From the NCBI GenBank assembly GCA_950097015.1, contig CATNEN010000001.1, positions 17,484,001 through 17,548,000 of the forward strand: a stretch of DNA of 64,000 nucleotides. The letters are read 5' to 3'. Each line of letters starts with the position of its first letter. The first letter of the stretch is position 1. The notes beneath the pieces are model-generated. The model made no database searches, had not been told where the DNA came from, and saw only the letters and a list, made by a program, of their open reading frames with translations. The translations under genes and the position numbers were made by a program. Source of the stretch: Macrostomum hystrix. Taxonomy: Eukaryota; Animalia; Platyhelminthes. Positions 1 to 64,000 of the stretch are shown here, one piece after another.

Positions 1-825
1 CAGACCCAACCCACTTATATAGGCACACCATCAACCATTGCTATATTATATAGACTGAACAGCTCTCACCCCCTGTATGGTGGTGGCAAGTTTAAATGAC
101 AAAAAAACTTAGCTCACTACTTACAGTAGACCCAGCATGTTCCTAAATTTAATATTGAACTCTAAAATGTACAATTAATAATTTTAAGGTCCTGTGCAGG
201 CGGGGGTTTTTCCCACCCCAGACCCTCGTTCGAAAATAAGACACTAGAACTATTAAACAACCAATCAAACTTATCAAAATGATCCAAATTATCGAAAACT
301 ACCAATCAAATTAGAAGATTAAACTTTGTGATTACCCGCGCACTGGGGTGTTTTCCCACACCTTTTTCTCCCTGGCACAGTGTACACGGCCAATTTGTTT
401 TATTATAGAGTTGCAACTTTGTTTTACTTTATTTACTTTATTTATGCATGTTCTACTTTGCTCACGTGAATGTCAAAATGACTACTAATCAACTCCAAAA
501 CTCTATAACCCAAACTCGCTACTTTTAAATAATTTACGAACAAGTAATATGTTTTAATCATAATTACCAAATATATATATTTATTTATGTAGCGTAAGAG
601 CTTCGGCTGATGCGCGGGGACAGGGTGTAAAACCCTGTGTTTTACCCTAACTTAATAACTTAATAACAACAGCAGACTTTGCCGTAAAGACGGCCTCTTC
701 TTTTGCCGTAAAGACCGGCTCCGACGGTGACGACGACACCGACGGTGTCGGCGGCGGCGGGGGCGGCGGCGGCGGTGGCGGCGTCGGCGGCGGCGGGGAA
801 GGCGGCGGCGACGACGGCGGCGACA

Positions 826-1449
826 ATGTCGGCAGCACCTGCGGGCTGAATGCTGCATCCAGCTCTGCGGCCTCCTCGGTCCCCGGCAGAGGGGGAGCTT
901 CTGGCCGAGGCGGCGGCGGCGGTGCGAGTTACTCCAGCATTGTCTCCGGCACGGCCAACTCGCGCAGCAGACGTCCGGAACACCTCTCGGGCATCTGCCC
1001 GGTGATTTTCGAGGTGGCCGAACAAGCAGCCGGAAATCAACTACTCTTCTGCCAGTGGTTAGGAGCCAACTTCGCCGGAACCGCTAGAGCTACTAACACG
1101 CGTTGTGTACAAAACCAAGCTGCCTACCTAGTGAAACCGGCTTCCGAGCAGGACCATCAGCACTTCCTGAATGACCAGCTGAAGGAACCGCTGTTTCAAG
1201 GGCAGCCTGTTGTGCGCCGGCTACCCGCGCATGCGCCCCCTCGATGCTCGCCACGGTGCGGACCAGCTCGGGGAGCCGAGGACGACTCCGTCCACCTTTG
1301 TGGTTCGGGACGTCGACCTCAACATCCAAACGAACGACTTTAAATCAATGATAGAAGCAAACAATGTCACCGGGGTTACCGGCGTCCAGCGCATCACCCG
1401 GCTCTCTGACAACCAGCCCACCAGGTTGCTCAGAGTCTTCGTTGAATAG
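826..1449 (+). pseudogene. Non-LTR retrotransposon ORF1 (gag-like) fragment, frameshifted
   Basis: ORFs 1002-1343 and 1210-1449 join across a frameshift to give ...STFVVRDVDLNIQTNDFKSMIEANNVTGVTGVQRITRLSDNQPTRLLRVFV, resembling I/Jockey-type ORF1 RRM-like regions; GC-rich GGC repeats lie upstream. Confidence 0.5.
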
Positions 1450-3057
1450 GTTGAAATCGCATAATTGTGATGGTCCGTTTTCCGTCCGATTTGAGTCCGT
1501 AAAAAGGCGACGCGAATGTAAAATTTAACAACACATGTATTTTGACCGCAGGCAATAAAAAGTTTTGTCTCAGAAGAAGCCAGTTACACTAAACTTAATA
1601 AGAAGTCAGATTCAATTTTTTAGTTTCAAATTACAGCTTAAAAGCGTAAGAATGGCCTGAGCAAAGATTTTGAAAGCGCATGCACTGCAAACTTTCACTT
1701 TGACCTGACGGGATCCTCAATTAATTATACTATTATTTCCGTGAGAATTCTCGATTCGATCAACGAATTCTCAAAAACTATTCACTGTAAGACACTAAAA
1801 TTCATTAGACAAAACAAAGTAAATATAAACACTGATATCACGTCGCCATCACTTTGTGGTTTATCTATATAAGTTAATTATTAAGTGAAAGTCTATTTGA
1901 TCAGCAATGTCAGTGTAGCTTAGTTAGGATGTATTATGAAGCTACAGGAATATTTTTACAAAAAAGAGTGTTCTTTTAACGCGCATAGTGTATATTTATT
2001 TTTATTTAGCAAAAAATACAAATTTTTTCAACATATTATAATTAATTGTACCATGTGAGACTTAAATGCCTATATACTATATAGCTAGGTTACAATTCCT
2101 ATTTTCTGCTCTAGATACTTCAAGTCTAACTTCTGTTTATTCTGGGGCTTTCACAGGTGGCTATTTTATTGAAACAGTGAAAGAAACTGCTATATAGCTA
2201 TGATATCAGATCTAATTGTCATGAAAAAAGTATTATTACTTATTAGCTGGTTTAGGTATGTGGCATGCAGTTTTGGTCATGCTTAGGCATTAAGAACACC
2301 AAGGATCTGTCAGTTAACAGTGAGCTAGTCAATCATGCCTTTCATAATATTGGATGGCAGCAGCATTCAGGCTAGCTCTTGTTGGCCAAGCACCAGATAC
2401 AGTAGAAGTTCCAGTAAGCTCTCGTACATGCAGATCGAGAATCTTGCCATTCCTTAACCTGTTTGAAAAGGATAAGGCGGTTAAGAGAGTTGTTGGTTAG
2501 CTTGTTGGTTTTAGATGTACTAAACAGAGCAAAAAATAAATAACATAGCACATCCCGGTGTCAAAAGTCGGGTCCAGAGGACCGAGATAGGACTCTGACA
2601 AGTCCCCTTTAGACTGACAACGTTCAAAAAATAATTTCAGCCCTCCTACTCAAAATCAACTGGGATTGCCCTTTTTGGCATTTAATAGCTGTTTTTTTAA
2701 TCTTTTGCACGGTTTTTTAGTGAGTCCGTTCTCAGTCCGATCTGCTCCGACAAAATAATTCGGGATTTTATTTGCTACGGAGCTAGAAAGTCTACAAACG
2801 TCTCGTTTGCTGCTACTTAAGGATTTTTCTGCATTTGTAATGTTTTTTTCGAAAGCAGATCAAGGTCCGATTTAAGTCCGCTGCAGTCTGCACAGAGTTC
2901 TGAAAAATTGTCTGATTTAAGCAATGTTGATATTTGTATTCCAAAGCACTACTGCGAGTAGTAAGGCCAACAAATAAAAAATGACGAGGTTCGGATCTCG
3001 ATTCAGCCAATTTAATCCTGCAGATAGGCGATGGTCAGGATCAAGAGAATAATGATT

Positions 3058-3200
3058 CATTCCCGCTTCTAAAATCTAGTTTGAGGCTTATATCTACATT
3101 CCCGCCTCTGAAATATAAATCTCCGCTTCTAATACCTAGATCCCCGCTTCTAATACCTAGATTCCCACTTCAAATATCTAGGTTCCCACTTCTAATATTT
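3058..3200. repeat. Degenerate ~21-bp tandem repeat (ttcccRcttctaataYctaga)
   Basis: About 6 imperfect copies visible. Confidence 0.7.
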
Positions 3201-3680
3201 AAAGTCTCAACATTGTAAAATGACAGTAAATGCTCATGCGAAGACCAAAAAACAATTTCTGTTTTCGAAGCCGATATTATATTGTGTTAAGTTCGTTTAT
3301 CACTGATTCACTTGTAGGTAGGAAAAAGAAATTGAGAGGGGGAAGCAGGCCCACTCAACCCCTCATATACAGGGAACCCTCTTTGTTCGCTAGGCCAGGG
3401 AATACTGGAGACCACCACAGACCATATAGTATAACTTCTTGGTCTGTGAAGACCACTGGCTAGGCTCACTGCCTCATACTATAAAATAACCATGTATCTA
3501 AAAGCGAGTTATCTAGAATTCGTGTCTTATACCGCAGACCAGTAATGCGAGAAATGCGAGAAACATGCGCAATAAAAGTAGTACAAACATTGCAAGAAAC
3601 CATGGCACAGAACTTATAGAAGCAACTTAATTCGGATCTAGTATGGGGTTAATAATGAATTCAAATGGTTAGGGTACTAC

Positions 3681-4186
3681 TGTAAGTAACCGTTAACGCA
3701 CATCGCGCTATTCTAGTTTATTTCCTACGCGGGGTTCAATGTATTTTCCCCCAGCTAATGAGCGTGCGAGCTCTTTCTGGCCAGAGATATCGATCGCCCT
3801 GTTCTTTAGACTGGCTAGCTTATTTAACTAGGGCCCCTGAGCCCGCTCGCCTGCCACCTGCCTGTCCTGCCTGTTCCGCCTATTTGTTCTTGTCCTGTCC
3901 TCTCGTGTCCTGCGTGTTCCGGCCTGTCTGTCCTATTCCGTTCGCGTCACTGCCTTTGTCCCGGCCACTGTTATCACTTATACTGTCAGTACCTTTCCAC
4001 TGTCGTTAGTTATTCTGCCTTGCTGCTGCCGCCTCTGGATACTCATTTGCCTATTCTCACTCATATTGTTTGTCCACATCGAGCTCCTGCACCTGTCCTT
4101 TAATTAACTTTATTGTTATTCGCGTGTCCCAGTGGTTGTCGTAATAATAAAAAAGAAGAAATTACGAGTGCTACCGCTACATTACA
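3681..4186 (+). mobile_element. Solo LTR
   Basis: TGTAA...TTACA termini, 4-bp TSD CTAC (3677-3680 and 4187-4190), internal TATTTAA and AATAAA. Confidence 0.75.
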
Positions 4187-4458
4187 CTACACTGATTACT
4201 AAACTACAATTGGATTGAGAGTACGCCGAATCTACCTGTCAATTTATTTCGTCACAAAAGTGTTACGGTATCAGTCATAAAGTGACATCATTATAACTTT
4301 TCAATTGTCATGCATTCTCTTGCATTTTAGTTCTTGTGCTTTTCCTCGCTTAGTAAACTAAGAAAAGGGTGTTTTATTGTTTTTGTAAAAAAAACAATTT
4401 TTAATACTTTTTTTCAATTAAATTAAGTGTCCCAAAATCGTGGAAACGCCCGTGTATC

Positions 4459-4520
4459 AAGCTCCTTTAAAGTGCATTAAGCTCCTATAAAGTGCATTAA
4501 GCTCCTATAAAGTGTATCAA
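4459..4520. repeat. 20-bp tandem repeat x3 (aagctcctWtaaagtgcatt)
   Basis: Three consecutive copies upstream of a TATA-like ctatatata near 4537. Confidence 0.8.
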
Positions 4521-4653
4521 CTGCCTAAAGGTAACCCTATATATACGACAGCAGGATGTCGTAAACCTATTTTTTCATAGAAATCTAAATTTTCATAAAT
4601 TTTATTCATTCACTTTTGTAGCAACCTTAATTGTCAATCAATTGTTAACTCTA

Positions 4654-6108
4654 ATGGATGACAAGATCCAGTGCCCTATGTGCGACTACGAGTCACGAAG
4701 GCCAGATAATCTAATCAGGCATGGTACTTTCATACATGTCGAAGACATCGACCGGATCCGGGCCGCTGTCATACTTCACCGCTGGCAGAGTAAGGAGGAC
4801 GTAAAATTGTGCTCCCTTTGCGATTCGTTCGCAGCCAGCAATCTGCGCCAACATTACCGGCAAATCCATCAGAATGAAAATTATCCTGCTGGTCGACAGG
4901 CTTCTGCCGAGGCCCGGGCTAGGGCACTCGAGCGACTGCAGCAGCTCCGGGCTCTGGCGTTCGACGGCATCCGCAACTTCCAGTTGCTTCAAGACCTGGC
5001 TGTCGTGGTGGAGAGGCTGCTTGATAGCGAGCTGCCTGCCGCCGCGCCGATAGCCGCCGCTCCGATGGCCGCGGCACCGATGGCCGCCGCGCCGATGGCC
5101 GCCGCGCCGATAGCCGGCGCTCCGATGGCCGCGGCACCGATGGCCGCCGCGCCGATGGCCGCCGCGCCGATAGCCGCCGCTCCGATGGCCGCCGCGCCGA
5201 TAGCCGCCCCGCCGAGGGCCGCCGCGCAGACCGCTTCCCCGCCGCTCGCCTCCCTGCCGATTGCTGCCGCGCCGATCGCCTCCCCGATGATCGTCTCCCC
5301 GGCGGTATCCGCCGCGCAGATTTCCGCGGCGCCGATCACCGCCGCGTCGGCTAGAGAAGAAGTGCCATTCGAAGAATGGCTGCAGCGTAAGAATGGTCTC
5401 GCGGCAGGAGAGGCCGCAGATGTTGGCTCGGCTTCCTGCGCTGTAGGGGCGGCGGCGGCGATGACGATGCCAATTCTCTTGCGAGCCACCAGCACACCTC
5501 TGTTCGACCAGGCGCGGACTACTCAAGTCACTCCGGAGATCTCGGACGTGGACTGCGTCATTCCGCTAATCACACCGCGACCGCGGATGAGCCAGTCGGG
5601 GGACAGGTCCATGGCGACAGTCGCTGTGTCTCCATCCAGGCTGGCTAAAAGCGTTCTAACACGCAACACCGTCATCCAATCTGGAAACGTCGTCGTCCGT
5701 CACGGCAGCGTTGATTCCGAGGGCATGGGAGCCTTTAGCCGGGTCAAGATTCTCCCCGGATAAATCGTTTGCTGGTATGGAGGCGAGCTGATACAAGGCA
5801 ACAGGGCCCGGCGAGCGCGTGAGCAGCAGCTAATGGATCAAGGAAAGCCTTGCTGCTTTTTGTTTTTTTATAGTTGGAAAGAGCGCGCCTACTGCGTTGA
5901 CGCGACCGAGGAATCCAACTACGTCGGACGCTACATCGACCACAGCCGGCTGAAGGCTAATGTGAAGCCGGTGATAGTCGAGATCGCCTCCCAGCAGCGA
6001 ATCGGCTTCCAAGCCATGAGAACGATTTTGCCCGAGGAGGAGCTGCTTTACGACTATGGGGAGAGGCGCCCCGACGTGCTCCGAGACTACCCGTGGCTCA
6101 AACATTAA
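4654..6108 (+). pseudogene. SETD8-like: Intronless C2H2-zinc-finger + SETD8/PR-Set7-like SET methyltransferase with one in-frame stop
   Basis: N-terminal CPMC..H..H and CSLC..HYRQIH fingers. SET motifs GMGAF, WYGGEL, YCVDAT, GRYIDHS, ELLYDYG and C-terminal PWLKH. TAA at 5761-5763 is in frame with the 5833 ORF. Confidence 0.85.
5038..5225 (+). repeat. 15-bp coding minisatellite (AAAPM/AAAPI)n
   Basis: gccgccgcgccgatR units. Confidence 0.9.
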
Positions 6109-6139
6109 GTCGGTGTTATAATTCTGGACAATATGAGAT

Positions 6140-6180
6140 GGAGAGATAGAGATAGAGAAATAGAGATAGAGATAGAGACA
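6140..6180. repeat. (GAGATA)n microsatellite
   Basis: Direct reading. Confidence 0.9.
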
Positions 6181-6239
6181 AGTCAATTCAATCATTCACT
6201 CAAAATTAATTATCCTCATCATCACTTCTTCATATTATT

Positions 6240-7738
6240 ATCTTCTTCTTCTTCTAGCTTTTTATCGCCTTTCGGCATAGCTCACCGGGAGTCCCTTACT
6301 TCGCTTCGCAGCTGCGTAGGTGGCGTGCCATGTTGGTGGCTGCCAGGAGGCGCCCGCACGATGGGCAGGCCTTTCGGATGCCTTTGTACACACGCGCCAC
6401 CGACGCCGGTTCCGGCTGAGTGTCGTGGCACGCCCTCGCGTGTCTGGCGAAGTTGGACGTGCTGTACCACCTGCCGCATCGCTGGCAGTGCGTTTTGCCG
6501 TCGACCTTTTTGCTTCCGCGACACCACTTTTGGTGATTCTTTCGCGTTGCCTCGGTTCTTAACATCTGTTGGCATTTTTCACATGGTAATTGAACGGCAA
6601 CGAGCTCTCTGTGCAGTCTCTTCTGGTGTATGGCTAGACCGCCCCTGGATGCGCAGACTTTGTTGCATCCGTCGTATCTGCATCGGTATCCTGTCAGCTC
6701 GTTCTCCTCTGGACTGGCGATTGATTCCTCTGTTTCCGTCGTTCTGCGGTTCCTCTTGGATCGTTCTGCCTCTTCCATACGCATCGCGTTCACTCTGCGC
6801 TTCACTGTCTCCCTCCAGCTCTCTCTGTCTCGGACGAGGCGGTCGATCTCGATGGTGTCGACGCCTGCCTTCCTGACCATCAGCTTCCAGTGGTTGGTAA
6901 TCGTGCGCTGTCTCCTTTTGGCTTTCCTCATGCTTTCTAGTTTCTTATCCTATCCTAACACGCATTTCTTGGTGAGGCTAGTGTCGGGCATTCGGAGGAC
7001 GTGGCCTAGGCGTCTCCAGTGGGCGATTTCGATCTTTGTCGCGATACTGTCCACGCCGAGTTCAGCTCTGACGTCCCACATGTTCACGGCCTTTTCTTGC
7101 ATCTCGACCAGGGGCGGTTTAATATTTTCGCTCCAGATGAAACGGTAGCGCTTGTCCATTGCCTGTTGCATCTTCTTGATGTCCGTCTTGTAGAAGGGGC
7201 GTGCTCCGGCATTGAAGGTCATGGTACTTTCCACGCATGCCTCCACAATTTTGGCTTGGGTCCGTTTCGTAAGGCGTGTTTTGCGTAGCATGTTCTTAAC
7301 GCCGTGCCATGCCTTTGCGCCTCGTTGCAATCGCTGGCTAATGTCATTCTTTCTTCCCAACCAGGTGCCTAGCATTCTTATTCCGTTACTTTCCTCTGTC
7401 CCCAAGATCGCCCTCTCTTCCTTATCGTCGTTGGTCCTTTCTTCAAATGTTGCCATGACATCCTTGAACGTTTTAGTGCCTAGCTCCATTTCCTCTCTCG
7501 TTCCAATTAGGGTGGTGTCGTCGGCGAACAGCGAGCACGTTAACCTAGTTGTTGTCGTCTCTTCCGAGTATGTAGTCGACCTCTGTGGTGGGAGGCTGTG
7601 GCCCGAGACGCAGGTCCATTCGATGCCGTACTCCAAGCCATCCTCCACTGCTCTGCGTTGTCTGCTTTCCTCAGCGACCCTCACCACCGCTTGGTGGTAG
7701 ATGTTAAAAAGGATTGGTGAGGTTGACTCTCGCAGTCG
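6240..7738 (-). mobile_element. 5'-truncated RTE-clade non-LTR retrotransposon (RT C-half + C2H2 zinc fingers)
   Basis: TSPILFNIY, LFADDT, MLGTWL, WRRLGHVLRM, DRESWR motifs; CRYDGC..GLAIHQKRLH finger; premature stop at 6950; (GAA)n 3' tail at 6241-6255. Confidence 0.85.
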
Positions 7739-9497
7739 CTGCTCAGTGCTGCTTATCCTGCTGATTAGAACTTCTCTCTTACGGTCGTGACGTCGCAGCT
7801 CGACTCGCGCCTCGCTAGTTCATCCTCGAGCTTGACTGCTCATGAGCGTCATGGCTTGAGATGCTGTTGAGATGCTGTTGAGAGGCCAGGGAATGGAAAA
7901 TAATATACGCTCGTATAGTACCATAGTGCCACTATGATAGTGGGAAGCCTGAATACTGTCACTGATAACAATTAACTAAGTTTGCATTTTGTTTCTTTAT
8001 TTTTTGGTAATGATTATACATTTACAGTTGTACTGTACATTTCTTATTGTCAAATGGATGTTAGGAAATTATCCCCAGTCTTTTAAGAGATTATTGCTGA
8101 GTGACTTAACAATACAATTGCTATTTAGTATAGCTATTAAATATTTATTGTGGAATGATAACGATAGAGCAGGTATTTGTATGCATGAATGTACGAGTAT
8201 ATGCATTAATTACTGGTTTGTGTTTCTGAAGTTCAGCATGAACAGAATTCATAATATAGAAATTTTTAGAGTAGAATTTCTATGTAGCTAAAGAAATTAC
8301 AAGCAAGTATTAAAGATTATATTGTATATCTGCTGATTTTGGGCTAAGAAATGAAAGCTGTATAACTATTTTTTTCTCTTATATAATATATACTTCTCTT
8401 CTTCCAGCAAAAATTTCAATGAGCAAACGTAAGCAGACTACTTTAGAGGGTTTCTTTTCAAAACCTGCTAAGATGAGTCAGTTGCAAAGCGAGCATGCCG
8501 AGCAACAAGCACACGATGAACAGCAAATAAAGGAGCTTCAAGATCCAAATAGTCGACAGCCAGAGCAAGACGAGCAACAGCCAGTAGAGCAAGATGGACA
8601 ACAGCCAGTCGACCGTGAGGATCAGGAATCAGAAGAACAAAATGACAATCAGCAGTTGGTATTTCATCAAAATTATATCGGCTTCGCTGTTGATGCTTGT
8701 CTTGCTGGAGACCACTACAAATTGTCAGACGAAGATAAGTTGCGCTTTCTCCAGGAGTATTACAAGCCAAACAGAGCCGTTTATGCATCGCAGGAGAAAC
8801 AGACAGGCCGCCAAAATGCCTTCAAGCTAACCGAAATGCAAATGCAGCGACCAGAAATGCGCATGCTGGCATTCTCTGAAAAGCTTGACGGCCTCATTTG
8901 TCGATGCTGTAGCATTTTTATTCGCGACTTGTATCCCAATGAGCAGCAGGATGGCCCAGGGTCCGTTGCACGCAACGCAGCCTTTGTTTTTCGGCCATTT
9001 AGAGATTAAAAAATATCTGCTTGAAGCTGGAAAAGCTGTTAGAGCGCACCTAAGAACACAGTACCACCCAGCTTGCCGAAGAAAAGGCGGCTAATTTTGT
9101 TTCTGTTCTAAGCTTGAAGCAGCCTTATGTTCAAGAGCGTCAGAATGCTGCTCTTGCCGCCAAAATAGCTGATAATAGACTGCGCCTTCGACCGATAATC
9201 TCGACCACCCTGCTTTGGGGCAGACTTGGAATTGCTTTTCGAGGACACTGAGAAGACAAGCCACTAAAGTGCCCATTATCCGATGCTGCTGTTGACTGTA
9301 CGGAGGGCAATTCCGAGCTCTGCTTCAATTCAAAGCTGCTTCTGGTGACAAAGATCTGGCCGAATATCTTAGCAAGCCAAAGAACCGCGGAGCGACTTAC
9401 GTGAGTCTAGGAGTTCAAAATCAGCTCATTTCGTGCATTGGCCAGCAGATCCAACAGCAAGTCGTAAACGATGCAAACAAAGCAGGTGTTGTAACTA

Positions 9498-11417
9498 CAC
9501 CTTTTTGCGTTCAATTTCAACAAAGCTGAAGTTCAATTTAGACAATTCGAAATTCAAATTCGACACTCTATTTTTAGTTTCCAACTCGACCTTTCAATTT
9601 AGACAACCTGCAACCAAATTCGCCAGTGCATATTCAATTTAGACACTTCCCGAAAGACACTGTCAATGTCTATGGTAAAAAGCGACCACGGGGCTAAAAT
9701 TCCATTCAAATTAGACAAACTGCAGTCAATTTCGACCATAGAATTTAAGTTTCTGTACCCGTTTCGCTCTTCAAACTGTCAGTCCCTTTTTTCAGCGTAT
9801 ATACTTTCCAGTCAATTTTTTTCTGTAAACAAACAAATGGACACCGAATCTGACGAACTCATTGAGGAAGAAGGAAGCGGAGAATGGAGCTCTGACATCG
9901 AGACTGAAGAGGATGAACAAGAAGAAAGAAGAGGTCCGTATAGAAGGGTCAGTAATGAAGATCGGCAACGTCTGCTTGACGCGCACGAGAATGGCCAGGA
10001 TTTCGTCCACCTAGCTCAACTGATGAACATCAAGCGCTCTACTGCATACTCAATTGTTAGATCTGGACGGAGGGAGAAGAGACCTAAAGGGGGTAGAAGA
10101 CGTGTGAAGTTTGACGAAGAGATGGAAAACTACTGCGCCGAACTACTGGAAGACAATGCACTCTTGACACTAGTTGAGATAGGAGGGCACTTGCAAGCGC
10201 GATTTCCGCAGAAGCCGGTGGTTTCGTTGACAACACTAAGTCGGCATCTCGAAGGCTGCTTATACACCGTCAAGCTCGTACGCGACACACCAGCTGAGAG
10301 GAATTCGCCGGCTGTGCTGACTGAGCGAGAGGCGTTCTGTACGTGGTGGTGTTCTGCTGAAGTGATCAATGCACCCAAAGTGTACATTGACGAATTCGGA
10401 TTCGACTCTTGGATGCGCCGCCAGCAAGGAAGGGCTGTCCGAGGCCGAAGAGCGTACCGCAAAGTGGCTGGACAGAAGGGTCCGCGTGTCACCATCTGTT
10501 TGGCCATGTCGCCTCAAATCGGAGTCGTCCATTACCAGTCATACACTCGAGGCATGACCAAGGAACGATTCGCTGAATTTTTGCAGATTTCGATGGGAAA
10601 TGTCCATATGACTTGGCCGGATCAGCAAGTTTACATGATATTCGACAACGTCAGCAGTCATAACGATGCCGAGCTACAGGAGGTCGACAATGCAATCGAA
10701 TTTAAGCGACTTCCACGATACAGTCCTTTCCTGACACCGGTTGAGAGCGCAATCTCATCATGGAAATCGGCCATCAAGCGCGAGCTCAATGGGAACCGCG
10801 AGCTGTTCATCAATCCTACAATGGAGGCCCGGGCAGGTCGAACTTTGGTGGAATATCGCCGTGATGAATTGGCCCGCTTGGCAGATATCACCCTGAACGA
10901 CAGCGTCACACTGGAAAAGTGTCTCGAATGGTATAACCACTGCTTTACCTTCATCCCAAGGTGCCTTCAGTTGGCGCCAATCAACGGTGACTGACGAGAG
11001 TACATGTACTTATTTTCACAAACCGACTTTGAGTTTGCGTTCGACTCAGACTTCGACTATGTAAGACGTTTGTTTAAGTTCCCCTAACAGTTTTATGCGT
11101 TGACTTGATAACCAGGCCTTACCATCGTTGTTAACATATATATATATATATATATATATAAGTTTGAGGTCGATTCTTGTCGAAATTGACTGCAGTTTGT
11201 CTAATTTGAATGGAATTTTAGCCCCGTGGTCGCTTTTTACCATAGACATTGACAGTGTCCTTCGGGAAGTGTCTAAATTGAATATGCACTGGCGAATTTG
11301 GTTGCAGGTTGTCTAAATTGAAAGGTCGAGTTGGAAACCAAAAATAGAGTGTCGAATTTGAATTTCGAATTGTCTAAATTGAACTTCAGCTTTGTTGAAA
11401 TTGAACGCAAAAAGGTG
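9498..11417 (+). mobile_element. Complete Tc1/IS630-superfamily DNA transposon
   Basis: 239-bp near-perfect TIRs (9498-9736 / 11179-11417), TA TSD at 9496-9497 and 11418-11419; removal restores the host hAT frame. Confidence 0.95.
9837..10994 (+). CDS. IS630/Tc1-like DDE transposase (intact ORF)
   Basis: HTH region, YIDEFGF, IFDNVSSH, LPRYSPFLTPVE motifs. Confidence 0.92.
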   Translation: MDTESDELIEEEGSGEWSSDIETEEDEQEERRGPYRRVSNEDRQRLLDAHENGQDFVHLAQLMNIKRSTAYSIVRSGRREKRPKGGRRRVKFDEEMENYCAELLEDNALLTLVEIGGHLQARFPQKPVVSLTTLSRHLEGCLYTVKLVRDTPAERNSPAVLTEREAFCTWWCSAEVINAPKVYIDEFGFDSWMRRQQGRAVRGRRAYRKVAGQKGPRVTICLAMSPQIGVVHYQSYTRGMTKERFAEFLQISMGNVHMTWPDQQVYMIFDNVSSHNDAELQEVDNAIEFKRLPRYSPFLTPVESAISSWKSAIKRELNGNRELFINPTMEARAGRTLVEYRRDELARLADITLNDSVTLEKCLEWYNHCFTFIPRCLQLAPINGD

Positions 11418-14400
11418 TATTATGGCTGATGAGAGCATGGACATCTCTCGTCTTGAACAGTTATCCATTTCAGTTCGCTTTGTGCATTCATAACTCAACA
11501 GAAAGCATCAGCTAAGAGAATGCTTCCTTGGCTTCGTCGAGTTAAGCGAAACGACAGGAAGTGCGATCACAGAAAGCATCGTTACTTTCTTGCGCAACAT
11601 CGGTTTAAAGTCAGTTGCTGTTGGTCAGGCCTATGATGGAGCTCCTAACATTTCGGGAGTAAATCGAGGAGTGCAGGCTCTAATTCAAGCGCAGTATGGC
11701 CAGCAGTTCGCTGTTGCTGACTACTTTCCCTGCATATCGCATGGCCTGAACTTGGCAATCAACCATGCAGCCAAGGCCAGCAACTCTGTGCAGGATGCAT
11801 AGGCACTGATGGGGTCAATCGCAAGATTCTTCAGAGCATCTTCGAAGCGCAGCGGGCACTATAAGCGTGTAGTTAATGAAGTTTTGCCTGCATCTCGGAA
11901 GCAGACCCTACTGGTGAGAACTACAAAATATATGTTTATATCTTTATTCTTATTGTTTCGCAATTATACTTGGAATTGAAATGTTAGGATTTTAAAACAT
12001 TCTAGAAGATGATCGACACCCGATGGATGGAGCGCCTAGATGCTGGTCAGCGGTTCTCTGAATTGTATGCTGCAACTTCTATCGCGCTGCAGGAACTGAC
12101 GACAGCAGACGACATAGACACACGTGCCAAAGCGCTTGGATTTTTGGCTGCAATATCTCGCTCTGAGTTTGTGGTGTGCATGATTTTGCTAAAGCACGTA
12201 TTTAGCGCTACCTCTACAGTTGCTAGCAGTTTGCAACAAAGTTCGATCGCATTGAGCGACTGTTGGATCCAGGTAAGTATAAATAATTTTCGATTCTTTA
12301 GTAGTGTGTCATTATTAATTATTGCAGATGCATTAAGAATTTTTTCTTCTATCAATATCATCGATTCATTTTCTGTTTTCTATCTGTCTGCTTCAGATCG
12401 AATGCCTTAAAAATCATTGCGGTCTTGGTTTGCGGTTGACGGAAGTTCCGAGTCACTGGGCCGAGCAGTCAGCGCCGCAGTTATCTGCTCCGATGCTACC
12501 GACTTACGTGGATCCCTAGAAGTCGATCAGCTTCCCCGTGAATGCCACCAGACGGACGAGCTAGCACAAATTCAGCAGATCACAGCTGCGCACTTCAATA
12601 CAACTATTTTTGTCCCTTCGTGCTTAGCTTCATTCAGACGCTTGACGATCGGTTTAACAAGCAAACCGAAGCCATTGCTCAGCTAAGCAACTTGCTTCCA
12701 TTTTTGTGTGCGACGCTGAGGCCGTTAAATTCTCCGAGCTTTCTGCTACCCTCGAGCGGTATCGAAGCCTCCAATAGTTGCCGGCCGTCACACTTGAAGA
12801 CTTGCAGCACGAGTTTGCTGCGTGGCAGCAATTCTGGATGACTAAGGACATTGCTGATTGCCCGCACAACATTATTGATGCATTGGTCAGCTAGCGAGCC
12901 TTCTTTCCTAGCATCTACAAGGCACTTCAGATCTTTTCTAGCCTGCCCGTCTCAACGGCAACAGCTGAGCGGACGTTCTCTACGATGAAGTACCTGAAGA
13001 ATTACTTAAGGGCATCGACAGGCGAGGAGCGTCTTAATGGATTGGCATTGATGTCAATTATAACAATTATAACAATTTATTTTGTTATAAAACGCTTGAT
13101 ATCAACGTCGACGAGACGATCAAGCTATTCGCTTTGAAAGATCAAAGCGATCAAAGCTATTCGCCTTAGATTAATCTAACTTCAGATTATATCTATTATA
13201 TGATGAGATAAGACAGACTCGACAAAGTAACTTGTGCGCCTAACATGTATTTTTTAAGCAAATGAACATTGAAATGTGACATAATTTTTGTAGACTGCGT
13301 GGATCAGCAAGATCTCTGAGACTGAGTGAGATCAATGAGGATTATTAAAAACGTTTTAGTTATTGGTCTGTTGAAATACTTGGAAATAGCTAAATCTAGA
13401 ATCTGGATGTCAACTGTTACTGCTTATTTAGGTATATGTAGCTGTATAGGTAATATCTAGGTAATTATTCAATGAGCTTCAATAAATTCATAATCATTAC
13501 TCGATATTTAAGCAATAAATGTATAACAAAGTTATTAAAAAGGTAGCGAAATCGTTGTCTGCAAATGGACTACAACAGGTTATTTCAGTTTTTTTAGCAG
13601 CAGCATGCGACTCATTTTCTCTGATAGTTGAAACAGCAAATTTATCCCCCCATTTTAAAAGATACGCCACTGGCTTGACCGAAGTTAACGAGTGGGGCTT
13701 TCGAAGAAGCCTTAATAATATTCATTGATTATCAAATTTAATAAGCATATGCGTTCCTCGAGGTTCCAGTTCATTAATAACATTTCTGGAACTCAGGGAA
13801 CATGGTTTGGATTATAGTATCGCGTGGGTATCGCATTATAGCATGTGGTTATAACATTGTGTGTATTCTGATTTAATTGTTTTTCCCCTGCTTGTATCTA
13901 TCAGTCTCAAGTGTGGTGTGTTTGTTATCCGCTGTCGCCAGTATCTTATTTCTAGTGGGGCAGTGGCTGAACTAATCCAATCTCAGCATGCGACTTCTAT
14001 AGGCCATCCTTCCCTTCTGAGGCTGGGTTACACCAATTCCTCGCTGGGGTTCCCTGCTCGTTCTTAAGTGACTATCTGTCATTGACATCCATCTTCACTG
14101 CGTCGTCTTCATAGAATTTCCTTGTCTACCTTTGAGATTCGGCAAGTTTTAGCGCTAGTGGCGGAATTACAGGAACGCATCAGTCGACTGGAGGTGGCCT
14201 CCTCCGCAGTGACTGCGAGAGCTTCGTCGCTGGAGGCAGGAATCACTGCCCTACGAGGTCTATCTGGCGGCCTGAGTGCTGGAGGGCTGCTTGCCCTAGT
14301 CTTTGGCCTCATTTTACTAGTAATTTGCTGTCGGCGGCGTCGCTGCGGCGGCCGAATCCACCATCATGACTGTTTAACTGTATTTCGGACTACTTCCTCC

Positions 14401-14964
14401 TCCATTTTCATTCCCCCTTTTATTGGCCATATCCTGCATTGTACTTGATGTATAAGAAAGCTGTGTTATGTGCTTCAGTTGAATAAGTGCTGTGTCTTAT
14501 TTTGCTTTCTTTTAAATATAAATAATAAGGAGTGGCTCATGGAATTTGGTAGTGCTTTGTCTTTCTATCTCTTATTTAATTTTTTACTGAGATGCTGCGT
14601 CGCTTCACCGCCATTGGTCTAGGTCGCAGTGGTAAAAGAAGTCCGACAGTGGCACGAGTTGGCTGGAGCATCTCATAGCGTCCGGGCCTTTTGGCTGTCC
14701 AGCCTAGGCGCCATCATTCGTTGTCATGATCTTCAGGAGCAGCTGCGTCTGGTGCGGGCTCTTTTCTTCGTTATGTTGGTTGAGACTTGACGTGGGGGAA
14801 TCCGAAGAAGCTGCTGACCGCCAAGAAGATCCACCGGGATGACGCACGAGGCCGCCGACAAGGTTTATGTCGTGAACAAAAGAAAGAAGGCACCCACGGC
14901 TTACACTCAACCAAAGAGCATTCCCCCACCCATTCCCGAGGCGCGATAACGAGGCATAGTGCCT

Positions 14965-15624
14965 CTACGCAACCATGGCCAAGTCACTGGAGTTCCCTAT
15001 GACGGGCGGCATTTGACAGTGACAGTCTCGAATGTAAGCTCTGTAGACTGCTTCTTGCAGGCACTTAGCTACGCCTACAGGAACCGGCCTGCGCTTCGTG
15101 AGTCCATTTAAGGTGCCCCGAACTCTTGTCATTCTTTGCGGGACTTCATGGAACATATGGATGATGCAGCCACGGAGAAGGCAGCATGCGCTAGGGCTTG
15201 TTTACTCCTACGCACACCAGCTCTCTGGGCTACTGGTAACTGCCTGCTGCCAGCACCGAAGGCCTCAGTGCGCGCCAATCTTAATGCATCTGAGGTGGAC
15301 ATGGTTAGCTACATTCTGGGTCCTGCCATCGCTTTTGACCGACTGTCATTGTGCCAATTTGAGGGCTGTCCAGACGGTGTCCGTCGCATCGCTTCCCATG
15401 CTCCAAGAAGTCGCGCCGCTGCATGTCATGGAGCAGCTGCGCCACAGAATCCGCATGCCGAGGGCCTCTGTAGCGAATGTGGAGGAATGCGGGATATCAG
15501 CAGCGCTGAATTTACTATACAGCCACCCCCATTCCTGGCTCTGGGAATTCCCGATCACCTGCGCGTCGACACCATGGAACTGCCTGAGATAATCCGGCCC
15601 TTCTCTGCAAGTGACACGGATTAA
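14965..15624 (+). pseudogene. Degenerate USP/C19 peptidase-like domain
   Basis: Cys-box-like SNVSSVDCFLQAL (near 15030-15070), then after a frameshift CQFEGC..CSECGG and PPPFLAL..LPEII. Confidence 0.4.
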
Positions 15625-16619
15625 GTGAAGGTGCTTGTCATATTTTAGCCTACGTTTGTAAACTATATGACATACTTTAACATACTTTAACATACTCGTA
15701 TTAGATTATTATACGAAATCTCATGTTTATGCTTCTCTCATTGTCATATATAGGCAGTTATTGGCCTTGGGCATCAAGGAGGCAGTGAGGCTTGGGTGAC
15801 GAGAATTAGTGGTAAAGTACAAACGACGGAGTGGGCTGAGAGCCACATACACCAACATGGACACTATGCACCCACCAACGCACGCGTGCACGCGATAATA
15901 CACCGGATCACTAATCTATAAAAACATCCCCAGACTTTGCCTCTCGACTAACAAATACGTACTTAATATATTTATTAAATTTAGTCCCCAAAAATTTCAT
16001 ATTTATTTACTTCCAATCTCTACTCGTTTTCGTCACTTAAAATAAACCTCTAGATGCACACAGTTGTGCGAAACGCGTCGCTTAATTAAATTAATGTTGA
16101 TTTTCGCTTTTCTTCTTATCCTACTTGCCAAGCCAGCAGCTGTACCAGAATTTTAAATTTATTTATTATTTAAATATATTACATTTTGTCAATGCAATGG
16201 CCTACCTTTATGCGATGACTCACTTGTTCACCGACGATGGACTCGAGCCGACTGGTTGGCTAACAACGGCCACAATCCAAGCGGAATGCCGTCGCGAAGC
16301 ATTTATTTGAATCCTGATCGACCAACTGAACACGTAAGACTTAACGGAGTTAACGAAGTTTAAAAAACTTAACCAATCTGTGCGTTAATTGCCGAAGTGG
16401 GTTCACAGGCAGGAATGGCTATATTTAGATCCAGAATGGAAATTCTAGTTAAGTTGCTGCAGGTGTGGAAAGACGACAAAGACGTCCAGCTAATTGTGTC
16501 GAAACCACGTAATCAGCATCAGGAGGCCGAGCGCCTGCAGTCCGAGCGTCAGCGCATAGAGACCGAGGCCGAGCGCCTGCAGGCCGAGCGTTGCATACAG
16601 GCCGAGCGCCAGCGCCTGT

Positions 16620-17250
16620 GACCGATTTTATGAGCAACTGGTAAATTAGCAGTTAGCAGCAGCTAAAATAACTGTGGATATTCAGCAGTCTGCTAAAAAC
16701 TGGTTTCATGAAGCAACTGGTAAATATCTGCTGGTAAATATCAGTACTGCTATTCTCCCTAGCATTGAATTCGTGCCATAGACATTCGCTTTGCAGCAGA
16801 AGAAGAAGCTGAGGTGGAGAAGAAGAATGAGAAGGAGCGGGTAGTATATAAGGCTCTAGTCTCGCTAGAAGCTTTTACTTCTAAGCGAATTTAAATATTT
16901 AGGAAAATATTTTAAAAGTGCACAACTATGTCCACGCCGGAACAAAAGCTCCTCTTTCTGTGAGACAGAAACTACCATTTTGTTCGGTAGTTTTGCGGAT
17001 AACGCAGAAGCCAAATCGAAAAAGCGACACGCTTGGGAGGAAATCCGAACCACGATGGAGGCAAGTGGGTTGTGCAAGCCAGTTGCATATCTGCGCAAAA
17101 CAATGTGGAAAAACATTCGGATGGCAACAATGAAGAAGCGAGGCGCTAGTCGTTAGACTCTCGGGAGGGACTCTCGCCAAGGAGACAGATGTGGATCGTA
17201 TGGTTCTAGAAGTCATTGGAAAGGAAAGTTTTTGTAGACCGGGAATTCTT
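16620..17250 (+). mobile_element. PIF/Harbinger 5' remnant with Myb/SANT-like ORF
   Basis: LFGSFADNAEAKSKKRHAWEEI..YLRKTMWKNIR..TMKK, frameshifted; upstream repeated agcaactggtaaa and tttcatgaagca motifs. Confidence 0.6.
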
Positions 17251-17607
17251 TAGATAGCGCAAAGGCCACGAACTACGTACAAGGAGATTCGATATATTTA
17301 TACTAACAAAATATGGCTGGGGGTGACAATGGCACGTGGAGAGCAGGGAGTAAGAACAGAGCACGTTGTGTCGCACGCGCAGGTGACACACGCGGCCCAC
17401 GCACGCATAGGAAAATGGGTGTGCATTGAGCAACGATAAGTTAATAGAGTACATTCAAGTCCGGTTGAAAATTCAAGTCACAACATCCCTCCACACCAAA
17501 GCTAAAAATAAATTGAATAACACCGCGAATAGTCAATCCACCGTACATTGGAGCTGATAGTCATTTAAGCAGAGTTTAAGCGCTCGCCGAATTGGCATCA
17601 GCAATTT

Positions 17608-18315
17608 ATGCCCTCTCTACCCCATGCACAGCAGCCCAAAAAGCGGTCGGTAGAAGACCGGGGTCAGCGGGGACCAGCCCCCAAGCGGCATCGCAGCACG
17701 CAGGCTACACCGGACACCGCTGATGTAGCCGAGAGTAGTGATAGCAGCGAGTCAGATGAAGCCCAAGTAGATCCGAATGAAGATCTATGGGCGGCCCTGC
17801 AGGAGGGCATGCCCTCGGACGATGAAGGACTTTTGGATCCTGACTCGTCCGAGGAGATGCAAGCGAAAGGGCCAGCAGCACCGCCACCGATACCATGGCA
17901 GTCACCCCAGTCATCGTCGTCCAGCGACAGTCTGGAAGGGGTGGAGGCTGAGGCTAGGCCAAGAATGAAGAGAGGCGGCGCCCAGCGGCGCAGACAGCAT
18001 CACGGAACGCCGGCGCGGGAGGCTGCCATTCTGGGAATGGCGCACTCGTTGGCAAGGGCAGCACGCGGGCTCGAAGACGATGGATGGCCAGCAGAAGTGC
18101 ATCAGGGATTCGCTGGTGTAGAAAGGGCCACGAGGCGCGAAATGGCCCAGGAAGCTGCCGCTAGGGCCGAGGTTCTAATCGGCGGACCAGCATCAATACC
18201 GCAGCAGCTGCTAGCCCGGTATGGCCAGGCAGTGGTGGAACTGATAGAAGCGTGGTGGCTGCCGGAGGCACTGTTCATTGGATTGTTCATTGTTATCTTG
18301 TTTATGTTCTTTTGA
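17608..18315 (+). CDS. Hypothetical protein (basic NLS-like and acidic low-complexity N-half)
   Basis: 235-aa ATG ORF, GC-rich, followed by T-rich UTR and AATAAA near 18470. Confidence 0.4.
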   Translation: MPSLPHAQQPKKRSVEDRGQRGPAPKRHRSTQATPDTADVAESSDSSESDEAQVDPNEDLWAALQEGMPSDDEGLLDPDSSEEMQAKGPAAPPPIPWQSPQSSSSSDSLEGVEAEARPRMKRGGAQRRRQHHGTPAREAAILGMAHSLARAARGLEDDGWPAEVHQGFAGVERATRREMAQEAAARAEVLIGGPASIPQQLLARYGQAVVELIEAWWLPEALFIGLFIVILFMFF

Positions 18316-18590
18316 CTTATCCAGTATGTGCCCTGAGATGGTGCGTAGCGCCTTAGGTTGGAAAGTGTTCTCTTTTGTTTTGTTTTTATTGATATTAGGA
18401 TTGTTTTTGTTTTGTTTGATAGCAGGTTATCCATGTTATGGATGGTTTTCTGTATGCTAAAGAAAGAGAAATAAAAAGAAACTTACATAACTTTTTTATG
18501 TGCGGCTGACGGCCAGCCGGTGTTGACCGTCATCCTTTAGCTGGAGGAGAATGATGTGCTGTAGTCTGCTGAGCAGCCTCCAGGCAATCT

Positions 18591-21500
18591 GTGCAGTCAG
18601 CGCTGCCCGTGTCTGAAATCGTCGACTGCATCCGCAATCTCGAGCAAGTTGATAACTTCGTCTCAAAGCGAACGGACAAGACGGCAAGCGCTTTAGCGCC
18701 GTACGCACAATCGGTTGGTTCACACCAAGCCGGCTGTACCGAAGCTACTCTGCACTACACTCACTCGCATCAATCAGATGGAAGGAACATCCGTCGAACA
18801 GTCACTGCATATCGATACTGTGGAAAGTCGCATTCGGAGGGCAAATGCCCTGCTTTTGGCAAGACCTGCTCCAGGTGCGGAAAGAAGAACCACTTTGGTG
18901 CTGTGTGCAAATCCGCAGGAGCTCGATCGGTGCACCACACGACAGCTGACGAGGAAGACGGAGGAACCGCTCAGCCAACGACGAACGTACTGCATCTTAC
19001 TGACGTACTACATTCAATCGAATCGGCAACGGAAACGGTGCACATCAACAATAAGCCGCTGCAAATGCAGGTCGACACTGGAGCATCCGTCTCAGTACTC
19101 TCAAGTGCACAGTGGACACTGTTGGGCCAGCCACCACTTCTACGTTGTGACCGACGCTTGGAAGCCTTTGACGGACATGTAATGCGATCGCTCGGCAAGA
19201 TGGCCACCACCATGGAGTTACGGGGGCGTCTCCACCCAGCAGATTTCATTGTGGTGTCCTCCAGCAAACCATACGGCTTGCTTGGACGGGATCTTCTTGA
19301 TTCTGATGGTCTGTTTCATACCGATAACTCCCCGTCAAGCAGCACTACTTTGGAACAACTGCCTGCCATTCGAGGCGTAAAAGCACGGATGGAGCTAATA
19401 GATGGCGCTCGAAATCAATTTTGCCGCGCTCGCCCTGTTCCGATAGCCCTTGAAAGTCAGATCAACGTGGAACTAGACCGCCTTCACCGACTAGGCGTCA
19501 TCGAGCCGATCGAAGGCCCTGTAAGCAACGCGTCGCCAATTGTATGGGTGAAAAAGAAGGACGGGTCGCTGCGCATGTGCGCAGACTATAGCGTACACGT
19601 CAACGCAAAGATTAAACCTGACGCCTATCCGATACCGCACATTGAGACAATGTTCTCAAAACTCAAGAACGCAAAAACATTTGCCACCATCGACCTGCGC
19701 TCCGCATATTGGCAGATTGAGCTTGATGAGGCGGCGAGAGAATTGTCCGTGATTAACACATCCCGTGGATTGTATCGCGTGAATCGACTCCAGATGGGTA
19801 TGAAAAATGCATCATTCGTATTTCAACGAACAATGGAATCAATTCTGGGAGACATCAAAGGTGTGATAATCTATCAGGACGACATTCTCGTTCACGCATC
19901 AGACAAATCGGTGCTGGAGAAGCGTCTCGCCGCAGTGAGGACGCGGCTCAAAGAGAAGCGTGTGACCATCAATGAGGCCAAGTGCGTCAACTACTGCGAC
20001 TCTGTTTCATTCTTGGGGTTCCGAATCTCCGCCGCAGGAATTCAACCAGATGACAGGCTGATCGATAAGATTCGTCATGTGTGCGCACCAGCAAATAAAT
20101 CGGAACTCGCCCACTTCCTTGGGCTAGTCAACTTTTTTGGACGTCTCATTCCAAATTTCGCTGGCAAAACAGCTCCCCTTAACAAGCTGCGAAAATCAGG
20201 AGTGCCCTTTGTGTGGACTGATGAATGCTCTAGAGCGTTCGAGAACTTGAAAGTCGAGATCACATCAGCACCGGTCGTCCAACCTTACAGCTTAACAAAG
20301 GAGCTTACACTCACCACCGATGCATCTAAAGGAGCGCTTGCCGCTGTTGCAACGCAGGAAGGCCACCCAGTCATATGTGTCACGCAGCCTAACCTCAGCT
20401 GAAGCCAACTACTCAAACATTGAGCGCGAAGCTCTGGCCATTGTATGGGCTATCGCACGCCTGAAACATTATTTTCACGGTCGGCCCTTCACTATCCGCA
20501 CTGATCACCAACCGCTGCTCCGCCTATTTGGTTCCGGCATCCCAGTCGACGCCTCCGCACGCATCGGCCGCTGGGCCATGTATCTCATGCCGTTCGATTT
20601 CCAGATACAATACGCTCGAGGAAGCAGCATTCCGCATGTCGATGCTCTCTCTAGATTGCGATTTGATGGCCACAGCACTGATGATGCGGAGACGTTTGAG
20701 GCCATCAACACAGTGGCTTTTGAAGCGCCTGTGATCGATGCTAGACGACTATTAGCTGAAATGGACCTGGACACATTCACCCAGAGAATTCTCAACCGCT
20801 ATCGACGTGGTAATTGGCAGAATTGCAGTCAGGCTGAAGCACAGTTCAAGAAGGTTGCCGACAAGCTAACGCTAGAAAACGGACTGCTGTATATGCAGAG
20901 GAGGGTATTCATACCCCCACGACTGAGAAAAACCGCTTTTAACACCGTTCACAGCACACATTCAGGCGCGCAGGCTACGTACAATTTGCTGGCCATGTCT
21001 TGTTGGTGGCCAGGCATGCAACATGACGTCACCCAATTCGTACAGCGTTGCCCCGGCTGCAATCAGCTACGCCCACATATTGGCCACGACAGGGATCGTT
21101 GGCCACCGTCAACCTACCCATTACAGCGCATTCATATGGATTGGGCCTACGTAAAAGACGCTGGCAACATTTTAGTCATCGTGGACTCTTTCTCAAGTTG
21201 GATAGAGGCTTTCCCATGCCGCGACCGGTCAACCGATTCCATCATACATTGCCTCAGAACCGTGTTCACACGATTTGGCGTTCCGGAAACAGTAGTCTCG
21301 GACAACGCACCCGAGTTTACGGCAGACCCACTCACCTCCTGGTTGCGCGCCAACGGCGCAGGTAAAATGGAGTCACCGCCATATTATCCCCAGGCGAATG
21401 GGGCAGCCGAAAGAGCTGTTCAAACAGTCAAGTCGGCGCTTCGTGCCTGGTCTGAAAGAATAATGCACATGGAATTTGGCCACTTCTTGCAGAAAGTGCT

Positions 21501-21939
21501 CCTGCACCATCGAAACTCTGTCTCTTCTCGAGGCAGCTGCCCTGCCGAAATTCTATTCGGAAGACGACTTCGAGTCCCTGTTGTATCGCATTTTGAACAA
21601 GGTGATAACATAATCTACACGCCTAATAGCTCGGCCGTTGGAAGCCAAGCGACATTTGTAATGACGGCAGGCCAAAACACGGCTTGGATCCTGGCCGGAG
21701 ACAATCTTCGCTTCGCGAGCTCAAACCAACTTGCTCCATTTGCCACACAATCCCGAGGATTTGATGCGGAGGAGGATGATGCGGCTGGGAACGCGCAAGT
21801 TACTAGGGAAGGTGAGCCTGCTGCTATCGAGACCCAGAACCAGACCGAGACCAAGAATCAGGCCTCTGACCGAGAAGAGGATGTGCATCCACGGAGAAGC
21901 GGCCGAAACCGGGTTGCCCCTGATCGTTTCGTGCCATAG
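18591..21939 (+). mobile_element. Gypsy/Ty3 LTR retrotransposon gag(3')-pol, 5'-truncated, one frameshift, no LTRs seen
   Basis: CSRCGKKNHFGAVC knuckle, VDTGA protease, YQDD RT, TDAS RNase H, H..H..CPGC and D-D-E integrase; frameshift near 20374. Confidence 0.95.
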
Positions 21940-22489
21940 ATTGAATACTTCGCTACTGCCACCGCTACTCGGGTCAATGTTCAATCTTAATAGACATAAA
22001 TTAGTCTAGGCAAGGGAACGCAGAATGAAGTTCACTATCGGATGAGGGCATGTTGTGCATTGAGGCCCACTTTTAGCGTTGGTCTTGTTTGGCGTTGTAG
22101 GTATCGATCAATCCCTCTCTGTTGTACTCTTCCCCACAAGTTCGTTTGCTGTGGTTTCAACCACAGACTTTTCAAATGTCAACATTCATTCACAAGCTCA
22201 AGCTGTTACAGTTATGTCTATGGCGTTAATCTATCTTGCCTTTCCTTTGAAGACCTCGAGAATACTTTCAGATTCATTAAGAACCTTTGAACTTGCCAAT
22301 GTATTAAATACGCACAATAAACGTGTCTTGACAAACACACATCAATAATGAAGCCTGTCTTTAATCTTTCTTTTATTTTTAATAACTGAATAACTGTTTC
22401 TAACAACTTTTCACTTGATGCTCATGTCCTTTACCATAGAAAGCAAGACAGTTCCTTGTCCAAATATACACTGATTAAGGTGCTGATTC

Positions 22490-22870
22490 AGATGCTTCTG
22501 CAGAAATTGACACCAGCGTCTTGTTACCACCACCAGACCATAAACCCTGCACAGTTTGATCAAATAGATATATTCTCAGATGTCATTCTCTCTGCTTGCT
22601 GGCTTCAAGTCCGCATAGGAGATTGAATTTGAGAAGACAAGAATAGTACTATAAGAAATGTAGCAATCAATCCACATTAGACCAGTCAATAACAGCAAGC
22701 TTTCATTCTCACATATTTCAGTGACATAAAATCAGTAGTGGGGGTTGGGCGGATGCTCCTGCAAAGATTGCACCAGCTAGACCAAAAACCCTGCATAGTT
22801 TGATCAAATGGATCTATTCTCAGGTGTCAGTCTTTCTGCTTGCTGGCTTCAACTCCGCATCGCAGGAGAC
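22490..22870. repeat. Imperfect ~120-bp direct repeat
   Basis: agacca.aaaccctgca.agtttgatcaaat...tctgcttgctggcttcaa.tccgcat occurs near 22535 and 22780. Confidence 0.7.
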
Positions 22871-23387
22871 ATGTATGGGGCTAAGAAATGCTGAAAATGG
22901 TGTCAATAGACGCTAACAGATGTCCTATAAACATTTGCTCTGTCAACGGAAGCAGTGCGAGGCATATGATTAACGGTATTAACATTTCAAGTAAAAAACG
23001 TGATTTTTTGCTAAATTTTGCATTTTCAAGGTACAAAACTGCATGGCCAGAACGTATTTAGTATGCGATTTGAATGCGGCTTCAGATTTTAGAAGCGCAA
23101 CAGATGTGCGCATAAAATGTATATTTTAAATTTTCTACGCATCTACTTCGAAGGTGGATGCAAAAATCCCAAATTTTGACCCCCGGGGGCCAAAACATGC
23201 AAAACTGGATCAGTCATAACTTTTGATTGCTGCATCCGTTGGTGTTGCGCTTAGCGTTGCTGAATTGCATTTAGGACCATCTTTCATTTGATACATGTAC
23301 AAATATCTAAAATATGTACCTTTACAGGTGTACATATGAGAAAAAGTTTGCCATTTCTGCCCCTAAGATAGTGCACTTTGTCGCCTT

Positions 23388-26300
23388 TAGGGGTCGCAAT
23401 CCCGGGAACCTGGGATTTAGACATTTTTCGGGATTACGGGATCCCGGGATTGGAAGTCGGGATTGCGTCGGGATTCGGGATTCGGGAATTAAATATTGAA
23501 AAGTGAAAAGTAGAAAATGAGTTACTGAAATAGTAAAAAACAAGATATTATGATGGTATGGTATGGTACAAATGCAGTGCATTACAAATTATGCAGTGAA
23601 GGGCTGTCCAGAAAGACAGCAGGGAATCAGGAAGGGATAGAATAAACTCCAACCAACTGCTGTCATTGGTCAGACTTAGAGGCAGCACTAGCAGGCAGAC
23701 CCCTGGGCCTGGCCCCTGGGACAGAGAGAGAAATGAACCTTGCTAAGATAGGCTGGGGTGGGGTCTGGGCTCTGGGTCTATGGTTGGGTTTGGCTGGGTG
23801 GGTGGGCTAGAGGGGAATGAGAGCTTTGTGCATGTACACCGTAGTGTATGTACACTTTAACAATCTGCTCTGCATCTGCATGAGGTGGTGGGTGGAGGGA
23901 GGCGGCCTGGAGGGTGGATGGCTGGATAGGGCTGGAGGCTTAGCTTGCTATTTAATGGTTGCTTCAATTCATGGGCCAATCTGCAATCATGGCTCAGGCT
24001 CACGCACGTCACTCAACCACAAGTCAACAAGTCACCTCACAAGTCACAAGTCACAACACAAACAAGGCATTGCCCACGGGCCACTGCCACTGCCCAATTC
24101 CTATGGCCAACAAGTCCAAAGCGTGGAAGAATTTTGAACGAGTAAACTCTGATGAGGCTCGCTGTCAACTATGCCTCAAAACTATTGCAACAAAGGGCAG
24201 CTCAACTAAAGGACTAATCACTCATCTTCGCACAAAGCACAACATAACAATAGAACTAGAAGAGACTTCTTCAAAACGTGCCAATGCCAACATTAGTCAA
24301 GGTGCTCAACCTGAAGCCGAAGCTCAAGCCAAACCTGGGGAAACATCGACTTCGGCAATGGACAGCGCACCTGTTTCCAAGAAGGCAAAGACAATTACGA
24401 ACTACTTTCAACCCACTGCCGTGACGGAAGGTGAGCTTATGATAGCTCGACTAGTTGCGAAGGATAACTTGCCGTTTAAACTGTTTGTCTCCTCGCAGGA
24501 TCTTAGGTCTGCCTTATTAAGTCGAGGGATCAAAGTGCCAACTTCTGCTAATACAGTGAAAGCAAGAGTACTCGAGTTTGCAGCGAAGGTTGAGATGATG
24601 ATCAAGCAAGGCGCTTTGCGCTAACATTTGATGAGTGGACAGGAAGCAACAACAAGCGGTTCATGAACATCAACATCCACTTTAGTGACCGCACTGTCCA
24701 GAACCTTGGTCTCATTAGAATATTGGGCTCAGCAACCACTTCATATCCATTGAAGTTGCTCAATGATCGATTAGCAGTCTTTGGCATTGGCCTAAATCAT
24801 GACATCATTTGCTGCACAACCGATGGAGCATCTGTCATGAAGCGCTTCGGTCGAGAGTCTGGCACTGAGCACCATTTGACTATGCACATGGAGTCCACCT
24901 TGCATTTTGTGATGTGCTTTATGCAAATAAATCATCATCCATTGTTGAAGTCGCTGATGTCGAGCCAACGCAACAGTTCGGAAGATCAGGGCTGTTGTGA
25001 AAATCTTCCGCCGAAGTCCACAGAAGAACGAAGTCCTTCAGCACTTTGTCAAGCGAGAATTCGATAAGGAGCTCAACCTACTGCTTGATTGCCCGACACG
25101 ATGGAACTCATTGATTCAGATGTTGGAGCGATTCGTCCAGATCCACCATCAGATTCAATTGGCACTGGTCGTTCTGGACATTAAGGAATGCTTTGGACAG
25201 AGAGATGTTGAAGTTGCTGAGCAGCTGATTGCAGCTTTGAAACCCATAGAGTTGGCAGTGAAGGCTCTGTGTCGGCAAGAGTGTGATCTGCGGATGGCGG
25301 ATGCAGCTATACGCTTCGCAATTGCAGAGCTTGAGAATCTGAGTTCTGATGTGGCAAGCGATCTAGCTGCTGGGCTTAAGAAGCGTGTAGATCAACGGCG
25401 AAGCAACATGTTGACTGCTGTCAACCTTCTGGCTCGCGGAGGTAGAGCAACGCAACAAGGCGAGTACAATGCGGTCAAGTACACTCTCGTCTCATTGGCC
25501 GAGAAGCTTCGCCTCAATCTGAAGCCAAACGATAGTGAGCTTGACGCTAATTCTGAACTTCCAAAGTCAGCTGCTCGACAAAGAGCAAATGAGCCTGATT
25601 ATGTGCACAACAAAACGACCCTAGAAGGCCGTCTGCACCAAGCCCTCAAACAGTCAACAGAGTCGACGGCCGAGACAAACAGCTTGGAGAACACAATCGG
25701 CCGTGAGCTCGAGTTTCTGCGATTAACAGGTCAGCGTGGCAAGACCATTGATCTGCTGTACTGCGCGATGCTGGCTATTCCACCAACCAGCGTTGATGCA
25801 GAACGTGCTTTCTCTTCAGCTGGACTTTTTTCTGACAAAACTGCGCTCGTCAATGGCGGACAAGACATTGTCCGCACTTGTTATGCTACGAATGCACTTT
25901 CTATCCAAAGACAAAAGTAAGATCCTTTAGTTTAGTACCATCGCATTCAGCACTGACTGACACTGACTTAACTTGGTATGCTATGCTTGTAATGTAAACT
26001 GAAGCTCTGCTTGTCACTTAACCACTGACAGTGCGTTGCCTGCATGTAGTGAATAGCTAAATTTAAATTGATTTTTACAAATACTTTTTATAATGAACAT
26101 CTGATTGCTAAGTTACTTGTTACTTGATGCTTGATGGATATAGTTGTATGATGTGACTACTGGTTCTGACAACGAAGACTCTGAGCTCAACTCAGACTCA
26201 GAGTCAGAACACAAAATGTATGGCATAGCAGCAATACAATACAGTGCTATCTAAAAGCGAAAAGCGAAAAGTGAGAACAGTTTATTGGATTGAATTTTGT

Positions 26301-26558
26301 TCTTTTTTGAGTTCCTTTATTCATTTAGTAATATATTTCTATTAGGCAAGAACAATAGGGAGCAAGTTAAACAGCGTTAAAAACTTAAAATGCACAAATG
26401 GGATGCTTGTTTTGTCACCAAAATCAGAATTTATGACGCAATCGAGGTAAACTGGGAGGAAATCTCGAATCCCGAAGTCAATCCCGGGATCCCGGGATTT
26501 CCAGTTTTTTAATATCGGGATCCCGGGATTGAAAAAAGCCGGGATTTTGCGACCCCTA
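23388..26558 (+). mobile_element. Complete hAT (hobo/Ac-type) transposon with disrupted BED-finger transposase
   Basis: TIR taggggtcgcaa / ttgcgaccccta; 8-bp TSD gtcgcctt (23380-23387, 26559-26566); subterminal cccggga/gggatt repeats. Confidence 0.95.
24103..25930 (+). pseudogene. hAT transposase (BED zinc finger, DDE, hATC), frameshifted and deleted
   Basis: AWKNF..ARCQLC..HLRTKH, LTFDEWT, TTDGAS, DCPTRWNS, IPPTSVDAERAFS. Confidence 0.9.
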
Positions 26559-28169
26559 GTCGCCTTTGAGCTGGAAATGGTGTCAATAGACGCATGTGGA
26601 TGTTTGAAAGAGAGTGCTTTGTTAACTTAAAGTCAGCGTCACATTCAAAATGCTAAATCTTGATTTGCAGGATTGGAAAACGTGTTGTTTTCGTAGAAAT
26701 TGAATAAATCATGCAATTTTTTGAACCTTTAAAAGTAAATTTTGTAAAAACGGTCTTGCCAATTTTTATGTACAGAGACGAAATGTACATCCGATGAACA
26801 GCTGCATTAGTTTTGGAAAATTCGATTTTTCGAAATGGAAGGCACATTGCAGCAATTTTGACACCCGGGCCTTGAGATTACTCACAAGATTTTAGAAGTG
26901 CAATTTCTCGAATCAAGTTTGGTGTGGTTGGATAGCACTTAGAGCCCTCTTCAAAAGGACAGCATCTATGCCTGCCTGTGAAAATTGATTGAGTGTCAGT
27001 GTATGATGCAGTACTTTTAAGAAAAGCTGCATTACTCTAATAAAATGTTGCTCTTTGCCCCAATGTAATTGAAAATTGTTTAAATAGATGGGTCTAGATG
27101 TTTCCAAGAGAATGACATGTCACTTGAAGCTGTGCATCATATTTCAGATTTATAGTATTCATTTTCATTTATAAAACGGTTTTTTTTCGTGCACACAAAT
27201 AATGCAACCTTGAGTGAAAGTTGTGCTAAAATGGTTAAGTAATCGCATGTAAGTTTCGCATATAAATTGTGTGCCCAGCATTGAAATAAATATGGTGCTT
27301 TAGTCGTGGAATGTTTAAGTATCTGATAAAGTATGAATATAAAGTAAGCAGTTTTTATTGAAAGATCATCCTGTTTTTTGAGATCAACTATTTGCTTCCC
27401 ATGAAAATTGAAACCAAAATTTTATTAGTTGAAGCTTGACTTAGAATACACAGGCTACAGCCCTCCATGCATTTGTCAGTGTTTGTTTGTGGGGACGAGA
27501 TATCTGTCTTTTGAGGGTCGAATGTACATAAGCTGGGGCCAAGGCCTTCGCTTTTGCCTACGGGGATGGAATGGAAGGCTGTGCCGCCCGATCGATAAAA
27601 ATCGAGGGGGGAATCAGCCTGAGTGTCAGTGGCTTAAAGGAGGGCTATAGTGGGCCAGGCCCTCCCTTTTGTTTAATGTACATGGCCCAGCTCAGATTGT
27701 CTTATCTAAGTTTTCTCCATATACAGTGCAGAGAGGGTCCCTTCCCTTTGCGTTGTACAACTTCCCTTAGCATAAAGGCTTTTAAATTTCGAACTTTAGT
27801 TGTATTTTCTGCTACTCTTTCTTCCACCAAGTTTGCTCGACTATCAATGGCAGTTCTCAGAGTGGTGATGTCTGATCTCAGAGTGTTTTCGCTGCAACAA
27901 GAGTATTACGAACAAACTGTAAATATAGTATGTCAATCTCTTCCTTCCGCTTTGCTACGTTCAACCGGAGGTATTCCATGTTTATTTGTTGTTGGTGCGT
28001 TGCCCGCTCTAGGTCTTACAAGCGATCTTTAATGACTTTGATTTCTGCAATTTTTCGCTACATTTATATAGCGCCTGTCAAGGTAAGAAACTTAAGCACT
28101 AAGTGAGTGTGCTTCCGCGATCCAACGACTCACCTGTAAAATTAATAGACATTTTTTAATAGAAATTTT

Positions 28170-28956
28170 AAATTAGTTCTTTTTTCTTTGTTAATCATCA
28201 CAAACTGGTAAGGTTGATTCCACTTGTCATATCAAAGATTAACGAATTTCTCCTTTGAAATTATTCTGTTAGAGTTTCTTGTTGGATTTATAAAATGGGC
28301 AGGCGCAATGACCTCATTGTAAAATCTTTTTAGCCTGTCCAGTGGAATGGTTGGAAACTGGAGGATCAGATTGCAGTTCCCGCGAATTGTTTTGTTCGGG
28401 AGCTCGAACCAGTTCTGGGCGATGTATATTACGTTACAATTGTTATGTCGTCCTCTTGTAAAATAGTTTTCTATCTGCTTTTGTGGGCCTGTCATAAAAT
28501 CATTAAAGACGATCAAATGCTTTCTCCCCTTTTCTAGCTCATCTGGTTGGGGTAGAAGTTTGGACTTGGGATCAACCTGCGGATCTCCATAGGTTAACAC
28601 GTTAATGTTCTGTCAATTTTTTTTGTCTTTGAGGTGCTTTGCATATTCGGCAGCCACAATTTCTGGGTAGCTGGGAAGGCTCTTTTGGTTATTAAAACCT
28701 TGAATAATGTGTTCTGAAGTTTGTTTTGAAGTCCAGAAATCAGCATTTTATACTCATCTTGATACAGGGTGGGAGAGTAGATGTGCTGTCATAATCGATA
28801 AAGCCAGGTCTAAGAAGCATGTTAAAGACTGAATGTTTTACCTGAACCTGATGACCCAACAACAATGCATCTGAAGTGACTTAGGATTGACTCGTGATAA
28901 GAAAACTTAATCTGATTACGCGTCCAGTGAGGATTGAAGTCGTTTGAAAAGTCCAT
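28170..28956 (-). pseudogene. Polinton/adintovirus A32-like packaging ATPase relic
   Basis: Walker A CIVVGSSGSGKT, Walker B LIVFND, FTRGRHNNCNVIYIAQNWF..TIRGNCN. Confidence 0.85.
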
Positions 28957-29136
28957 TTTTACCCAGGAAAAAGAAAATAATAATTTAGAATCTCTTCGAG
29001 ACACAACTCGTCGAGACATGTGTCATTGTAGGGACTTACATATGTCATTTCGGGACTTATATATGTTTTTCGGGGACTAGTCTTGTACCCTTACATGTCT
29101 TGTACCCTCGGAAAGTATACCCTAGTCCCTTGTACG

Positions 29137-29490
29137 CTAGTCGAATTTGAAACCACTTCCTTTTTTAATGCAAGCTCTCATCTTCTCATAGATTGCAGGG
29201 TCCACACTGTCGGGGTTTGGGGCCAGCGGAGCCAGCGTTGGCTGAATATCTTGTTTAGGCCTACTTTCTGATACAGTATCCTTTATCTTTTTAGCCGCTG
29301 TGACAACACTTCCCACTGATTCAGCCACATTCTTAATATTATCTTTGTTCTCACTAATGACTTAAAAGACCCGAGCACCCTGTGCAATTATATCAGCAAG
29401 ACCATTACTTAAGCGTTCTTTCCTCGGATAGTGGCCTGCTGGGAAAAGTCTGGATCCACGCTTCATTAGATTAAGTTCCTCCTTGTCATA
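29137..29490 (-). pseudogene. Small Polinton-like ORF relic (amphipathic, GxG motifs)
   Basis: ..KRGSRLFPAG..GLADIIAQGARVF*..NVAESVGSVVTAAKKI..KKGSGFKFD, co-oriented just upstream of the ATPase. Confidence 0.4.
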
Positions 29491-29493
29491 CTA

Positions 29494-29804
29494 CGAGGGG
29501 TGTCCAAAAAGTAGTGATACTTTTGCTCGTATAGCCTTACTGCATTCCGATTACAATAGCTGGGCGAATTAATGACCAAAGCGGGATTTTTGTTGAGAAA
29601 TTAGAGCAGGCGATTCGCCTGAATCCAGGTGCTAATTACTAGGTTTATCTTAACGACTTCACTGGTTGGTCAAACGTTCCTAATGTGACAGCAGCAAATA
29701 GAAAGTTTTTTTTACAAATGGAAAGGTGCAGCAGCAGAAGTTGTGGTATTCCCTGTGAGCACGCAAAGTGTGAATACCTACAATTACGTTCTAGAAAATG
29801 TATT
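29494..29804 (+). mobile_element. Mariner 5' end fragment
   Basis: TA|CGAGGGGTGTCCAAAAAGT is a typical mariner terminus; followed by a decayed coding start. Confidence 0.55.
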
Positions 29805-29980
29805 TACCCGGTGGGACAGCTTTTTGGGGCGCAGGGTGGGGCGCCCTGCTATACGCCTTGCCGCCGCCTGGGTGCTGGGTGATTTTCCTATACGCCCCCG
29901 CTATACGCCCCCCGCCGCCTAGGCGCTAGGTGACTTTGCTATACGCCCCGCTATACGCCCACCCACCGCCGAGGCGCAGG
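29805..29980. repeat. GC-rich CTATACGCC(C) repeat cluster, probable DNA transposon terminus
   Basis: Five ctatacgcc motifs following tacccgg. Confidence 0.5.
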
Positions 29981-30459
29981 GTTTTATTAACATCACTTTT
30001 CGCGGTTTTTTTATTCTTTTCGTGTAGTACACGTGACTTGTGGTTGCAGAAAAATATTATTTTACGTTTAGCATGTCTAGTTGCTCTGAAATTTCGCAGT
30101 ATTGTTTGCATTATTTTCATAATTTTCTACTACATTTTTTACTTTTTTTCACGAATGCGAAAATATTTGGAGCAAGATTAATTCGCTATGTGCTACTATT
30201 AGTAGAAACGATAGGATACTGCTTCAGTCATATCCTATAGCTCATTCCTTCCGAAAGACCTGTACATGTAGACTGCAATTATATGACTCTGCATGACAAC
30301 TTAGTGTAATAGCTAGCCAGTATATAAAACATGGTTGCTTCTAAATTTATATTTCCTCTACATTTATCATAGAGCATGGGGACTCAAAATTCGTCGAGAT
30401 CAATCTGGATTAAGGGAGGTCACAAAATCGATTCCGTGCCTTCCCTAGATTCCCTAGAT

Positions 30460-30775
30460 TAGTAGGGTGAGAGGGAGATCAGTAGGGTGAGAGGGAGAGC
30501 GGGTAGGGTGAGAGGGGGATCAGGTAGGGTGAGAGGGAGATTAGTAGGGCGTGAGGGAGAGCAGTAGAGTGAGAGGGGGATCAGGTAGGGTGAGAGGGAG
30601 ATTAGAAGGGTGTGAGGTTAGAAGGGTGTGAGGGAGAGCAGTATGGTGAGAGGGGGATCAGGTTGGGTGAGAGGGAGATTAGTAGGTTGAGGGAGAGCAG
30701 TAGGGTGAGAGGGGGGTCAGGTAGGGTGAGGGAGATCAGTAGGGTGTGAGGGAGAGCAGCAGGGTGAGAGGAAGT
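30460..30775 (+). repeat. Purine-rich minisatellite (gtagggtgagagggag)n
   Basis: Roughly 15 degenerate 19-20-bp units with GGG tracts. Confidence 0.9.
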
Positions 30776-32401
30776 GCTTAATAACTTAAAGAGTCAGTTC
30801 AATGCAGCCATCTCATTGTGAATGGACTTTGCAAAAGCAACTGGAGCTACATCCTTCGACCTTAAGTTTGACGCTTTTAATAAAGCTAACACTGGCTATA
30901 TATAGCTATGATATATGATATATCAGATTATCATACTAAATTCCACCTCTCTTTTCTAGTCACACTCCTCAGCAGACTTCACTTTTCTTATATGCCTCAT
31001 TCACATTGTCAAATCTAATTTTGAATCAAATCCCATTTTACATAAAAGTATATTTCAAATTAGATCCCATTTTGATAGTTCATAATGGATAGCTAATATC
31101 AACGGCTAATTAAATAGCAATGGATCAATTTCTAATCTCCTTTCTTTTTCTTAATGATTCCAGTTCTCATCAGATCCTATTTCTTAGTAATCTATTATGT
31201 ATCATTCTTCATTACAAATGCATGCCTGACAATGTCTTTTAAAATAGAATAAGGCAGGTACCAGGAGTGTAGATTCATGAATCATGGGACTGGTCTTTGT
31301 CCACTAAAACATTTATTTTTATTTCTTAAATTACAAAACACATTGAAAACAACAAAACAACAACAATTGAGTGAGCATTCGGCAAAATTATTATTATACA
31401 AATGCATATCATTATCATTATATCATTATAAGTAAGAAGACACCAAATGTAGAGAATTCAATTCAATGAAAAAAGAAAAAACTGCATTGCTCCTAAAATA
31501 TTTACACAAACAGTAAACATGATGATGAACTTGCAGAAGGCTCCGCCAACAAGACAGTATCATTGCACAGTTCATTGCATTTGACTGCAAGAATAATGGT
31601 GTCAATCCTACTGCTTGTTGGCTTGCTTTACTCTGCACTGCTGGTCAGAGGCATTCACTGGGGCAAGTTAAGTTCACGCACTCAACATCACACAAAACGC
31701 TTTACTGCTTGGAAAGCATTCACAGCCGGGGTCGGCATTAAGCAAGTTTATTCACTCTTGCCACAGCACAGCTCAACATGCTTAGTCGGCCATCACAAGA
31801 TTTAAGGTCTGCGATTAGGCTGCTTCAGACCATGGCTGCATACCCTCCATTTTATCGTAGAAGAACCTCTGAATCGTGATAAGCAGCGAACACGTATTTC
31901 AACCACGTCTCTCAAGGCCCATTGATATGCAGTCAACCTGCTCCAAAAGGAACAGGATTTACGCTGATGTGACTCATTGGGCCAATGGGCAGAGCTCAAC
32001 TATCATACACCATTTACACATCAGGCGGCTTAACTTGTGATGGCGACTCACTGCAACATCTCACAGACACAATTACACAGCAACTGTCTCACCCATGCTA
32101 CACTCAATCTGAGTAGTTCAGTTTGAAATCCTTGTCCGAACCAATTACTCGTCCATAGACATTCGCGAGTCGCCGTAATGCTCAGCCACATCAGCTCTAG
32201 GCGTAGAAGTGAGGACCTGCTGGCTCCTGTATTGCCCGTCTCGGGAGAATGTAATCTGCGAAATGAAATGGGGGATAAAATCTCATTAATTAGGAAGTCC
32301 TAATATTGTTGCATACGTGTGCGCGCCCCATTTGCATCCTTTTAGACAATGGAAAATGCATAATATAGGGGTGTGGTCAGCAGCATTATTCAGTCCCTCA
32401 G

Positions 32402-33509
32402 TTAGAGGGTAGAGTCGCGGGGCAGAAAATTGGCGTTAGTTCCGTCAAATAAACTCACCTCCTTGTCTCCGAAACGCAGTCGGATTCGTTGTGCACCGTT
32501 GAATTGGCTAAACATTCGCTCGGGGTATTGCATCACCATTTCGTCATCTCGTGACGCCTTGTTCTCCTGTTGAACCCTTTGGGTCATGCGCACTGCCTCG
32601 AAGCACTGTTGGCTAGTCACAGCCTGTCTGTACCAGTCGGAAACATCAGAGACTTCGGCAGTCTTCTGGCCAATGCTGCACTTCCGCTTTCATACAACCG
32701 AGACTAACCGCTTCGGCGAACTCCTGGACTTGCGCACCTCGAATGGCCAGAACGTCGCCCACGGACCAGTTAGCCACCTTAGTGGCAGAGGTAGCCCAGA
32801 AGGTACACGATACATGGCACCCAGACTGATCCACGAGCGTCACTTTCGCTAGGTTGACCAGCTTTCCGGCACCGGTTTTCACTTCCCGCGGTTTCTCGAC
32901 GGCAGAGATTGTTCCACGAACGTCGACATTCCTGTGATGCATGGAAATGGAAAACAAATGACTAAAAGCGACTGCACGAAAGCTGCCAAGCTATAAACTG
33001 TAAACTATAAACTGCAGTCTAATAAGCCACAAAGATCCCAGAGTAAAGCGACTATAATAACCTGTCAACAATATTACTTATGAGTTAATCTGGCTTCCGG
33101 AAATCTCATTAATTTTCCTGTACATAGCTGCACGTCGAGAAACCGTCTCGTTTGTCTTCACAATAACACCAGATTTGTCAACAGATACGGTCATCTCGTA
33201 TTGGTTACCCGTACGGTTGTACGCCGAATTTGTCTTCTTTACCCAACCTCCGGTTATGCGCACGGCCTCGTCGGCTTGGCAGACGTCCAGAAGTGGCCTC
33301 AGATCTGTGCCAAACACGCTCACTCGAATGTCCCCCGTGTCATCACTTAAGACGAAGGAGAACACTTGGCCCGGTCCGTCCTTGCCGACAAAGTCCTTGA
33401 TGGTCGTCAGCATCGTCACCAGGCCGACGACAGCAACCTCCATCAGGCCCGGAAGCAGAGCAGATACGCACATTTTGCTCTTCTTGGCTTGTCCGGCAGG
33501 CGACTCCAT
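32402..33509 (-). pseudogene. RPA70-like OB-fold ssDNA-binding gene (Helitron-type), spliced, frameshifted
   Basis: GQVFSFVLSDDTGDIRVSVF and VDVRGTI..VTLVDQSG..CTFW OB motifs; GT-AG intron ~32933-33078. Confidence 0.8.
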
Positions 33510-34423
33510 CGTTAGTTTGCTATTAAGTATACAGAAAAGTATAGGAAATGACAAAACAAAAATTTTGCACTTAGATAGGGCTGTTTAGTTTGATATAAAA
33601 GTCGGTGGAAAACAAAAGCTGTCTCTTATATCTCTATATTCATTTCAAAATAACAACCCACCGTGCACTTAAAAGTGCGATGACTCACGCCACTTTCAAT
33701 TGGGTGTGGCAACCTCTGGCTTCCAGACCCCTCAAATCCACCACCCCCAATAACATAAGTGAGGAGTGGGCCCAAAAGCTGCTGACCAATAAGAAACAGC
33801 TTTGATATTAACCATGGTACAATTCCATACCCTAATGAGCTGATAAAGCTAAGCCAGTCAAAATGGCAGAACACCACCCACTGTATACACCAATCTCAAA
33901 TCACACAGCATTAAGCTGTCCTACCTCAACTACAACGTAACGTCTAGACAACACAAAAAAACTTCTAGACGCAAACTGGCTGAGACAACTTTGGACTGCC
34001 TAACAGCTCTAAGCCAATCAGAATGGACCAAGCTAATCTGCAGGGTTTTGAGCACTGGTTGAAATCCAGACCTTACAGTGGAGTATATTTATATGACGTA
34101 CAACATTGAATAGGCCCACAACCATGAAAATCAACCACAACTACTATGCCGGCGGCGGCGGCGGCGGACGTCGCGGTCGAAGAGGCCACCGCAGAGGACC
34201 CAGTAAGTAACATTGTGTCTGCCTATAATTCTATACATCTGCCTTGCTTGGTCATTTATTTGCACAAAGTCCTTCTGTCAGGCATTCAGTTAGACATTAA
34301 AATTGGTACAATTTTAACACTCATTGCAACATTCTTAACACTCGATTCATACAGTCTCGTGTTACCTCTGCGGTGGGCCTCACCGCGTCGCTCGCTGCCC
34401 CACCGTCGCCGAGCACCGGCGGC

Positions 34424-34620
34424 AGCAGCAACAACAGAAGCAAAAGGAAGCACAGGAACAGAGGCTGCAGGAGCAGATCCGAAGATTACGCCTGCAGCAG
34501 GAGCAGCAGCAGCAGGGGCAGCAGCAGCAGGAGCAGCAGCAGCAGCAGCAGCAGCAGGATCAGTCGAGCAGCAGCAGCAGCAGCAGCAGTAGCAGCTGCA
34601 AAAACAGCAACAGCACCAAG
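34424..34620. repeat. (GCA)n microsatellite
   Basis: Direct reading. Confidence 0.95.
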
Positions 34621-35163
34621 GAACGCAAAACGAAGCAATAATTTATTGACAATTTATAAGACAATAATAAACAATAAATTGTTGTTATAATAACTAAATT
34701 GTTGTTATAATAAATTGTTGTTAATGATTATGAACTACGATTTTGATTATTTGCTTACATTTACTTCTACTACAGATTCATTTCTTTCGCTTGGATTAAC
34801 ACAGTATTATAATAAAAGTACAGGAAGGGAAAATTGATTCATGCCAGGGGAACCATATCGTTGCAAACTTTCATGCGATTTAAAATACACTGCATAGAAC
34901 AGAGAAGGCGAATTTCAAGAACTGAGGATACTCAGTATTGTCACAAACTGTCAGTTTGTCAGCTAGCGATAATCAGTCTTAAAGACTTGCAGATCTGCTG
35001 ATCTGAAACTTCATACATTTGCAGAACTCAGAGGTACTCATTTTCATCAAATCCCAATTAAAATCTTATACTATTTGAATTGGTGCCGCAGGTATTTCAC
35101 ATAATGCAACAGATGTATCCCAGGTTTATCTCAAAGAGCAGCTCCATAACACAGCTCACTCAC

Positions 35164-36851
35164 CGAATGTGTTCCCCAGCTGGTCTTCGGTCCGGGTGAA
35201 TCACAATTCGCGCATCTCCCAGCTCAGGGTCGCCACTGATCCGCTGAGCAGCAGCTCGCAGGCTCTGCACATAGCCGTTGCACTCGTGCAGTACAGTTTG
35301 CAGCAGCTCCAGCAGCTGCGGCTTCACCTTCTGGCTGAGGCTCAGGCGGCTTTCCAGCTCGCGGTCCATGAAGTACACCTGCCAGCCATGCGGCACGGCT
35401 GAGGTGTCGGCAAGCAGCGGCCCCATGTTGTGATGCAGCTGGCCGCTGATGATGAAGCTGGGACTCCAGCCAGGCACCAGTCTGAGCTTCGCACCCAGAG
35501 AAGTCAGGTGCAGCACAGAGTTATAGCTCCTGATATTAGCCAGGAACTCTGCACTGACGCGGTGCTGCCCCGTGTACAGATCTGCCAGGACCTCCGGCAC
35601 GGAACGGGTGGGCAGCTTCACCTTGCCCTTGGCACAGCAGAAATTTCTCGTCTCCTTTGCCCACAGCAGGGCGCCGCAGTCATTACAAGCGCTGTTCATT
35701 GGGCCGAATTGGTGAGCCGGGGCTTCTGGCTTCACCGGTTCGGCATGCCTGTGAGCAGGGTTTGAGTAGGGGTTGAGCAGAGATTATAATGAGGGTGCAT
35801 AAATTTCGATTCTTTGTGTCAACATGATTTGAAACTACTAAGGGAGAAAATTACTCACCTCTGCTCAGTCTGTGCTCCAGTGTCCGAACGGGAGCTTAAA
35901 GCTGGCATTGCTCTCGGGCACTTGACTTTCTTGGCCCTCTTGACAGGAGTTTTGCTTGCTGCCAAGCTTTGAAACTCTGCATCTGAAAGGGCTTGCAAAG
36001 GCTCTCGAAGTCTCAGTGACTCGTAATGTTCATGGCGCAAGAGCACCCGCACAATGACATTAGGAGGATGCAGATTAGCCCTGAAATACTGCATAACATT
36101 ACCATTGGCCTGGTAAATGACCAGGTCCACATTAAAACAGCGGCTCAATAACGAAGCAACTTCATCTGAAACATAAATTCCTGTTTGAAAAGAGCAATTC
36201 ACAATGTCATCAGCACTCTCAGGTGCAATGAGGCCATCTGCAACCAACTGAGGCATGAGTTCTGCAACACGGCAAGACAAATCCTGCCGCAAGGAGGCTG
36301 CGTCAGTTTCCAGCGGGGTTCCACGCAGCTGATCACACACGGCATAAAAGAAGCAATTGCCATCACCAACAATGGGGATTACCTGCAAATGCTTAAAGGG
36401 TACAATAGCTTCCGTACCTTGCTGCTGGGTGTCCGACCTAAGGGGCAATGAGTGAACGTAAGCACAGCTGCCTTAATAGGCATTTTAAAACAAAACGGAT
36501 ACAAAAAATTATCCCCTTTAGGGCAATTCAGAAAAAACAAAAATAAAGACTTGATATAAAACTTTGCTATAAAACTCACCTAGAAACCACAGCTCCACGG
36601 CGACGAATCTGCTCGGCTTCCAGTCGGGCAGCCCGCTCTGCCTCAGTCTCAGCCTCTCTGCGCTGAGCATTCCGCTGCCACTGTTCTTCCAGTCGGGCAG
36701 CCCACTCTGCCTCAGTCTCAGCCTCTCTGCGCTAAGCATTCCGCTGCCGCTGTTCTTCCAGTCGGGCATCCCGCTCTGCCTCGGATTCTGCCTGTCGCCG
36801 TCGCTTGGCATCGCGGCTCTTCTTTAAACTGCTAGCGCCGCGTCGAACCAT
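35164..36851 (-). mobile_element. Helitron RepHel 5' exons: STPR-like repeats + OTU protease + Helitron N-terminal Zn region
   Basis: Exon 36851-36580 has 23-aa E.EAER.ARLEEQ repeats (one stop); exon ~36439-35859 has GDGNCFFYAV..HYESL; exon ~35749-35164 has GPM..C..CGALLW..E...CC.KGKV and FLANIRSYNS; splice phases are consistent. Confidence 0.88.
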
Positions 36852-37838
36852 GATTGAGAAATGAGAAGTGAAATGGAATAGTTGAGAAAGAATGATAAGG
36901 TTTAAAATGTAAAAGTTTGTGATTTGGATGTCTGAAGAATCAGATAAGGTGCCCTTATAGCCAAACTAAGTTCAGGCTATTTATCATTCCCAGTGGGCTG
37001 AATCGGCCCTTATCTTAAGACGCATGGTCAAAACTGAAAAATCGATAAAGAAAGGGGTCTAAATCTTAAAAACCCTATGATTTCGGGTGTGGGCTCTCCA
37101 GGCCTGTGTGTGCACATTCCAGGGCAGAGGGCTAACAATGTACACTGGTCTGCGCCAGCTTGAAAATGAAGCGGGTTAGGGTACTAATGTACATTTAGAA
37201 AATAACATTTAGAATACCGAAAAACAGTTTAAGAAAACTTTTATAAACATTTAAAAAACGGTTTAACACATTTAGAAAACTTAATAAATATGTTTGACAT
37301 TTAGAAACCTGTTGGACACTTTCTCGATTGAAATTGAGACAAGGTTTAATGATTTTTTTTGTTGTAGTTAGAAAGGAGTAGATAAGGAGTCGCTAGGAGT
37401 CGCTAGTATTGAGCAATATATCGTTGAATTGAAATCTGCTATGCACATTTCACCTATTTAAATCAACCAGACACAAGACGGGTGAGAAAAGCTGTGATAT
37501 AATCTATTTATAAATTCGCACTGACTGTCTCGCCGGTGGGGTTGACAGTGAAATTCTTATCAGTGTACTCACTGTTAACAAAACTGGCCCTGATGCAATC
37601 ATTAAAATTGGCAGTGGTATGCACGTTGACAAAACTGGCTCTGATGTATTGCATTAAAAATCCTATCTAAAACAGTTTTTCGAATATTTAATCCCTCCAA
37701 GCTTTATAGCAGTTTATCTGCAAATTTAAAGAAGCAGATAGCAACTGCGTACGAAGACAAACCCCTCACTCCACCTTCATGCTGTCCAATAACGAGCTGC
37801 TAGCACAGCTCGAAACCTCCCACTTCGTCATTTCAGAC

Positions 37839-37983
37839 GCATTTCATACTTGGACTATACTGGAATATTTAATATTCACATTTGGAAATTAGAATATTTT
37901 GGAAATGTTATGGATAAGCATTTCATACTTGGACTATACTGGAATATTTAATATTCACATTTGGAAATTAGAATATTTTGGAA
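37839..37983. repeat. Tandem duplication of ~66 bp (period 79)
   Basis: gcatttcatacttggactatactgg...tattttggaa x2. Confidence 0.85.
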
Positions 37984-39112
37984 TACATCTTTGCTTGTTG
38001 TCTTCCTTTTTTCATTGATATTTATTTATTAGCTTGATGCACAGCCTAAATGTTTAGCTTCTTAGCTTTAGCTTAGCATGATAACCAACATATTTATCGA
38101 GCACTCCTTGTTTCGTGTTCCTGCACTTGCTCACTTGCTTTGCTTGCCTGCTTTGCTACAATTCATAGCAAAAGTTCATTTTTTCATTTCTACTAACATT
38201 TATACTAAGCTGCTACTAACATTTACTCTCCGACCCTAAAGCTAGCTCACTTAAAAGATTCGCATGCTTCCCATCTGATTACAGGCAATCGTTATAGACA
38301 ACGATAAATATGTAAATTGGGTCTGAAACATTCCATACTTTTCCAGACGTTCTCCAGGAACACCTGACGCCTGGTACACGGTCAGGTGCATGTCAAGAAA
38401 CGGAAGCTGCGGATGACATTGATATTAGTGTCTATTCTAAGACTGCTCCCCAGAAGTTCAAGCATCATGAAACTGTTGCCATACATGCAGTTCAGCGGCA
38501 TAATATCTGTAGAATAACTGTTTTTTAGGTAGTAAATAAATTAATAAATTAAAAATTAATAAATTTATAAATTTATAAATTAATAAATTTAGGTAATTCA
38601 TCTAACCCTCCGCAGCACGGGGAAATTCAGTCAGCGACTCAGCGTCGAGGAGCAGTTCGCCCAGCATCCTGGCGAGCTGTATCTGGCCTTATGTAGCAGG
38701 TTAGATAACGACATAAGACATGACATGACTCGACACGACATGACTCCATGTCATGTCAATGGAGTTCCACGGCTGCGCTCGCAACAAGGTTGAATAATCT
38801 TTTTGTTTTGTTTGTTTTAGTTTATGAAATAATGTGCAGCAACTTTTAGTTTATAGTATTTATAAGTAGCATTTATATAGCATTTATAAGTACTTCTAGT
38901 TATATCATACTTTTATAGGAAACAGTCTGTCTTAATTACATGTCTTAAAAATCAAGGTTTAATTACAGATGATAAGTCATGCATGGGCCATATGAGAAAA
39001 CACGAGAAAACAGAACAAAACATGTCCGTAAGAAAAAATAGTTTTCATGAGTGAAGTAACGGAACTGACAATCGGACAATCCGTACTGTAATTCTGAGTC
39101 ATTGTCTGGATC

Positions 39113-39626
39113 ATGTGATTTCTAGGGCATTGTTGGGATTTGTGAGACATTGTAACATTTTTTTGAACTTCTCGTGGTTAAAGTGAAATTTGTAGAAGTG
39201 GTTGAACTGGAAATTCGGGTGGATCTTGGTAATAAGCTTCTCCTTGTTGTAGTTCCTCAGCGCTCGGTGCATCGATAAGAAGTTCATGTTGTCCCGCCCC
39301 TTGTAAGTTCCCCAGTCCTCTGCTAGTCTGGTTGGATTCAGTATTTGCCAAGTGCCCTCCTGCTTGTTTCCCAGCGCAAGCAGGGCGGCGACAGGTCAGC
39401 GACAGACGGCGGATCTCCAGTAACTGGTAGATAAACTCCCAAAGCAGGAACTTCCTGTTTTTCATTGGGCAATGTTTAGTTTTGATAGCTAAATCTAGAC
39501 ACCATCTCCCATAGCTAGACAATCTAGCCACTCTCTGCATTAGGCAGTGTTGCTATAGTAACTGTCTTTTCTAGCTATAGTTAGCTACCTAGAAAATCTA
39601 CAAGATTTTGATATACTCGTAGTAGC
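39113..39626 (-). pseudogene. ETS-domain pseudocopy 1 (frameshifts, internal deletion)
   Basis: LLWEFIYQLL...MHRALRNYNKEKLITKI..FYKF across frames; inverted homolog of copy 2. Confidence 0.8.
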
Positions 39627-40883
39627 TATTATTATTATTATTATTATTAATAGCTATTATTATAGTATCTATTATTATTATTAAAGCTTATATGTACTTT
39701 GAACTTTCTATTTGCACTTTGACCACATCCGGAAATTCCGCGTATGCGGAATTCAATATATTGCGTATATCGTACATACACTAATAGGCAAGCGAAGCAA
39801 GCTAGCTCGTACTTTCGAATTTCGAGAAGCAAGAGTCAACGAAAATAAATATTGATTTATTGTAACGCAGTTTAGTATAAAGTATACAATTCTGACTGTG
39901 GCTGCTTAATTTACCGCACAAAGAGCGATTACTTTTGTGTAATAATAGTGAAAGGGTGCATAGCGGCAGAAAATAATGAACACTAAGTATCTGTATACAT
40001 GTCGGATGTAAGCCATAGTATAGGCCGATTGCATCCAAGCCGGAAAATTTTTGTAGAACTGAATAGTTGCAGGGTACTAAATGCAAAGCATCTGAAGAAT
40101 CTATTTATCAGATTATCAGATTATCAGAATAGTGCGAATGAGCAGACCAACAGTAAATTACAGAACTAAAAATGGGAAAGCTCAAGGAGCCAATTATAAA
40201 AGAGCACACAGGTTTCCTGACAAAGGCACTTTAAGCTTTTCTATCGTACAAAATACCTGTTGTGTCTATTAAGTAATAAAAACTTATCAACAGTTTCATG
40301 ATGCTCGAACTTCAGGGAAGCAGTCATAAAATAGTATTCTAATATCAATGTCATCCGCAGCTTCCGTTTCTTGACACGCCTGACCGTATACCAGGCGTCA
40401 GGTGTTCGTGGAGAACGTCTGGAAAAATATGGAATGTTTCAGACCCAATTTACATATTTATCTTTGTCTACAACGATTGCCTGTAATCAAATTTATAAAC
40501 GTATATTACTAAATTTGTAAAGCGATAGGTGTCATTGACAATTTCAATTGGGGAATTCCATGGCCTAACCCAACTAAAGTGAGAGATCCAGAGGGGAAGT
40601 AAAATAACATGAAATAAACACAGCAGAGATAAGAAAAACTAGAGTCCAGACTAGACAAACAAAGCGTTTCTTAGGGTAGCATAGCTAGTTTATGTAACTT
40701 GGCTAGTTGTCCAAAACTGAGACACCCACCATAATTGTTTACTCTCCTCTTTCCTCCTTCTCCTCTTAGAAGCCGTGCCAGATAATCGGGCCATGAATTT
40801 TGATCGCGGAAATGCAACTGAATCCGGAGAGGTGAAACTATAAATCGAGAAAGTGGCTGGTTGTTCTATGGGAGACAGTGGGT

Positions 40884-42030
40884 AGCTACTACGAGTGGAT
40901 CAAAATCTTGTAGATTTTCTAGGTAGCTAACTATAGCTAGAAAAGACAGTTACTATAGCAACACTGCCTATTGCAGAGAGTGGCTAGATTGTCTAGCTAT
41001 GGGAGATGGTGTCTAGATTTATTATCCACGGGAGACAATGTAGGCTCTTGGAGATCTGGAGATAGAGATAGAGATAATCGCAAACCCATTTCTTCTTACC
41101 AGTCCGTCGATGACCTGAGCGGTCTAGACGCCTTGGACTTCGCCGTAATGCGCTGTGAATTCGGTGACCTCCAATCTTACGACCGCTGCCCTCTTCGATC
41201 TCTATAATCCCGTTGCCGACGAAGATGCCACGGGGGCCATGAGCGCATCGGAGTGCTTCGACTTCGCAGGCAATAATGAGCAGCAGAAGCAAGGAAGTCG
41301 GTCCTCTAGCGATTCCATTAGGTCTATCGGACAGCAACAGCATCAGCAGCAGCGACTGAATCATCTGAATGCTTCGCCGATTGATTGCTTCCTTTGCTTG
41401 GTTCCTTCGCTTGATCCCCCGACTTCGCATCTCCCAACGCATGTGCAGCCGCCAGCGCCAGGCGTCAGAAAAAAATGAGTAAGCAGCGAGGCGGTTAATG
41501 TTTTTTGAGCTGCAGAAACTTGGGATTTAAGAATCTTTAGGATTTAGGATCTTTAGTGTATTGGGGATTACGGGATATAAGTTAGCCCAGGTTCAGGGCG
41601 GCTTACAGATTTGTGGAAATGGCAAGTGATTCTGGGGCTTGGGTTTTAAAGTGTTAGCTATATCATTAAACATTTTTGCATTGTCGAAATAATTAGCTAT
41701 CAAAACTAAACATTGCCCAATGACAGACAGGAAGTTGCTGCTGTGGGAGTTCATCTACCAGTTACTGGAAGCTCCGCCGTTTGTCGCTGACCTGTCGCCG
41801 CCCTGCTTGCGCTGGGAAAACAAGCAGGAGGGCACTTGGCAAATATTGAATCCAACCGGACTAGCAGAGTCGTGGGGAACTTACAAGGGCCGGGACAACA
41901 TGAACTTCTTAACGATGCACCGACCACTCAGGAACTACTACAAGGAGTAGCTTATTACCAAGATCCACCCGAATCTCCATTTCAACCACTTCTACAAATT
42001 TCACTTTAACCACTAGAAGTTCAAAAAATT
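40884..42030 (+). pseudogene. ETS-domain pseudocopy 2
   Basis: LLWEFIYQLL..CLRWENKQEG.W.I.NP..LAESWG.YKG..NMNF..M.R.LRNYY, stop at 41948, then FYKF; intron ~41479-41696. Confidence 0.85.
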
Positions 42031-42032
42031 GC

Positions 42033-42722
42033 TCTGACCGCGGGCGCCAGAGCAAAGGTGCCACGAGACTCGACACTGACGGCCTTCTTTAAGCTTTGCC
42101 GCACTGATGAGTTCGCCCGCCTGCTGCTCTACACAGAGGTGCCCGGCTACTTAGTGTGGCACCCGAGTGCGCGAGAGTGGCGTCGAGCCAAGCAGGGCGC
42201 CAATGTCAAAGGACATTTCGGCGTGAAGCGCAACACCAACATTGCGCGGATGTACACGGTCAGTCCCAGGGCTGGTGACCTGTTCTACCTGCGGCTGTTG
42301 CTGCTGCACGTGCGAGGACCGACCAGCTTCGAGTCGCTGCAGACCGTGGCCGGCGTGCTTTGTGCCAGCGCCATGGCCGCCTGCATGGCCTCGGCCTGCT
42401 GCAGCGCGATGATCACTGGCATCGCTGCATGACTGAGGCTGTCCAGAGCCGAATGCCGCGAGCTTTGAGGCACCTGCTGGCTGTCGTCCTCATCTGGGGC
42501 GAGCCAGAGGATCTCTGCGAAGACCTGCGTTTCCACCACCCGGACATAAGCGCCGAGGAAGTCAGTGACCTAGCTCTGTGGGAGCTGCAGAGCATGCTGA
42601 CGTCAATGGGCAGCCGCAGTCTTCAAGAGTACAGACTGCCTGCTGCCTCTGCAATGCCGCAAGTCGGGCCGCTGCAGTTTGACACGGTCGAACAGGCGGA
42701 GATCACCGAGATGCGGCTGCCA
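42033..42722 (+). mobile_element. Helitron RepHel internal fragment
   Basis: STLTAFFKLC..ARLLLYTEVP..IARMYTVSP..FYLRLLLLHVRGPTSFESL..GLL..D.HW..EA..P..LR.L. Confidence 0.92.
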
Positions 42723-42913
42723 ATGTATTATAATTTGAATACCACCAAGCTAGAAAATCAAATTTTCCATTTTATACTACTAATTAGTAGAGTCATAGAG
42801 CAGATTATGAAATATTACCCCTGGTTGCTTTGTTTAAGGAAAAATGATAGCATGCTTTATTACGTGCTTTGCACAGGCCTAAATTCATAATTAATTTTAC
42901 TTTTCAGCAAACC

Positions 42914-43321
42914 ATGTCTGCGAGAAGGAAGACACAAATTCCGATGGCCGAGTATGATGGACGTATGATGTACGCCGTCCGCAGGGCTATTCATGATGGT
43001 ATAGCCGCCATCGTAGACGGTTGCGGCGGCGTCTGCGAACTAATGTGGCTGGCCTATCAGGCGCTCCCAACGGCCGGGATCGATGAGATCATGCTGCTGT
43101 TGGCCGGTTACCATAACCGGCACGCGGCAATCCAAGCCACACCCGGCATTAACATCGTTGAGATGCAAGAAGGGGCCTATTATGTACTTCAGGGCCCGCC
43201 CACGCAGCAGCGAGTTCGGGACTTGCTGGCAGCTCAGGGCATCGAGCTACCAGAGCCCGCAGGTTGGTGGCAGCAGCTAGGCTCCGAATCAGGCTACGAC
43301 AGCATGTCTGATTCCGAGTGA
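42914..43321 (+). CDS. Array copy 1: 135-aa LOTUS/OST-HTH-like protein
   Basis: ATG follows a ttttcag acceptor; LOTUS-like pattern L..AY..L...LAGY....AI...P.I.IV. Confidence 0.6.
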   Translation: MSARRKTQIPMAEYDGRMMYAVRRAIHDGIAAIVDGCGGVCELMWLAYQALPTAGIDEIMLLLAGYHNRHAAIQATPGINIVEMQEGAYYVLQGPPTQQRVRDLLAAQGIELPEPAGWWQQLGSESGYDSMSDSE

Positions 43322-44005
43322 GCTTCCTGAACACGGCTTCCCTAATTTTAAATCCCTACTTCAAAATCCCTAATTTCTTGCATTTCTTAATTTCTTGAAA
43401 AAAGACTTGCATTTTGTATTTTTTTGCTGTATACTGTATTGCCGATTTGGCTCTTCTTCTGCTTCTTTTCTTGCCCCCGTGTTGTCAATCTCATCATGCT
43501 AAGCACCTCAATATTATGCACACTTTCTTCCTATTGTATATATCACAGAAACAATTACATTTTATCTTTTCTTGTTTATCATGTTGTATATAATCATTAT
43601 GTTGTCAATTATTAAATATTACTATCTATGTTGTCTTCCACACCAATCAAACACCTCTGCGCTGTAACATATTTTAGTTTTTTATCCCTTAATGTGATTG
43701 CGTTTTTTTTTCAAGTAAAATGTGCTTTTAGGGCTTAAGCAAATAGCTCTTTGTTAAGGAAACAACTCTTCATATTCGTTAGATTTTTTAAAGTAAAAGT
43801 TTTAGGGCTAAATTAGGATGTATTATAATTTGAATACTACCAAGCTAGAAAATCAAATTTTCCATTTTATACTACTAATTAGTAGAGTCAGAGCAGATTA
43901 TGAAATATTACCCCTGGTTGCTTTGTTTAAGGAAAAAAGATAGCATGCTTTATTACGTGCTTTGCACAGGCCGAAATTCATAATTAATTTTCTTTTCAGC
44001 AAACC

Positions 44006-44413
44006 ATGTCTGCGAGAAGGAAGACCCAAATTCCGATGGCCGAGTATTCGCGAATAATCGGCAGCGCCGTCCGCAGGGCTATTCATGATGTTATAGCCGC
44101 CATCGTAGACGGTTGCGGCGGCGTCTGCGAACTAATGTGGCTGGCCTATCAGGCGCTCCCAACGGCCGGGATCGATGAGATCATGCTGCTGTTGGCCGGT
44201 TACCATAACCGGCACGCGGCAATCCAAGCCACACCCGGCATTAACATCGTTGAGATGCAAGAAGGGGCCTATTATGTACTTCAGGGCCCGCCCACGCAGC
44301 AGCGAGTTCGGGACTTGCTGGCAGCTCAGGGCATCGAGCTACCAGAGCCCGCAGGTTGGTGGCAGCAGCTAGGCTCCGAATCAGGCTACGACAGCATGTC
44401 TGATTCCGAGTGA
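44006..44413 (+). CDS. Array copy 2: 135-aa LOTUS-like protein
   Basis: Intact ORF, same pattern as copy 1. Confidence 0.6.
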   Translation: MSARRKTQIPMAEYSRIIGSAVRRAIHDVIAAIVDGCGGVCELMWLAYQALPTAGIDEIMLLLAGYHNRHAAIQATPGINIVEMQEGAYYVLQGPPTQQRVRDLLAAQGIELPEPAGWWQQLGSESGYDSMSDSE

Positions 44414-45098
44414 GCTTCCCGAACACGGCTTCCCTAATTTTAAATCCCTACTTCAAAATCCCTAATTTCTTGCATTTCTTAATTTCTTGAAAAAAGACTT
44501 GCATTTTGTATTTTTTTGCTGTATACTGTATTGCCGATTTGGCTCTTCTTCTGCTTCTTTTCTTGCCCCCGTGTTGTCAATCTCATCATGCTAAGCACCT
44601 CAATATTATGCACACTTTCTTCCTATTGTATATATCACAGAAACAATTACATTTTATCTTTTCTTGTTTATCATGTTGTATATAATCATTTTTTTGTCAA
44701 TTATTAAATATTACTATCTATGTTGTCTTCCACACCAATCAAACACCTCTGCGCTGTAACATATTTTAGTTTTTTATCCCTTAATGTGATTGCGTTTTTT
44801 GTTTCAAGAAAAATGTGCTTTTAGGGCTTAAGCAAATAGCTCTTTGTTAAGGAAACAACTCTTCATATTCGTTAGATTTTTTAAAGTAAAAGTTTTAGGG
44901 CTAAATTAGGATGTATTATAATTTGAATACTACCAAGCTAGAAAATCAAATTTTCCATTTTATACTACTAATTAGTAGAGTCAGAGCAGATTATGAAATA
45001 TTACCCCTGGTTGCTTTGTTTAAGGAAAAAAGATAGCATGCTTTATTACGTGCTTTGCACAGGCCGAAATTCATAATTAATTTTCTTTTCAGCAAAAC

Positions 45099-45767
45099 AT
45101 GTCTGCGAGAAGGAAGACCCGGGGGGCAATGGCCTGCGCCTCCACGAGGTGCCCCCCGGAGGACGCAAGTCCTACGAAATGCAGGCCATCAAACGGGCCC
45201 TCCCAAAGCCCAGCAAAGCACAGCACAGCACAGCCCTATCTCCCTGCCCGGAGCCCGCTGCGGTCTTTGAATGCTGTGCTTCCGTGCTGGCCCTGCTTGG
45301 GAAGGCGGGCATCATCTGATGCCCGGTGCCATGGGCCCTGGCCCGCGCACGCCCGAAGAAGAAGAAGAAGAAGGAAGACCCAAATTCCGATGGCCGAGTA
45401 TTCGCGAATAATCGGCAGCGCCGTCCGCAGGGCTATTCATGATGTTATAGCCGCCATCGTAGACGGTTGCGGCGGCGTCTGCGAACTAATGTGGCTGGCC
45501 TATCAGGCGCTCCCAACGGCCGGGATCGATGAGATCATGCTGCTGTTGGCCGGTTACCATAACCGGCACGCGGCAATCCAAGCCACACCCGGCATTAACA
45601 TCGTTGAGATGCAAGAAGGGGCCTATTATGTACTTCAGGGCCCGCCCACGCAGCAGCGAGTTCGGGACTTGCTGGCAGCTCAGGGCATCGAGCTACCAGA
45701 GCCCGCAGGTTGGTGGCAGCAGCTAGGCTCCAAATCAGGCTACGACAGCATGTCTGATTCCGAGTGA
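45099..45767 (+). CDS. Array copy 3 with in-frame 261-bp retroposon insertion
   Basis: 222 aa = 135 + 87. Confidence 0.5.
   Translation: MSARRKTRGAMACASTRCPPEDASPTKCRPSNGPSQSPAKHSTAQPYLPARSPLRSLNAVLPCWPCLGRRASSDARCHGPWPAHARRRRRRRKTQIPMAEYSRIIGSAVRRAIHDVIAAIVDGCGGVCELMWLAYQALPTAGIDEIMLLLAGYHNRHAAIQATPGINIVEMQEGAYYVLQGPPTQQRVRDLLAAQGIELPEPAGWWQQLGSKSGYDSMSDSE
45121..45189 (+). ncRNA. HDV-like self-cleaving ribozyme
   Basis: P1 GGGGGGC/GCCCCCC, P2 AUGGCCUGC/GCAGGCCAU, P3 GCC/GGU, L3 UCCACGA, P1.1 CC/GG, P4 AGGAC-GCAA-GUCCU, J4/2 ACGAAAU with candidate catalytic C45175. Confidence 0.85.
45121..45368 (+). mobile_element. Ribozyme-headed short non-autonomous retroposon, copy 1
   Basis: Absent from units 1, 2 and 5; 13-bp TSD agaaggaagaccc (45108-45120, 45369-45381); (GAA)n tail. 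Confidence 0.9.
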
Positions 45768-46474
45768 GCTTCCCGAACACGGCTTCCCTAATTTTAAATC
45801 CCTACTTCAAAATCCCTAATTTCTTGCATTTCTTAATTTCTTGAAAAAAGACTTGCATTTTGTATTTTTTTGCTGTATACTGTATTGCCGATTTGGCTCT
45901 TCTTCTGCTTCTTTTCTTGCCCCCGTGTTGTCAATCTCATCCTGCTAAGCACCTCCATATTATGCACACTTTCTTCCTATTGTATATATCACAGAAACAA
46001 TTACATTTTATCTTTTCTTGCTTATCATGTTGTATATAATCATTATGTTGTCAATTATTAAATATTACTATCTATGTTGTCTTCCACACCAATCAAACAC
46101 CTCTGCGCTGTAACATATTTTAGTTTTTTATCCCTTAATGTGATTGCGTTTTTTGTTTCAAGTAAAATGTGCTTTTAGGGCTTAAGCAAATAGCTCTTTG
46201 TTAAGGAAACAACTCTTCATATTCGTTAGATTTTTTAAAGTAAAAGTTTTAGGGCTAAATTAGGATGTATTATAATTTGAATACTACCAAGCTAGAAAAT
46301 CAAATTTTCCATTTTATACTACTAATTAGTAGAGTCAGAGCAGATTATGAAATATTACCCCTGGTTGCTTTGTTTAAGGAAAAAAGATAGCATGCTTTAT
46401 TACGTGCTTTGCACAGGCCGAAATTCATAATTAATTTTCTTTTCAGCAAAACATGTCTGCGAGAAGGAAGACCC

Positions 46475-46543
46475 GGGGGGCAATGGCCTGCGCCTCCACG
46501 AGGTGCCCCCCGGAGGACGCAAGTCCTACGAAATGCAGGCCAT
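46475..46543 (+). ncRNA. HDV-like ribozyme, copy 2
   Basis: Same as 45121-45189. Confidence 0.85.
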
Positions 46544-46722
46544 CAAACGGGCCCTCCCAAAGCCCAGCAAAGCACAGCACAGCACAGCCCTATCTCCCTG
46601 CCCGGAGCCCGCTGCGGTCTTTGAATGCTGTGCTTCCGTGCTGGCCCTGCTTGGGAAGGCGGGCATCATCTGATGCCCGGTGCCATGGGCCCTGGCCCGC
46701 GCACGCCCGAAGAAGAAGAAGA
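46475..46722 (+). mobile_element. Ribozyme-headed retroposon, copy 2 (duplicated with its array unit)
   Basis: Same sequence, site and TSD as copy 1. Confidence 0.9.
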
Positions 46723-48289
46723 AGAAGGAAGACCCAAATTCCGATGGCCGAGTATTCGCGAATAATCGGCAGCGCCGTCCGCAGGGCTATTCATGATGTT
46801 ATAGCCGCCATCGTAGACGGTTGCGGCGGCGTCTGCGAACTAATGTGGCTGGCCTATCAGGCGCTCCCAACGGCCGGGATCGATGAGATCATGCTGCTGT
46901 TGGCCGGTTACCATAACCGGCACGCGGCAATCCAAGCACCCGTATATACACGTTAGGCGGTATAGAACACGGCGAAAACCGCCTAAAAGGCGGTCCATAT
47001 CATGCTATATGATATCGTAGCATGATATAGACCGCCTTTTTTAAGCGCATAAAGGCCTTTTATGGCACAAATTTGAACAGCCGTTTCTGCTAATTTTTTT
47101 AGTTCGCTAATGCAAAATATCTATTTTACTACTTTTTAGTAACAATAATTTTAGTGTCACTAGACAAATATTTGAATGGCTTAGTACAAGTGCTAACAGG
47201 TAATATTAATTTATGTAAGCCCAGGGCCTAGCTGTTTATTATTTTTTTATTTCCAAGTCATTGAAACATTAGACAGTCACAGCATTATGGTATATCTTAC
47301 ATATTAGTCCATTAGAACTCGAGAACAATAAGACTAAACTTTAAAAGTATGGCAGGAATAGGATGGCGCTCAGTTTTTAGCTAGGCCTATCGCCGCCTAT
47401 GCCCTAGTTTAATATAGAAATAATATAGTAAAGCTTAAAACCTATGCTAGCTGTATATTGAGCAGGCATAATAATTAGCTATTCTAGTATACTATTGCCT
47501 AGCTGCTAGCTGTAGAATGAGTGCCTTCTGCTTGGCACACTGACAAGATAGCTGTCCTATCATCTATAATTTTACTGTGATTTTACTGTGATATCATTTT
47601 TTGTAATTTTCTTATTTTCTTCCCATTTTTAAAAGCAAGTAGGGCGGCTAGGGCCTAAACAAATTAAAATTTTCAGATTTTTTTTGCAATTAGTTAACTA
47701 ATACGGTGTCTTCTTGAAGTATTTAAAAATATATTTCTATAATTGTTAGTGTGCTGTCCAGATAAGCAGGAAATTATTCCTACAGTAGGGGCCTACCATA
47801 GGAATAAGACAAAAAAATTTATGGCACTGTGGGGATAAGCACTGCCATAGAAAATTCTATACATAAGGGTCCCTAGTATGCTCAGCACACAATCATGGCA
47901 CACTAAGGCCCCTGGGGCACAACAACAATAACAATAGCAAAGCACACCACAGTAGAACAGAGTACAGTTCTAAAAGGTGTACACTATATTTAATCACTGT
48001 TCACATCATGACTATTTTCTTAGAAACAGTACAAAGAAACAGTTGGCAAAGAAGCATAGATGGCATACAGTTGGCCCAAAAATTGACCCCCAAATTTTTT
48101 CCTAGTGAAAACTATGCCATCTTTATTACTATGCTATGGGTCATAGTCAATCATGTACTATAAACTATAGTGATAACCAATATTCAAAATAAAATAGTAC
48201 TGTTGTCTTTTGTATATAGTATATTATTAGTAATTTTATATATTTTATCACTTACATTAGATGCATCTTTCTTATAAACCTATATCATG

Positions 48290-48830
48290 CTTGCCTTCCC
48301 TAAATCCTGCCAGCTATTAAATACCCTGCTGGCCTTTTCTATATCCTGCTAGCATTTTTGACCCTGTTGGCCTTCCACATACCCTGATAATGTTTCCTAT
48401 GCCCTAGCACCTATTCCTATGTCCTATTGGCCTTTCCTATACCCTGCTGGCACAATGAGTGCCTTATACCCTACTACTATTCCTTGATAGTCTTTCCCAC
48501 ACCCTGCTGGCCTTCCCCACACCCTGCTGGACTTCACCACACCTCGTGATGGCCTCTACTTCATTCTGCTGGTCATCCCTGCACCTTAATGGCCATTCCC
48601 ACACCCTGGTGGCCTTTCCCACACCCTGGTGGCCTTCCCCACACCCTGCTGGCCTTTCCCACACCCTGCTTGCCTTCACCACACATTGATGGCCATCCAC
48701 ACACCTTGATGACCTTTCCCAAACCCTGGTGGTCTTCCCCATACCCTGATGGCCTATCCCTGATACAGTTAGCCTTCTCAATCTGGCCATCCACTTACCC
48801 GATGGCCTTTTGCACACCTTGGTGCTCCAG
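48290..48830. repeat. Degenerate 20-bp tandem array (acaccctgctggccttcccc)
   Basis: Reverse complement of the 60380-61990 array. Confidence 0.85.
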
Positions 48831-49136
48831 GCGAATGTATGTATGCCACAACCTGGTCACTCACGGAAGCTTATTTTAATATATATTTCCATTATACTAC
48901 GGGTGTGTCATAAGAAATGTCACTGTGGTTGTTGTGCGGGAAACCAAAGCAATAATCATCCAAATATATTATATTCTGAAAGTAGTATGACTACTATAAG
49001 TACTTATTATAAGCTATTAGATTACTATAACAAGTAACCTAAGGAATTAGTCTAAAGGAAGACTTAGGACTTATCAATATAAGTCTCTAGATTTTTGCGC
49101 TATGTAAAAGCTGGTATTGGTTCTTTAAAATTTCAG

Positions 49137-51396
49137 ATGTCACGTTCTGCTAGAAGGCCTAGTGCTTGGAACGTATTTGAGCGAATTAATTACGATCCTA
49201 GTTTAAACGTTGTTGGTATGCATTTAATTCAGATTTAAATTTATTCAATCCACTCACTCAGATGCCACATTCAACATAAAATAGTTTAAGAAACAGTGTC
49301 ACTTTAGCTCTCAAATTTTTTAATGCTTATGAGATCTTTAAGCTCGAATGGTAATCCTAAATTTCAGATCAAGTCAGCGGCCTTCGCGAGCGCTATGCTT
49401 TGCTTGACAAGCAGGGGAAGGAAGCCTTGCGTGCCCAAGCCGCAGAACGCACAGATACCGCCTCTTTTCAGCGGAAGAAGCTGGTTAGCATGGCTAACAG
49501 CATCGTAAGCAATAAAGTTCGAATGCATGCATTCATGCACGTAGTATACTCCCTTAGGCAATTATGAACTTTGTTGCTAATCTCAATGTATGCCTTCACT
49601 ACAAGGTCGAGTCAGCCGATAATGCAGGCTACCACGTTATCGTGCTGCTGCATTCCAAAGCTGAAGGTGCCACTACCGTGTATGAATCGCAGGAAGTCGT
49701 AGGCTTCTGTGAGCGAGCGAATGTCGCCTCAGTAAGTATCTCGTAAAATCGCAGGTACTTGTTTACTGACAGTATTCAAATAAATTTTTAATCTTAGTTA
49801 TTAGGGTTTTATTATAGTTTTTGTTAAATACTCACAGTTTATCTAAAATCGAACATTTTTTTGGCTTTTCAATCGTGCGTGTCGTCTGCTTCTGCTTCTC
49901 GGCCTAAGACTGCGGCTACCTTGCGCATTGCTGTCAGCAATATGCTGCAGAACAAGTTTAGTAAGTACGGGCTGACAATCGCATGCCTGGGTCCTATTCG
50001 AAGCCACATCATCGTTTTTCCACTCGTATTAATTTCTGGTACTTTAACACGGACTCTCGTCCGTGTTAAAATGATTGCAAGGCTATGCTATGTTTGAGAA
50101 TTACGAATATTACATTAGATAATTGCAACAACTGAAATTCCGTTATATTAAGTTGCAAGTAAATCACGTACAAAATTATAAACATTGCTAGTTTCAATTA
50201 TGCTCATAAACACGCTTTTATTTCTACTTTTAGAAAGAGCAATTGGCAGACGGCAGTTGCAATTTGGAAAAGTTGCACTGTACGGTCGATGGATTCACTG
50301 GCCGGCCGGAGTTCGAAGTGATATTCACCCACAAAAGCTCTCAAAAACAGAGCTTCAAAAAGTCTGGGATGCCAGGGCCCAAATAAAATTTGAAAAAAAG
50401 ATCAGTGAAGTCACTTTCTACAGCGACTCACCACTTCAGCCGGGAACGAGCAGCGATCTACCTGTGCTGCCGGGAACGAGCAGCGACTCACCTGTGCTAC
50501 CGGGAACGAGCAGCGACTCACCTGTGCTACCGGGAACGAACAGCGACTCACCTGTGCTACCGGGAATGAGCAGGGACTCACATGCGTTAGTCCAAGTCGG
50601 TGGGACAGCTGTGCAACCGGTCAAAGTCGGCGGGACAGCTGTGCAACCGGTCAAAGTCGGTGGGACAGCTGTGCAACCGGTCAAAGTCGGCGGGACAGCT
50701 GTGCAACCGGTCAAAGTCGGCAGGACCGCTGTGCAACCGGTCAAAGTCGGCAGGACCGCTGTGCAACCGGTCAAAGTCGGCGGGACAGCTCCAGCTGTGC
50801 AACCGGTCAAAGTCGGCGGGACAGCTCCAGCTGTGCAACCGGTCAAAGTCGGTGGGACAGCTGTGCAACCGGTCAAAGTCGGCGGGACAGCTGTGCAACC
50901 GGTCAAAGTCGGCAGGACCGCTGTGCAACCGGTCAAAGTCGGCAGGACCGCTGTGCAACCGGTCAAAGTCGGCGGGACAGCTGTGCAACCGGTCAAAGTC
51001 GGCAGGACCGCTGTGCAACCGGTCAAAGTCGGCAGGACCGCTGTGCAACCGGTCAAAGTCGGCGGGACAGCTGTGCAACCGGTCAAAGTCGGTGGGACAG
51101 CTGTGCAACCGGTCAAAGTCGGCGGGACAGCTGTGCAACCGGTCAAAGTCGGTGGGACAGCTGTGCAACCGGTCAAAGTCGGTGGGACAGCTGTGCAACC
51201 GGTCAAAGTCGGCGGGACAGCTGTGCAACCGGTCAAAGTCGGCGGGACAGCTGTGCAACCGGTCAAAGTCGGCGGGACAGCTGTGCAACCGGTCAAAGTC
51301 AGCGGGACAGCTGTGCAACCGATCAAAGTCGGCAGGACCGCTGTGCAACCGGTCCAGAGTAGCAGCCAAGAAACAATAGTAGTGGTGGATTATTAA
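49137..51396 (+). CDS. KDZ accessory gene, spliced, HMG-box-like N-terminus and repeat tail
   Basis: Exons 49137-49215, 49368-49504, 49606-49731, ~49864-49960, 50233-51396 join in frame: RRPSAWNVF...LRERYALLDKQGKEALRAQA; exon-4 acceptor is non-canonical. Confidence 0.65.
50422..51355 (+). repeat. Two 30-bp coding minisatellites (SSDSPVLPGT)n and (AVQPVKVGGT)n
   Basis: About 5 and about 25 units. Confidence 0.95.
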
Positions 51397-51909
51397 ATGA
51401 GTAATGAATAAACAGTTTTTTTAAAGCTACGGAAATCGATTTTCTACGATTATGTAACTGTAATCATCCTAAAGACCTAAACCCTCAAAAAGGTTCTTGC
51501 GCAGTGAGACACTGCGCTCTGGTTGTTAGTTGATGCCTTCAGCGTACCATTCTTCACCTGGGTGTTTGCACCACGAAGCGAAATTACCAGCTTCTGGACC
51601 TAGAGAGCTGCCACCTCCAAATTCTGAGGGGACAGCTCTGGCGATGAGCAGTGTGATAAAGCTGTGGGACGGAACGCAGGTGTCTGCCTGCGCATTGTCC
51701 GAAGCTTTGTCATGGGCTAGCGCTGGTGGCATTATCAAGCCTCTTTTCCTTGATATCGACCTTCAGGTGGAGTAGGAGTTTACGGTGACCCCGCTTCTCA
51801 GGCAGCCACTCAATCAACAGCACTCCCAGCGAATCCAAAAGATGGCGCCCACCTGCTTCTTCATCTATGGTGTCGCCTTGTCCTTCAGTGGAGTGGGTTC
51901 AGCTGCGAA

Positions 51910-52485
51910 AATATCGACTTATCCCCTGTCACGACATAATAAACTCCTCTTGGCGGCATTGAATAATGTGAATCAGCTGCTGCGCCCTGTTGCGCTGCAT
52001 CAGTGAAGTAAGGAGTTTCTGCACACATCTAGCAAAAACCTTCGATATTTTCAACTGAGCCGTAGGATGGGCTGTGCAGCCATAACTGATGCCACAGGCC
52101 TCTGCTATCTCAGCAACAGTCACTCAACTGTCCTCGTGGACGACACTGAGTGGTGGAGATCCTAAGTCTCCGACTGCGAGCTTCACCATCGAAGTCACAT
52201 TTGCCTCCATGGAAATGGTGAATCTAAGGGACACAATTTGTCTGTTTGAGGCAAGCCCCATGCGCTGAAAAAAGGCAGTGAAAGAACTTTTTGATTGTCC
52301 CTCATAAGTCTAACCACGTATCTGTTAAGGATAATGATAACCTACGATTCAACGCTCCGTCCGGCATTTAAAATTTTATAAAGTATATCTATAGAACTTT
52401 TAACAGTAAAATTTTCGAATTTCGTAGCAGTGGTAAACAAACAATCAATTGAAAAGTTCAATGCAGCAAAATGATAAACCCCTCG
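51910..52485 (-). mobile_element. Mariner 5' fragment nested in the KDZ element
   Basis: TVAEIAEACGISYG..KVFARCVQKLL (WVPK-like); terminus cccctcg|ta at 52485. Confidence 0.75.
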
Positions 52486-54804
52486 TATAATCGATTCCTT
52501 ATGGAATCTCTTTTAGCTCAAGTGTTTGTTTCTGTTGGGATCACCGTACTTTCAGCCGGTAATTAAATTTCTGTGAATTATTTCACAGGAATCACAGCCC
52601 TTTACTGTTTTACAACCTAGTTGACCTACAGCTGTTTCTTTACTGCATGCAATTCACGCTATTTAGTGTTGCCATTTCAGCTTCCATTGCTTCTTTTGTC
52701 CACCTTCTCAAAGTTTTATACAGATACCTTTTAAAACATACTTTTCTAACATAAATTTGCATTTTATACAGCCATTTATGTTATTTTTCAAAGACTTTTA
52801 ATATAATGAAGTCCCCTCAAATAATAGTAACGTTGATGCTAGTAATTAGTAAAATATATTTAATTACAAAAGTAATATAAAAAATACTTTATCCTTTGCT
52901 ACTGTTATTTTTCATTGGAGCGATTTTGATATCGATCAGCGATTGGACGGTTCACTTGTTCGGACTTGTAATTATTTTTTTTAGTTTTCGAAACACGTGT
53001 TTGGGCTCTCGTTTTTGGAAACTTTAGGACCTCTGCAGGGCCAGCCAGTTGGCAAGCATTTAGGGGCTGCCGTGTTGGTGGCTCTACTGGTTGATCTCAA
53101 AGTCATAGCTGAATAAGTGACCGCTATCGGGTTGTCTATGACCTGGCACACCAATCAGCACCAGGGGCGTAGCCAGGATTTTCGGTTAGGTAGCGCAAAC
53201 GGCGCCAATTGTGTTTATAGGCGCTCAAGTGACGCCAAATCAGCGCCTATACGGCACCAAGTGGGTGCTGAAAAGGCACGAAAATCGGCGCTGAAAGTGC
53301 GCCAGCTGGAAGGAGAGCACCAAGCCTGCGTGAAGGGGGCGCTGCATACCTTTGCGGCAGTAGCTAATGTAAGAATCTGGCCCTCCACGCGTTACTATGA
53401 CTACTTAAATTCACTACAGTTTTTCATCATCATACGAACACGAAATGGAGAAATACGCATGTACATCTATGTATACAGCTTCAATATATTTGAGATGGAC
53501 AAGAAATCCTTCTCTGCGTTTTGCTAGCGGTGCAGCGGATTCCAGCGAATGGTCTGGACGTTGCGAACTCATCCAGAAACCTGTTCAGCCCACCTGATTT
53601 AGGGACGACCCCGCGGTGGGCCAGCCACCACACGCCTGCAGCAGTTACTCGTACATTAGGTTAGCACCTCTGTTGCTTAGTAGCTCCTGCCATAACGTCC
53701 CCAGCTAGTGTACAGGAGCATCGATCCGGATCCCTCGCCCCTGCTGTCTTCGCGGCAGCTCTCGCCTGGCGCCCTCGCAGCTTCCGCTACACACCCACCG
53801 ACAACTCTGGCCATTATCCTTTATAAAGCGGGTATAATTTTCTTTTAATTTCTCAATTTAACTCAACTCTATTTCTACCTAAGAGACAAATCAATCGGAC
53901 TCGGCAGTCGTAGTTTTCTTCCATATGGGTTCTCTTGAATGATTCGCTATAGAACGGGCCGGTAAAGACGGCTCGATCACAGTTCCGCTATCCTTACTTG
54001 TAAACTACAACACAGACTGTGCCTCTGCTCCAAAAATGGATGGCTTTTTGCGCGCTTACTTGCTTAGTATTCAGTTGGCCTCAGCTAATTGGGCTAATAA
54101 ACAAAAATAATTTATAGAAACGTAAAAACTGACACGCGTCAAACATATATGATTTAGTCGTACTAAAAAAGTCACACAACGTGCAAGTTACAAAAAGTGG
54201 CAAATCACATATGAATAAGCAATAACGCAGACAGGTGGGGTTCGCACTGCTAGCGCACTGACTAGTGGACGCTTAGGGTTAGAATGGCCATTGCAGGTTG
54301 AAAGAGAAAGAGTTGAAAGTTTTTTTAGGCAAGCGTTTGGGCAAATGGACTGTGCTGTCTATTATACGAGTTATATTATAAAAGCATGGCGGCGTCTTTA
54401 CAGGGTGCTGACTTTTATATAAGAACGAGCGGAATTCCTCCTGCGAAAGAAGTTAGGGGATCAAACTCCCATCGCCCGAATTTCATCTATCAAACTCTAG
54501 CAATTCGAAGAGAACTCTGAACTTTAAATTGGGTGAACTCAGAATGAGGACAGGACTTATTTAAGGACAGGGAGGTTGCTCTACATTGTAAGTACATTTG
54601 TCTCTCCGCCAATGCCGAGGTGCGAATTTTCAAAAAGTTAAATTTGAGCAGCCTGCTTGCAGATTTCGTGAATGGAATTTGGCACCCAGCCAACTCTGCC
54701 CCAGCCCAATGTAATTTACGCAATTCGATCAGTATTGAAAAAATCTGACCCCTCAATAGCAGCTTGACTCGCGGCACCCTCTGCACCCATACACTGAGGC
54801 CTGA

Positions 54805-55043
54805 GAGCCGGTTATTTTTGTTTCGCTCGATCTTCACTTTCAACATCCCGTTCCCGTTCCTTCCTATTGGCTCGTGACTGCCATAGACGAACTCGTTTTT
54901 TCCACTAGCATTATAGTCCACGATATTACTTTCAGAGGGGGACGAAAACGAGCTCGTCTATGGCAGTCACGAGCCAATAGGAAGGAACGGCCGGAAACGG
55001 GATGTTAAAAGTGAAGATCGAGCGAAACAAAAAGAACCGGCTC
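54805..55043. repeat. ~95-bp inverted repeat with ~45-bp spacer
   Basis: Arms 54805-54900 and 54945-55043. Confidence 0.9.
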
Positions 55044-56454
55044 AGATTGGCACTCCATTCTATTCTTTCCTCCATAGGCCTGAGGTTAGAATGTGAGTAC
55101 GGCCTCCTCCGCCCCGTCAATTTTGAGTACAGACCCCCGCTGGAGAAAATACACTAAATAGATCGTCGACAATTTCTGATGAAACCATTTGATTCTTCGT
55201 CTGGGAAGATGTGTGCTACTGAATACTACAGACACTTTCTTCTGCTTCTCTGAGGATCTTTGAATTCGAAATTTCTGAATTGCGTAAAATATCCTATATA
55301 GCCAAGTCGAAAAATTCCCTTTTACTACTAAAATTTATACGCTTAGTACTGCATGCAGTATACCCTCGTAAATGCAGGTAGTCAAAAACCTAATTAGCAC
55401 CAGTTCCATGCTAGTCCTCGACAGCAGTGTGAGCAGCAACATCTACACTGGCTATGGGCGTAGTACTCGGCGCGAATGATGTGAATATGTTCGATCGTAG
55501 CTCGTGTTTTGACAGTATCATTTGGGTTATTGAGCTATAGTAATTTAAAAGTATACTGAACGTAGAACGGTTTACTGTACAAGTGGCATGAGGGTAAATC
55601 TCTTTACCATTGTAAGAACTAGCAATTTAATACATGTATGAAATTATTAAGCTAGTCGCTCTTTGTCCTTCTCTCTCTATAAAGCTTTGAAATTCTCGAT
55701 AGCTGGTTTGACGAAGCAGTAAAAGCTACGTTTGTTGGTTTTTTTTTGGAGACTTGTACTGTTGTGGCGAAAAACGAATAAATAAATAACAATTGACACG
55801 TCGATTCCACATTTAAACACAGCTTGCACATAATAACTCGATTGGACCTGAGAGAAAGGTCAGACTTAGTGATCTTCGGTTTTAATAAAAATAATTGTCT
55901 CAGTAGTGATTAATGCAGGATGAGCAATTAGCAAAGTGCTTTAGAAATAGGAAAAAGCAGTACATCAAATCATTCGGCTTTATTTATTAACTGGGCACTG
56001 TGCCAGAAACCTATGCGCGGAATTCTCACGTAAAATCGATGAGGATTGGGGGGAAGCTGGGGAAGGGATGTTGAGGAAGAGCCAGAAAAAAATGAAACAT
56101 TCCACAGCTCAAATTATGATGGTAAAACGGGATACACTGTGGGGAGACGGGTCTGAAGGCGCATGGGGAAGCAGATGGGGAGTATGGGGAGATGGGATAG
56201 GAAGACGGCGCTCTCTCATTGGCCGAGAGACAGATGTCTTTGTGGCGGGATGTGCTGACGGCTTTCCGGAGATTATAGAGGTTGGGTCGTGCATAGCTTG
56301 GGAAAAATTAATGCTGAAATTCGTGGCTGAAAAGTTTTGTTTCAATTGTATTAACAATAAACAAAACAGCAAGCTGCTTCTCAGGAGAAATTTTGACAGC
56401 AGAAAATTGACAGAAAATTTGACAGCAGAAAATTCGCAAGCTTTGATGGAATCG

Positions 56455-59400
56455 TTAAGAAAACTCGGAGTCATCCTCACTGGCAGACAATAAAGCTTGC
56501 GAATTTTCCGATTCACTGTCATGAGAATCGCACGACTCAGAATCCGGTTGTGTCTCCGCCATTGCTCCAAACGGGAAAGCGGCTTCATGAGCATGGCGTA
56601 AGCGCAATATACCACTTAGCCGAAGAGATAATACCGCAGTGAGTGGGCTGTTGCTATCTCGGGCGGCTTGCAACTCTGAGGTCACGGTTAGAACGGCAGC
56701 AGAAAGAAAATTATAAACACGCTTTGCCTCTGAAGTCACCAGGCGCGACTCTTCCGAGCATCGAAGGTACAGATCGCGAAGTTTTACGGCTTGCACCTTG
56801 TGAGTTAGGACCTCGACACCGACAGTGCCTCCATTTATAAGCTGCTCGAAGCCAGAGGCGTCTGTCGAAATGAAGTCATTCCAATCAAGTAGGTCCCTTG
56901 GATTTTTGCTGTTAAACCTTGAACAGACTATCTTTGTCTTGCGGAGCAGCTTGTCTGTGGCTACTCGAAGTAGCCTGTTCATACGCTGACCACGCTCTGT
57001 TGCCGCATGTTCGAGTAGATACTGCCGCTCGCATGCAATGCCAAATAGTTTTCGGATAGTCTCAGACTTGGGCGAGGATGACTCACGCGCAGATAGCACA
57101 TTGATCAGCTCTTGCCTCCAATCGGCTGTCTCTTGAAGGAATTCTTCAAGAGTCACTAATGGAGATACAGCGGATATTTAATGTAATATATATATTATTA
57201 ATATTTAATGATGGGGTTGTAGCCTGGTGGTTAGAGCGTCGGACTCACAACTTGAAGGTCGACAATTTGAGTCCTTTAGCAAGACACTTAACTCTGCTTT
57301 GCTTCAGTTCACCCAGCTGTCAAAATGGGGAATGAGTCAGGACTCACTGTGCACATTGTGATGCGCTTGAAATGCAGCAAAGCCAGCTTCGAATTGTTGC
57401 ACTGCCTTCTTTTCGACTGTTCGGCGGTGACTCAGCCAGGTCGCTGAAAAAGAAAAACATGCCGCATTTTTCACGCGAAATTTTAGCAACTATATTTGTT
57501 ACGAGAACAATAAGGCCCAATAAGATATCAATTCAATATTCTATGGAGAAATATATAAATGCAAATAATTAATCAGCGGATATAACTTCCATACTTATAT
57601 TTATAATGCAGTGAAAATTCATGCTGTCGACAAGGTAATTGAGAAATTCGCGCCGATTGTCATGCGACATCTCTTTAACCTGAGGGCTGAAGCGTCGAAG
57701 ATCTGCCCAGATTCTCTCTACGCTTTCACCATCCGTCAAGCCAACGGAGGTAATAGAACGAATTCCATACGTCAGTTGACAGCGCAGAACGTGCCCGTAG
57801 GTATGAAACGCCGGTATCGCGAATGACAACCGAGTGTCGTTGAACCGACCAGCCAGTTTGCACCCAATATCGTATGACACGACAATGGGAACCATTGCAG
57901 GAACGTCCCCCAAAATTTTGGCAACCATTGCTGTGGCGTAGTTGAGCCTGGTGATTAAATTGATCAGAGTTTGAACTTAAAAAATTAAGCATACACTCCT
58001 TCATTCTCCGCACTTTTCTTGTTTACTCCGCCCAGTTTCTCTCGCTCTCGTTATCTCTGCTCGCTATTATTCTGTCAGTCTCCTTTCTAATTCGTAGACA
58101 GCTCACACCAACTGCTAGGAATTCCTTATTATCCAACCCACTAACTCTCTCTAGAGTTAGCAAACAAAATAAGTTACAAAGTAAAACAATAACCACTCTG
58201 CCACTACCCATTTCAAAAATGGGACTAATTAGTCCTGCAACAAAGTTCTTTTACAATCAACTAGTTACCGTTCGCCTGCAGTAGTAACGTCGGACAGGTA
58301 GCGTATAGCAGAGTGTCTGCAGGAACCAGCAAAGGCCCCAAACACGTCTAGCTTGCCCCGGTCTGCAGCAGTCGTTAGAGTTTGACCTCTTCCACCCGCT
58401 CTCCAGTTCGCACAGTGTCCTGCAGAGGGATTGTGATCATCAGTAAGGTCAACGTCAACGAAAAAGCCTGTTGGAGTTGGTAAAGCAGCTCTGCCTGCAG
58501 TTCGGCGATGGCGGAGACCGAAGCAGGCGTCCATCATCAGGAAAATTGGACTGCTCTTTTCGGCATCAGAGTCCGAATCAACCTACAGAAGTTACATGAC
58601 ATTTTAATAAAAGCCAATCAGTGTATTGCAATGAGAGAGCATGGTTATACTCGTACATATATGAAAGGAAGATCTTTTACCACATAGCATGCTGGACATG
58701 ATGGCTTTCTTCCCCAACGAAAGCTCTGCAGCACACGGCGGAAAGACCGGAACGCCCCAGTTACGTTGAGCGCTCTAAATAGATCGATCTAAAAATTTAA
58801 TGTATGAGAATGGCTGATTGTTAAGACACACCTATTACAAAATAATAGCAAGTTGGGCCAGTCTGATGAAAACTTGCTGATGTGGATGACTGCGCCCACA
58901 TAGACTTCTTGGAGCGCCTAATAGCACTGCAAATCGAAGACAACGATGCTGTGCAGTTGCAATTCAGCGAATCAATTAGAAGAAGCAGTTCAATAGACAC
59001 GGCAGTCAGTTCCCGAGAGCCCTCTGGTCGAGGCTGCAAGGGCCAAAATCCATGTGCCAGAAGAGCTGCGTGGTACGTAGTACATGTACACATCTCAAGA
59101 TTTGCTTTTAGTTCGCTTCCTGAAATGAGGTAGTGAGTACTGATACTGATTGAGTAAAGTCTTGCTAGAATATCAGTGTCCCCTAAATATGACGTTTGTT
59201 TTTGTAGCAATCGGCGTCATATTGCAGCTCAGAACATTCACGTGACTTGTTATTTTAAGAAGCTAAGTAACAAAGTAAGCTACTGCAAACAGAAAAAATG
59301 CAGAATTCAGCCGAGAATCACCATCTTCAGTCACAATAGTGACCGGAAGTACGCTGTAGAGAAGACAGCTGCACAGCCGAGAAAGCCGCACTTGTGATGA

Positions 59401-60117
59401 AACGGCCTCAAAGAAGTCACCCTGACGAGCGGGTAAAAAAGAGCACTGTCGCTAGAAATCATATATAAGAAAATACCCAATTCATGTAAAAATGCATTCA
59501 ATACAATATATAATATATAAATCATAATACAATATAAACAACATAATTATAAACCAGATCTGCATAGTATCGAACTTACATTCCAGCGTTGAACAGCATG
59601 GGGCGGCATATGGGCATGGCGGGCATCTAAGCAAGTGGAGCAGACCGATAGTAAGTGACACTTGAGGCACCGGAATATTTCAGTCTCGCAACCGCAAAAG
59701 ACACATGGGCGCTTGTTGTAGTGACCCGCTAAACCGACTGTCAAGACCCCTGACTGAAATAACTCATTCCAAGCGTCGTTTTCTTCGCTGCAAAAGGTCT
59801 TAAAACGGCTTGGCTTTGCGGACTTCGATTGAGCACGATCGTCATGAGTCTCGACTTCTTCAGCAACGATAGGGTCGTCTTGGATGTCCAACCATTCTTC
59901 TTCTTCTGGGTCGTTGTTGTATACAGGCTGGGTGTCACTGCATAGAAAGAAAGAGTAGTCAAGAAAAGTTGTGAATCATTTGAATTTTGAACCATTATAC
60001 TCACGGGATGCAACACTTCGATGTCAACGGAGTTCGAACGATACGTGCTCGCTTACGACACGCAGGAGTACAATACTTTACTGACGTCTTGGCAATAGAC
60101 TGCTTTCGTCTTCCCAT
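56455..60117 (-). CDS. Multi-exon CxC3-like + KDZ transposase
   Basis: CVFC..RCLKC..C..C...H...P.H, CTC..LLAHGFWP, CPAC, MDACFGL, LDVFGAFAGSCRH, GER, YDIGC, IPAFHTYGH..CQ, GLTDGESVERIW; about 9 exons. Confidence 0.92.
57212..57340 (+). mobile_element. tRNA-derived CORE-type SINE in a KDZ transposase intron
   Basis: A-box gtagcctggtggttagagc, decayed B-box, then gcaagacacttaac..cttcagttcacccagctgtcaaaatggg. Confidence 0.75.
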
Positions 60118-60379
60118 GTAGCTGAAATCAGATAAGCAAATAGTGTCGGATAATCGGATAAATATTTGATGATTACTAATTTTCAAAGACAATAAAAGAA
60201 TCAAAACAAAACGTATCCATAAAGCAGGTCGAAGCGAAGATTGCTTTAACAAAATAAAAGATAAGCGTCCAAGACTCACCCGGGTGTAGTCTGTTGCCTC
60301 GAGAAACGGGTATGTAAAGAAGAGAATCAGAAGGCAGGAAGGCACCAAAGTGAAAGAAAAGGCAGTAGAATTTGGAAAA

Positions 60380-61990
60380 GGCTAGCGTTGTGAGGGGAAG
60401 GCCAGCGTAGTGTGGGAAAGGCCAGCGTAGTGTGGGGAAGGCCATTAGGATGTGGCAGCAGGGTGTGGGGAAGGCCATCTGGGTGTGGGAAAGGCCAAAG
60501 AGGTGTGGGAAAGGCCACAGAGGTGTGGGAAAGGCCACAGAGGTGTGGGAAAGGCCACAGAGGTGTGGGAAAGGCCAGCGTAGTATGGGGAAGGCCAGCG
60601 CAGTGTGGGAAGGCCAGCGTAGTATGGGAAAGGCCATTAGGATGTGGCAGCAGGGTGTGGGGAAGGCCACCTGGGTGTGGGAAAGGCCATCAATATGGGG
60701 AAGCCCACATAGGAATGAATAAGGTCAGTAGGGTGTTGTGAAGGCCAAAAATGTGTGGGAAAGGCCACAGAGGTGTGGGAAAGGCCAGCGTAGTGTGGCG
60801 AAGGCCAGCGTTGGGTAAGGAAGGCCAGCGTAGTGTGGGGAAGGGCAGCGTAGTGTGGCGAAGGCCAGCGTTGGGTAAGGAAGGCCAGCGTAATGTGGGG
60901 AAGGCCATTAGTATGTGGCAGCAGGGTGTGGGAAGGCCACCTGGGTGTGGGAAAGGCCATCAATATGGGGAAGCCCACATAGGAATGAAGAAGGCCAGTA
61001 GGGTGTTGTGAAAGCCAAAAATGTGTTGGAAAGGCCACCTGGGTATGGGAAATGCCACAGAGGTGTGGGAAAGGCCATCAAGGTATGGGGAAGGCCACAT
61101 AGGAGTGGAGAAAGCCACATAGGAGTTAAAAGGCTAGTAGGGTGTTGTAAAGGCCATTAAGGTGTGGGGAAGGCCATAAAAGTGTAGGAAAATCCATCCA
61201 GGTGGGGAAGGACACAAAGGAGTAGAGAAGGCCAATAGGGCATGGTGAAGGCCAGTAGGGTATGGTGAAGGCCAGTAAGGTATGGTGAAGGCCAGTAGGG
61301 TATGGTGAAGGCCAGTAGGGTATGGTGAAGGCCAGTAGGGTATGTTGAAGGCCAGTAGGGTATGGTAAAGGCCAGTAGGGTATGGTGAAGGCCAGTAGGG
61401 TATGGTGAAGGCCAGTAGGGTATGGTGAAGGCCAGTAGGGTATGGTGAAGGCCAGTAGGGTATGAAGGCCAGTAGGGTATGTTGAAGGCCAGTAGGGTAT
61501 AGTGAAGGCTAGTAGGGTATGGTGAAGGCCAGTAGGGTATGGTGAAGGCCAGTAGGGTATGGTGAAGGCCAGTAAGGTATGGTGAAGGCCAGTAGGGTAT
61601 GGTGAAGGCCAGTAGGGTATGGTGAAGGCCAGTAGGGTATGGTGAAGGCCAGTAGGGTATGGTGAAGGCCAGTAGGGTATGGTGAAGGCCAGTAGGGTAT
61701 GGTGAAGGCCAGTAGGGTATGGTGAAGGCCAGTAGGGTATGGTGAAGGCCAGTAGGGTATGGTGAAGGCCAGTAGGGTATGGTGAAGGCCAGTAGGGTAT
61801 GGTGAAGGCCAGTAGGGTATGGTGAAGGCCAGTAGGGTATGGTGAAGGCCAGTAGGGTATGGTGAAGGCCAGTAGGGTATGGTGAAGGCCAGTAGGGTAT
61901 GGTGAATGCCAGTAGGGTATGGTGAAGGCCAGTAGGGTATGGTGAAGGCCAGTAGGGTATGGGGAAGGCCATCAAAGTGTGGCAAAAGCC
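60380..61990. repeat. 20-bp tandem array (ggtgaaggccagtagggtat)n
   Basis: Homogeneous at 61240-61970, degenerate at 60380-61240. Confidence 0.97.
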
Positions 61991-63619
61991 ACAAAGGAGT
62001 GGAGTGGTAACAAGTAAAGCCTCTGAAGCAACAATTGGCTTTAACCTACAACACAACATAGTAGTAGAATAGCTAGAACCTAATTATAAACTTAGGCCTA
62101 TAATTACAAACAATACACATATTTATGCCAGCAACTAGTTATACAATTTAGCTAGCTACAGGCCTACAGCTAGCAGCTAGGCAATAGTATACTAGAATAG
62201 CTAATTATTATGCCTGCTCAATATACAGCTAGCATAGGTTTTAAGCTTTACTATATTATTTCTATATTAAACTAGGGCATAGGCGGCGATAGGCCTAGCT
62301 AAAAACTGAGCGCCATCCTATTCCTGCCATACTTTTAAAGTTTAGTCTTACTGTTCTCGAGTTCTAATGGACTAATATGTAAGATATACCATAATGCTGT
62401 GACTGTCTAATGTTTCAATGACTTGGAAATAAAAAAATAATAAACAGCTAGGCCCTGGGCTTACATAAATTAATATTACCTGTTAGCACTTGTACTAAGC
62501 CATTCAAATATTTGTCTAGTGACACTAAAATTATTGTTACTAAAAAGTAGTAAAATAGATATTTTGCATTAGCGAACTAAAAAAATTAGCAGAAACGGCT
62601 GTTCAAATTTGTGCCATAAAAGGCCTTTATGCGCTTAAAAAAGGCGGTCTATATCATGCTACGATATCATATAGCATGATATGGACCGCCTTTTAGGCGG
62701 TTTTCGCCGTGTTCTATACCGCCTAACGTGTATATACGGGTGATCCAAGCCACACCCGGCATTAACATCGTTGAGATGCAAGAAGGGGCCTATTATGTAC
62801 TTCAGGGCCCGCCCACGCAGCAGCGAGTTCGGGACTTGCTGGCAGCTCAGGGCATCGAGCTACCAGAGCCCGCAGGTTGGTGGCAGCAGCTAGGCTCCAA
62901 ATCAGGCTACGACAGCATGTCTGATTCCGAGTGAGCTTCCCGAACACGGCTTCCCTAATTTTAAATCCCTACTTCAAAATCCCTAATTTCTTGCATTTCT
63001 TAATTTCTTGAAAAAAGACTTGCATTTTGTATTTTTTTGCTGTATACTGTATTGCCGATTTGGCTCTTCTTCTGCTTCTTTTCTTGCCCCCGTGTTGTCA
63101 ATCTCATCCTGCTAAGCACCTCCATATTATGCACACTTTCTTCCTATTGTATATATCACAGAAACAATTACATTTTATCTTTTCTTGCTTATCATGTTGT
63201 ATATAATCATTATGTTGTCAATTATTAAATATTACTATCTATGTTGTCTTCCACACCAATCAAACACCTCTGCGCTGTAACATATTTTAGTTTTTTATCC
63301 CTTAATGTGATTGCGTTTTTTTTTTCAAGTAAAATGTGCTTTTAGGGCTTAAGCAAATAGCTCTTTGTTAAGGAAACAACTCTTCGTATTCGTTAGATTT
63401 TTTAAAGTAAAAGTTTTAGGGCTAAATTAGGATGTATTATAATTTGAATACTACCAAGCTAGAAAATCAAATTTTCCATTTTATACTACTAATTAGTAGA
63501 GTCAGAGCAGATTATGAAATATTACCCCTGGTTGCTTTGTTTAAGGAAAAAAGATAGCATGCTTTATTACGTGCTTTGCACAGGCCGAAATTCATAATTA
63601 ATTTTCTTTTCAGCAAACC

Positions 63620-64000
63620 ATGTCTGCGAGAAGGAAGACCCAAATTCCGATGGCCGAGTATTCGCGAATAATCGGCAGCGCCGTCCGCAGGGCTATTCAT
63701 GATGTTATAGCCGCCATCGTAGACGGTTGCGGCGGCGTCTGCGAACTAATGTGGCTGGCCTATCAGGCGCTCCCAACGGCCGGGATCGATGAGATCATGC
63801 TGCTGTTGGCCGGTTACCATAACCGGCACGCGGCAATCCAAGCCACACCCGGCATTAACATCGTTGAGATGCAAGAAGGGGCCTATTATGTACTTCAGGG
63901 CCCGCCCACGCAGCAGCGAGTTCGGGACTTGCTGGCAGCTCAGGGCATCGAGCTACCAGAGCCCGCAGGTTGGTGGCAGCAGCTAGGCTCCAAATCAGGC
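63620..64000 (+). CDS. Array copy 5 (no insertion), runs off the window
   Basis: Same ORF as copy 2, with the KSGY variant. Confidence 0.6.
   Translation, partial: MSARRKTQIPMAEYSRIIGSAVRRAIHDVIAAIVDGCGGVCELMWLAYQALPTAGIDEIMLLLAGYHNRHAAIQATPGINIVEMQEGAYYVLQGPPTQQRVRDLLAAQGIELPEPAGWWQQLGSKSG

What the first reader, a model, noticed from the sequence alone, without database searches (positions are those of the whole stretch)
42723..64000. Tandem array of stand-alone extended-LOTUS-like micro-genes
Seen: at least 5 near-identical ~1.09-kb units, each with a 135-aa ORF. By eye, IHDVIAAIV..GG..ELMWLAYQAL...LAGYHNRHAAIQATPGINIVE follows the LOTUS/OST-HTH pattern (helix, L...Y..L, LG[FY], L...P.V). 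The following RVRDLLAAQ resembles the C-terminal helix of extended LOTUS domains. Established: eLOTUS domains of Oskar, TDRD5 and TDRD7 bind and stimulate Vasa in germ granules. Inference: an amplified Tudor-less LOTUS inside a TE cluster could be a modulator or decoy of the piRNA machinery, either selfish or host-encoded.
Basis: inference. Interest (0 to 1): 0.82.

Follow-up and report, generated by a model that had tools for sequence, protein, structure and literature searches.

The report
Amplified transposon-derived LOTUS-like mini-gene array
A flatworm genome carries 17 head-to-tail copies of a tiny gene whose predicted protein looks like the Vasa-binding LOTUS domain of germ-granule proteins, and its older relatives ride inside a large mobile element, which makes it a testable candidate for a transposon-made mimic of a genome-defence factor.

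Summary
The repeat is real but described imprecisely. The window holds 5 units of a 17-unit tandem array that runs 14.4 kb past the window end. Units are 1092 bp, or 1354 bp with a 261-bp in-frame retroposon. One unit is split by a 15.8-kb transposon (46938-62742), which is not array.

The 135-aa ORF belongs to a small protein-coding family (A and B types) with deep-pair dN/dS of 0.16-0.46. It has no Pfam hit and no true relative among 1.84 billion representative proteins. AlphaFold2 gives a confident winged helix plus a C-terminal helix. TDRD5, TDRD7 and MARF1 LOTUS domains are the best or tied-best PDB matches (Z 7.8-8.6). B-type paralogs show weak but specific sequence similarity to flatworm eLOTUS domains. 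The LOTUS-like reading is therefore supported at fold level and weakly at sequence level. Vasa binding is untested.

New here: the paralogs are cargo of a ~14.7-kb multi-copy mobile element. The window array is an escaped A-type copy with a new 5' end carrying a spliced-leader-type acceptor. Expression and function of the array remain unproven.

Other first-stage notes of this scan had already flagged the paralogous loci elsewhere in this genome.

The parts
42058..42722 (+). Left flank: truncated Helitron fragment, not part of the array. Intact copies elsewhere run on into the PIF1-type helicase motif.
   Evidence: At least 40 copies in the genome. The intact copy L039 continues '...EITEMRLPMLTAEQ...GTGKTF', whereas the window switches to array sequence at 42723 with ATG microhomology.
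42723..43321 (+). Unit 1, the edge unit: 191 bp of spacer plus CDS 42914-43321 (135 aa). It is the most diverged unit.
   Evidence: blastn of the unit, positions 497-1092, 97%; ORF; differences at codons 16-20 and 29.
43322..44005 (+). Spacer (31% GC). It holds a 63-bp family-conserved element at 43417-43479 and a single [TC]TNCAG acceptor motif, TTTTCAG, at 43993-43999, 6 nt before the ATG.
   Evidence: Sequence. In the motif scan of the neighbouring spacer 44414-45098 (99% identical): one acceptor, one ATTAAA 290 nt after the stop, no GT[AG]AG donor. The 63-bp element occurs only next to family members, at 90-95% identity.
44006..44413 (+). Unit 2 CDS, the reference 135-aa LOTUS-like ORF (58% GC).
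44414..45098 (+). Spacer 2.
45099..45767 (+). Unit 3 CDS, 222 aa. It carries a 261-bp in-frame retroposon-like insert (about 45121-45381) with a (GAA)n tail and a 10-13-bp target duplication.
45768..46452 (+). Spacer 3.
46453..46937 (+). Unit 4 CDS, 5' part. It also carries the 261-bp insert, at about 46475-46735.
46938..62742 (.). 15,805-bp transposon inserted into unit 4. It has a KDZ transposase fragment, terminal inverted repeats and an 8-bp duplication ATCCAAGC. It is not part of the array.
   Evidence: PF18758 KDZ hit, E 2e-23; junctions and inverted ends; internal satellites.
62743..62934 (+). Unit 4 CDS, 3' part.
62935..63619 (+). Spacer 4.
63620..64000 (+). Unit 5 CDS, cut by the window end. 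The array goes on for 12 more units outside the window.

Best explanation
The 135-aa ORF is a real protein-coding gene from a small, lineage-restricted family with two types: A (~126-135 aa) and B (~117 aa). Each encodes one divergent LOTUS-like winged-helix domain, then a conserved C-terminal helix, then a short tail.

The family's long-standing home is a 2.7-kb A+B cassette inside a ~14.7-kb multi-copy mobile element of this Macrostomum-like flatworm.

The window holds an A-type copy that left the element. It lost the family's TATA-type upstream region and gained a new 5' end: 10 extra codons preceded by a TTTTCAG acceptor of the spliced-leader type. It was then amplified by unequal exchange into a 17-unit head-to-tail array. 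Later a 261-bp retroposon hit the array and was itself co-amplified to 4 units, and a 15.8-kb KDZ transposon inserted into one unit.

Inferred mechanism:
- The array is transcribed through and resolved into monocistronic mRNAs by SL trans-splicing.
- The acidic, single-domain protein acts as a protein-binding adaptor, not a DNA binder.
- It uses its conserved alpha4/alpha5 face as eLOTUS domains of TDRD5/TDRD7/Oskar do with the Vasa C-terminal RecA domain.
- Lacking any scaffold domain, it would compete with or mimic host eLOTUS proteins.

Shown: repeat anatomy, coding constraint across the family, fold, element linkage. Inferred: LOTUS homology (about 0.75), expression of the array (about 0.5), Vasa or DEAD-box binding (about 0.25).
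For: Anatomy.

Coding constraint:
- NG86 dN/dS is 0.16-0.46 for deep paralog pairs, for example B-type L015B/L016B at 0.20 with 35.5 synonymous against 25.5 nonsynonymous changes.
- Within the array, CDS-core pi is 0.0018 against 0.0112 for the spacer. That is 2 variable CDS sites against 30 variable plus 15 gapped spacer columns.

Fold:
- AF2 mean pLDDT is 81 and 80, with cores above 90.
- Topology is alpha1-beta1-alpha2-alpha3-alpha4-beta2-beta3-alpha5.
- VIA wide search, A model: TDRD5 3s93_B ranks first (Z 7.8, rmsd 2.3, 79 of 81 residues); MARF1 6.8; TDRD7 6.6.
- VIA wide search, B model: TDRD5 Z 8.6 (20% identity), TDRD7 8.1, MARF1 7.8, Tejas 7.4, Oskar 7.0.
- Foldseek top hits include the same chains.

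Sequence link to LOTUS:
- BLASTP of B-type against the M. lignano OST-HTH protein P0005 aligns GYPSFIAAIQSTPGISVVRMEDGRV with GYPNLTAYLRSIPEIVRLSNENGEV, E 0.002 for the single comparison.
- Smith-Waterman z is 4-5 against shuffles.
- A LOTUS HMM built from 7 flatworm domains scores B-types 10.9 and 6.4 bits (p <= 0.002 against shuffles). They rank directly after bona fide LOTUS frames among 667 real open frames.
- MAFFT aligns the family collinearly with LOTUS domains, including RVRELLAA against HIEQLIARQ.
- A and B types are clearly homologous (E 1e-15 to 1e-20).

Conservation peaks at the linker (0.80), alpha5 (0.73) and alpha4 (0.60). eLOTUS is defined by a C-terminal alpha5 needed for Vasa binding, and alpha5 has the highest surface conservation (PMC5458760).

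Element linkage:
- The P-loop ATPase ORF has at least 8 copies at 95-100%.
- Three copies share a sharp terminus with unrelated flanks.
- The cassette lies inside the termini in the C1:19.13 Mb and C1:1.02 Mb copies. It is collinear with the element's left arm in old copies at 73-90% identity.

SL context:
- The genus assignment rests on 78% identity to M. lignano.
- The M. lignano SL acceptor motif is [T/C]TNCAG and the operon spacing threshold is under 1 kb (PMC8629364).
- The unit has exactly one such motif, 6 nt before the ATG, and no upstream GT[AG]AG donor.
Against: - No Pfam OST-HTH hit for any member, even at E <= 10. The PF12872 genome scan found canonical LOTUS genes but not this family.
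- hhalign A1 against A2 gives probability 1.7% and E 0.03.
- A PDB sequence HMM search found nothing.
- Structural Z is 7.8-8.6, which the tool calls middling. It ties with a non-LOTUS extended winged helix (TFIIIC tau138, Z 7.7-8.1).
- Both models come from one 9-sequence alignment, so they are not independent.
- alpha2, the second Vasa-contacting helix in eLOTUS, is poorly conserved (0.26).
- For the array type specifically, dN/dS against its nearest relatives is about 0.8-1.1.
- Two transposons have been tolerated inside coding sequence.
- There are no expression data.
- Lower CDS variability inside the array could partly reflect mutable or error-prone AT-rich spacers.
Confidence: 0.6

Rival explanations
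1. The array is a non-functional by-product: a transposon-derived gene fragment amplified as a satellite-like tandem repeat in TE-rich DNA. The ORFs would be intact only because the array is young and homogenised.
For: - dN/dS is about 0.77 (array against the C14 copy) and 1.12 (edge unit against inner unit).
- A retroposon and a KDZ transposon have inserted into coding sequence and been tolerated.
- The ancestral TATA-type upstream region is lost.
- The surroundings are packed with TEs.
Against: - The CDS is sixfold less variable than the spacer within the array.
- All 16 unsplit ORFs are open, and the 261-bp insert preserved the frame.
- The new 5' end supplies an ATG and a well-placed SL-type acceptor.
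- The family as a whole is under purifying selection.
Confidence: 0.3
2. The protein is a generic winged-helix accessory factor of the mobile element, for example one that binds element DNA, RNA or its own enzymes. The resemblance to LOTUS would reflect only the common winged-helix fold.
For: - Z scores tie with TFIIIC tau138 eWH, cullin WHB, STK19 and Nse subunits.
- Pfam and hhalign do not establish LOTUS membership.
- The gene sits beside recombinase and ATPase-type ORFs of the element.
Against: - LOTUS chains take ranks 1, 2, 4, 7 and 12 of 48,161 for the B model, with the lowest rmsd and near-full target coverage.
- A LOTUS HMM ranks B-types above all non-LOTUS frames.
- The protein is acidic (9 K+R against 15 D+E) and the recognition helix is not basic, which argues against DNA binding.
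Confidence: 0.25
3. It is an ordinary host gene family unrelated to mobile elements, and its position near TEs is coincidental.
For: - Dispersed members have their own conserved TATA-like upstream region.
- They show purifying selection.
Against: - The cassette lies within the shared termini of independent insertions with unrelated flanks.
- It stays collinear with the element arm in copies from 73% to 98% identity.
- There is no relative in the annotated M. lignano proteome or anywhere else in 1.84 billion representatives.
Confidence: 0.05

Closest known systems
eLOTUS domains of TDRD5/Tejas, TDRD7/Tapas and Oskar (Vasa binders and activators; PMC5458760)
   Same: Winged-helix core with the best structural matches. 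A GY-x-helix-beta hairpin motif in register. A helix directly after the wing that is among the most conserved parts. The domain sits at the extreme N terminus, as in the flatworm TDRD-like gene L029/P0005.
   Different: No Tudor or OSK domain and no long disordered scaffold. Below Pfam detection. alpha2 is not conserved. alpha5 reads RVR[DE]LLAA rather than SHIExLIxxQR. The gene is transposon-borne and tandemly amplified. Vasa binding is untested.
mLOTUS repeats of MARF1 and bacterial OST-HTH domains
   Same: Same core fold (MARF1 5yad, Z 6.8 and 7.8).
   Different: Those lack the C-terminal extension (PMC5458760) and occur with NYN or RRM domains. Here a C-terminal helix is predicted and conserved.
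Extended winged helix of TFIIIC tau138 (5aim)
   Same: Ties for the top structural match and also covers the C-terminal helix (Z 7.7-8.1, 82-92 residues).
   Different: Higher rmsd (3.4-4.1 A). It is a domain of a large DNA-bound transcription factor. No sequence signal was seen.
Ampliconic germline gene arrays such as Drosophila Stellate/Su(Ste) (from my own knowledge, not tested here)
   Same: Near-identical units of about 1 kb, each with a small ORF, in repeat-rich DNA and invaded by transposons. The copy number suggests dosage conflict.
   Different: No evidence here for sex linkage, antisense piRNA production or drive. The protein family is different.
Hypothesised transposon-encoded mimics of piRNA-pathway proteins (PMC6367137)
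   Same: A mobile element carries a stand-alone copy of the very interaction domain that host TDRD proteins use to recruit Vasa.
   Different: The published idea is speculative, concerns Rhino-Deadlock, and names no example. Here the mimicry is inferred from fold and linkage only.

Membership tests
LOTUS / OST-HTH (Pfam PF12872) | Match to the family HMM at or above the gathering score | tested here: not met
   No OST-HTH hit for the array ORF or any of 9 family members, even at E <= 10. The PF12872 scan of the own genome found 14 canonical hits but none in this family.
LOTUS / OST-HTH (Pfam PF12872) | Winged helix-turn-helix fold closest to solved LOTUS domains | tested here: met
   A model: TDRD5 ranks first (Z 7.8, rmsd 2.3, 79/81), MARF1 third, TDRD7 fifth. 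B model: TDRD5 8.6, TDRD7 8.1, MARF1 7.8, Tejas 7.4, Oskar 7.0. Caveat: these tie with tau138 eWH, and Z is around 8.
LOTUS / OST-HTH (Pfam PF12872) | Statistically supported sequence similarity to bona fide LOTUS domains, in register (the G[YF] motif, the helix after it, the hydrophobic beta2) | tested here: inconclusive
   For: BLASTP B-type against P0005, E 0.002; SW z 4-5; LOTUS HMM scores 10.9 and 6.4 bits, p <= 0.002, ranking just after true LOTUS among 667 frames; collinear MAFFT alignment. Against: hhalign probability 1.7%; A-types alone p 0.05-0.6.
eLOTUS subclass (Jeske et al. 2017) | C-terminal extension forming helix alpha5 after the wing | tested here: met
   Predicted helices at 98-107 (A) and 79-87 (B), with block pLDDT about 84-94. 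Spacing to beta3 matches the flatworm eLOTUS genes. This rests on prediction only.
eLOTUS subclass (Jeske et al. 2017) | Binds the Vasa C-terminal RecA domain through alpha2 and alpha5 and stimulates its ATPase | not testable with these tools
   No multimer prediction or assay was available. alpha5 is conserved (0.73) but alpha2 is not (0.26).
TDRD5/TDRD7/Oskar/MARF1 protein architectures | LOTUS joined to Tudor, OSK, or NYN/RRM domains | tested here: not met
   The ORFs are 117-135 aa with stops on both sides and no further Pfam domain.
Cargo gene of a mobile element | The gene lies inside the shared termini of independent insertions with unrelated flanks | tested here: met
   Met for the paralogs. 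The element left terminus TGTCA[AC]TATACTTTCC is shared by three copies with different flanks. The cassette lies 1.9 kb inside in the C1:19.13 Mb and C1:1.02 Mb copies, and is present in older copies. Not met for the window array itself, which has no element sequence around it.
SL trans-spliced operon (flatworm type) | [T/C]TNCAG acceptor at the 5' end with no upstream cis donor, same-strand genes less than 1 kb apart, and SL-joined reads | tested here: inconclusive
   Motif and spacing are met: one acceptor 6 nt before the ATG, no GT[AG]AG donor, 684-bp spacers (criteria from PMC8629364). SL-joined reads could not be tested.

The most novel reading that the evidence does not exclude
A large DNA mobile element of a regenerating flatworm captured the Vasa-binding eLOTUS module of a host TDRD-type gene and keeps it under selection as a stand-alone mimic. 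The mimic would either titrate Vasa away from the piRNA machinery or take the element's products into germ or neoblast granules. The 17-copy array in this window would be a dosage-amplified escapee. It could be a super-dose of the suppressor, or a host-domesticated decoy that soaks up the element's partner. This would be the first concrete transposon-encoded mimic of a piRNA-pathway protein.
Probability: 0.2. Interest if true: 0.9.

Novelty: new variant of a known kind. Interest (0 to 1): 0.62.

Why it matters
LOTUS domains are known as modules inside large germ-granule scaffold proteins that recruit and activate Vasa (PMC5458760).

A free-standing, rapidly diverging, transposon-carried and tandemly amplified version would be a natural candidate for the long-postulated but never identified transposon-encoded mimics. 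Such mimics have been proposed to explain the fast evolution of the piRNA pathway (PMC6367137).

The host genus is experimentally tractable. M. lignano has RNAi, transgenesis, known macvasa and a Macpiwi1 piRNA pathway active in germline and neoblasts (PMC4604429, PMC1828727, PMC7053086). The idea can therefore be tested directly.

Even on the sober reading, the locus documents how a transposon cargo gene escapes, acquires a trans-splice acceptor and expands into an operon-like array.

Tried and rejected
Searches that found nothing useful:
- Word-index protein search with the 135-aa ORF: no hit.
- Full HMM search of 1.84 billion representatives with the family profile: 4 hits. Three are repetitive or low-complexity proteins; the fourth, P0004, matches only a short C-terminal motif (see noticed in passing). 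None is a true family relative.
- ESM Atlas: unavailable for this sequence.
- PDB sequence HMM: only a designed protein and enoyl-CoA hydratases, at E >= 0.04.
- BFVD viral fold library: nothing convincing.
- Rfam scan of 42000-47500 at E <= 0.1: only a sub-threshold miRNA-like hit and no HDV-like ribozyme in the 261-bp insert.
- Folding of the 63-bp conserved element: no structure, z 0.05.
- PHROGs and Pfam on the element's ORFs: only weak P-loop ATPase matches. I did not verify a tyrosine recombinase.

Ideas rejected:
- The array was inserted into a Helitron. Rejected because only the left flank is Helitron and the right flank is unrelated.
- The unit is itself a dispersed TE. Rejected because its spacer occurs only in the array and one C14 copy.
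- The C1:1.02 Mb and C1:19.13 Mb similarity is a segmental duplication. Replaced by two independent insertions of one element.

Procedure notes:
I stopped typing them and recomputed the coordinates from the stored loci instead.
- The contig is not human. No spliced model had to be joined.

Full report
**1. Observation**

TRF misses the long period, but the direct-repeat search finds families spaced 1092, 1354, 1354 and about 16.9-17.2 kb apart. blastn of one unit places the copies as follows:
- 42723-43321
- 43322-44413
- 44414-45120 plus 45369-45767
- 45768-46474 plus 46723-46937
- 62743-62934
- 62935-64000

The ORF list shows 135-aa frames at 42914 and 44006 and a 222-aa frame at 45099. There is a truncated frame at 46453 and the C-terminal 68 codons at 62728-62934.

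A six-frame search of the window's own assembly (G000, 220 Mb in 42 contigs; the window is C1:17484001-17548000) shows that the array runs on to C1:17562383. It has 17 units: 16 with an intact frame, one split, and a 10-codon stub at the right edge.

Four units carry a 261-bp insert after codon 7. The insert has a (GAA)n tail and a 10-13-bp target duplication, and it keeps the frame open. Unit 4 is split by a 15,805-bp element with inverted ends, an 8-bp duplication and a KDZ transposase fragment.

However, about three quarters of the reported span (46938-62742) is an inserted transposon, and only two intact 135-aa ORFs lie within the window.

**2. Is it a gene?**

The CDS is 58% GC (GC3 65%) in a 31% GC spacer.

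Besides the array, the genome holds about a dozen diverged copies. I fetched them and defined two types:
- A type: about 126-135 aa, acidic tail ...W.W...ESGY.S..DSE.
- B type: 117-118 aa.

Nei-Gojobori dN/dS is 0.16-0.46 for all deep pairs. For B-type L015B against L016B it is 0.20, with pS 0.38 against pN 0.10. The family therefore evolved as protein.

For the array type itself the evidence is weaker:
- Against the nearest copy (C14, 90% aa), omega is 0.77.
- Edge unit against inner unit, omega is 1.12, with few changes.
- Inside the array the CDS core is sixfold less variable than the spacer: pi 0.0018 against 0.0112. That is 2 variable sites (one synonymous, one E125K at 9:8) against 30 variable plus 15 gapped columns.
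- AT-rich spacers may simply mutate faster or be mis-called more often.

**3. What protein?**

Sequence searches were negative:
- Pfam gives nothing.
- The word-index search gives nothing.
- A full HMM search of 1.84 billion representatives with the family profile returns four hits. Three are repetitive or low-complexity proteins. The fourth, P0004, matches only a short C-terminal motif (section 7). None is a true family relative.

The family is therefore lineage-restricted or unannotated elsewhere.

AlphaFold2 on the 9-paralog alignment gives mean pLDDT 81, with residues 11-110 mostly above 90. The elements are H11-36, E40-42, H43-53, H58-63, H69-75, E79-83, E89-93 and H98-107, followed by a disordered tail. 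With a B-type as target the same topology appears.

Foldseek against the PDB finds no hit at E < 1e-3. Its first row for the A model is the TDRD5 LOTUS domain (E 0.019, TMt 0.73), with Oskar and TDRD7 LOTUS further down. For the B model TDRD7 (TMt 0.71) and TDRD5 rank high.

The Foldseek-independent aligner over 48,161 representatives gives:
- A model: TDRD5 Z 7.8 (rmsd 2.3, 79/81), tau138 eWH 7.7, MARF1 LOTUS 6.8, TDRD7 6.6, Tejas 5.7, Oskar 5.2.
- B model: TDRD5 8.6 (20% identity), TDRD7 8.1, tau138 8.1, MARF1 7.8, Tejas 7.4, Oskar 7.0.

The tool warns that Z around 8 is middling and that differences under 1 are ties. A winged helix is therefore secure. LOTUS is the best-fitting winged-helix family but is not cleanly separated from tau138 eWH, cullin WHB or STK19. 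The two models share one alignment and are not independent.

**4. Sequence test of LOTUS membership**

The own genome has canonical PF12872 domains. Two of them (L025, L029) show the eLOTUS-type continuation ...SHIE[SQ]LI..QR after the wing. L029 is 78% identical to a Macrostomum lignano OST-HTH protein (P0005). This identifies the genome as a Macrostomum-like flatworm.

The tests gave:
- hhalign of the family (A1) against six own-genome LOTUS domains (A2) finds the structurally expected register, but with probability 1.7% and E 0.03.
- BLASTP of a B-type against P0005 aligns exactly the GY-helix-hairpin segment: 40% identity over 25 aa, E 0.002 for that single comparison. The array ORF gives nothing significant.
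- Smith-Waterman scores against 400 shuffles give z 4-5 for B-types against L029 and P0005. The mean z over all 42 pairs is 0.84.
- An HMM of seven flatworm LOTUS domains scores B-types 10.9 and 6.4 bits, above all 500 own shuffles. A-types reach only p 0.05-0.6.
- MAFFT aligns family and LOTUS domains collinearly from alpha1 to the C-terminal helix.

A and B types are unambiguous homologues (E 1e-15 to 1e-20). I therefore put LOTUS ancestry of the array ORF at about 0.75, reached through the B-type, while formal Pfam membership is not met.

**5. The 'extended' part**

Jeske et al. define eLOTUS by a C-terminal extension. It becomes helix alpha5, is required together with alpha2 for binding the Vasa C-terminal RecA domain, and carries the highest surface conservation (PMC5458760).

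In this family:
- The predicted helix 98-107 (RVRDLLAAQ) and the GPPT linker before it are the most conserved segments, at 0.73 and 0.80 mean pairwise identity.
- alpha4 follows at 0.60.
- alpha2 is poorly conserved, at 0.26.

The protein is acidic, with 9 K+R against 15 D+E. This fits a protein-binding rather than DNA-binding winged helix. Binding to Vasa could not be tested.

**6. Where the family lives**

A note of this scan suggested a recombinase-bearing element near the C1:19.13 Mb paralogs, and I tested this.

- The P-loop ATPase ORF there has at least 8 copies at 95-100% identity on six contigs.
- Copies on C1:19.13 Mb, C10 and C2 share a sharp left terminus (TGTCA[AC]TATACTTTCC...) with unrelated flanks.
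- The C1:1.02 Mb copy spans the same termini.
- It is therefore a mobile element of about 14.7 kb.

The A+B genes form a 2734-bp cassette 1.9 kb inside the left end. The cassette's distribution is:
- Present in the C1:19.13 Mb copy (A+B) and the C1:1.02 Mb copy (B only).
- Absent, with identical breakpoints and a 3-bp GCT repeat, from the C10 and C2 copies.
- Present and collinear with the element's left arm in old, decayed copies on C29 (83-90%), C3 (79%) and C32 (73%).
- Present next to another element segment at C1:17.80 Mb (86%).

The family is thus long-standing cargo of this element.

The window array and its one close relative (C14) show no element sequence. They also have a different upstream region. 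The dispersed genes share a TATAAATAC-containing segment about 120 nt before the ATG. The array type instead has ...TTTTCAG CAAACC ATG plus ten new codons before the ancestral MAEY start.

The nearest A-type relative by DNA lies 230 kb away on the same contig.

**7. How the array may be expressed**

[quoted passage not shown] Same-strand genes less than 1 kb apart are treated as operons. The only stated requirement for SL trans-splicing is an acceptor without an upstream cis donor (PMC8629364).

Each 684-bp spacer has the following features:
- Exactly one such acceptor motif, 6 nt before the ATG.
- No GT[AG]AG donor.
- One ATTAAA, 290 nt after the stop.

Read-through transcription resolved by trans-splicing is therefore plausible, but it is inferred.

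A 63-bp pyrimidine-rich element about 100 nt after the stop is 90-95% conserved next to A and B genes whose proteins are only about 40% identical. It occurs nowhere else in the genome. It is unstructured and unexplained.

One hit of the big search also remains unexplained. P0004 has two stretches reading RERVRELMQSQNLKIDDGTFDRWWQEL, which resemble the family's RVRDLLAAQGIELPEPAGWWQQL (E 2.8e-4). I did not follow this up.

**8. Flanks**

On the left, the array abuts a Helitron truncated in its helicase-proximal ORF. There are at least 40 copies of this Helitron, and intact ones continue into GTGKTF. The junction shows ATG microhomology.

The right flank is unrelated low-copy sequence plus satellite. 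The array is therefore not an insertion with two matching flanks. The more diverged edge units fit growth by unequal exchange.

**9. Verdict**

Still unproven:
- Transcription of the array.
- Any interaction with Vasa.
- Whether the array is functional or a young by-product.

Literature searches found no described transposon-borne or stand-alone animal LOTUS protein. A transposon-encoded mimic of piRNA factors has been proposed only speculatively (PMC6367137).

Other first-stage notes of this scan had already flagged the paralogous loci in this genome.

Noticed in passing
window 46938-62742: A 15.8-kb element with about 33-bp inverted ends (CACCCGTATATACACGTTAGGCGG...), an 8-bp target duplication ATCCAAGC and a KDZ transposase fragment (57569-57928, minus strand). 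It also holds long internal 20-bp and 30-bp satellites (48492-48760, 50421-51354, 60378-61971). It is inserted into codon ~75 of array unit 4.
   Followed up: partly
window 45121-45381 and 46475-46735 (also two units beyond the window): A 261-bp GC-rich retroposon-like insert with a (GAA)n tail and a 10-13-bp target duplication. It is in frame, extending the ORF to 222 aa, and was then co-amplified to 4 of 17 units. An Rfam E-value scan found no HDV-like ribozyme there.
   Followed up: partly
L013 (G000:C14:1-10000), about 1814-7983 next to the gene at 8066-8470 (minus strand): The only close relative of the array unit ends 83 nt after its stop codon in about 6 kb of (TTAGGG)n, near a contig start. 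It looks like telomere repeats added at a break inside the unit's 3' region, or an interstitial telomeric array.
   Followed up: no
window 43417-43479 (repeated in every unit); L015:9943-10000, L016:8163-8242 and 9008-9070, L019:8372-8434, L022:6164-6226: A 63-bp pyrimidine-rich element with two UGUAU cores lies about 100 nt after the stop. It is 90-95% conserved beside A- and B-type genes whose proteins are only ~40% identical. It is found nowhere else in the genome and has no predicted structure.
   Followed up: partly
G000:C1:19129172-19143900 (L015/L023/L045); also C1:1.01 Mb, C10:3.21 Mb, C2:7.07 Mb: A young multi-copy mobile element of about 14.7 kb. It has a sharp shared terminus, a P-loop ATPase ORF, three large ORFs without Pfam hits (one with an H-x-x-R ... 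Y pattern) and about 40-bp terminal tandem repeats. It exists with and without the LOTUS-like cassette.
   Followed up: partly
L033/L034 and G000:C38:21014414, C10:2852020, C1:25888749: A second, Pfam-detectable OST-HTH gene (223-aa frame) is present in several identical copies on different contigs. LOTUS genes may therefore be carried by more than one mobile element here.
   Followed up: no
P0004 residues ~580-614 and a second repeat: A bacterial-looking secreted repeat protein has two stretches reading RERVRELMQSQNLKIDDGTFDRWWQEL. They resemble the family's C-terminal helix plus WW motif (profile E 2.8e-4). This is either a chance match or a shared short module.
   Followed up: no
window 42058-42722 and 33078-36448: Helitron remnants. 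A truncated Rep/Hel-proximal ORF forms the array's left junction. Separately, minus-strand ORFs with an OTU-like protease motif and an RPA-like ORF may belong to another Helitron.
   Followed up: partly

Follow-up and report, generated by a model that had tools for sequence, protein, structure and literature searches.

A short, internally deleted LINE derivative with a putative HDV-like ribozyme at its 5' end in Macrostomum hystrix

Within an array of repeated units in the genome of the flatworm Macrostomum hystrix, some units carry a short insert that neighbouring units lack. A preliminary description of the locus had taken this insert for a SINE-like retroposon whose first base is the cleavage site of an HDV-like ribozyme. 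The locus raises the question of what the insert is, where it comes from and how its 5' end is set. We analysed it within a window of 64,000 nucleotides (GenBank assembly GCA_950097015.1, contig CATNEN010000001.1, positions 17,484,001 to 17,548,000, forward strand). Positions given below without a locus name are those of the window.

The insert is 248 bp long (45121–45368, + strand), ends in a (GAA)n tail and is flanked by a TSD of up to 13 nt, as read from the sequence and from comparison with empty sites. The filled site consists of ...GCG AGAAGGAAGACCC, then from 45121 onwards GGGGGGCAATGG through to (GAA)6, followed by AGAAGGAAGACCC and AAATTCC. In the same array, the sites at 44008 and 63622 are empty and read GTCTGCGAGAAGGAAGACCC followed directly by AAATTCC, with AGAAGGAAGACCC present once only. 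Since the site is uninterrupted in these two neighbouring units, the insert, the TSD and the tail are as the preliminary description had given them, although its 13 bp for the TSD is a maximum, the first 5 nt being assignable equally to the GAA tail. The features of the locus are as follows.

45108–45120, + strand: left TSD copy AGAAGGAAGACCC, identical to 45369–45381 and preceded by the GCGAG target motif.
45121–45189, + strand: predicted HDV-like ribozyme, based on a descriptor match, a sub-threshold RF00094 score and compensatory changes in the related elements L055, L086 and L099; most copies start here.
45190–45242, + strand: remaining parent 5' UTR (parent nt 70–122) up to the deletion junction, from a 122-nt common prefix with the parent copy L032.
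45243–45319, + strand: end of the parent ORF, ~77 nt in length (parent nt ~4002–4079), with the stop codon TGA at 45317–19, from a suffix match to L032.
45320–45354, + strand: parent 3' UTR, retained by the window copy as well as by the other deletion form, L040.
45307–45324, + strand: hairpin GGGCAUCA..UGAUGCCC, seen in the fold.
45355–45372, + strand: (GAA)6 tail, whose last bases are also the first of the right TSD; all copies with a readable 3' end finish in (GAA)n.
45369–45381, + strand: right TSD copy AGAAGGAAGACCC, matching 45108–45120.
46475–46722, + strand: second copy of the insert, 100% identical, with the same flanks and TSD (ribozyme 46475–46543), duplicated with the 1354-bp array unit.
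44008–44034, + strand: site as it was before insertion, in an adjacent array unit; a further empty site is found at 63622.

Classical SINEs, which are transcribed by Pol III, have a head derived from tRNA, 7SL or 5S and internal A and B boxes. No tRNA-like head was found in the insert by ARAGORN, no B box matched within it, and the Rfam small-RNA models gave no match in it. The reported absence of Pol III boxes is thereby borne out.

The origin of the insert became apparent from its two ends. The first 129 nt and the last 127 nt match the genome separately, and at no fewer than eight loci (at least 8; 220 Mb, 42 contigs) the two matches lie 3.4–4.0 kb apart in the same orientation. The full-length parent copies, L031–L038, are LINEs of ~4.13 kb with a single ORF of 1305 aa starting at element nt 162. 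The ORF comprises Exo_endo_phos (APE), RVT_1 and RNase_H domains and a C-terminal Cys/His motif (CCHC; the C-C-H-C residues are invariant), and there is no 2A-like motif at its N-terminus. The frame is complete and open in three copies, and the copies are 98–100% identical. The best database relative of the ORF is a protein of Macrostomum lignano with 77% identity. A single ORF with APE, RT and RNase H is the architecture of the Ingi/L1Tc group, and the named database matches carry generic labels only. Membership of Vingi is unlikely, since a review describes Vingi-1 as an element without RNase H (PMC13708176).

Compared with the full-length copy L032, the insert joins parent nt 122 to nt ~4002 and then runs to the end of the element, with 98–100% identity. 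It retains part of the parent 5' UTR and, on its 3' side (~127 nt), the last ~77 nt of the ORF, the 3' UTR and the tail. Judged by these matches, the insert is a SIDE (short internally deleted element) of an autonomous LINE and not a free-standing SINE; the parent LINE is, on its sequence, a recently active element, and the SIDE its young, non-coding offshoot. The earlier label of a SINE-like retroposon family stands as far as the retroposon anatomy is concerned. It does not stand for an independent SINE origin, as the element is an internal deletion of a LINE with the same ribozyme. Its family is tiny. The 3' UTR together with the hairpin at 45307–45324 is a likely recognition site for the LINE reverse transcriptase.

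The array contains four SIDE copies, at 45121, at 46475 and at two positions just outside the window. Their flanks and TSDs are identical, so they represent one insertion that was amplified with the array unit. Filled and empty units are interspersed, so amplification of the filled unit came after the insertion. Independent insertions are few: the window form is found at two loci (the window and L039), and there is one other deletion form (L040), which joins about nt 1–76 to the last ~70 nt of the parent. A (GAA)n tail is present at the window site, L039 and L040, and a TSD follows CGAG where it is readable. It could be argued that the element was never mobilised as a short RNA, and that a full-length LINE was inserted and later deleted internally at the DNA level. 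The four local copies do amount to a single insertion event, and the microhomology at the deletion junction is just 1–2 nt. Against this, L039 lies on another contig in unrelated flanks, which do not suggest one segmental duplication with the window, and yet both of its breakpoints fall within 2 nt of those of the window copy; a further short form, L040, likewise has a TSD and a tail of its own. Deletion at the DNA level would need two independent events with matching breakpoints and is thus distinctly improbable. The occurrence of L039 in unrelated flanks and of L040 with its own TSD indicates instead that short forms have been mobilised, yet only a few times.

We then considered the 5' end. 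The first 69 nt of the insert can be folded into the nested double pseudoknot typical of HDV, with P1 crossing P2, P3/L3 within P1 and P4 within P2 (by our own descriptor). P1 has 7 bp (45121–27/45151–57) and P2 has 9 bp (45129–37/45181–89). P3 is formed by GCC/GGU (45138–40/45148–50), with the L3 loop UCCACGA (45141–47), and P1.1 by CC/GG (45142–43/45158–59). P4 is the hairpin GGAC-GCAA-GUCC (45161–64/45169–72) with a GCAA loop. J4/2 is UACGAAAU (45173–80), in which the putative catalytic cytosine C45175 is followed by G-A-A. Every pairing named in the preliminary description is therefore present. Its caveat that J4/2 is slightly long also stands, the distance from the C to P2 being 6 nt here vs 4 in HDV. 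An alternative register with an 8-bp P1 that had been considered would need the flanking C45120; the base at this position differs among copies, so that register is not conserved.

The specificity of the match depends on the stringency of the descriptor. A loose version was non-specific, with 31 matches vs ~19 in shuffles, and the descriptor was tightened for this reason. The strict version demanded G1, a 7-bp P1, a 3-bp P3, a 7–8-nt L3, a P1.1 of two Watson–Crick pairs, C-N-A-A in J4/2 and a P2 of at least 6 bp. With this descriptor, which like all those used here was written or tuned after the sequence had been seen, the window matches only at 45121 and at the array duplicate 46475, against 0.125 matches per shuffled window. 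A search with HDV-like descriptors and covariance models had been proposed earlier; the descriptor recovered the register exactly, and the Rfam side gave only a sub-threshold match to RF00094. At gathering thresholds no Rfam model matched the insert. In a permissive scan, the HDV_ribozyme model RF00094 scored 24.9 bits vs a gathering threshold of 50 (E = 0.13 on 401 nt), and its alignment places the model G1 on 45121, in the same register as the descriptor. The minimum free energy fold, restricted to nested pairs, was not better than shuffles (z = −1.35). An unremarkable z-score is expected, because nested folding does not show the pseudoknot, and it lends the fold no support. The non-specific loose descriptor and this z-score are what one would also see if the HDV fold were a chance match in GC-rich sequence. 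Chance fits poorly with the two strict matches where 0.125 would be expected, and with the position of the fold, which begins at base 1 of the element.

In HDV-like ribozymes the cut falls just before the nucleotide that opens P1, which is usually G1 and often part of a G.U pair. If the fold cuts RNA, independent copies should begin at the equivalent of G45121, where the preliminary description had placed the 5' junction of the insert, and most of the copies read do. The window copy, L031–L035, L038, L040 and L042–L044 start exactly at GGGGGGCAAUGG directly after the TSD. L041 also starts at GGGGGGCAAUGG, and its target site is ambiguous. The exceptions are L036 and L039, which are without the first 5–8 nt, and L037, which has one extra G. 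Where both ends are available, the TSDs are 9–13 bp long, differ between loci and abut G1 directly. A genome-wide look for copies had been suggested earlier, and its outcome is different TSDs with mostly identical 5' ends; on the whole, the 5' ends of these copies are not ragged. A CGAG motif just before the left TSD was seen at nearly all insertions of the LINE family and its sister family (flanks of L031–L044 and L055; 45104–45109 in the window). This suggests either a preference for the nick site or base pairing between the GAA tail and the target. The preferred CGAG target matches the GAA/GAG of the tail. L035 and L038, from different contigs, resemble each other in their 5' flanks, though these have diverged, and share the TSD-side sequence gaggcaattct. 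Either the two insertions hit copies of another repeat, or the likeness reflects an old segmental duplication.

Uniform 5' ends would fit a precise transcription start equally well. The conserved 5' end could then be a promoter within the element, or a 5' UTR element of another kind, from which transcripts start precisely at G1 with no self-cleavage, the HDV likeness being structural only. The sub-threshold Rfam score agrees with this explanation. A single stretch of 77 nt serves L1Tc both as promoter and as ribozyme (PMC3383444), and the two roles may coexist.

Within the main family, changes are mostly compatible with the fold. In L035 a P1 pair changes from G-C to G.U, and in L044 a P2 pair changes from C-G to U.G and a P3 pair from G.U to A-U; one P2 pair is broken in L041. 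The sister LINE family, L055, has 66% protein identity. Its P1 is GGAGAGC/GCUCUCU, with two double changes from G-C to A-U and a G1.U pair. Compared with the main family, P3 changes from G.U to G-C and P1.1 from C-G to U-A, and the P4 hairpin is different, with L3 and CGAAAU unchanged. Two distant LINE relatives, L086 (28% protein identity) and L099 (38%), were found by a metagenome scan and protein alignment and have the same fold. In both, this fold sits directly upstream of, and overlaps, the first in-frame ATG of the LINE ORF. Their P1, P2, P3 and P4 sequences are entirely different from those of the main family, and all of them pair. The L3 loop reads UUCUCGU in L086 and UCCACGUU in L099; in each of them P2 is preceded by GAAACUAA.

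Across the four lineages to which the tally is confined, P1 shows double changes at 4 of its 7 pairs, with G1-C replaced by G1.U in L055, L086 and L099. P2 consists of wholly different sequences that still pair, the third P3 pair changes from C-G to G-C, and the P4 hairpins differ. The single-stranded core is retained, with UYCNCG in L3 in 4/4 lineages and CGAAA in J4/2 in 3/4. L099 has GGAAA, and it may be a dead ribozyme copy given the G at the position of the catalytic C. The distance from this C to P2 is 6 nt in the main family and 9 nt in L086, and 8 nt follow the G in L099. Pairs were counted from explicit parses checked against the sequences and not from MAFFT alignments, because the latter displace L086 and L099 by a single column. 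A descriptor based on the features in common found only four true sites (main family, L055, L086 and L099) in 783 kb of LINE loci and 0 in 4.7 Mb of shuffles. A covariance model of the ribozyme found 31 genome sites, about ten of them diverged. A permissive Rfam scan of L086, L099, L055 and L040 gave no HDV-type match.

Other LINE families of the same genome (L057–L073, 35–43% protein identity) yielded no convincing ribozyme with a descriptor that misses large-insert variants, and the other metagenome LINE loci that include the N-terminus gave no descriptor match. L132 was considered as a relative of the ribozyme and left uncounted, as it has a P1 mismatch and no CGAAA. In L086 (77–94) and L099 (145–150) the 3' strand of P2 contains the first in-frame ATG, so that translation would begin inside the ribozyme. 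A decayed copy of the sister family, L074 (G000:C7:13316208-13316319), has the first ~35 nt of the ribozyme (the P1 5' strand to P3) tandemly duplicated.

These comparisons bear on both alternatives. The compensatory changes keep an RNA double pseudoknot and not a DNA motif, and the letters that are conserved belong to the single-stranded active-site core of HDV (L3 UYCNCG; J4/2 C-G-A-A). A promoter or other element acting with no self-cleavage is unlikely in this light. The recurrence of the fold at the same position, with compensatory changes, in LINEs of 28–66% protein identity makes a chance match very unlikely when it is taken together with the strict and the shared-feature descriptors. 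The covariation of the four lineages supports the HDV-like fold as it was claimed earlier. The first 69 nt thus very probably form an HDV-type self-cutting RNA that would trim the transcript to its exact first base.

Taken together, we consider it probable (roughly 0.85) that the insert is a SIDE of the ~4.13-kb LINE, that the HDV-like fold sets its exact 5' end, and that it is copied in trans by the protein of the parent. Anatomy, parentage, the largely uniform 5' ends and the conserved fold are observed; self-cleavage, read-through transcription and mobilisation in trans belong to the proposal. The mechanism we propose follows the established behaviour of the ribozymes of R2, Baggins, R4, Dong and L1Tc (PMC3774820, PMC3185411). 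The element would be transcribed within a longer RNA, here that of the array gene, in which it lies in sense. The 69-nt double pseudoknot would cut this RNA immediately 5' of G1, and cleavage would give the exact 5' end of the element with no promoter of its own. The retained 3' UTR and GAA tail would be recognised by the protein of the parent, and the short RNA would be copied in trans. Target-primed reverse transcription at a nicked ...CGAG site would then lead to insertion with a 9–13-bp TSD.

The array unit is 1092 bp long when empty and 1354 bp when filled (44006–44413, 45099–45767, 46453–46956 and from 63620 in the window). It contains an ORF that is GC-rich, is about 135 aa long (MSARRKTQIPMAEYSRIIG...) and gave no match to a Pfam family. 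The SIDE lies in sense in this ORF after codon 7, between MSARRKT and QIPMAEY, and adds 261 bp (87 codons) that are in frame and open. Because of this position, transcription of the array gene could supply the putative co-transcript. Just upstream of the SIDE is a pyrimidine-rich, acceptor-like motif, ...ttttcttttcag, in which the tract and a 'cag' lie 6 nt before the ATG; these may be a splice or trans-splice acceptor. The second SIDE-bearing unit is interrupted at ~46937 by a large insertion, and the array resumes near 62742–63650. In Logan contig sets (library type unrecorded, none marked RNA) the LINE is found at ≥99% identity, and L032 is covered including its 5' UTR; neither ends nor joints of the element are seen in them.

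A wider reading joins these observations. A lineage of APE–RT–RNase H LINEs, in flatworms and in unknown eukaryotes of metagenomes, would possess a distinct sub-type of HDV-like ribozyme with an expanded, A-rich J4/2 (6–9 nt) and, in some members, a start codon that falls within P2. The in-frame SIDE in the array gene would turn its transcript into a self-cleaving mRNA, either supplying read-through transcripts or changing expression of the gene. We regard this combination as speculative and rather doubtful.

In conceptual terms, the locus is a known trick in one more element family and confirms known biology. It offers a clean natural example of a LINE and its minimal parasite, both with a putative 5' HDV-like ribozyme, in an animal group for which use of such ribozymes has been noted before mainly for R2. 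About 76–122 nt of the 5' end and 70–127 nt of the 3' end, with the GAA tail, appear to suffice in cis for mobilisation. The LINE family also shows a sharp preference for CGAG targets. For RNA-templated insertion systems, compact cassettes that combine the ribozyme and the 3' UTR of a single-ORF APE LINE are of practical interest (PMC13708176).

The fold resembles that of HDV (RF00094) in its P1/P1.1/P2/P3/P4 topology, in G1 at the cut site, here a predicted one, and in C-G-A-A in J4/2, as in genomic HDV. The core reads GCC-UCCACGA-GGU here vs GCC-UCCUCGC-UGGC in genomic HDV. The differences are that J4/2 is 2 nt longer than in HDV (5 nt longer in L086), that P4 is reduced to a minimal GNRA hairpin of 4 bp and that the score is sub-threshold. 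HDV-like ribozymes of Baggins, R4, Dong and RTE elements are among those cited in PMC3774820. In flatworms, non-LTR retrotransposons of Schistosoma mansoni carry twister-variant ribozymes (PMC8501958). The putative role, 5' processing of flatworm LINE RNA by a self-cleaving ribozyme, is the same, but the class here is HDV-like and not twister.

L1Tc and NARTc of Trypanosoma cruzi have the HDV-like ribozyme L1TcRz in their first 77 nt (PMC3185411, PMC3383444, PMC4035085). As here, the HDV-like fold at the 5' end is common to a single-ORF APE–RT–RNase H LINE and a short non-autonomous element that goes with it; the ribozyme of L1Tc cleaves at +1. Unlike L1Tc, the present elements reside in an animal, have no sequence relation to it that our searches could detect and lack a 2A motif at the N-terminus. 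The short form itself has a parallel in the R2 SIDEs of Drosophila, for which the term SIDE was defined; these are rare elements in which a 5' HDV-like ribozyme is joined to the 3' end of the parent (Eickbush & Eickbush 2012; PMC3414825). R2 has a restriction-like endonuclease specific for 28S, whereas the parent here is of the APE type with RNase H, inserts at dispersed CGAG targets, makes TSDs and ends in (GAA)n. The host here is a flatworm, and the co-transcript would be that of a host or array gene and not rRNA. Like the R2 SIDEs (PMC3414825), the insert is non-autonomous and would be propagated by the target-primed reverse transcription machinery of its parent.

What the first reader, a model, noticed from the sequence alone, without database searches (positions are those of the whole stretch)
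46937..62742. Young, possibly autonomous 15.8-kb animal KDZ transposon with exact boundaries
Seen: 579-bp almost identical TIRs. The empty site is known from sister array units, giving a 7-bp TSD with perfect CACCCG/CGGGTG ends (or 8-bp atccaagc with one asymmetric base). The transposase exons I traced join in frame without stops, except the exon 4/5 junction, which I did not resolve. Established: KDZ transposases carry CxC domains; Zisupton makes 8-bp TSDs. Fully delimited, intron-rich invertebrate examples appear to be poorly characterised.
Basis: partly seen in the sequence, partly recalled or inferred. Interest (0 to 1): 0.78.

Follow-up and report, generated by a model that had tools for sequence, protein, structure and literature searches.

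The report
Intact two-gene flatworm KDZ transposon
This is a complete 15.8-kb jumping gene, likely from a Macrostomum flatworm, with exact ends, an unbroken transposase gene whose family is spliced in RNA data and a second gene with no known relatives; it is likely still able to move and is a clean animal example of a known but little-studied transposon group.

Summary
Confirmed and refined. The element spans 46937-62742, with 579-bp terminal inverted repeats (one mismatch), CACCCG..CGGGTG ends and a 7-bp target duplication; four sister array units show the empty site. The transposase has nine exons, not eight, giving 794 aa without stops. It carries the KDZ domain, the D-D-E triad and all 28 conserved residues tested. 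The finger upstream is CxC1-like, not CxC3. RNA-like contigs show six of eight introns spliced, settle the open exon 4/5 junction as a GC-AG intron, and show the Macrostomum spliced leader on exon 1. Intron 5 was seen only unspliced. A second, five-exon 518-aa gene with no detectable relatives faces the transposase. The transposase falls in a Macrostomum-rich clade that could not be placed in Kyakuja or Dileera; it is not Zisupton-like. The design (long repeats, CxC1-KDZ, unknown extra gene) is described in Cryptococcus, and this scan noted similar 7-bp, long-repeat and two-gene KDZ elements on other DNA. Autonomy is likely but untested. Repeat identity alone cannot date the insertion.

The parts
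46930..46936 (.). Left target-site duplication (7 bp, ATCCAAG)
46937..47515 (+). Left terminal inverted repeat, 579 bp, starts CACCCG; four GGCGGT/ACCGCC motifs in the first 100 bp
   Evidence: 8 of the 10 such motifs in the element lie in the two TIR tips
48280..48760 (+). Left subterminal 20-bp minisatellite, inverted relative to the right one (70-82% complementary)
49137..51396 (+). Gene 2: five exons 49137-49215, 49368-49504, 49606-49731, 49909-49960, 50234-51396; 518 aa, open; C-terminal part is a 10-residue repeat (30-bp units, 50421-51354); no relatives found
   Evidence: model; intron 1 spliced in X13; introns 2-4 predicted from GT-AG sites; no hits
51397..56454 (.). 5-kb spacer between the converging genes; holds a decayed mariner-like stretch near 51480-52310 (resemblance recalled, not confirmed) and a 240-bp inverted duplication 54805-55043
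   Evidence: no relevant family or structure hit
56455..57155 (-). Transposase exon 9 (helical C-terminus, stop codon)
57211..57324 (+). Very high-copy tRNA-like (SINE-like) repeat inside intron 8; absent from the related copy in X18
   Evidence: depth 88,200-342,067 in that bin for X13 and X18; X18 skips 57188-57325; not called by ARAGORN or Rfam
57348..57443 (-). Transposase exon 8 (96 nt; missed by the sequence-only model)
   Evidence: X11 record 8, no differences; X13 joints
57595..57947 (-). Transposase exon 7: KDZ domain second half, catalytic D438 and E486
   Evidence: PF18758 E 2.8e-25
58269..58582 (-). Transposase exon 6: KDZ domain first half, catalytic D325
   Evidence: PF18758 E 4.3e-6
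58583..58680 (-). Intron 5 (98 nt, GT-AG); seen only unspliced; retention would end the protein at about 318 aa, before the catalytic domain
   Evidence: X13 record 18, X11 record 13; stop read
58681..58788 (-). Transposase exon 5 (CPAC motif)
58789..58877 (-).
   Evidence: X13 joint 58788-58878, ends CT..GC on +
58878..59119 (-). Transposase exon 4: CxC1-like cysteine cluster
   Evidence: PF18802 E 1.3e-4, 22.5 bits, below the 26.9 cut-off
59322..59421 (-). Transposase exon 3
   Evidence: joint 59420-59579 in X10 and X13
59580..59937 (-). Transposase exon 2: acidic stretch and B-box-like zinc finger
   Evidence: zf-B_box E 0.12, weak; family profile to Midline-1, E 9e-4
60005..60121 (-). Transposase exon 1; spliced-leader acceptor at 60121/60122, start codon at 60117
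   Evidence: (X10 record 7 loose end) against the published leader
60378..61971 (-). Right subterminal 20-bp minisatellite (about 1.6 kb)
62164..62742 (-). Right terminal inverted repeat, 579 bp, ends CGGGTG
62743..62749 (.). Right target-site duplication (7 bp)
42720..46936 (+). Host tandem array (1092-1354-bp units, each with a small ORF); the element interrupts the ORF of one unit, and the array resumes at 62743

Best explanation
This is a complete KDZ-family DNA transposon with 579-bp inverted ends, a 7-bp target duplication and an intact nine-exon transposase gene, likely of a Macrostomum flatworm and likely still able to cut itself out and paste itself elsewhere. Shown: the boundaries, the open 794-aa frame, the KDZ domain with D325, D438 and E486, and splicing of six of eight introns plus addition of the host spliced leader to exon 1 in RNA-like contigs of this family. 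Inferred: the zinc fingers bind the TIR tips (repeated GGCGGT motifs) and perhaps the inverted 20-bp subterminal arrays; the DDE core cuts both ends and joins them to a target with a 7-bp stagger; host repair makes the duplication. The element uses the host's trans-splicing and minor GC-AG splicing like an ordinary gene. Output is likely kept low: the leader's own ATG would open a 23-codon out-of-frame reading just before the transposase start, and intron 5 is often retained. Gene 2 is most likely an element-encoded accessory protein, probably nucleic-acid or chromatin binding, like the unknown extra genes of fungal KDZ elements; that role is a guess.
For: Ends, TSD and empty sites. KDZ hits. 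Open nine-exon frame. 28 of 28 invariant or near-invariant residues of a 45-protein alignment are kept. The RNA-based model scores best of 4 models against all 4 full-length relatives. Joints for introns 1, 2, 4, 6, 7, 8. Leader match of 20 of 20 letters. Against the related copy, 20 synonymous and 15 non-synonymous changes among the 35 exonic of 40 listed differences, more synonymous than neutral drift gives. A TIR end with a different flank in another organism code and study (X9), and a diverged TIR contig ending at 46937 in X1. The model of relative P0005 has an RNase H-like strand-helix order, and the only long non-hairpin match in the wide fold search is Tn5 transposase (Z 8.0, rmsd 5.6, 220 residues), which is weak.
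Against: No transposition or excision was observed. Introns 3 and 5 were not seen spliced (15 of 17 joints were listed); X13 record 18 is spliced at intron 6 yet keeps intron 5, and X11 also reads into it. The leader-bearing X10 contig leaves exon 1 into a sequence not found in the window, so it may come from another, rearranged copy. The RNA runs carry other organism codes than the best DNA holder, and 'RNA' is the tool's guess, so this exact insertion is not shown to be the expressed one. The TSD length rests on one insertion. Foldseek gave no match at E<=0.001.
Confidence: 0.72

Rival explanations
1. The element is structurally complete but this copy is silent or non-productive: transcripts come from other copies, or keep intron 5, so it moved recently but no longer makes transposase itself.
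For: Intron 5 seen only unspliced in X11 and X13; the X10 leader contig joins exon 1 to foreign sequence; RNA cover is patchy and low in the runs whose pieces are identical to the window. It sits inside a tandem array.
Against: Both genes are open, all 28 conserved residues are kept, and spliced pieces in X10 and X11 have no difference from the window. Contigs drop rare forms, and 2 joints were not listed.
Confidence: 0.2
2. The target duplication is 8 bp, as in Zisupton and most Dileera elements, and the left end has lost or lacks its terminal C.
For: The base after the 7-mer in the target is C, so both readings fit this site. CxC1-type fungal elements make 8-bp duplications.
Against: It needs an asymmetric end. 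Listed Dileera and Kyakuja consensus ends begin CAC (4 of the 6 such rows among 14 of 51 KDZ rows seen). Two other contigs align to exactly 46937, though either could be a right end. Seven-bp duplications with CA..TG ends are published for Kyakuja.
Confidence: 0.1
3. Gene 2 is a captured host gene or drifting cargo with no role in transposition.
For: No relative was found in any search; over half of it is a young 10-residue repeat; the spacer holds other debris.
Against: It has five exons with canonical sites and an open frame, is spliced and present in the diverged copy of X13, and extra genes are usual in KDZ elements.
Confidence: 0.35
4. The two genes have been domesticated and the element is a fixed host locus.
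For: Spliced, leader-bearing transcripts and an excess of synonymous changes.
Against: Near-perfect TIRs, an exact TSD, sister units differing at 3 of 1354 nt from the interrupted one, and a different flank in X9.
Confidence: 0.03

Closest known systems
Cryptococcus neoformans KDZ1, KDZ2, KDZ3 (Dileera clade; 10.1101/2024.08.15.608186, section 7 and passages; 10.1101/2025.05.19.654958, passages)
   Same: CxC1-type finger plus KDZ transposase, terminal inverted repeats, extra genes of unknown function, large size (9-11 kb there).
   Different: Animal host; TIRs of 579 bp against 139-241 bp; 7-bp TSD against 8 bp for KDZ1 and 4-8 bp for KDZ2/3; subterminal arrays; spliced-leader processing. No Cryptococcus sequence was in my tree.
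Kyakuja-1_LB and Kyakuja-2_LB of Laccaria and other fungal Kyakuja (PMC12730594, parts 1-3 of 7, passages, 14 of 51 KDZ rows of Table S1)
   Same: 7-bp TSD, 5'-CA..TG-3' ends, size near 15-16 kb for the two Auricularia rows seen.
   Different: Those two families have no TIRs and carry TET/JBP. Here there are long TIRs, no TET/JBP hit and no CxC2 hit, and the transposase does not group with the two CxC2 mushroom proteins in either tree.
Zisupton of fish and nematodes (Bohne 2012 not read, cited through PMC12730594, PMC9297572 and PMC12062965 passages)
   Same: Animal, multi-exon KDZ transposase between TIRs.
   Different: Zisupton makes 8-bp TSDs, has proteins up to about 1400 aa and CxC4/SWIM or CxC7 domains; none was found here (794 aa).
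Uncharacterised Macrostomum lignano KDZ gene models (UniRef A0A1I8GH28, A0A1I8HMS9; PAA55188, PAA87534, PAA89046)
   Same: Same clade (99/96 support); 67% identity over exon 7, 46% over 714 residues to PAA55188; same domain order.
   Different: They are annotated only as hypothetical or domain-containing proteins; I could not see their ends, TSDs or neighbours.
C. elegans Cer1 retrotransposon (PMC3315495, passages)
   Same: A transposon mRNA that receives the host spliced leader, with expression controlled by splicing.
   Different: An LTR retrotransposon in a nematode; there the unspliced form is the productive one.

Membership tests
KDZ DNA transposons | KDZ transposase domain PF18758 | tested here: met
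   Exon 7 E 2.8e-25, exon 6 E 4.3e-6, both above the cut-off, together covering profile 3-217
KDZ DNA transposons | Catalytic D, D, E and the conserved C/H residues | tested here: met
   D325, D438, E486; 28 of 28 conserved columns
KDZ DNA transposons | N-terminal CxC zinc cluster | tested here: inconclusive
   CxC1 E 1.3e-4, 22.5 bits against a 26.9 cut-off, on exon 4 alone; the domain is split over exons 3-4 and the joined protein could not be scanned
KDZ DNA transposons | Target-site duplication at defined ends | tested here: met
   7 bp with empty sister sites
KDZ DNA transposons | Demonstrated transposition | not testable with these tools
   Only indirect: other flank in X9
Kyakuja clade | 7-bp TSD and CA..TG termini | tested here: met
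Kyakuja clade | No TIRs (as reported for the two Laccaria families) | tested here: not met
   579-bp TIRs
Kyakuja clade | Transposase groups with Kyakuja references | tested here: inconclusive
   Not grouped with two CxC2 mushroom proteins, but that grouping is not rejected (p-AU 0.22); my taking CxC2 proteins as Kyakuja is recalled, and no labelled reference or outgroup was available
Dileera clade | CxC1 finger with KDZ, TIRs, extra genes (Cryptococcus KDZ1-3) | tested here: inconclusive
   TIRs and an extra gene present; CxC1 below cut-off
Dileera clade | 8-bp TSD (Zisupton-1_PGr, KDZ1) | tested here: not met
   7 bp favoured; KDZ2/3 are reported with 4-8 bp, so the feature is soft
Dileera clade | Transposase groups with Dileera references | tested here: inconclusive
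   Lies outside the 13-row basidiomycete CxC1-type clade (100/99); backbone unresolved; no labelled Dileera sequence in the tree
Zisupton | 8-bp TSD | tested here: not met
Zisupton | CxC4/SWIM or CxC7 domains in a long protein | tested here: not met
   No such Pfam hit on any exon or on the long relatives P0005, P0008, P0009, P0011
   No CxC3 hit at E<=1 on exons 2, 3, 4
TET/JBP-carrying KDZ elements | TET/JBP dioxygenase gene inside the element | tested here: not met
   No such Pfam hit on gene 2 exons or the longer spacer ORFs scanned

The most novel reading that the evidence does not exclude
It represents an undescribed animal KDZ lineage, separate from Kyakuja, Dileera and Zisupton, with 7-bp duplications, long TIRs and a dedicated partner protein, that controls itself through host RNA processing: the spliced leader's ATG damps translation, and regulated retention of intron 5 makes a zinc-finger-only repressor, as the P element does with its third intron (parallel recalled).
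Probability: 0.15. Interest if true: 0.72.

Novelty: new member of a known kind. Interest (0 to 1): 0.42.

Why it matters
KDZ transposons other than Zisupton have been delimited almost only in fungi and algae. My searches found no paper describing a delimited Kyakuja- or Dileera-type element in an animal, or any KDZ element in Macrostomum; the library lacks most subscription papers, and Repbase and Dfam could not be checked. No solved KDZ transposase core was found by sequence or by fold. An intact, exactly bounded copy with an RNA-corrected gene model, in a genus that is used in the laboratory, gives a ready substrate to test how KDZ enzymes cut, what sets a 7- or 8-bp duplication and what the extra genes do. 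It also shows that such elements sit in flatworm annotations as ordinary multi-exon, trans-spliced 'hypothetical' genes. It does not overturn anything known.

Tried and rejected
No whole genome is held, so copy number and other insertion sites could not be counted. The run search listed no holder on record as RNA; this is no evidence either way. An eight-exon model using the first AG for exon 3 and lacking exon 8 was open (772 aa) but was rejected on RNA joints and alignment scores, as was a GT donor at 58839. Gene 2: no hit in Pfam, the word-index search (8 candidates, none scored), the ESM Atlas (low recognition), seven metagenome KDZ loci or the proteins fetched up; its single-sequence fold was unusable (pLDDT 49). 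An HMG-box-like look of its start is my recollection and got no support; the exons had to be scanned apart. The third protein search was wasted on a wrong length range. The trees (67 rows, then 33 rows chosen mostly for having names; no Zisupton outgroup) did not resolve clade placement. Rfam and ARAGORN found nothing. The mariner-like spacer stretch got no relevant Pfam or PDB hit. Fold searches of the 703-aa relative were dominated by a helical hairpin. Iyer 2014 is not held. Kojima's Table S1 cells are cut at 400 letters, so 3' ends and TSDs were not visible; 12 of 16 supplements of PMC11588098 were searched without finding labelled reference ids; bioRxiv supplements were not seen. These files may hold clade labels or animal families that would change the placement.
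Full report
Boundaries. The inverted repeats are at 46937-47515 and 62164-62742, 579 nt with one mismatch, and similarity stops there. The element is 15,806 bp. It interrupts one unit of a tandem array; four other units in the window hold the unbroken site. Removing the element and one copy of ATCCAAG restores the sister sequence, and the rebuilt 1354-nt unit differs from its neighbour at 3 positions. An 8-bp reading is possible only if the left end lacks the C that the right end has. Against it: four of the six Dileera and Kyakuja rows among the 14 of 51 KDZ rows I saw in Kojima's table begin with CAC, and two contigs from other copies align to exactly 46937 (X9 record 17 with a new flank, and X1 record 1, a diverged TIR). 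Either could be a right end, so this is modest support. Inside the TIRs lie 20-bp minisatellites that are inverted relative to each other, and the TIR tips carry 8 of the element's 10 GGCGGT/ACCGCC motifs; a binding role is inferred.

Transposase. A first eight-exon model was open (772 aa). Contigs of four runs laid on 56400-60400 corrected it. Intron 2 ends at 59421 (X10 without differences; X13). Intron 4 is GC-AG, 89 nt (X13). Intron 6 is confirmed (X13). A 96-nt exon lies at 57443-57348 (X11 without differences; X13). Intron 1 is bridged in X13. The nine-exon model gives 794 aa with no internal stop and scores best of four models against all four full-length relatives. Exons 6 and 7 match PF18758 above cut-off; exon 4 matches CxC1 below cut-off; there is no CxC3 hit. 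Exon 2 has a weak B-box likeness. All 28 invariant or near-invariant residues of a 45-protein alignment are present, including D325, D438 and E486. Among the 35 exonic of the 40 differences listed (of 301) against the diverged copy in X13/X18, 20 are silent and 15 change a residue; about one in four would be silent under drift (general knowledge), so the family has been under purifying selection.

RNA processing. An X10 contig matches exon 1 without differences and continues past the acceptor at 60121/60122 with 20 letters identical to the end of the published 35-nt Macrostomum lignano spliced leader; that leader is reported as highly conserved in M. cliftonense and M. hystrix. An X13 contig that runs through exons 1-3 has 30 unaligned letters at the same place, not shown by the tool. 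Results against a simple picture: the X10 contig leaves exon 1 into a sequence absent from the window; intron 3 was not seen spliced, and one X13 contig runs through it; intron 5 was seen only unspliced, in X11 and in an X13 contig that is spliced at intron 6 (15 of 17 joints listed). Read from the sequence, retention would stop the protein at about 318 aa, with the fingers but without the catalytic domain, while spacing in relatives fits the spliced form. The leader's terminal ATG would open a 23-codon frame out of step with the transposase start. Both could damp expression; neither is shown to be regulatory. 'RNA' is the tool's guess for these runs, and they carry other organism codes than the best DNA holder.

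Second gene. A five-exon gene on the plus strand (49137-51396) is open for 518 aa with GT-AG introns; intron 1 is spliced in X13. More than half of it is a 10-residue repeat. No relative, family or usable fold was found. Cryptococcus KDZ elements also carry genes of unknown product, so an accessory role is my best guess, with passive cargo a serious rival.

Host and relatives. The nearest proteins are M. lignano gene models (67% over exon 7; 46% over 714 residues). The full-library search gave 1582 hits at E<=0.001; the named ones at the top are Macrostomum, then limpet, mussel, fish, sea urchin, priapulid and basidiomycete proteins (30 of 150 looked up). With the leader match, the host is likely a Macrostomum species. 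In a 33-row tree of the KDZ core, the window protein sits in an 8-row Macrostomum-rich clade (99/96 under the mixture model; 91/95 under LG+G4), outside the 13-row basidiomycete CxC1-type clade and apart from two CxC2 mushroom proteins. The backbone is unresolved, and joining it to the CxC2 pair is not rejected (p-AU 0.22). No labelled reference or Zisupton outgroup was available, so I file it as KDZ, clade unplaced.

Age and copies. In DNA run X1 the interior lies on unbranched contigs (pieces of 1137 and 1516 nt with 1 and 0 differences) at depth 210-235, and TIR pieces lie near twice that. This fits one sequence type with two TIRs per copy; absolute copy number is unknown. Both window TIRs have A at TIR position 266 (47202) where X1 and X9 read T at full depth, so the arms appear to change together and their identity is not a clock. 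Recent insertion rests on the near-identical target unit, the intact genes and the different flank in X9. A very high-copy tRNA-like repeat in intron 8 is missing from the X18 copy.

Mechanism. The fold of relative P0005 from the 45-row alignment is confident in the core (mean pLDDT 76.5, pTM 0.74). Foldseek found no match at E<=0.001. In the wide search the only long match beyond a helical hairpin was Tn5 transposase (Z 8.0, rmsd 5.6, 220 residues), which is weak but fits a DDE core. Cut-and-paste chemistry with a 7-bp stagger is inferred from the family and the duplication, not shown.

Comparison with print. Kojima 2025 (PMC12730594; parts 1-3 of 7, passages, part of Table S1) gives 8-bp TSDs for Zisupton and one Dileera family, and 7-bp TSDs with CA..TG ends and no TIRs for two Kyakuja families. 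Cryptococcus KDZ1-3 have CxC1, TIRs of 139-241 bp, extra genes and 8- or 4-8-bp TSDs. Pristionchus KDZ copies have TIRs but no TSD was detected (PMC9297572, passages). Kyakuja is noted in Chlamydomonas (passages). A leader-bearing transposon mRNA has a precedent in Cer1 (passages). I also saw passages of PMC8629364, PMC10468722, PMC12062965, PMC11343200, PMC5751038, PMC9674265 and PMC9977147 and searched supplements of PMC11588098; Iyer 2014 and Bohne 2012 were not read. Searches for Kyakuja, Dileera, Zisupton, CxC1 and Macrostomum listed no delimited non-Zisupton KDZ element from an animal. Earlier notes of this scan report 7-bp, long-TIR KDZ elements in fungi and two-gene KDZ elements in other invertebrates, unchecked by me.

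Verdict. It is a new member of a known kind with a combination of traits (7-bp TSD, long TIRs, CxC1-like finger, orphan partner, trans-splicing) that I did not find in print for an animal. Interest 0.42.

Noticed in passing
window 42720-46936 and 62743-64000: The host array is made of 1092-1354-bp units, each with a small ORF (about 134 aa, no Pfam hit) behind a splice-acceptor-like site; it follows a Helitron-like coding fragment at 42010-42720 (resemblance recalled, no Pfam hit).
   Followed up: partly
window about 45108-45381 and 46462-46735: Two array units carry the same in-frame 261-bp insert bounded by a 13-bp direct repeat and ending in a GAA run, like a small retroposed insertion that predates the last unit duplication.
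   Followed up: partly
window 60005 (run X10, record 7): A leader-bearing contig joins transposase exon 1 to 73 letters not found in the window: possibly a chimeric host transcript or a rearranged copy.
   Followed up: partly
window 57211-57324: A tRNA-like repeat with depth of 88,000-342,000 in X13 and X18: likely a major SINE family of these worms; not in Rfam.
   Followed up: partly
window 38273-42031: Nested inverted repeats (38273-38386/40379-40492, 39156-39492/41693-42031, 39490-39628/40883-41021) suggest overlapping foldback or TIR elements.
   Followed up: no
window 9496-11419: 241-bp, 99% complementary inverted repeats around 1.4 kb: a likely young non-autonomous DNA transposon.
   Followed up: no
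window 48878-49033 and 47474-47830: Short stretches inside the element with depth up to about 6,000 in X1 against 230 around them: small repeats shared with many other loci or with non-autonomous derivatives.
   Followed up: no
L001-L004, L007: KDZ transposase matches on very AT-rich (22-27% GC) metagenome contigs; host not identified.
   Followed up: no
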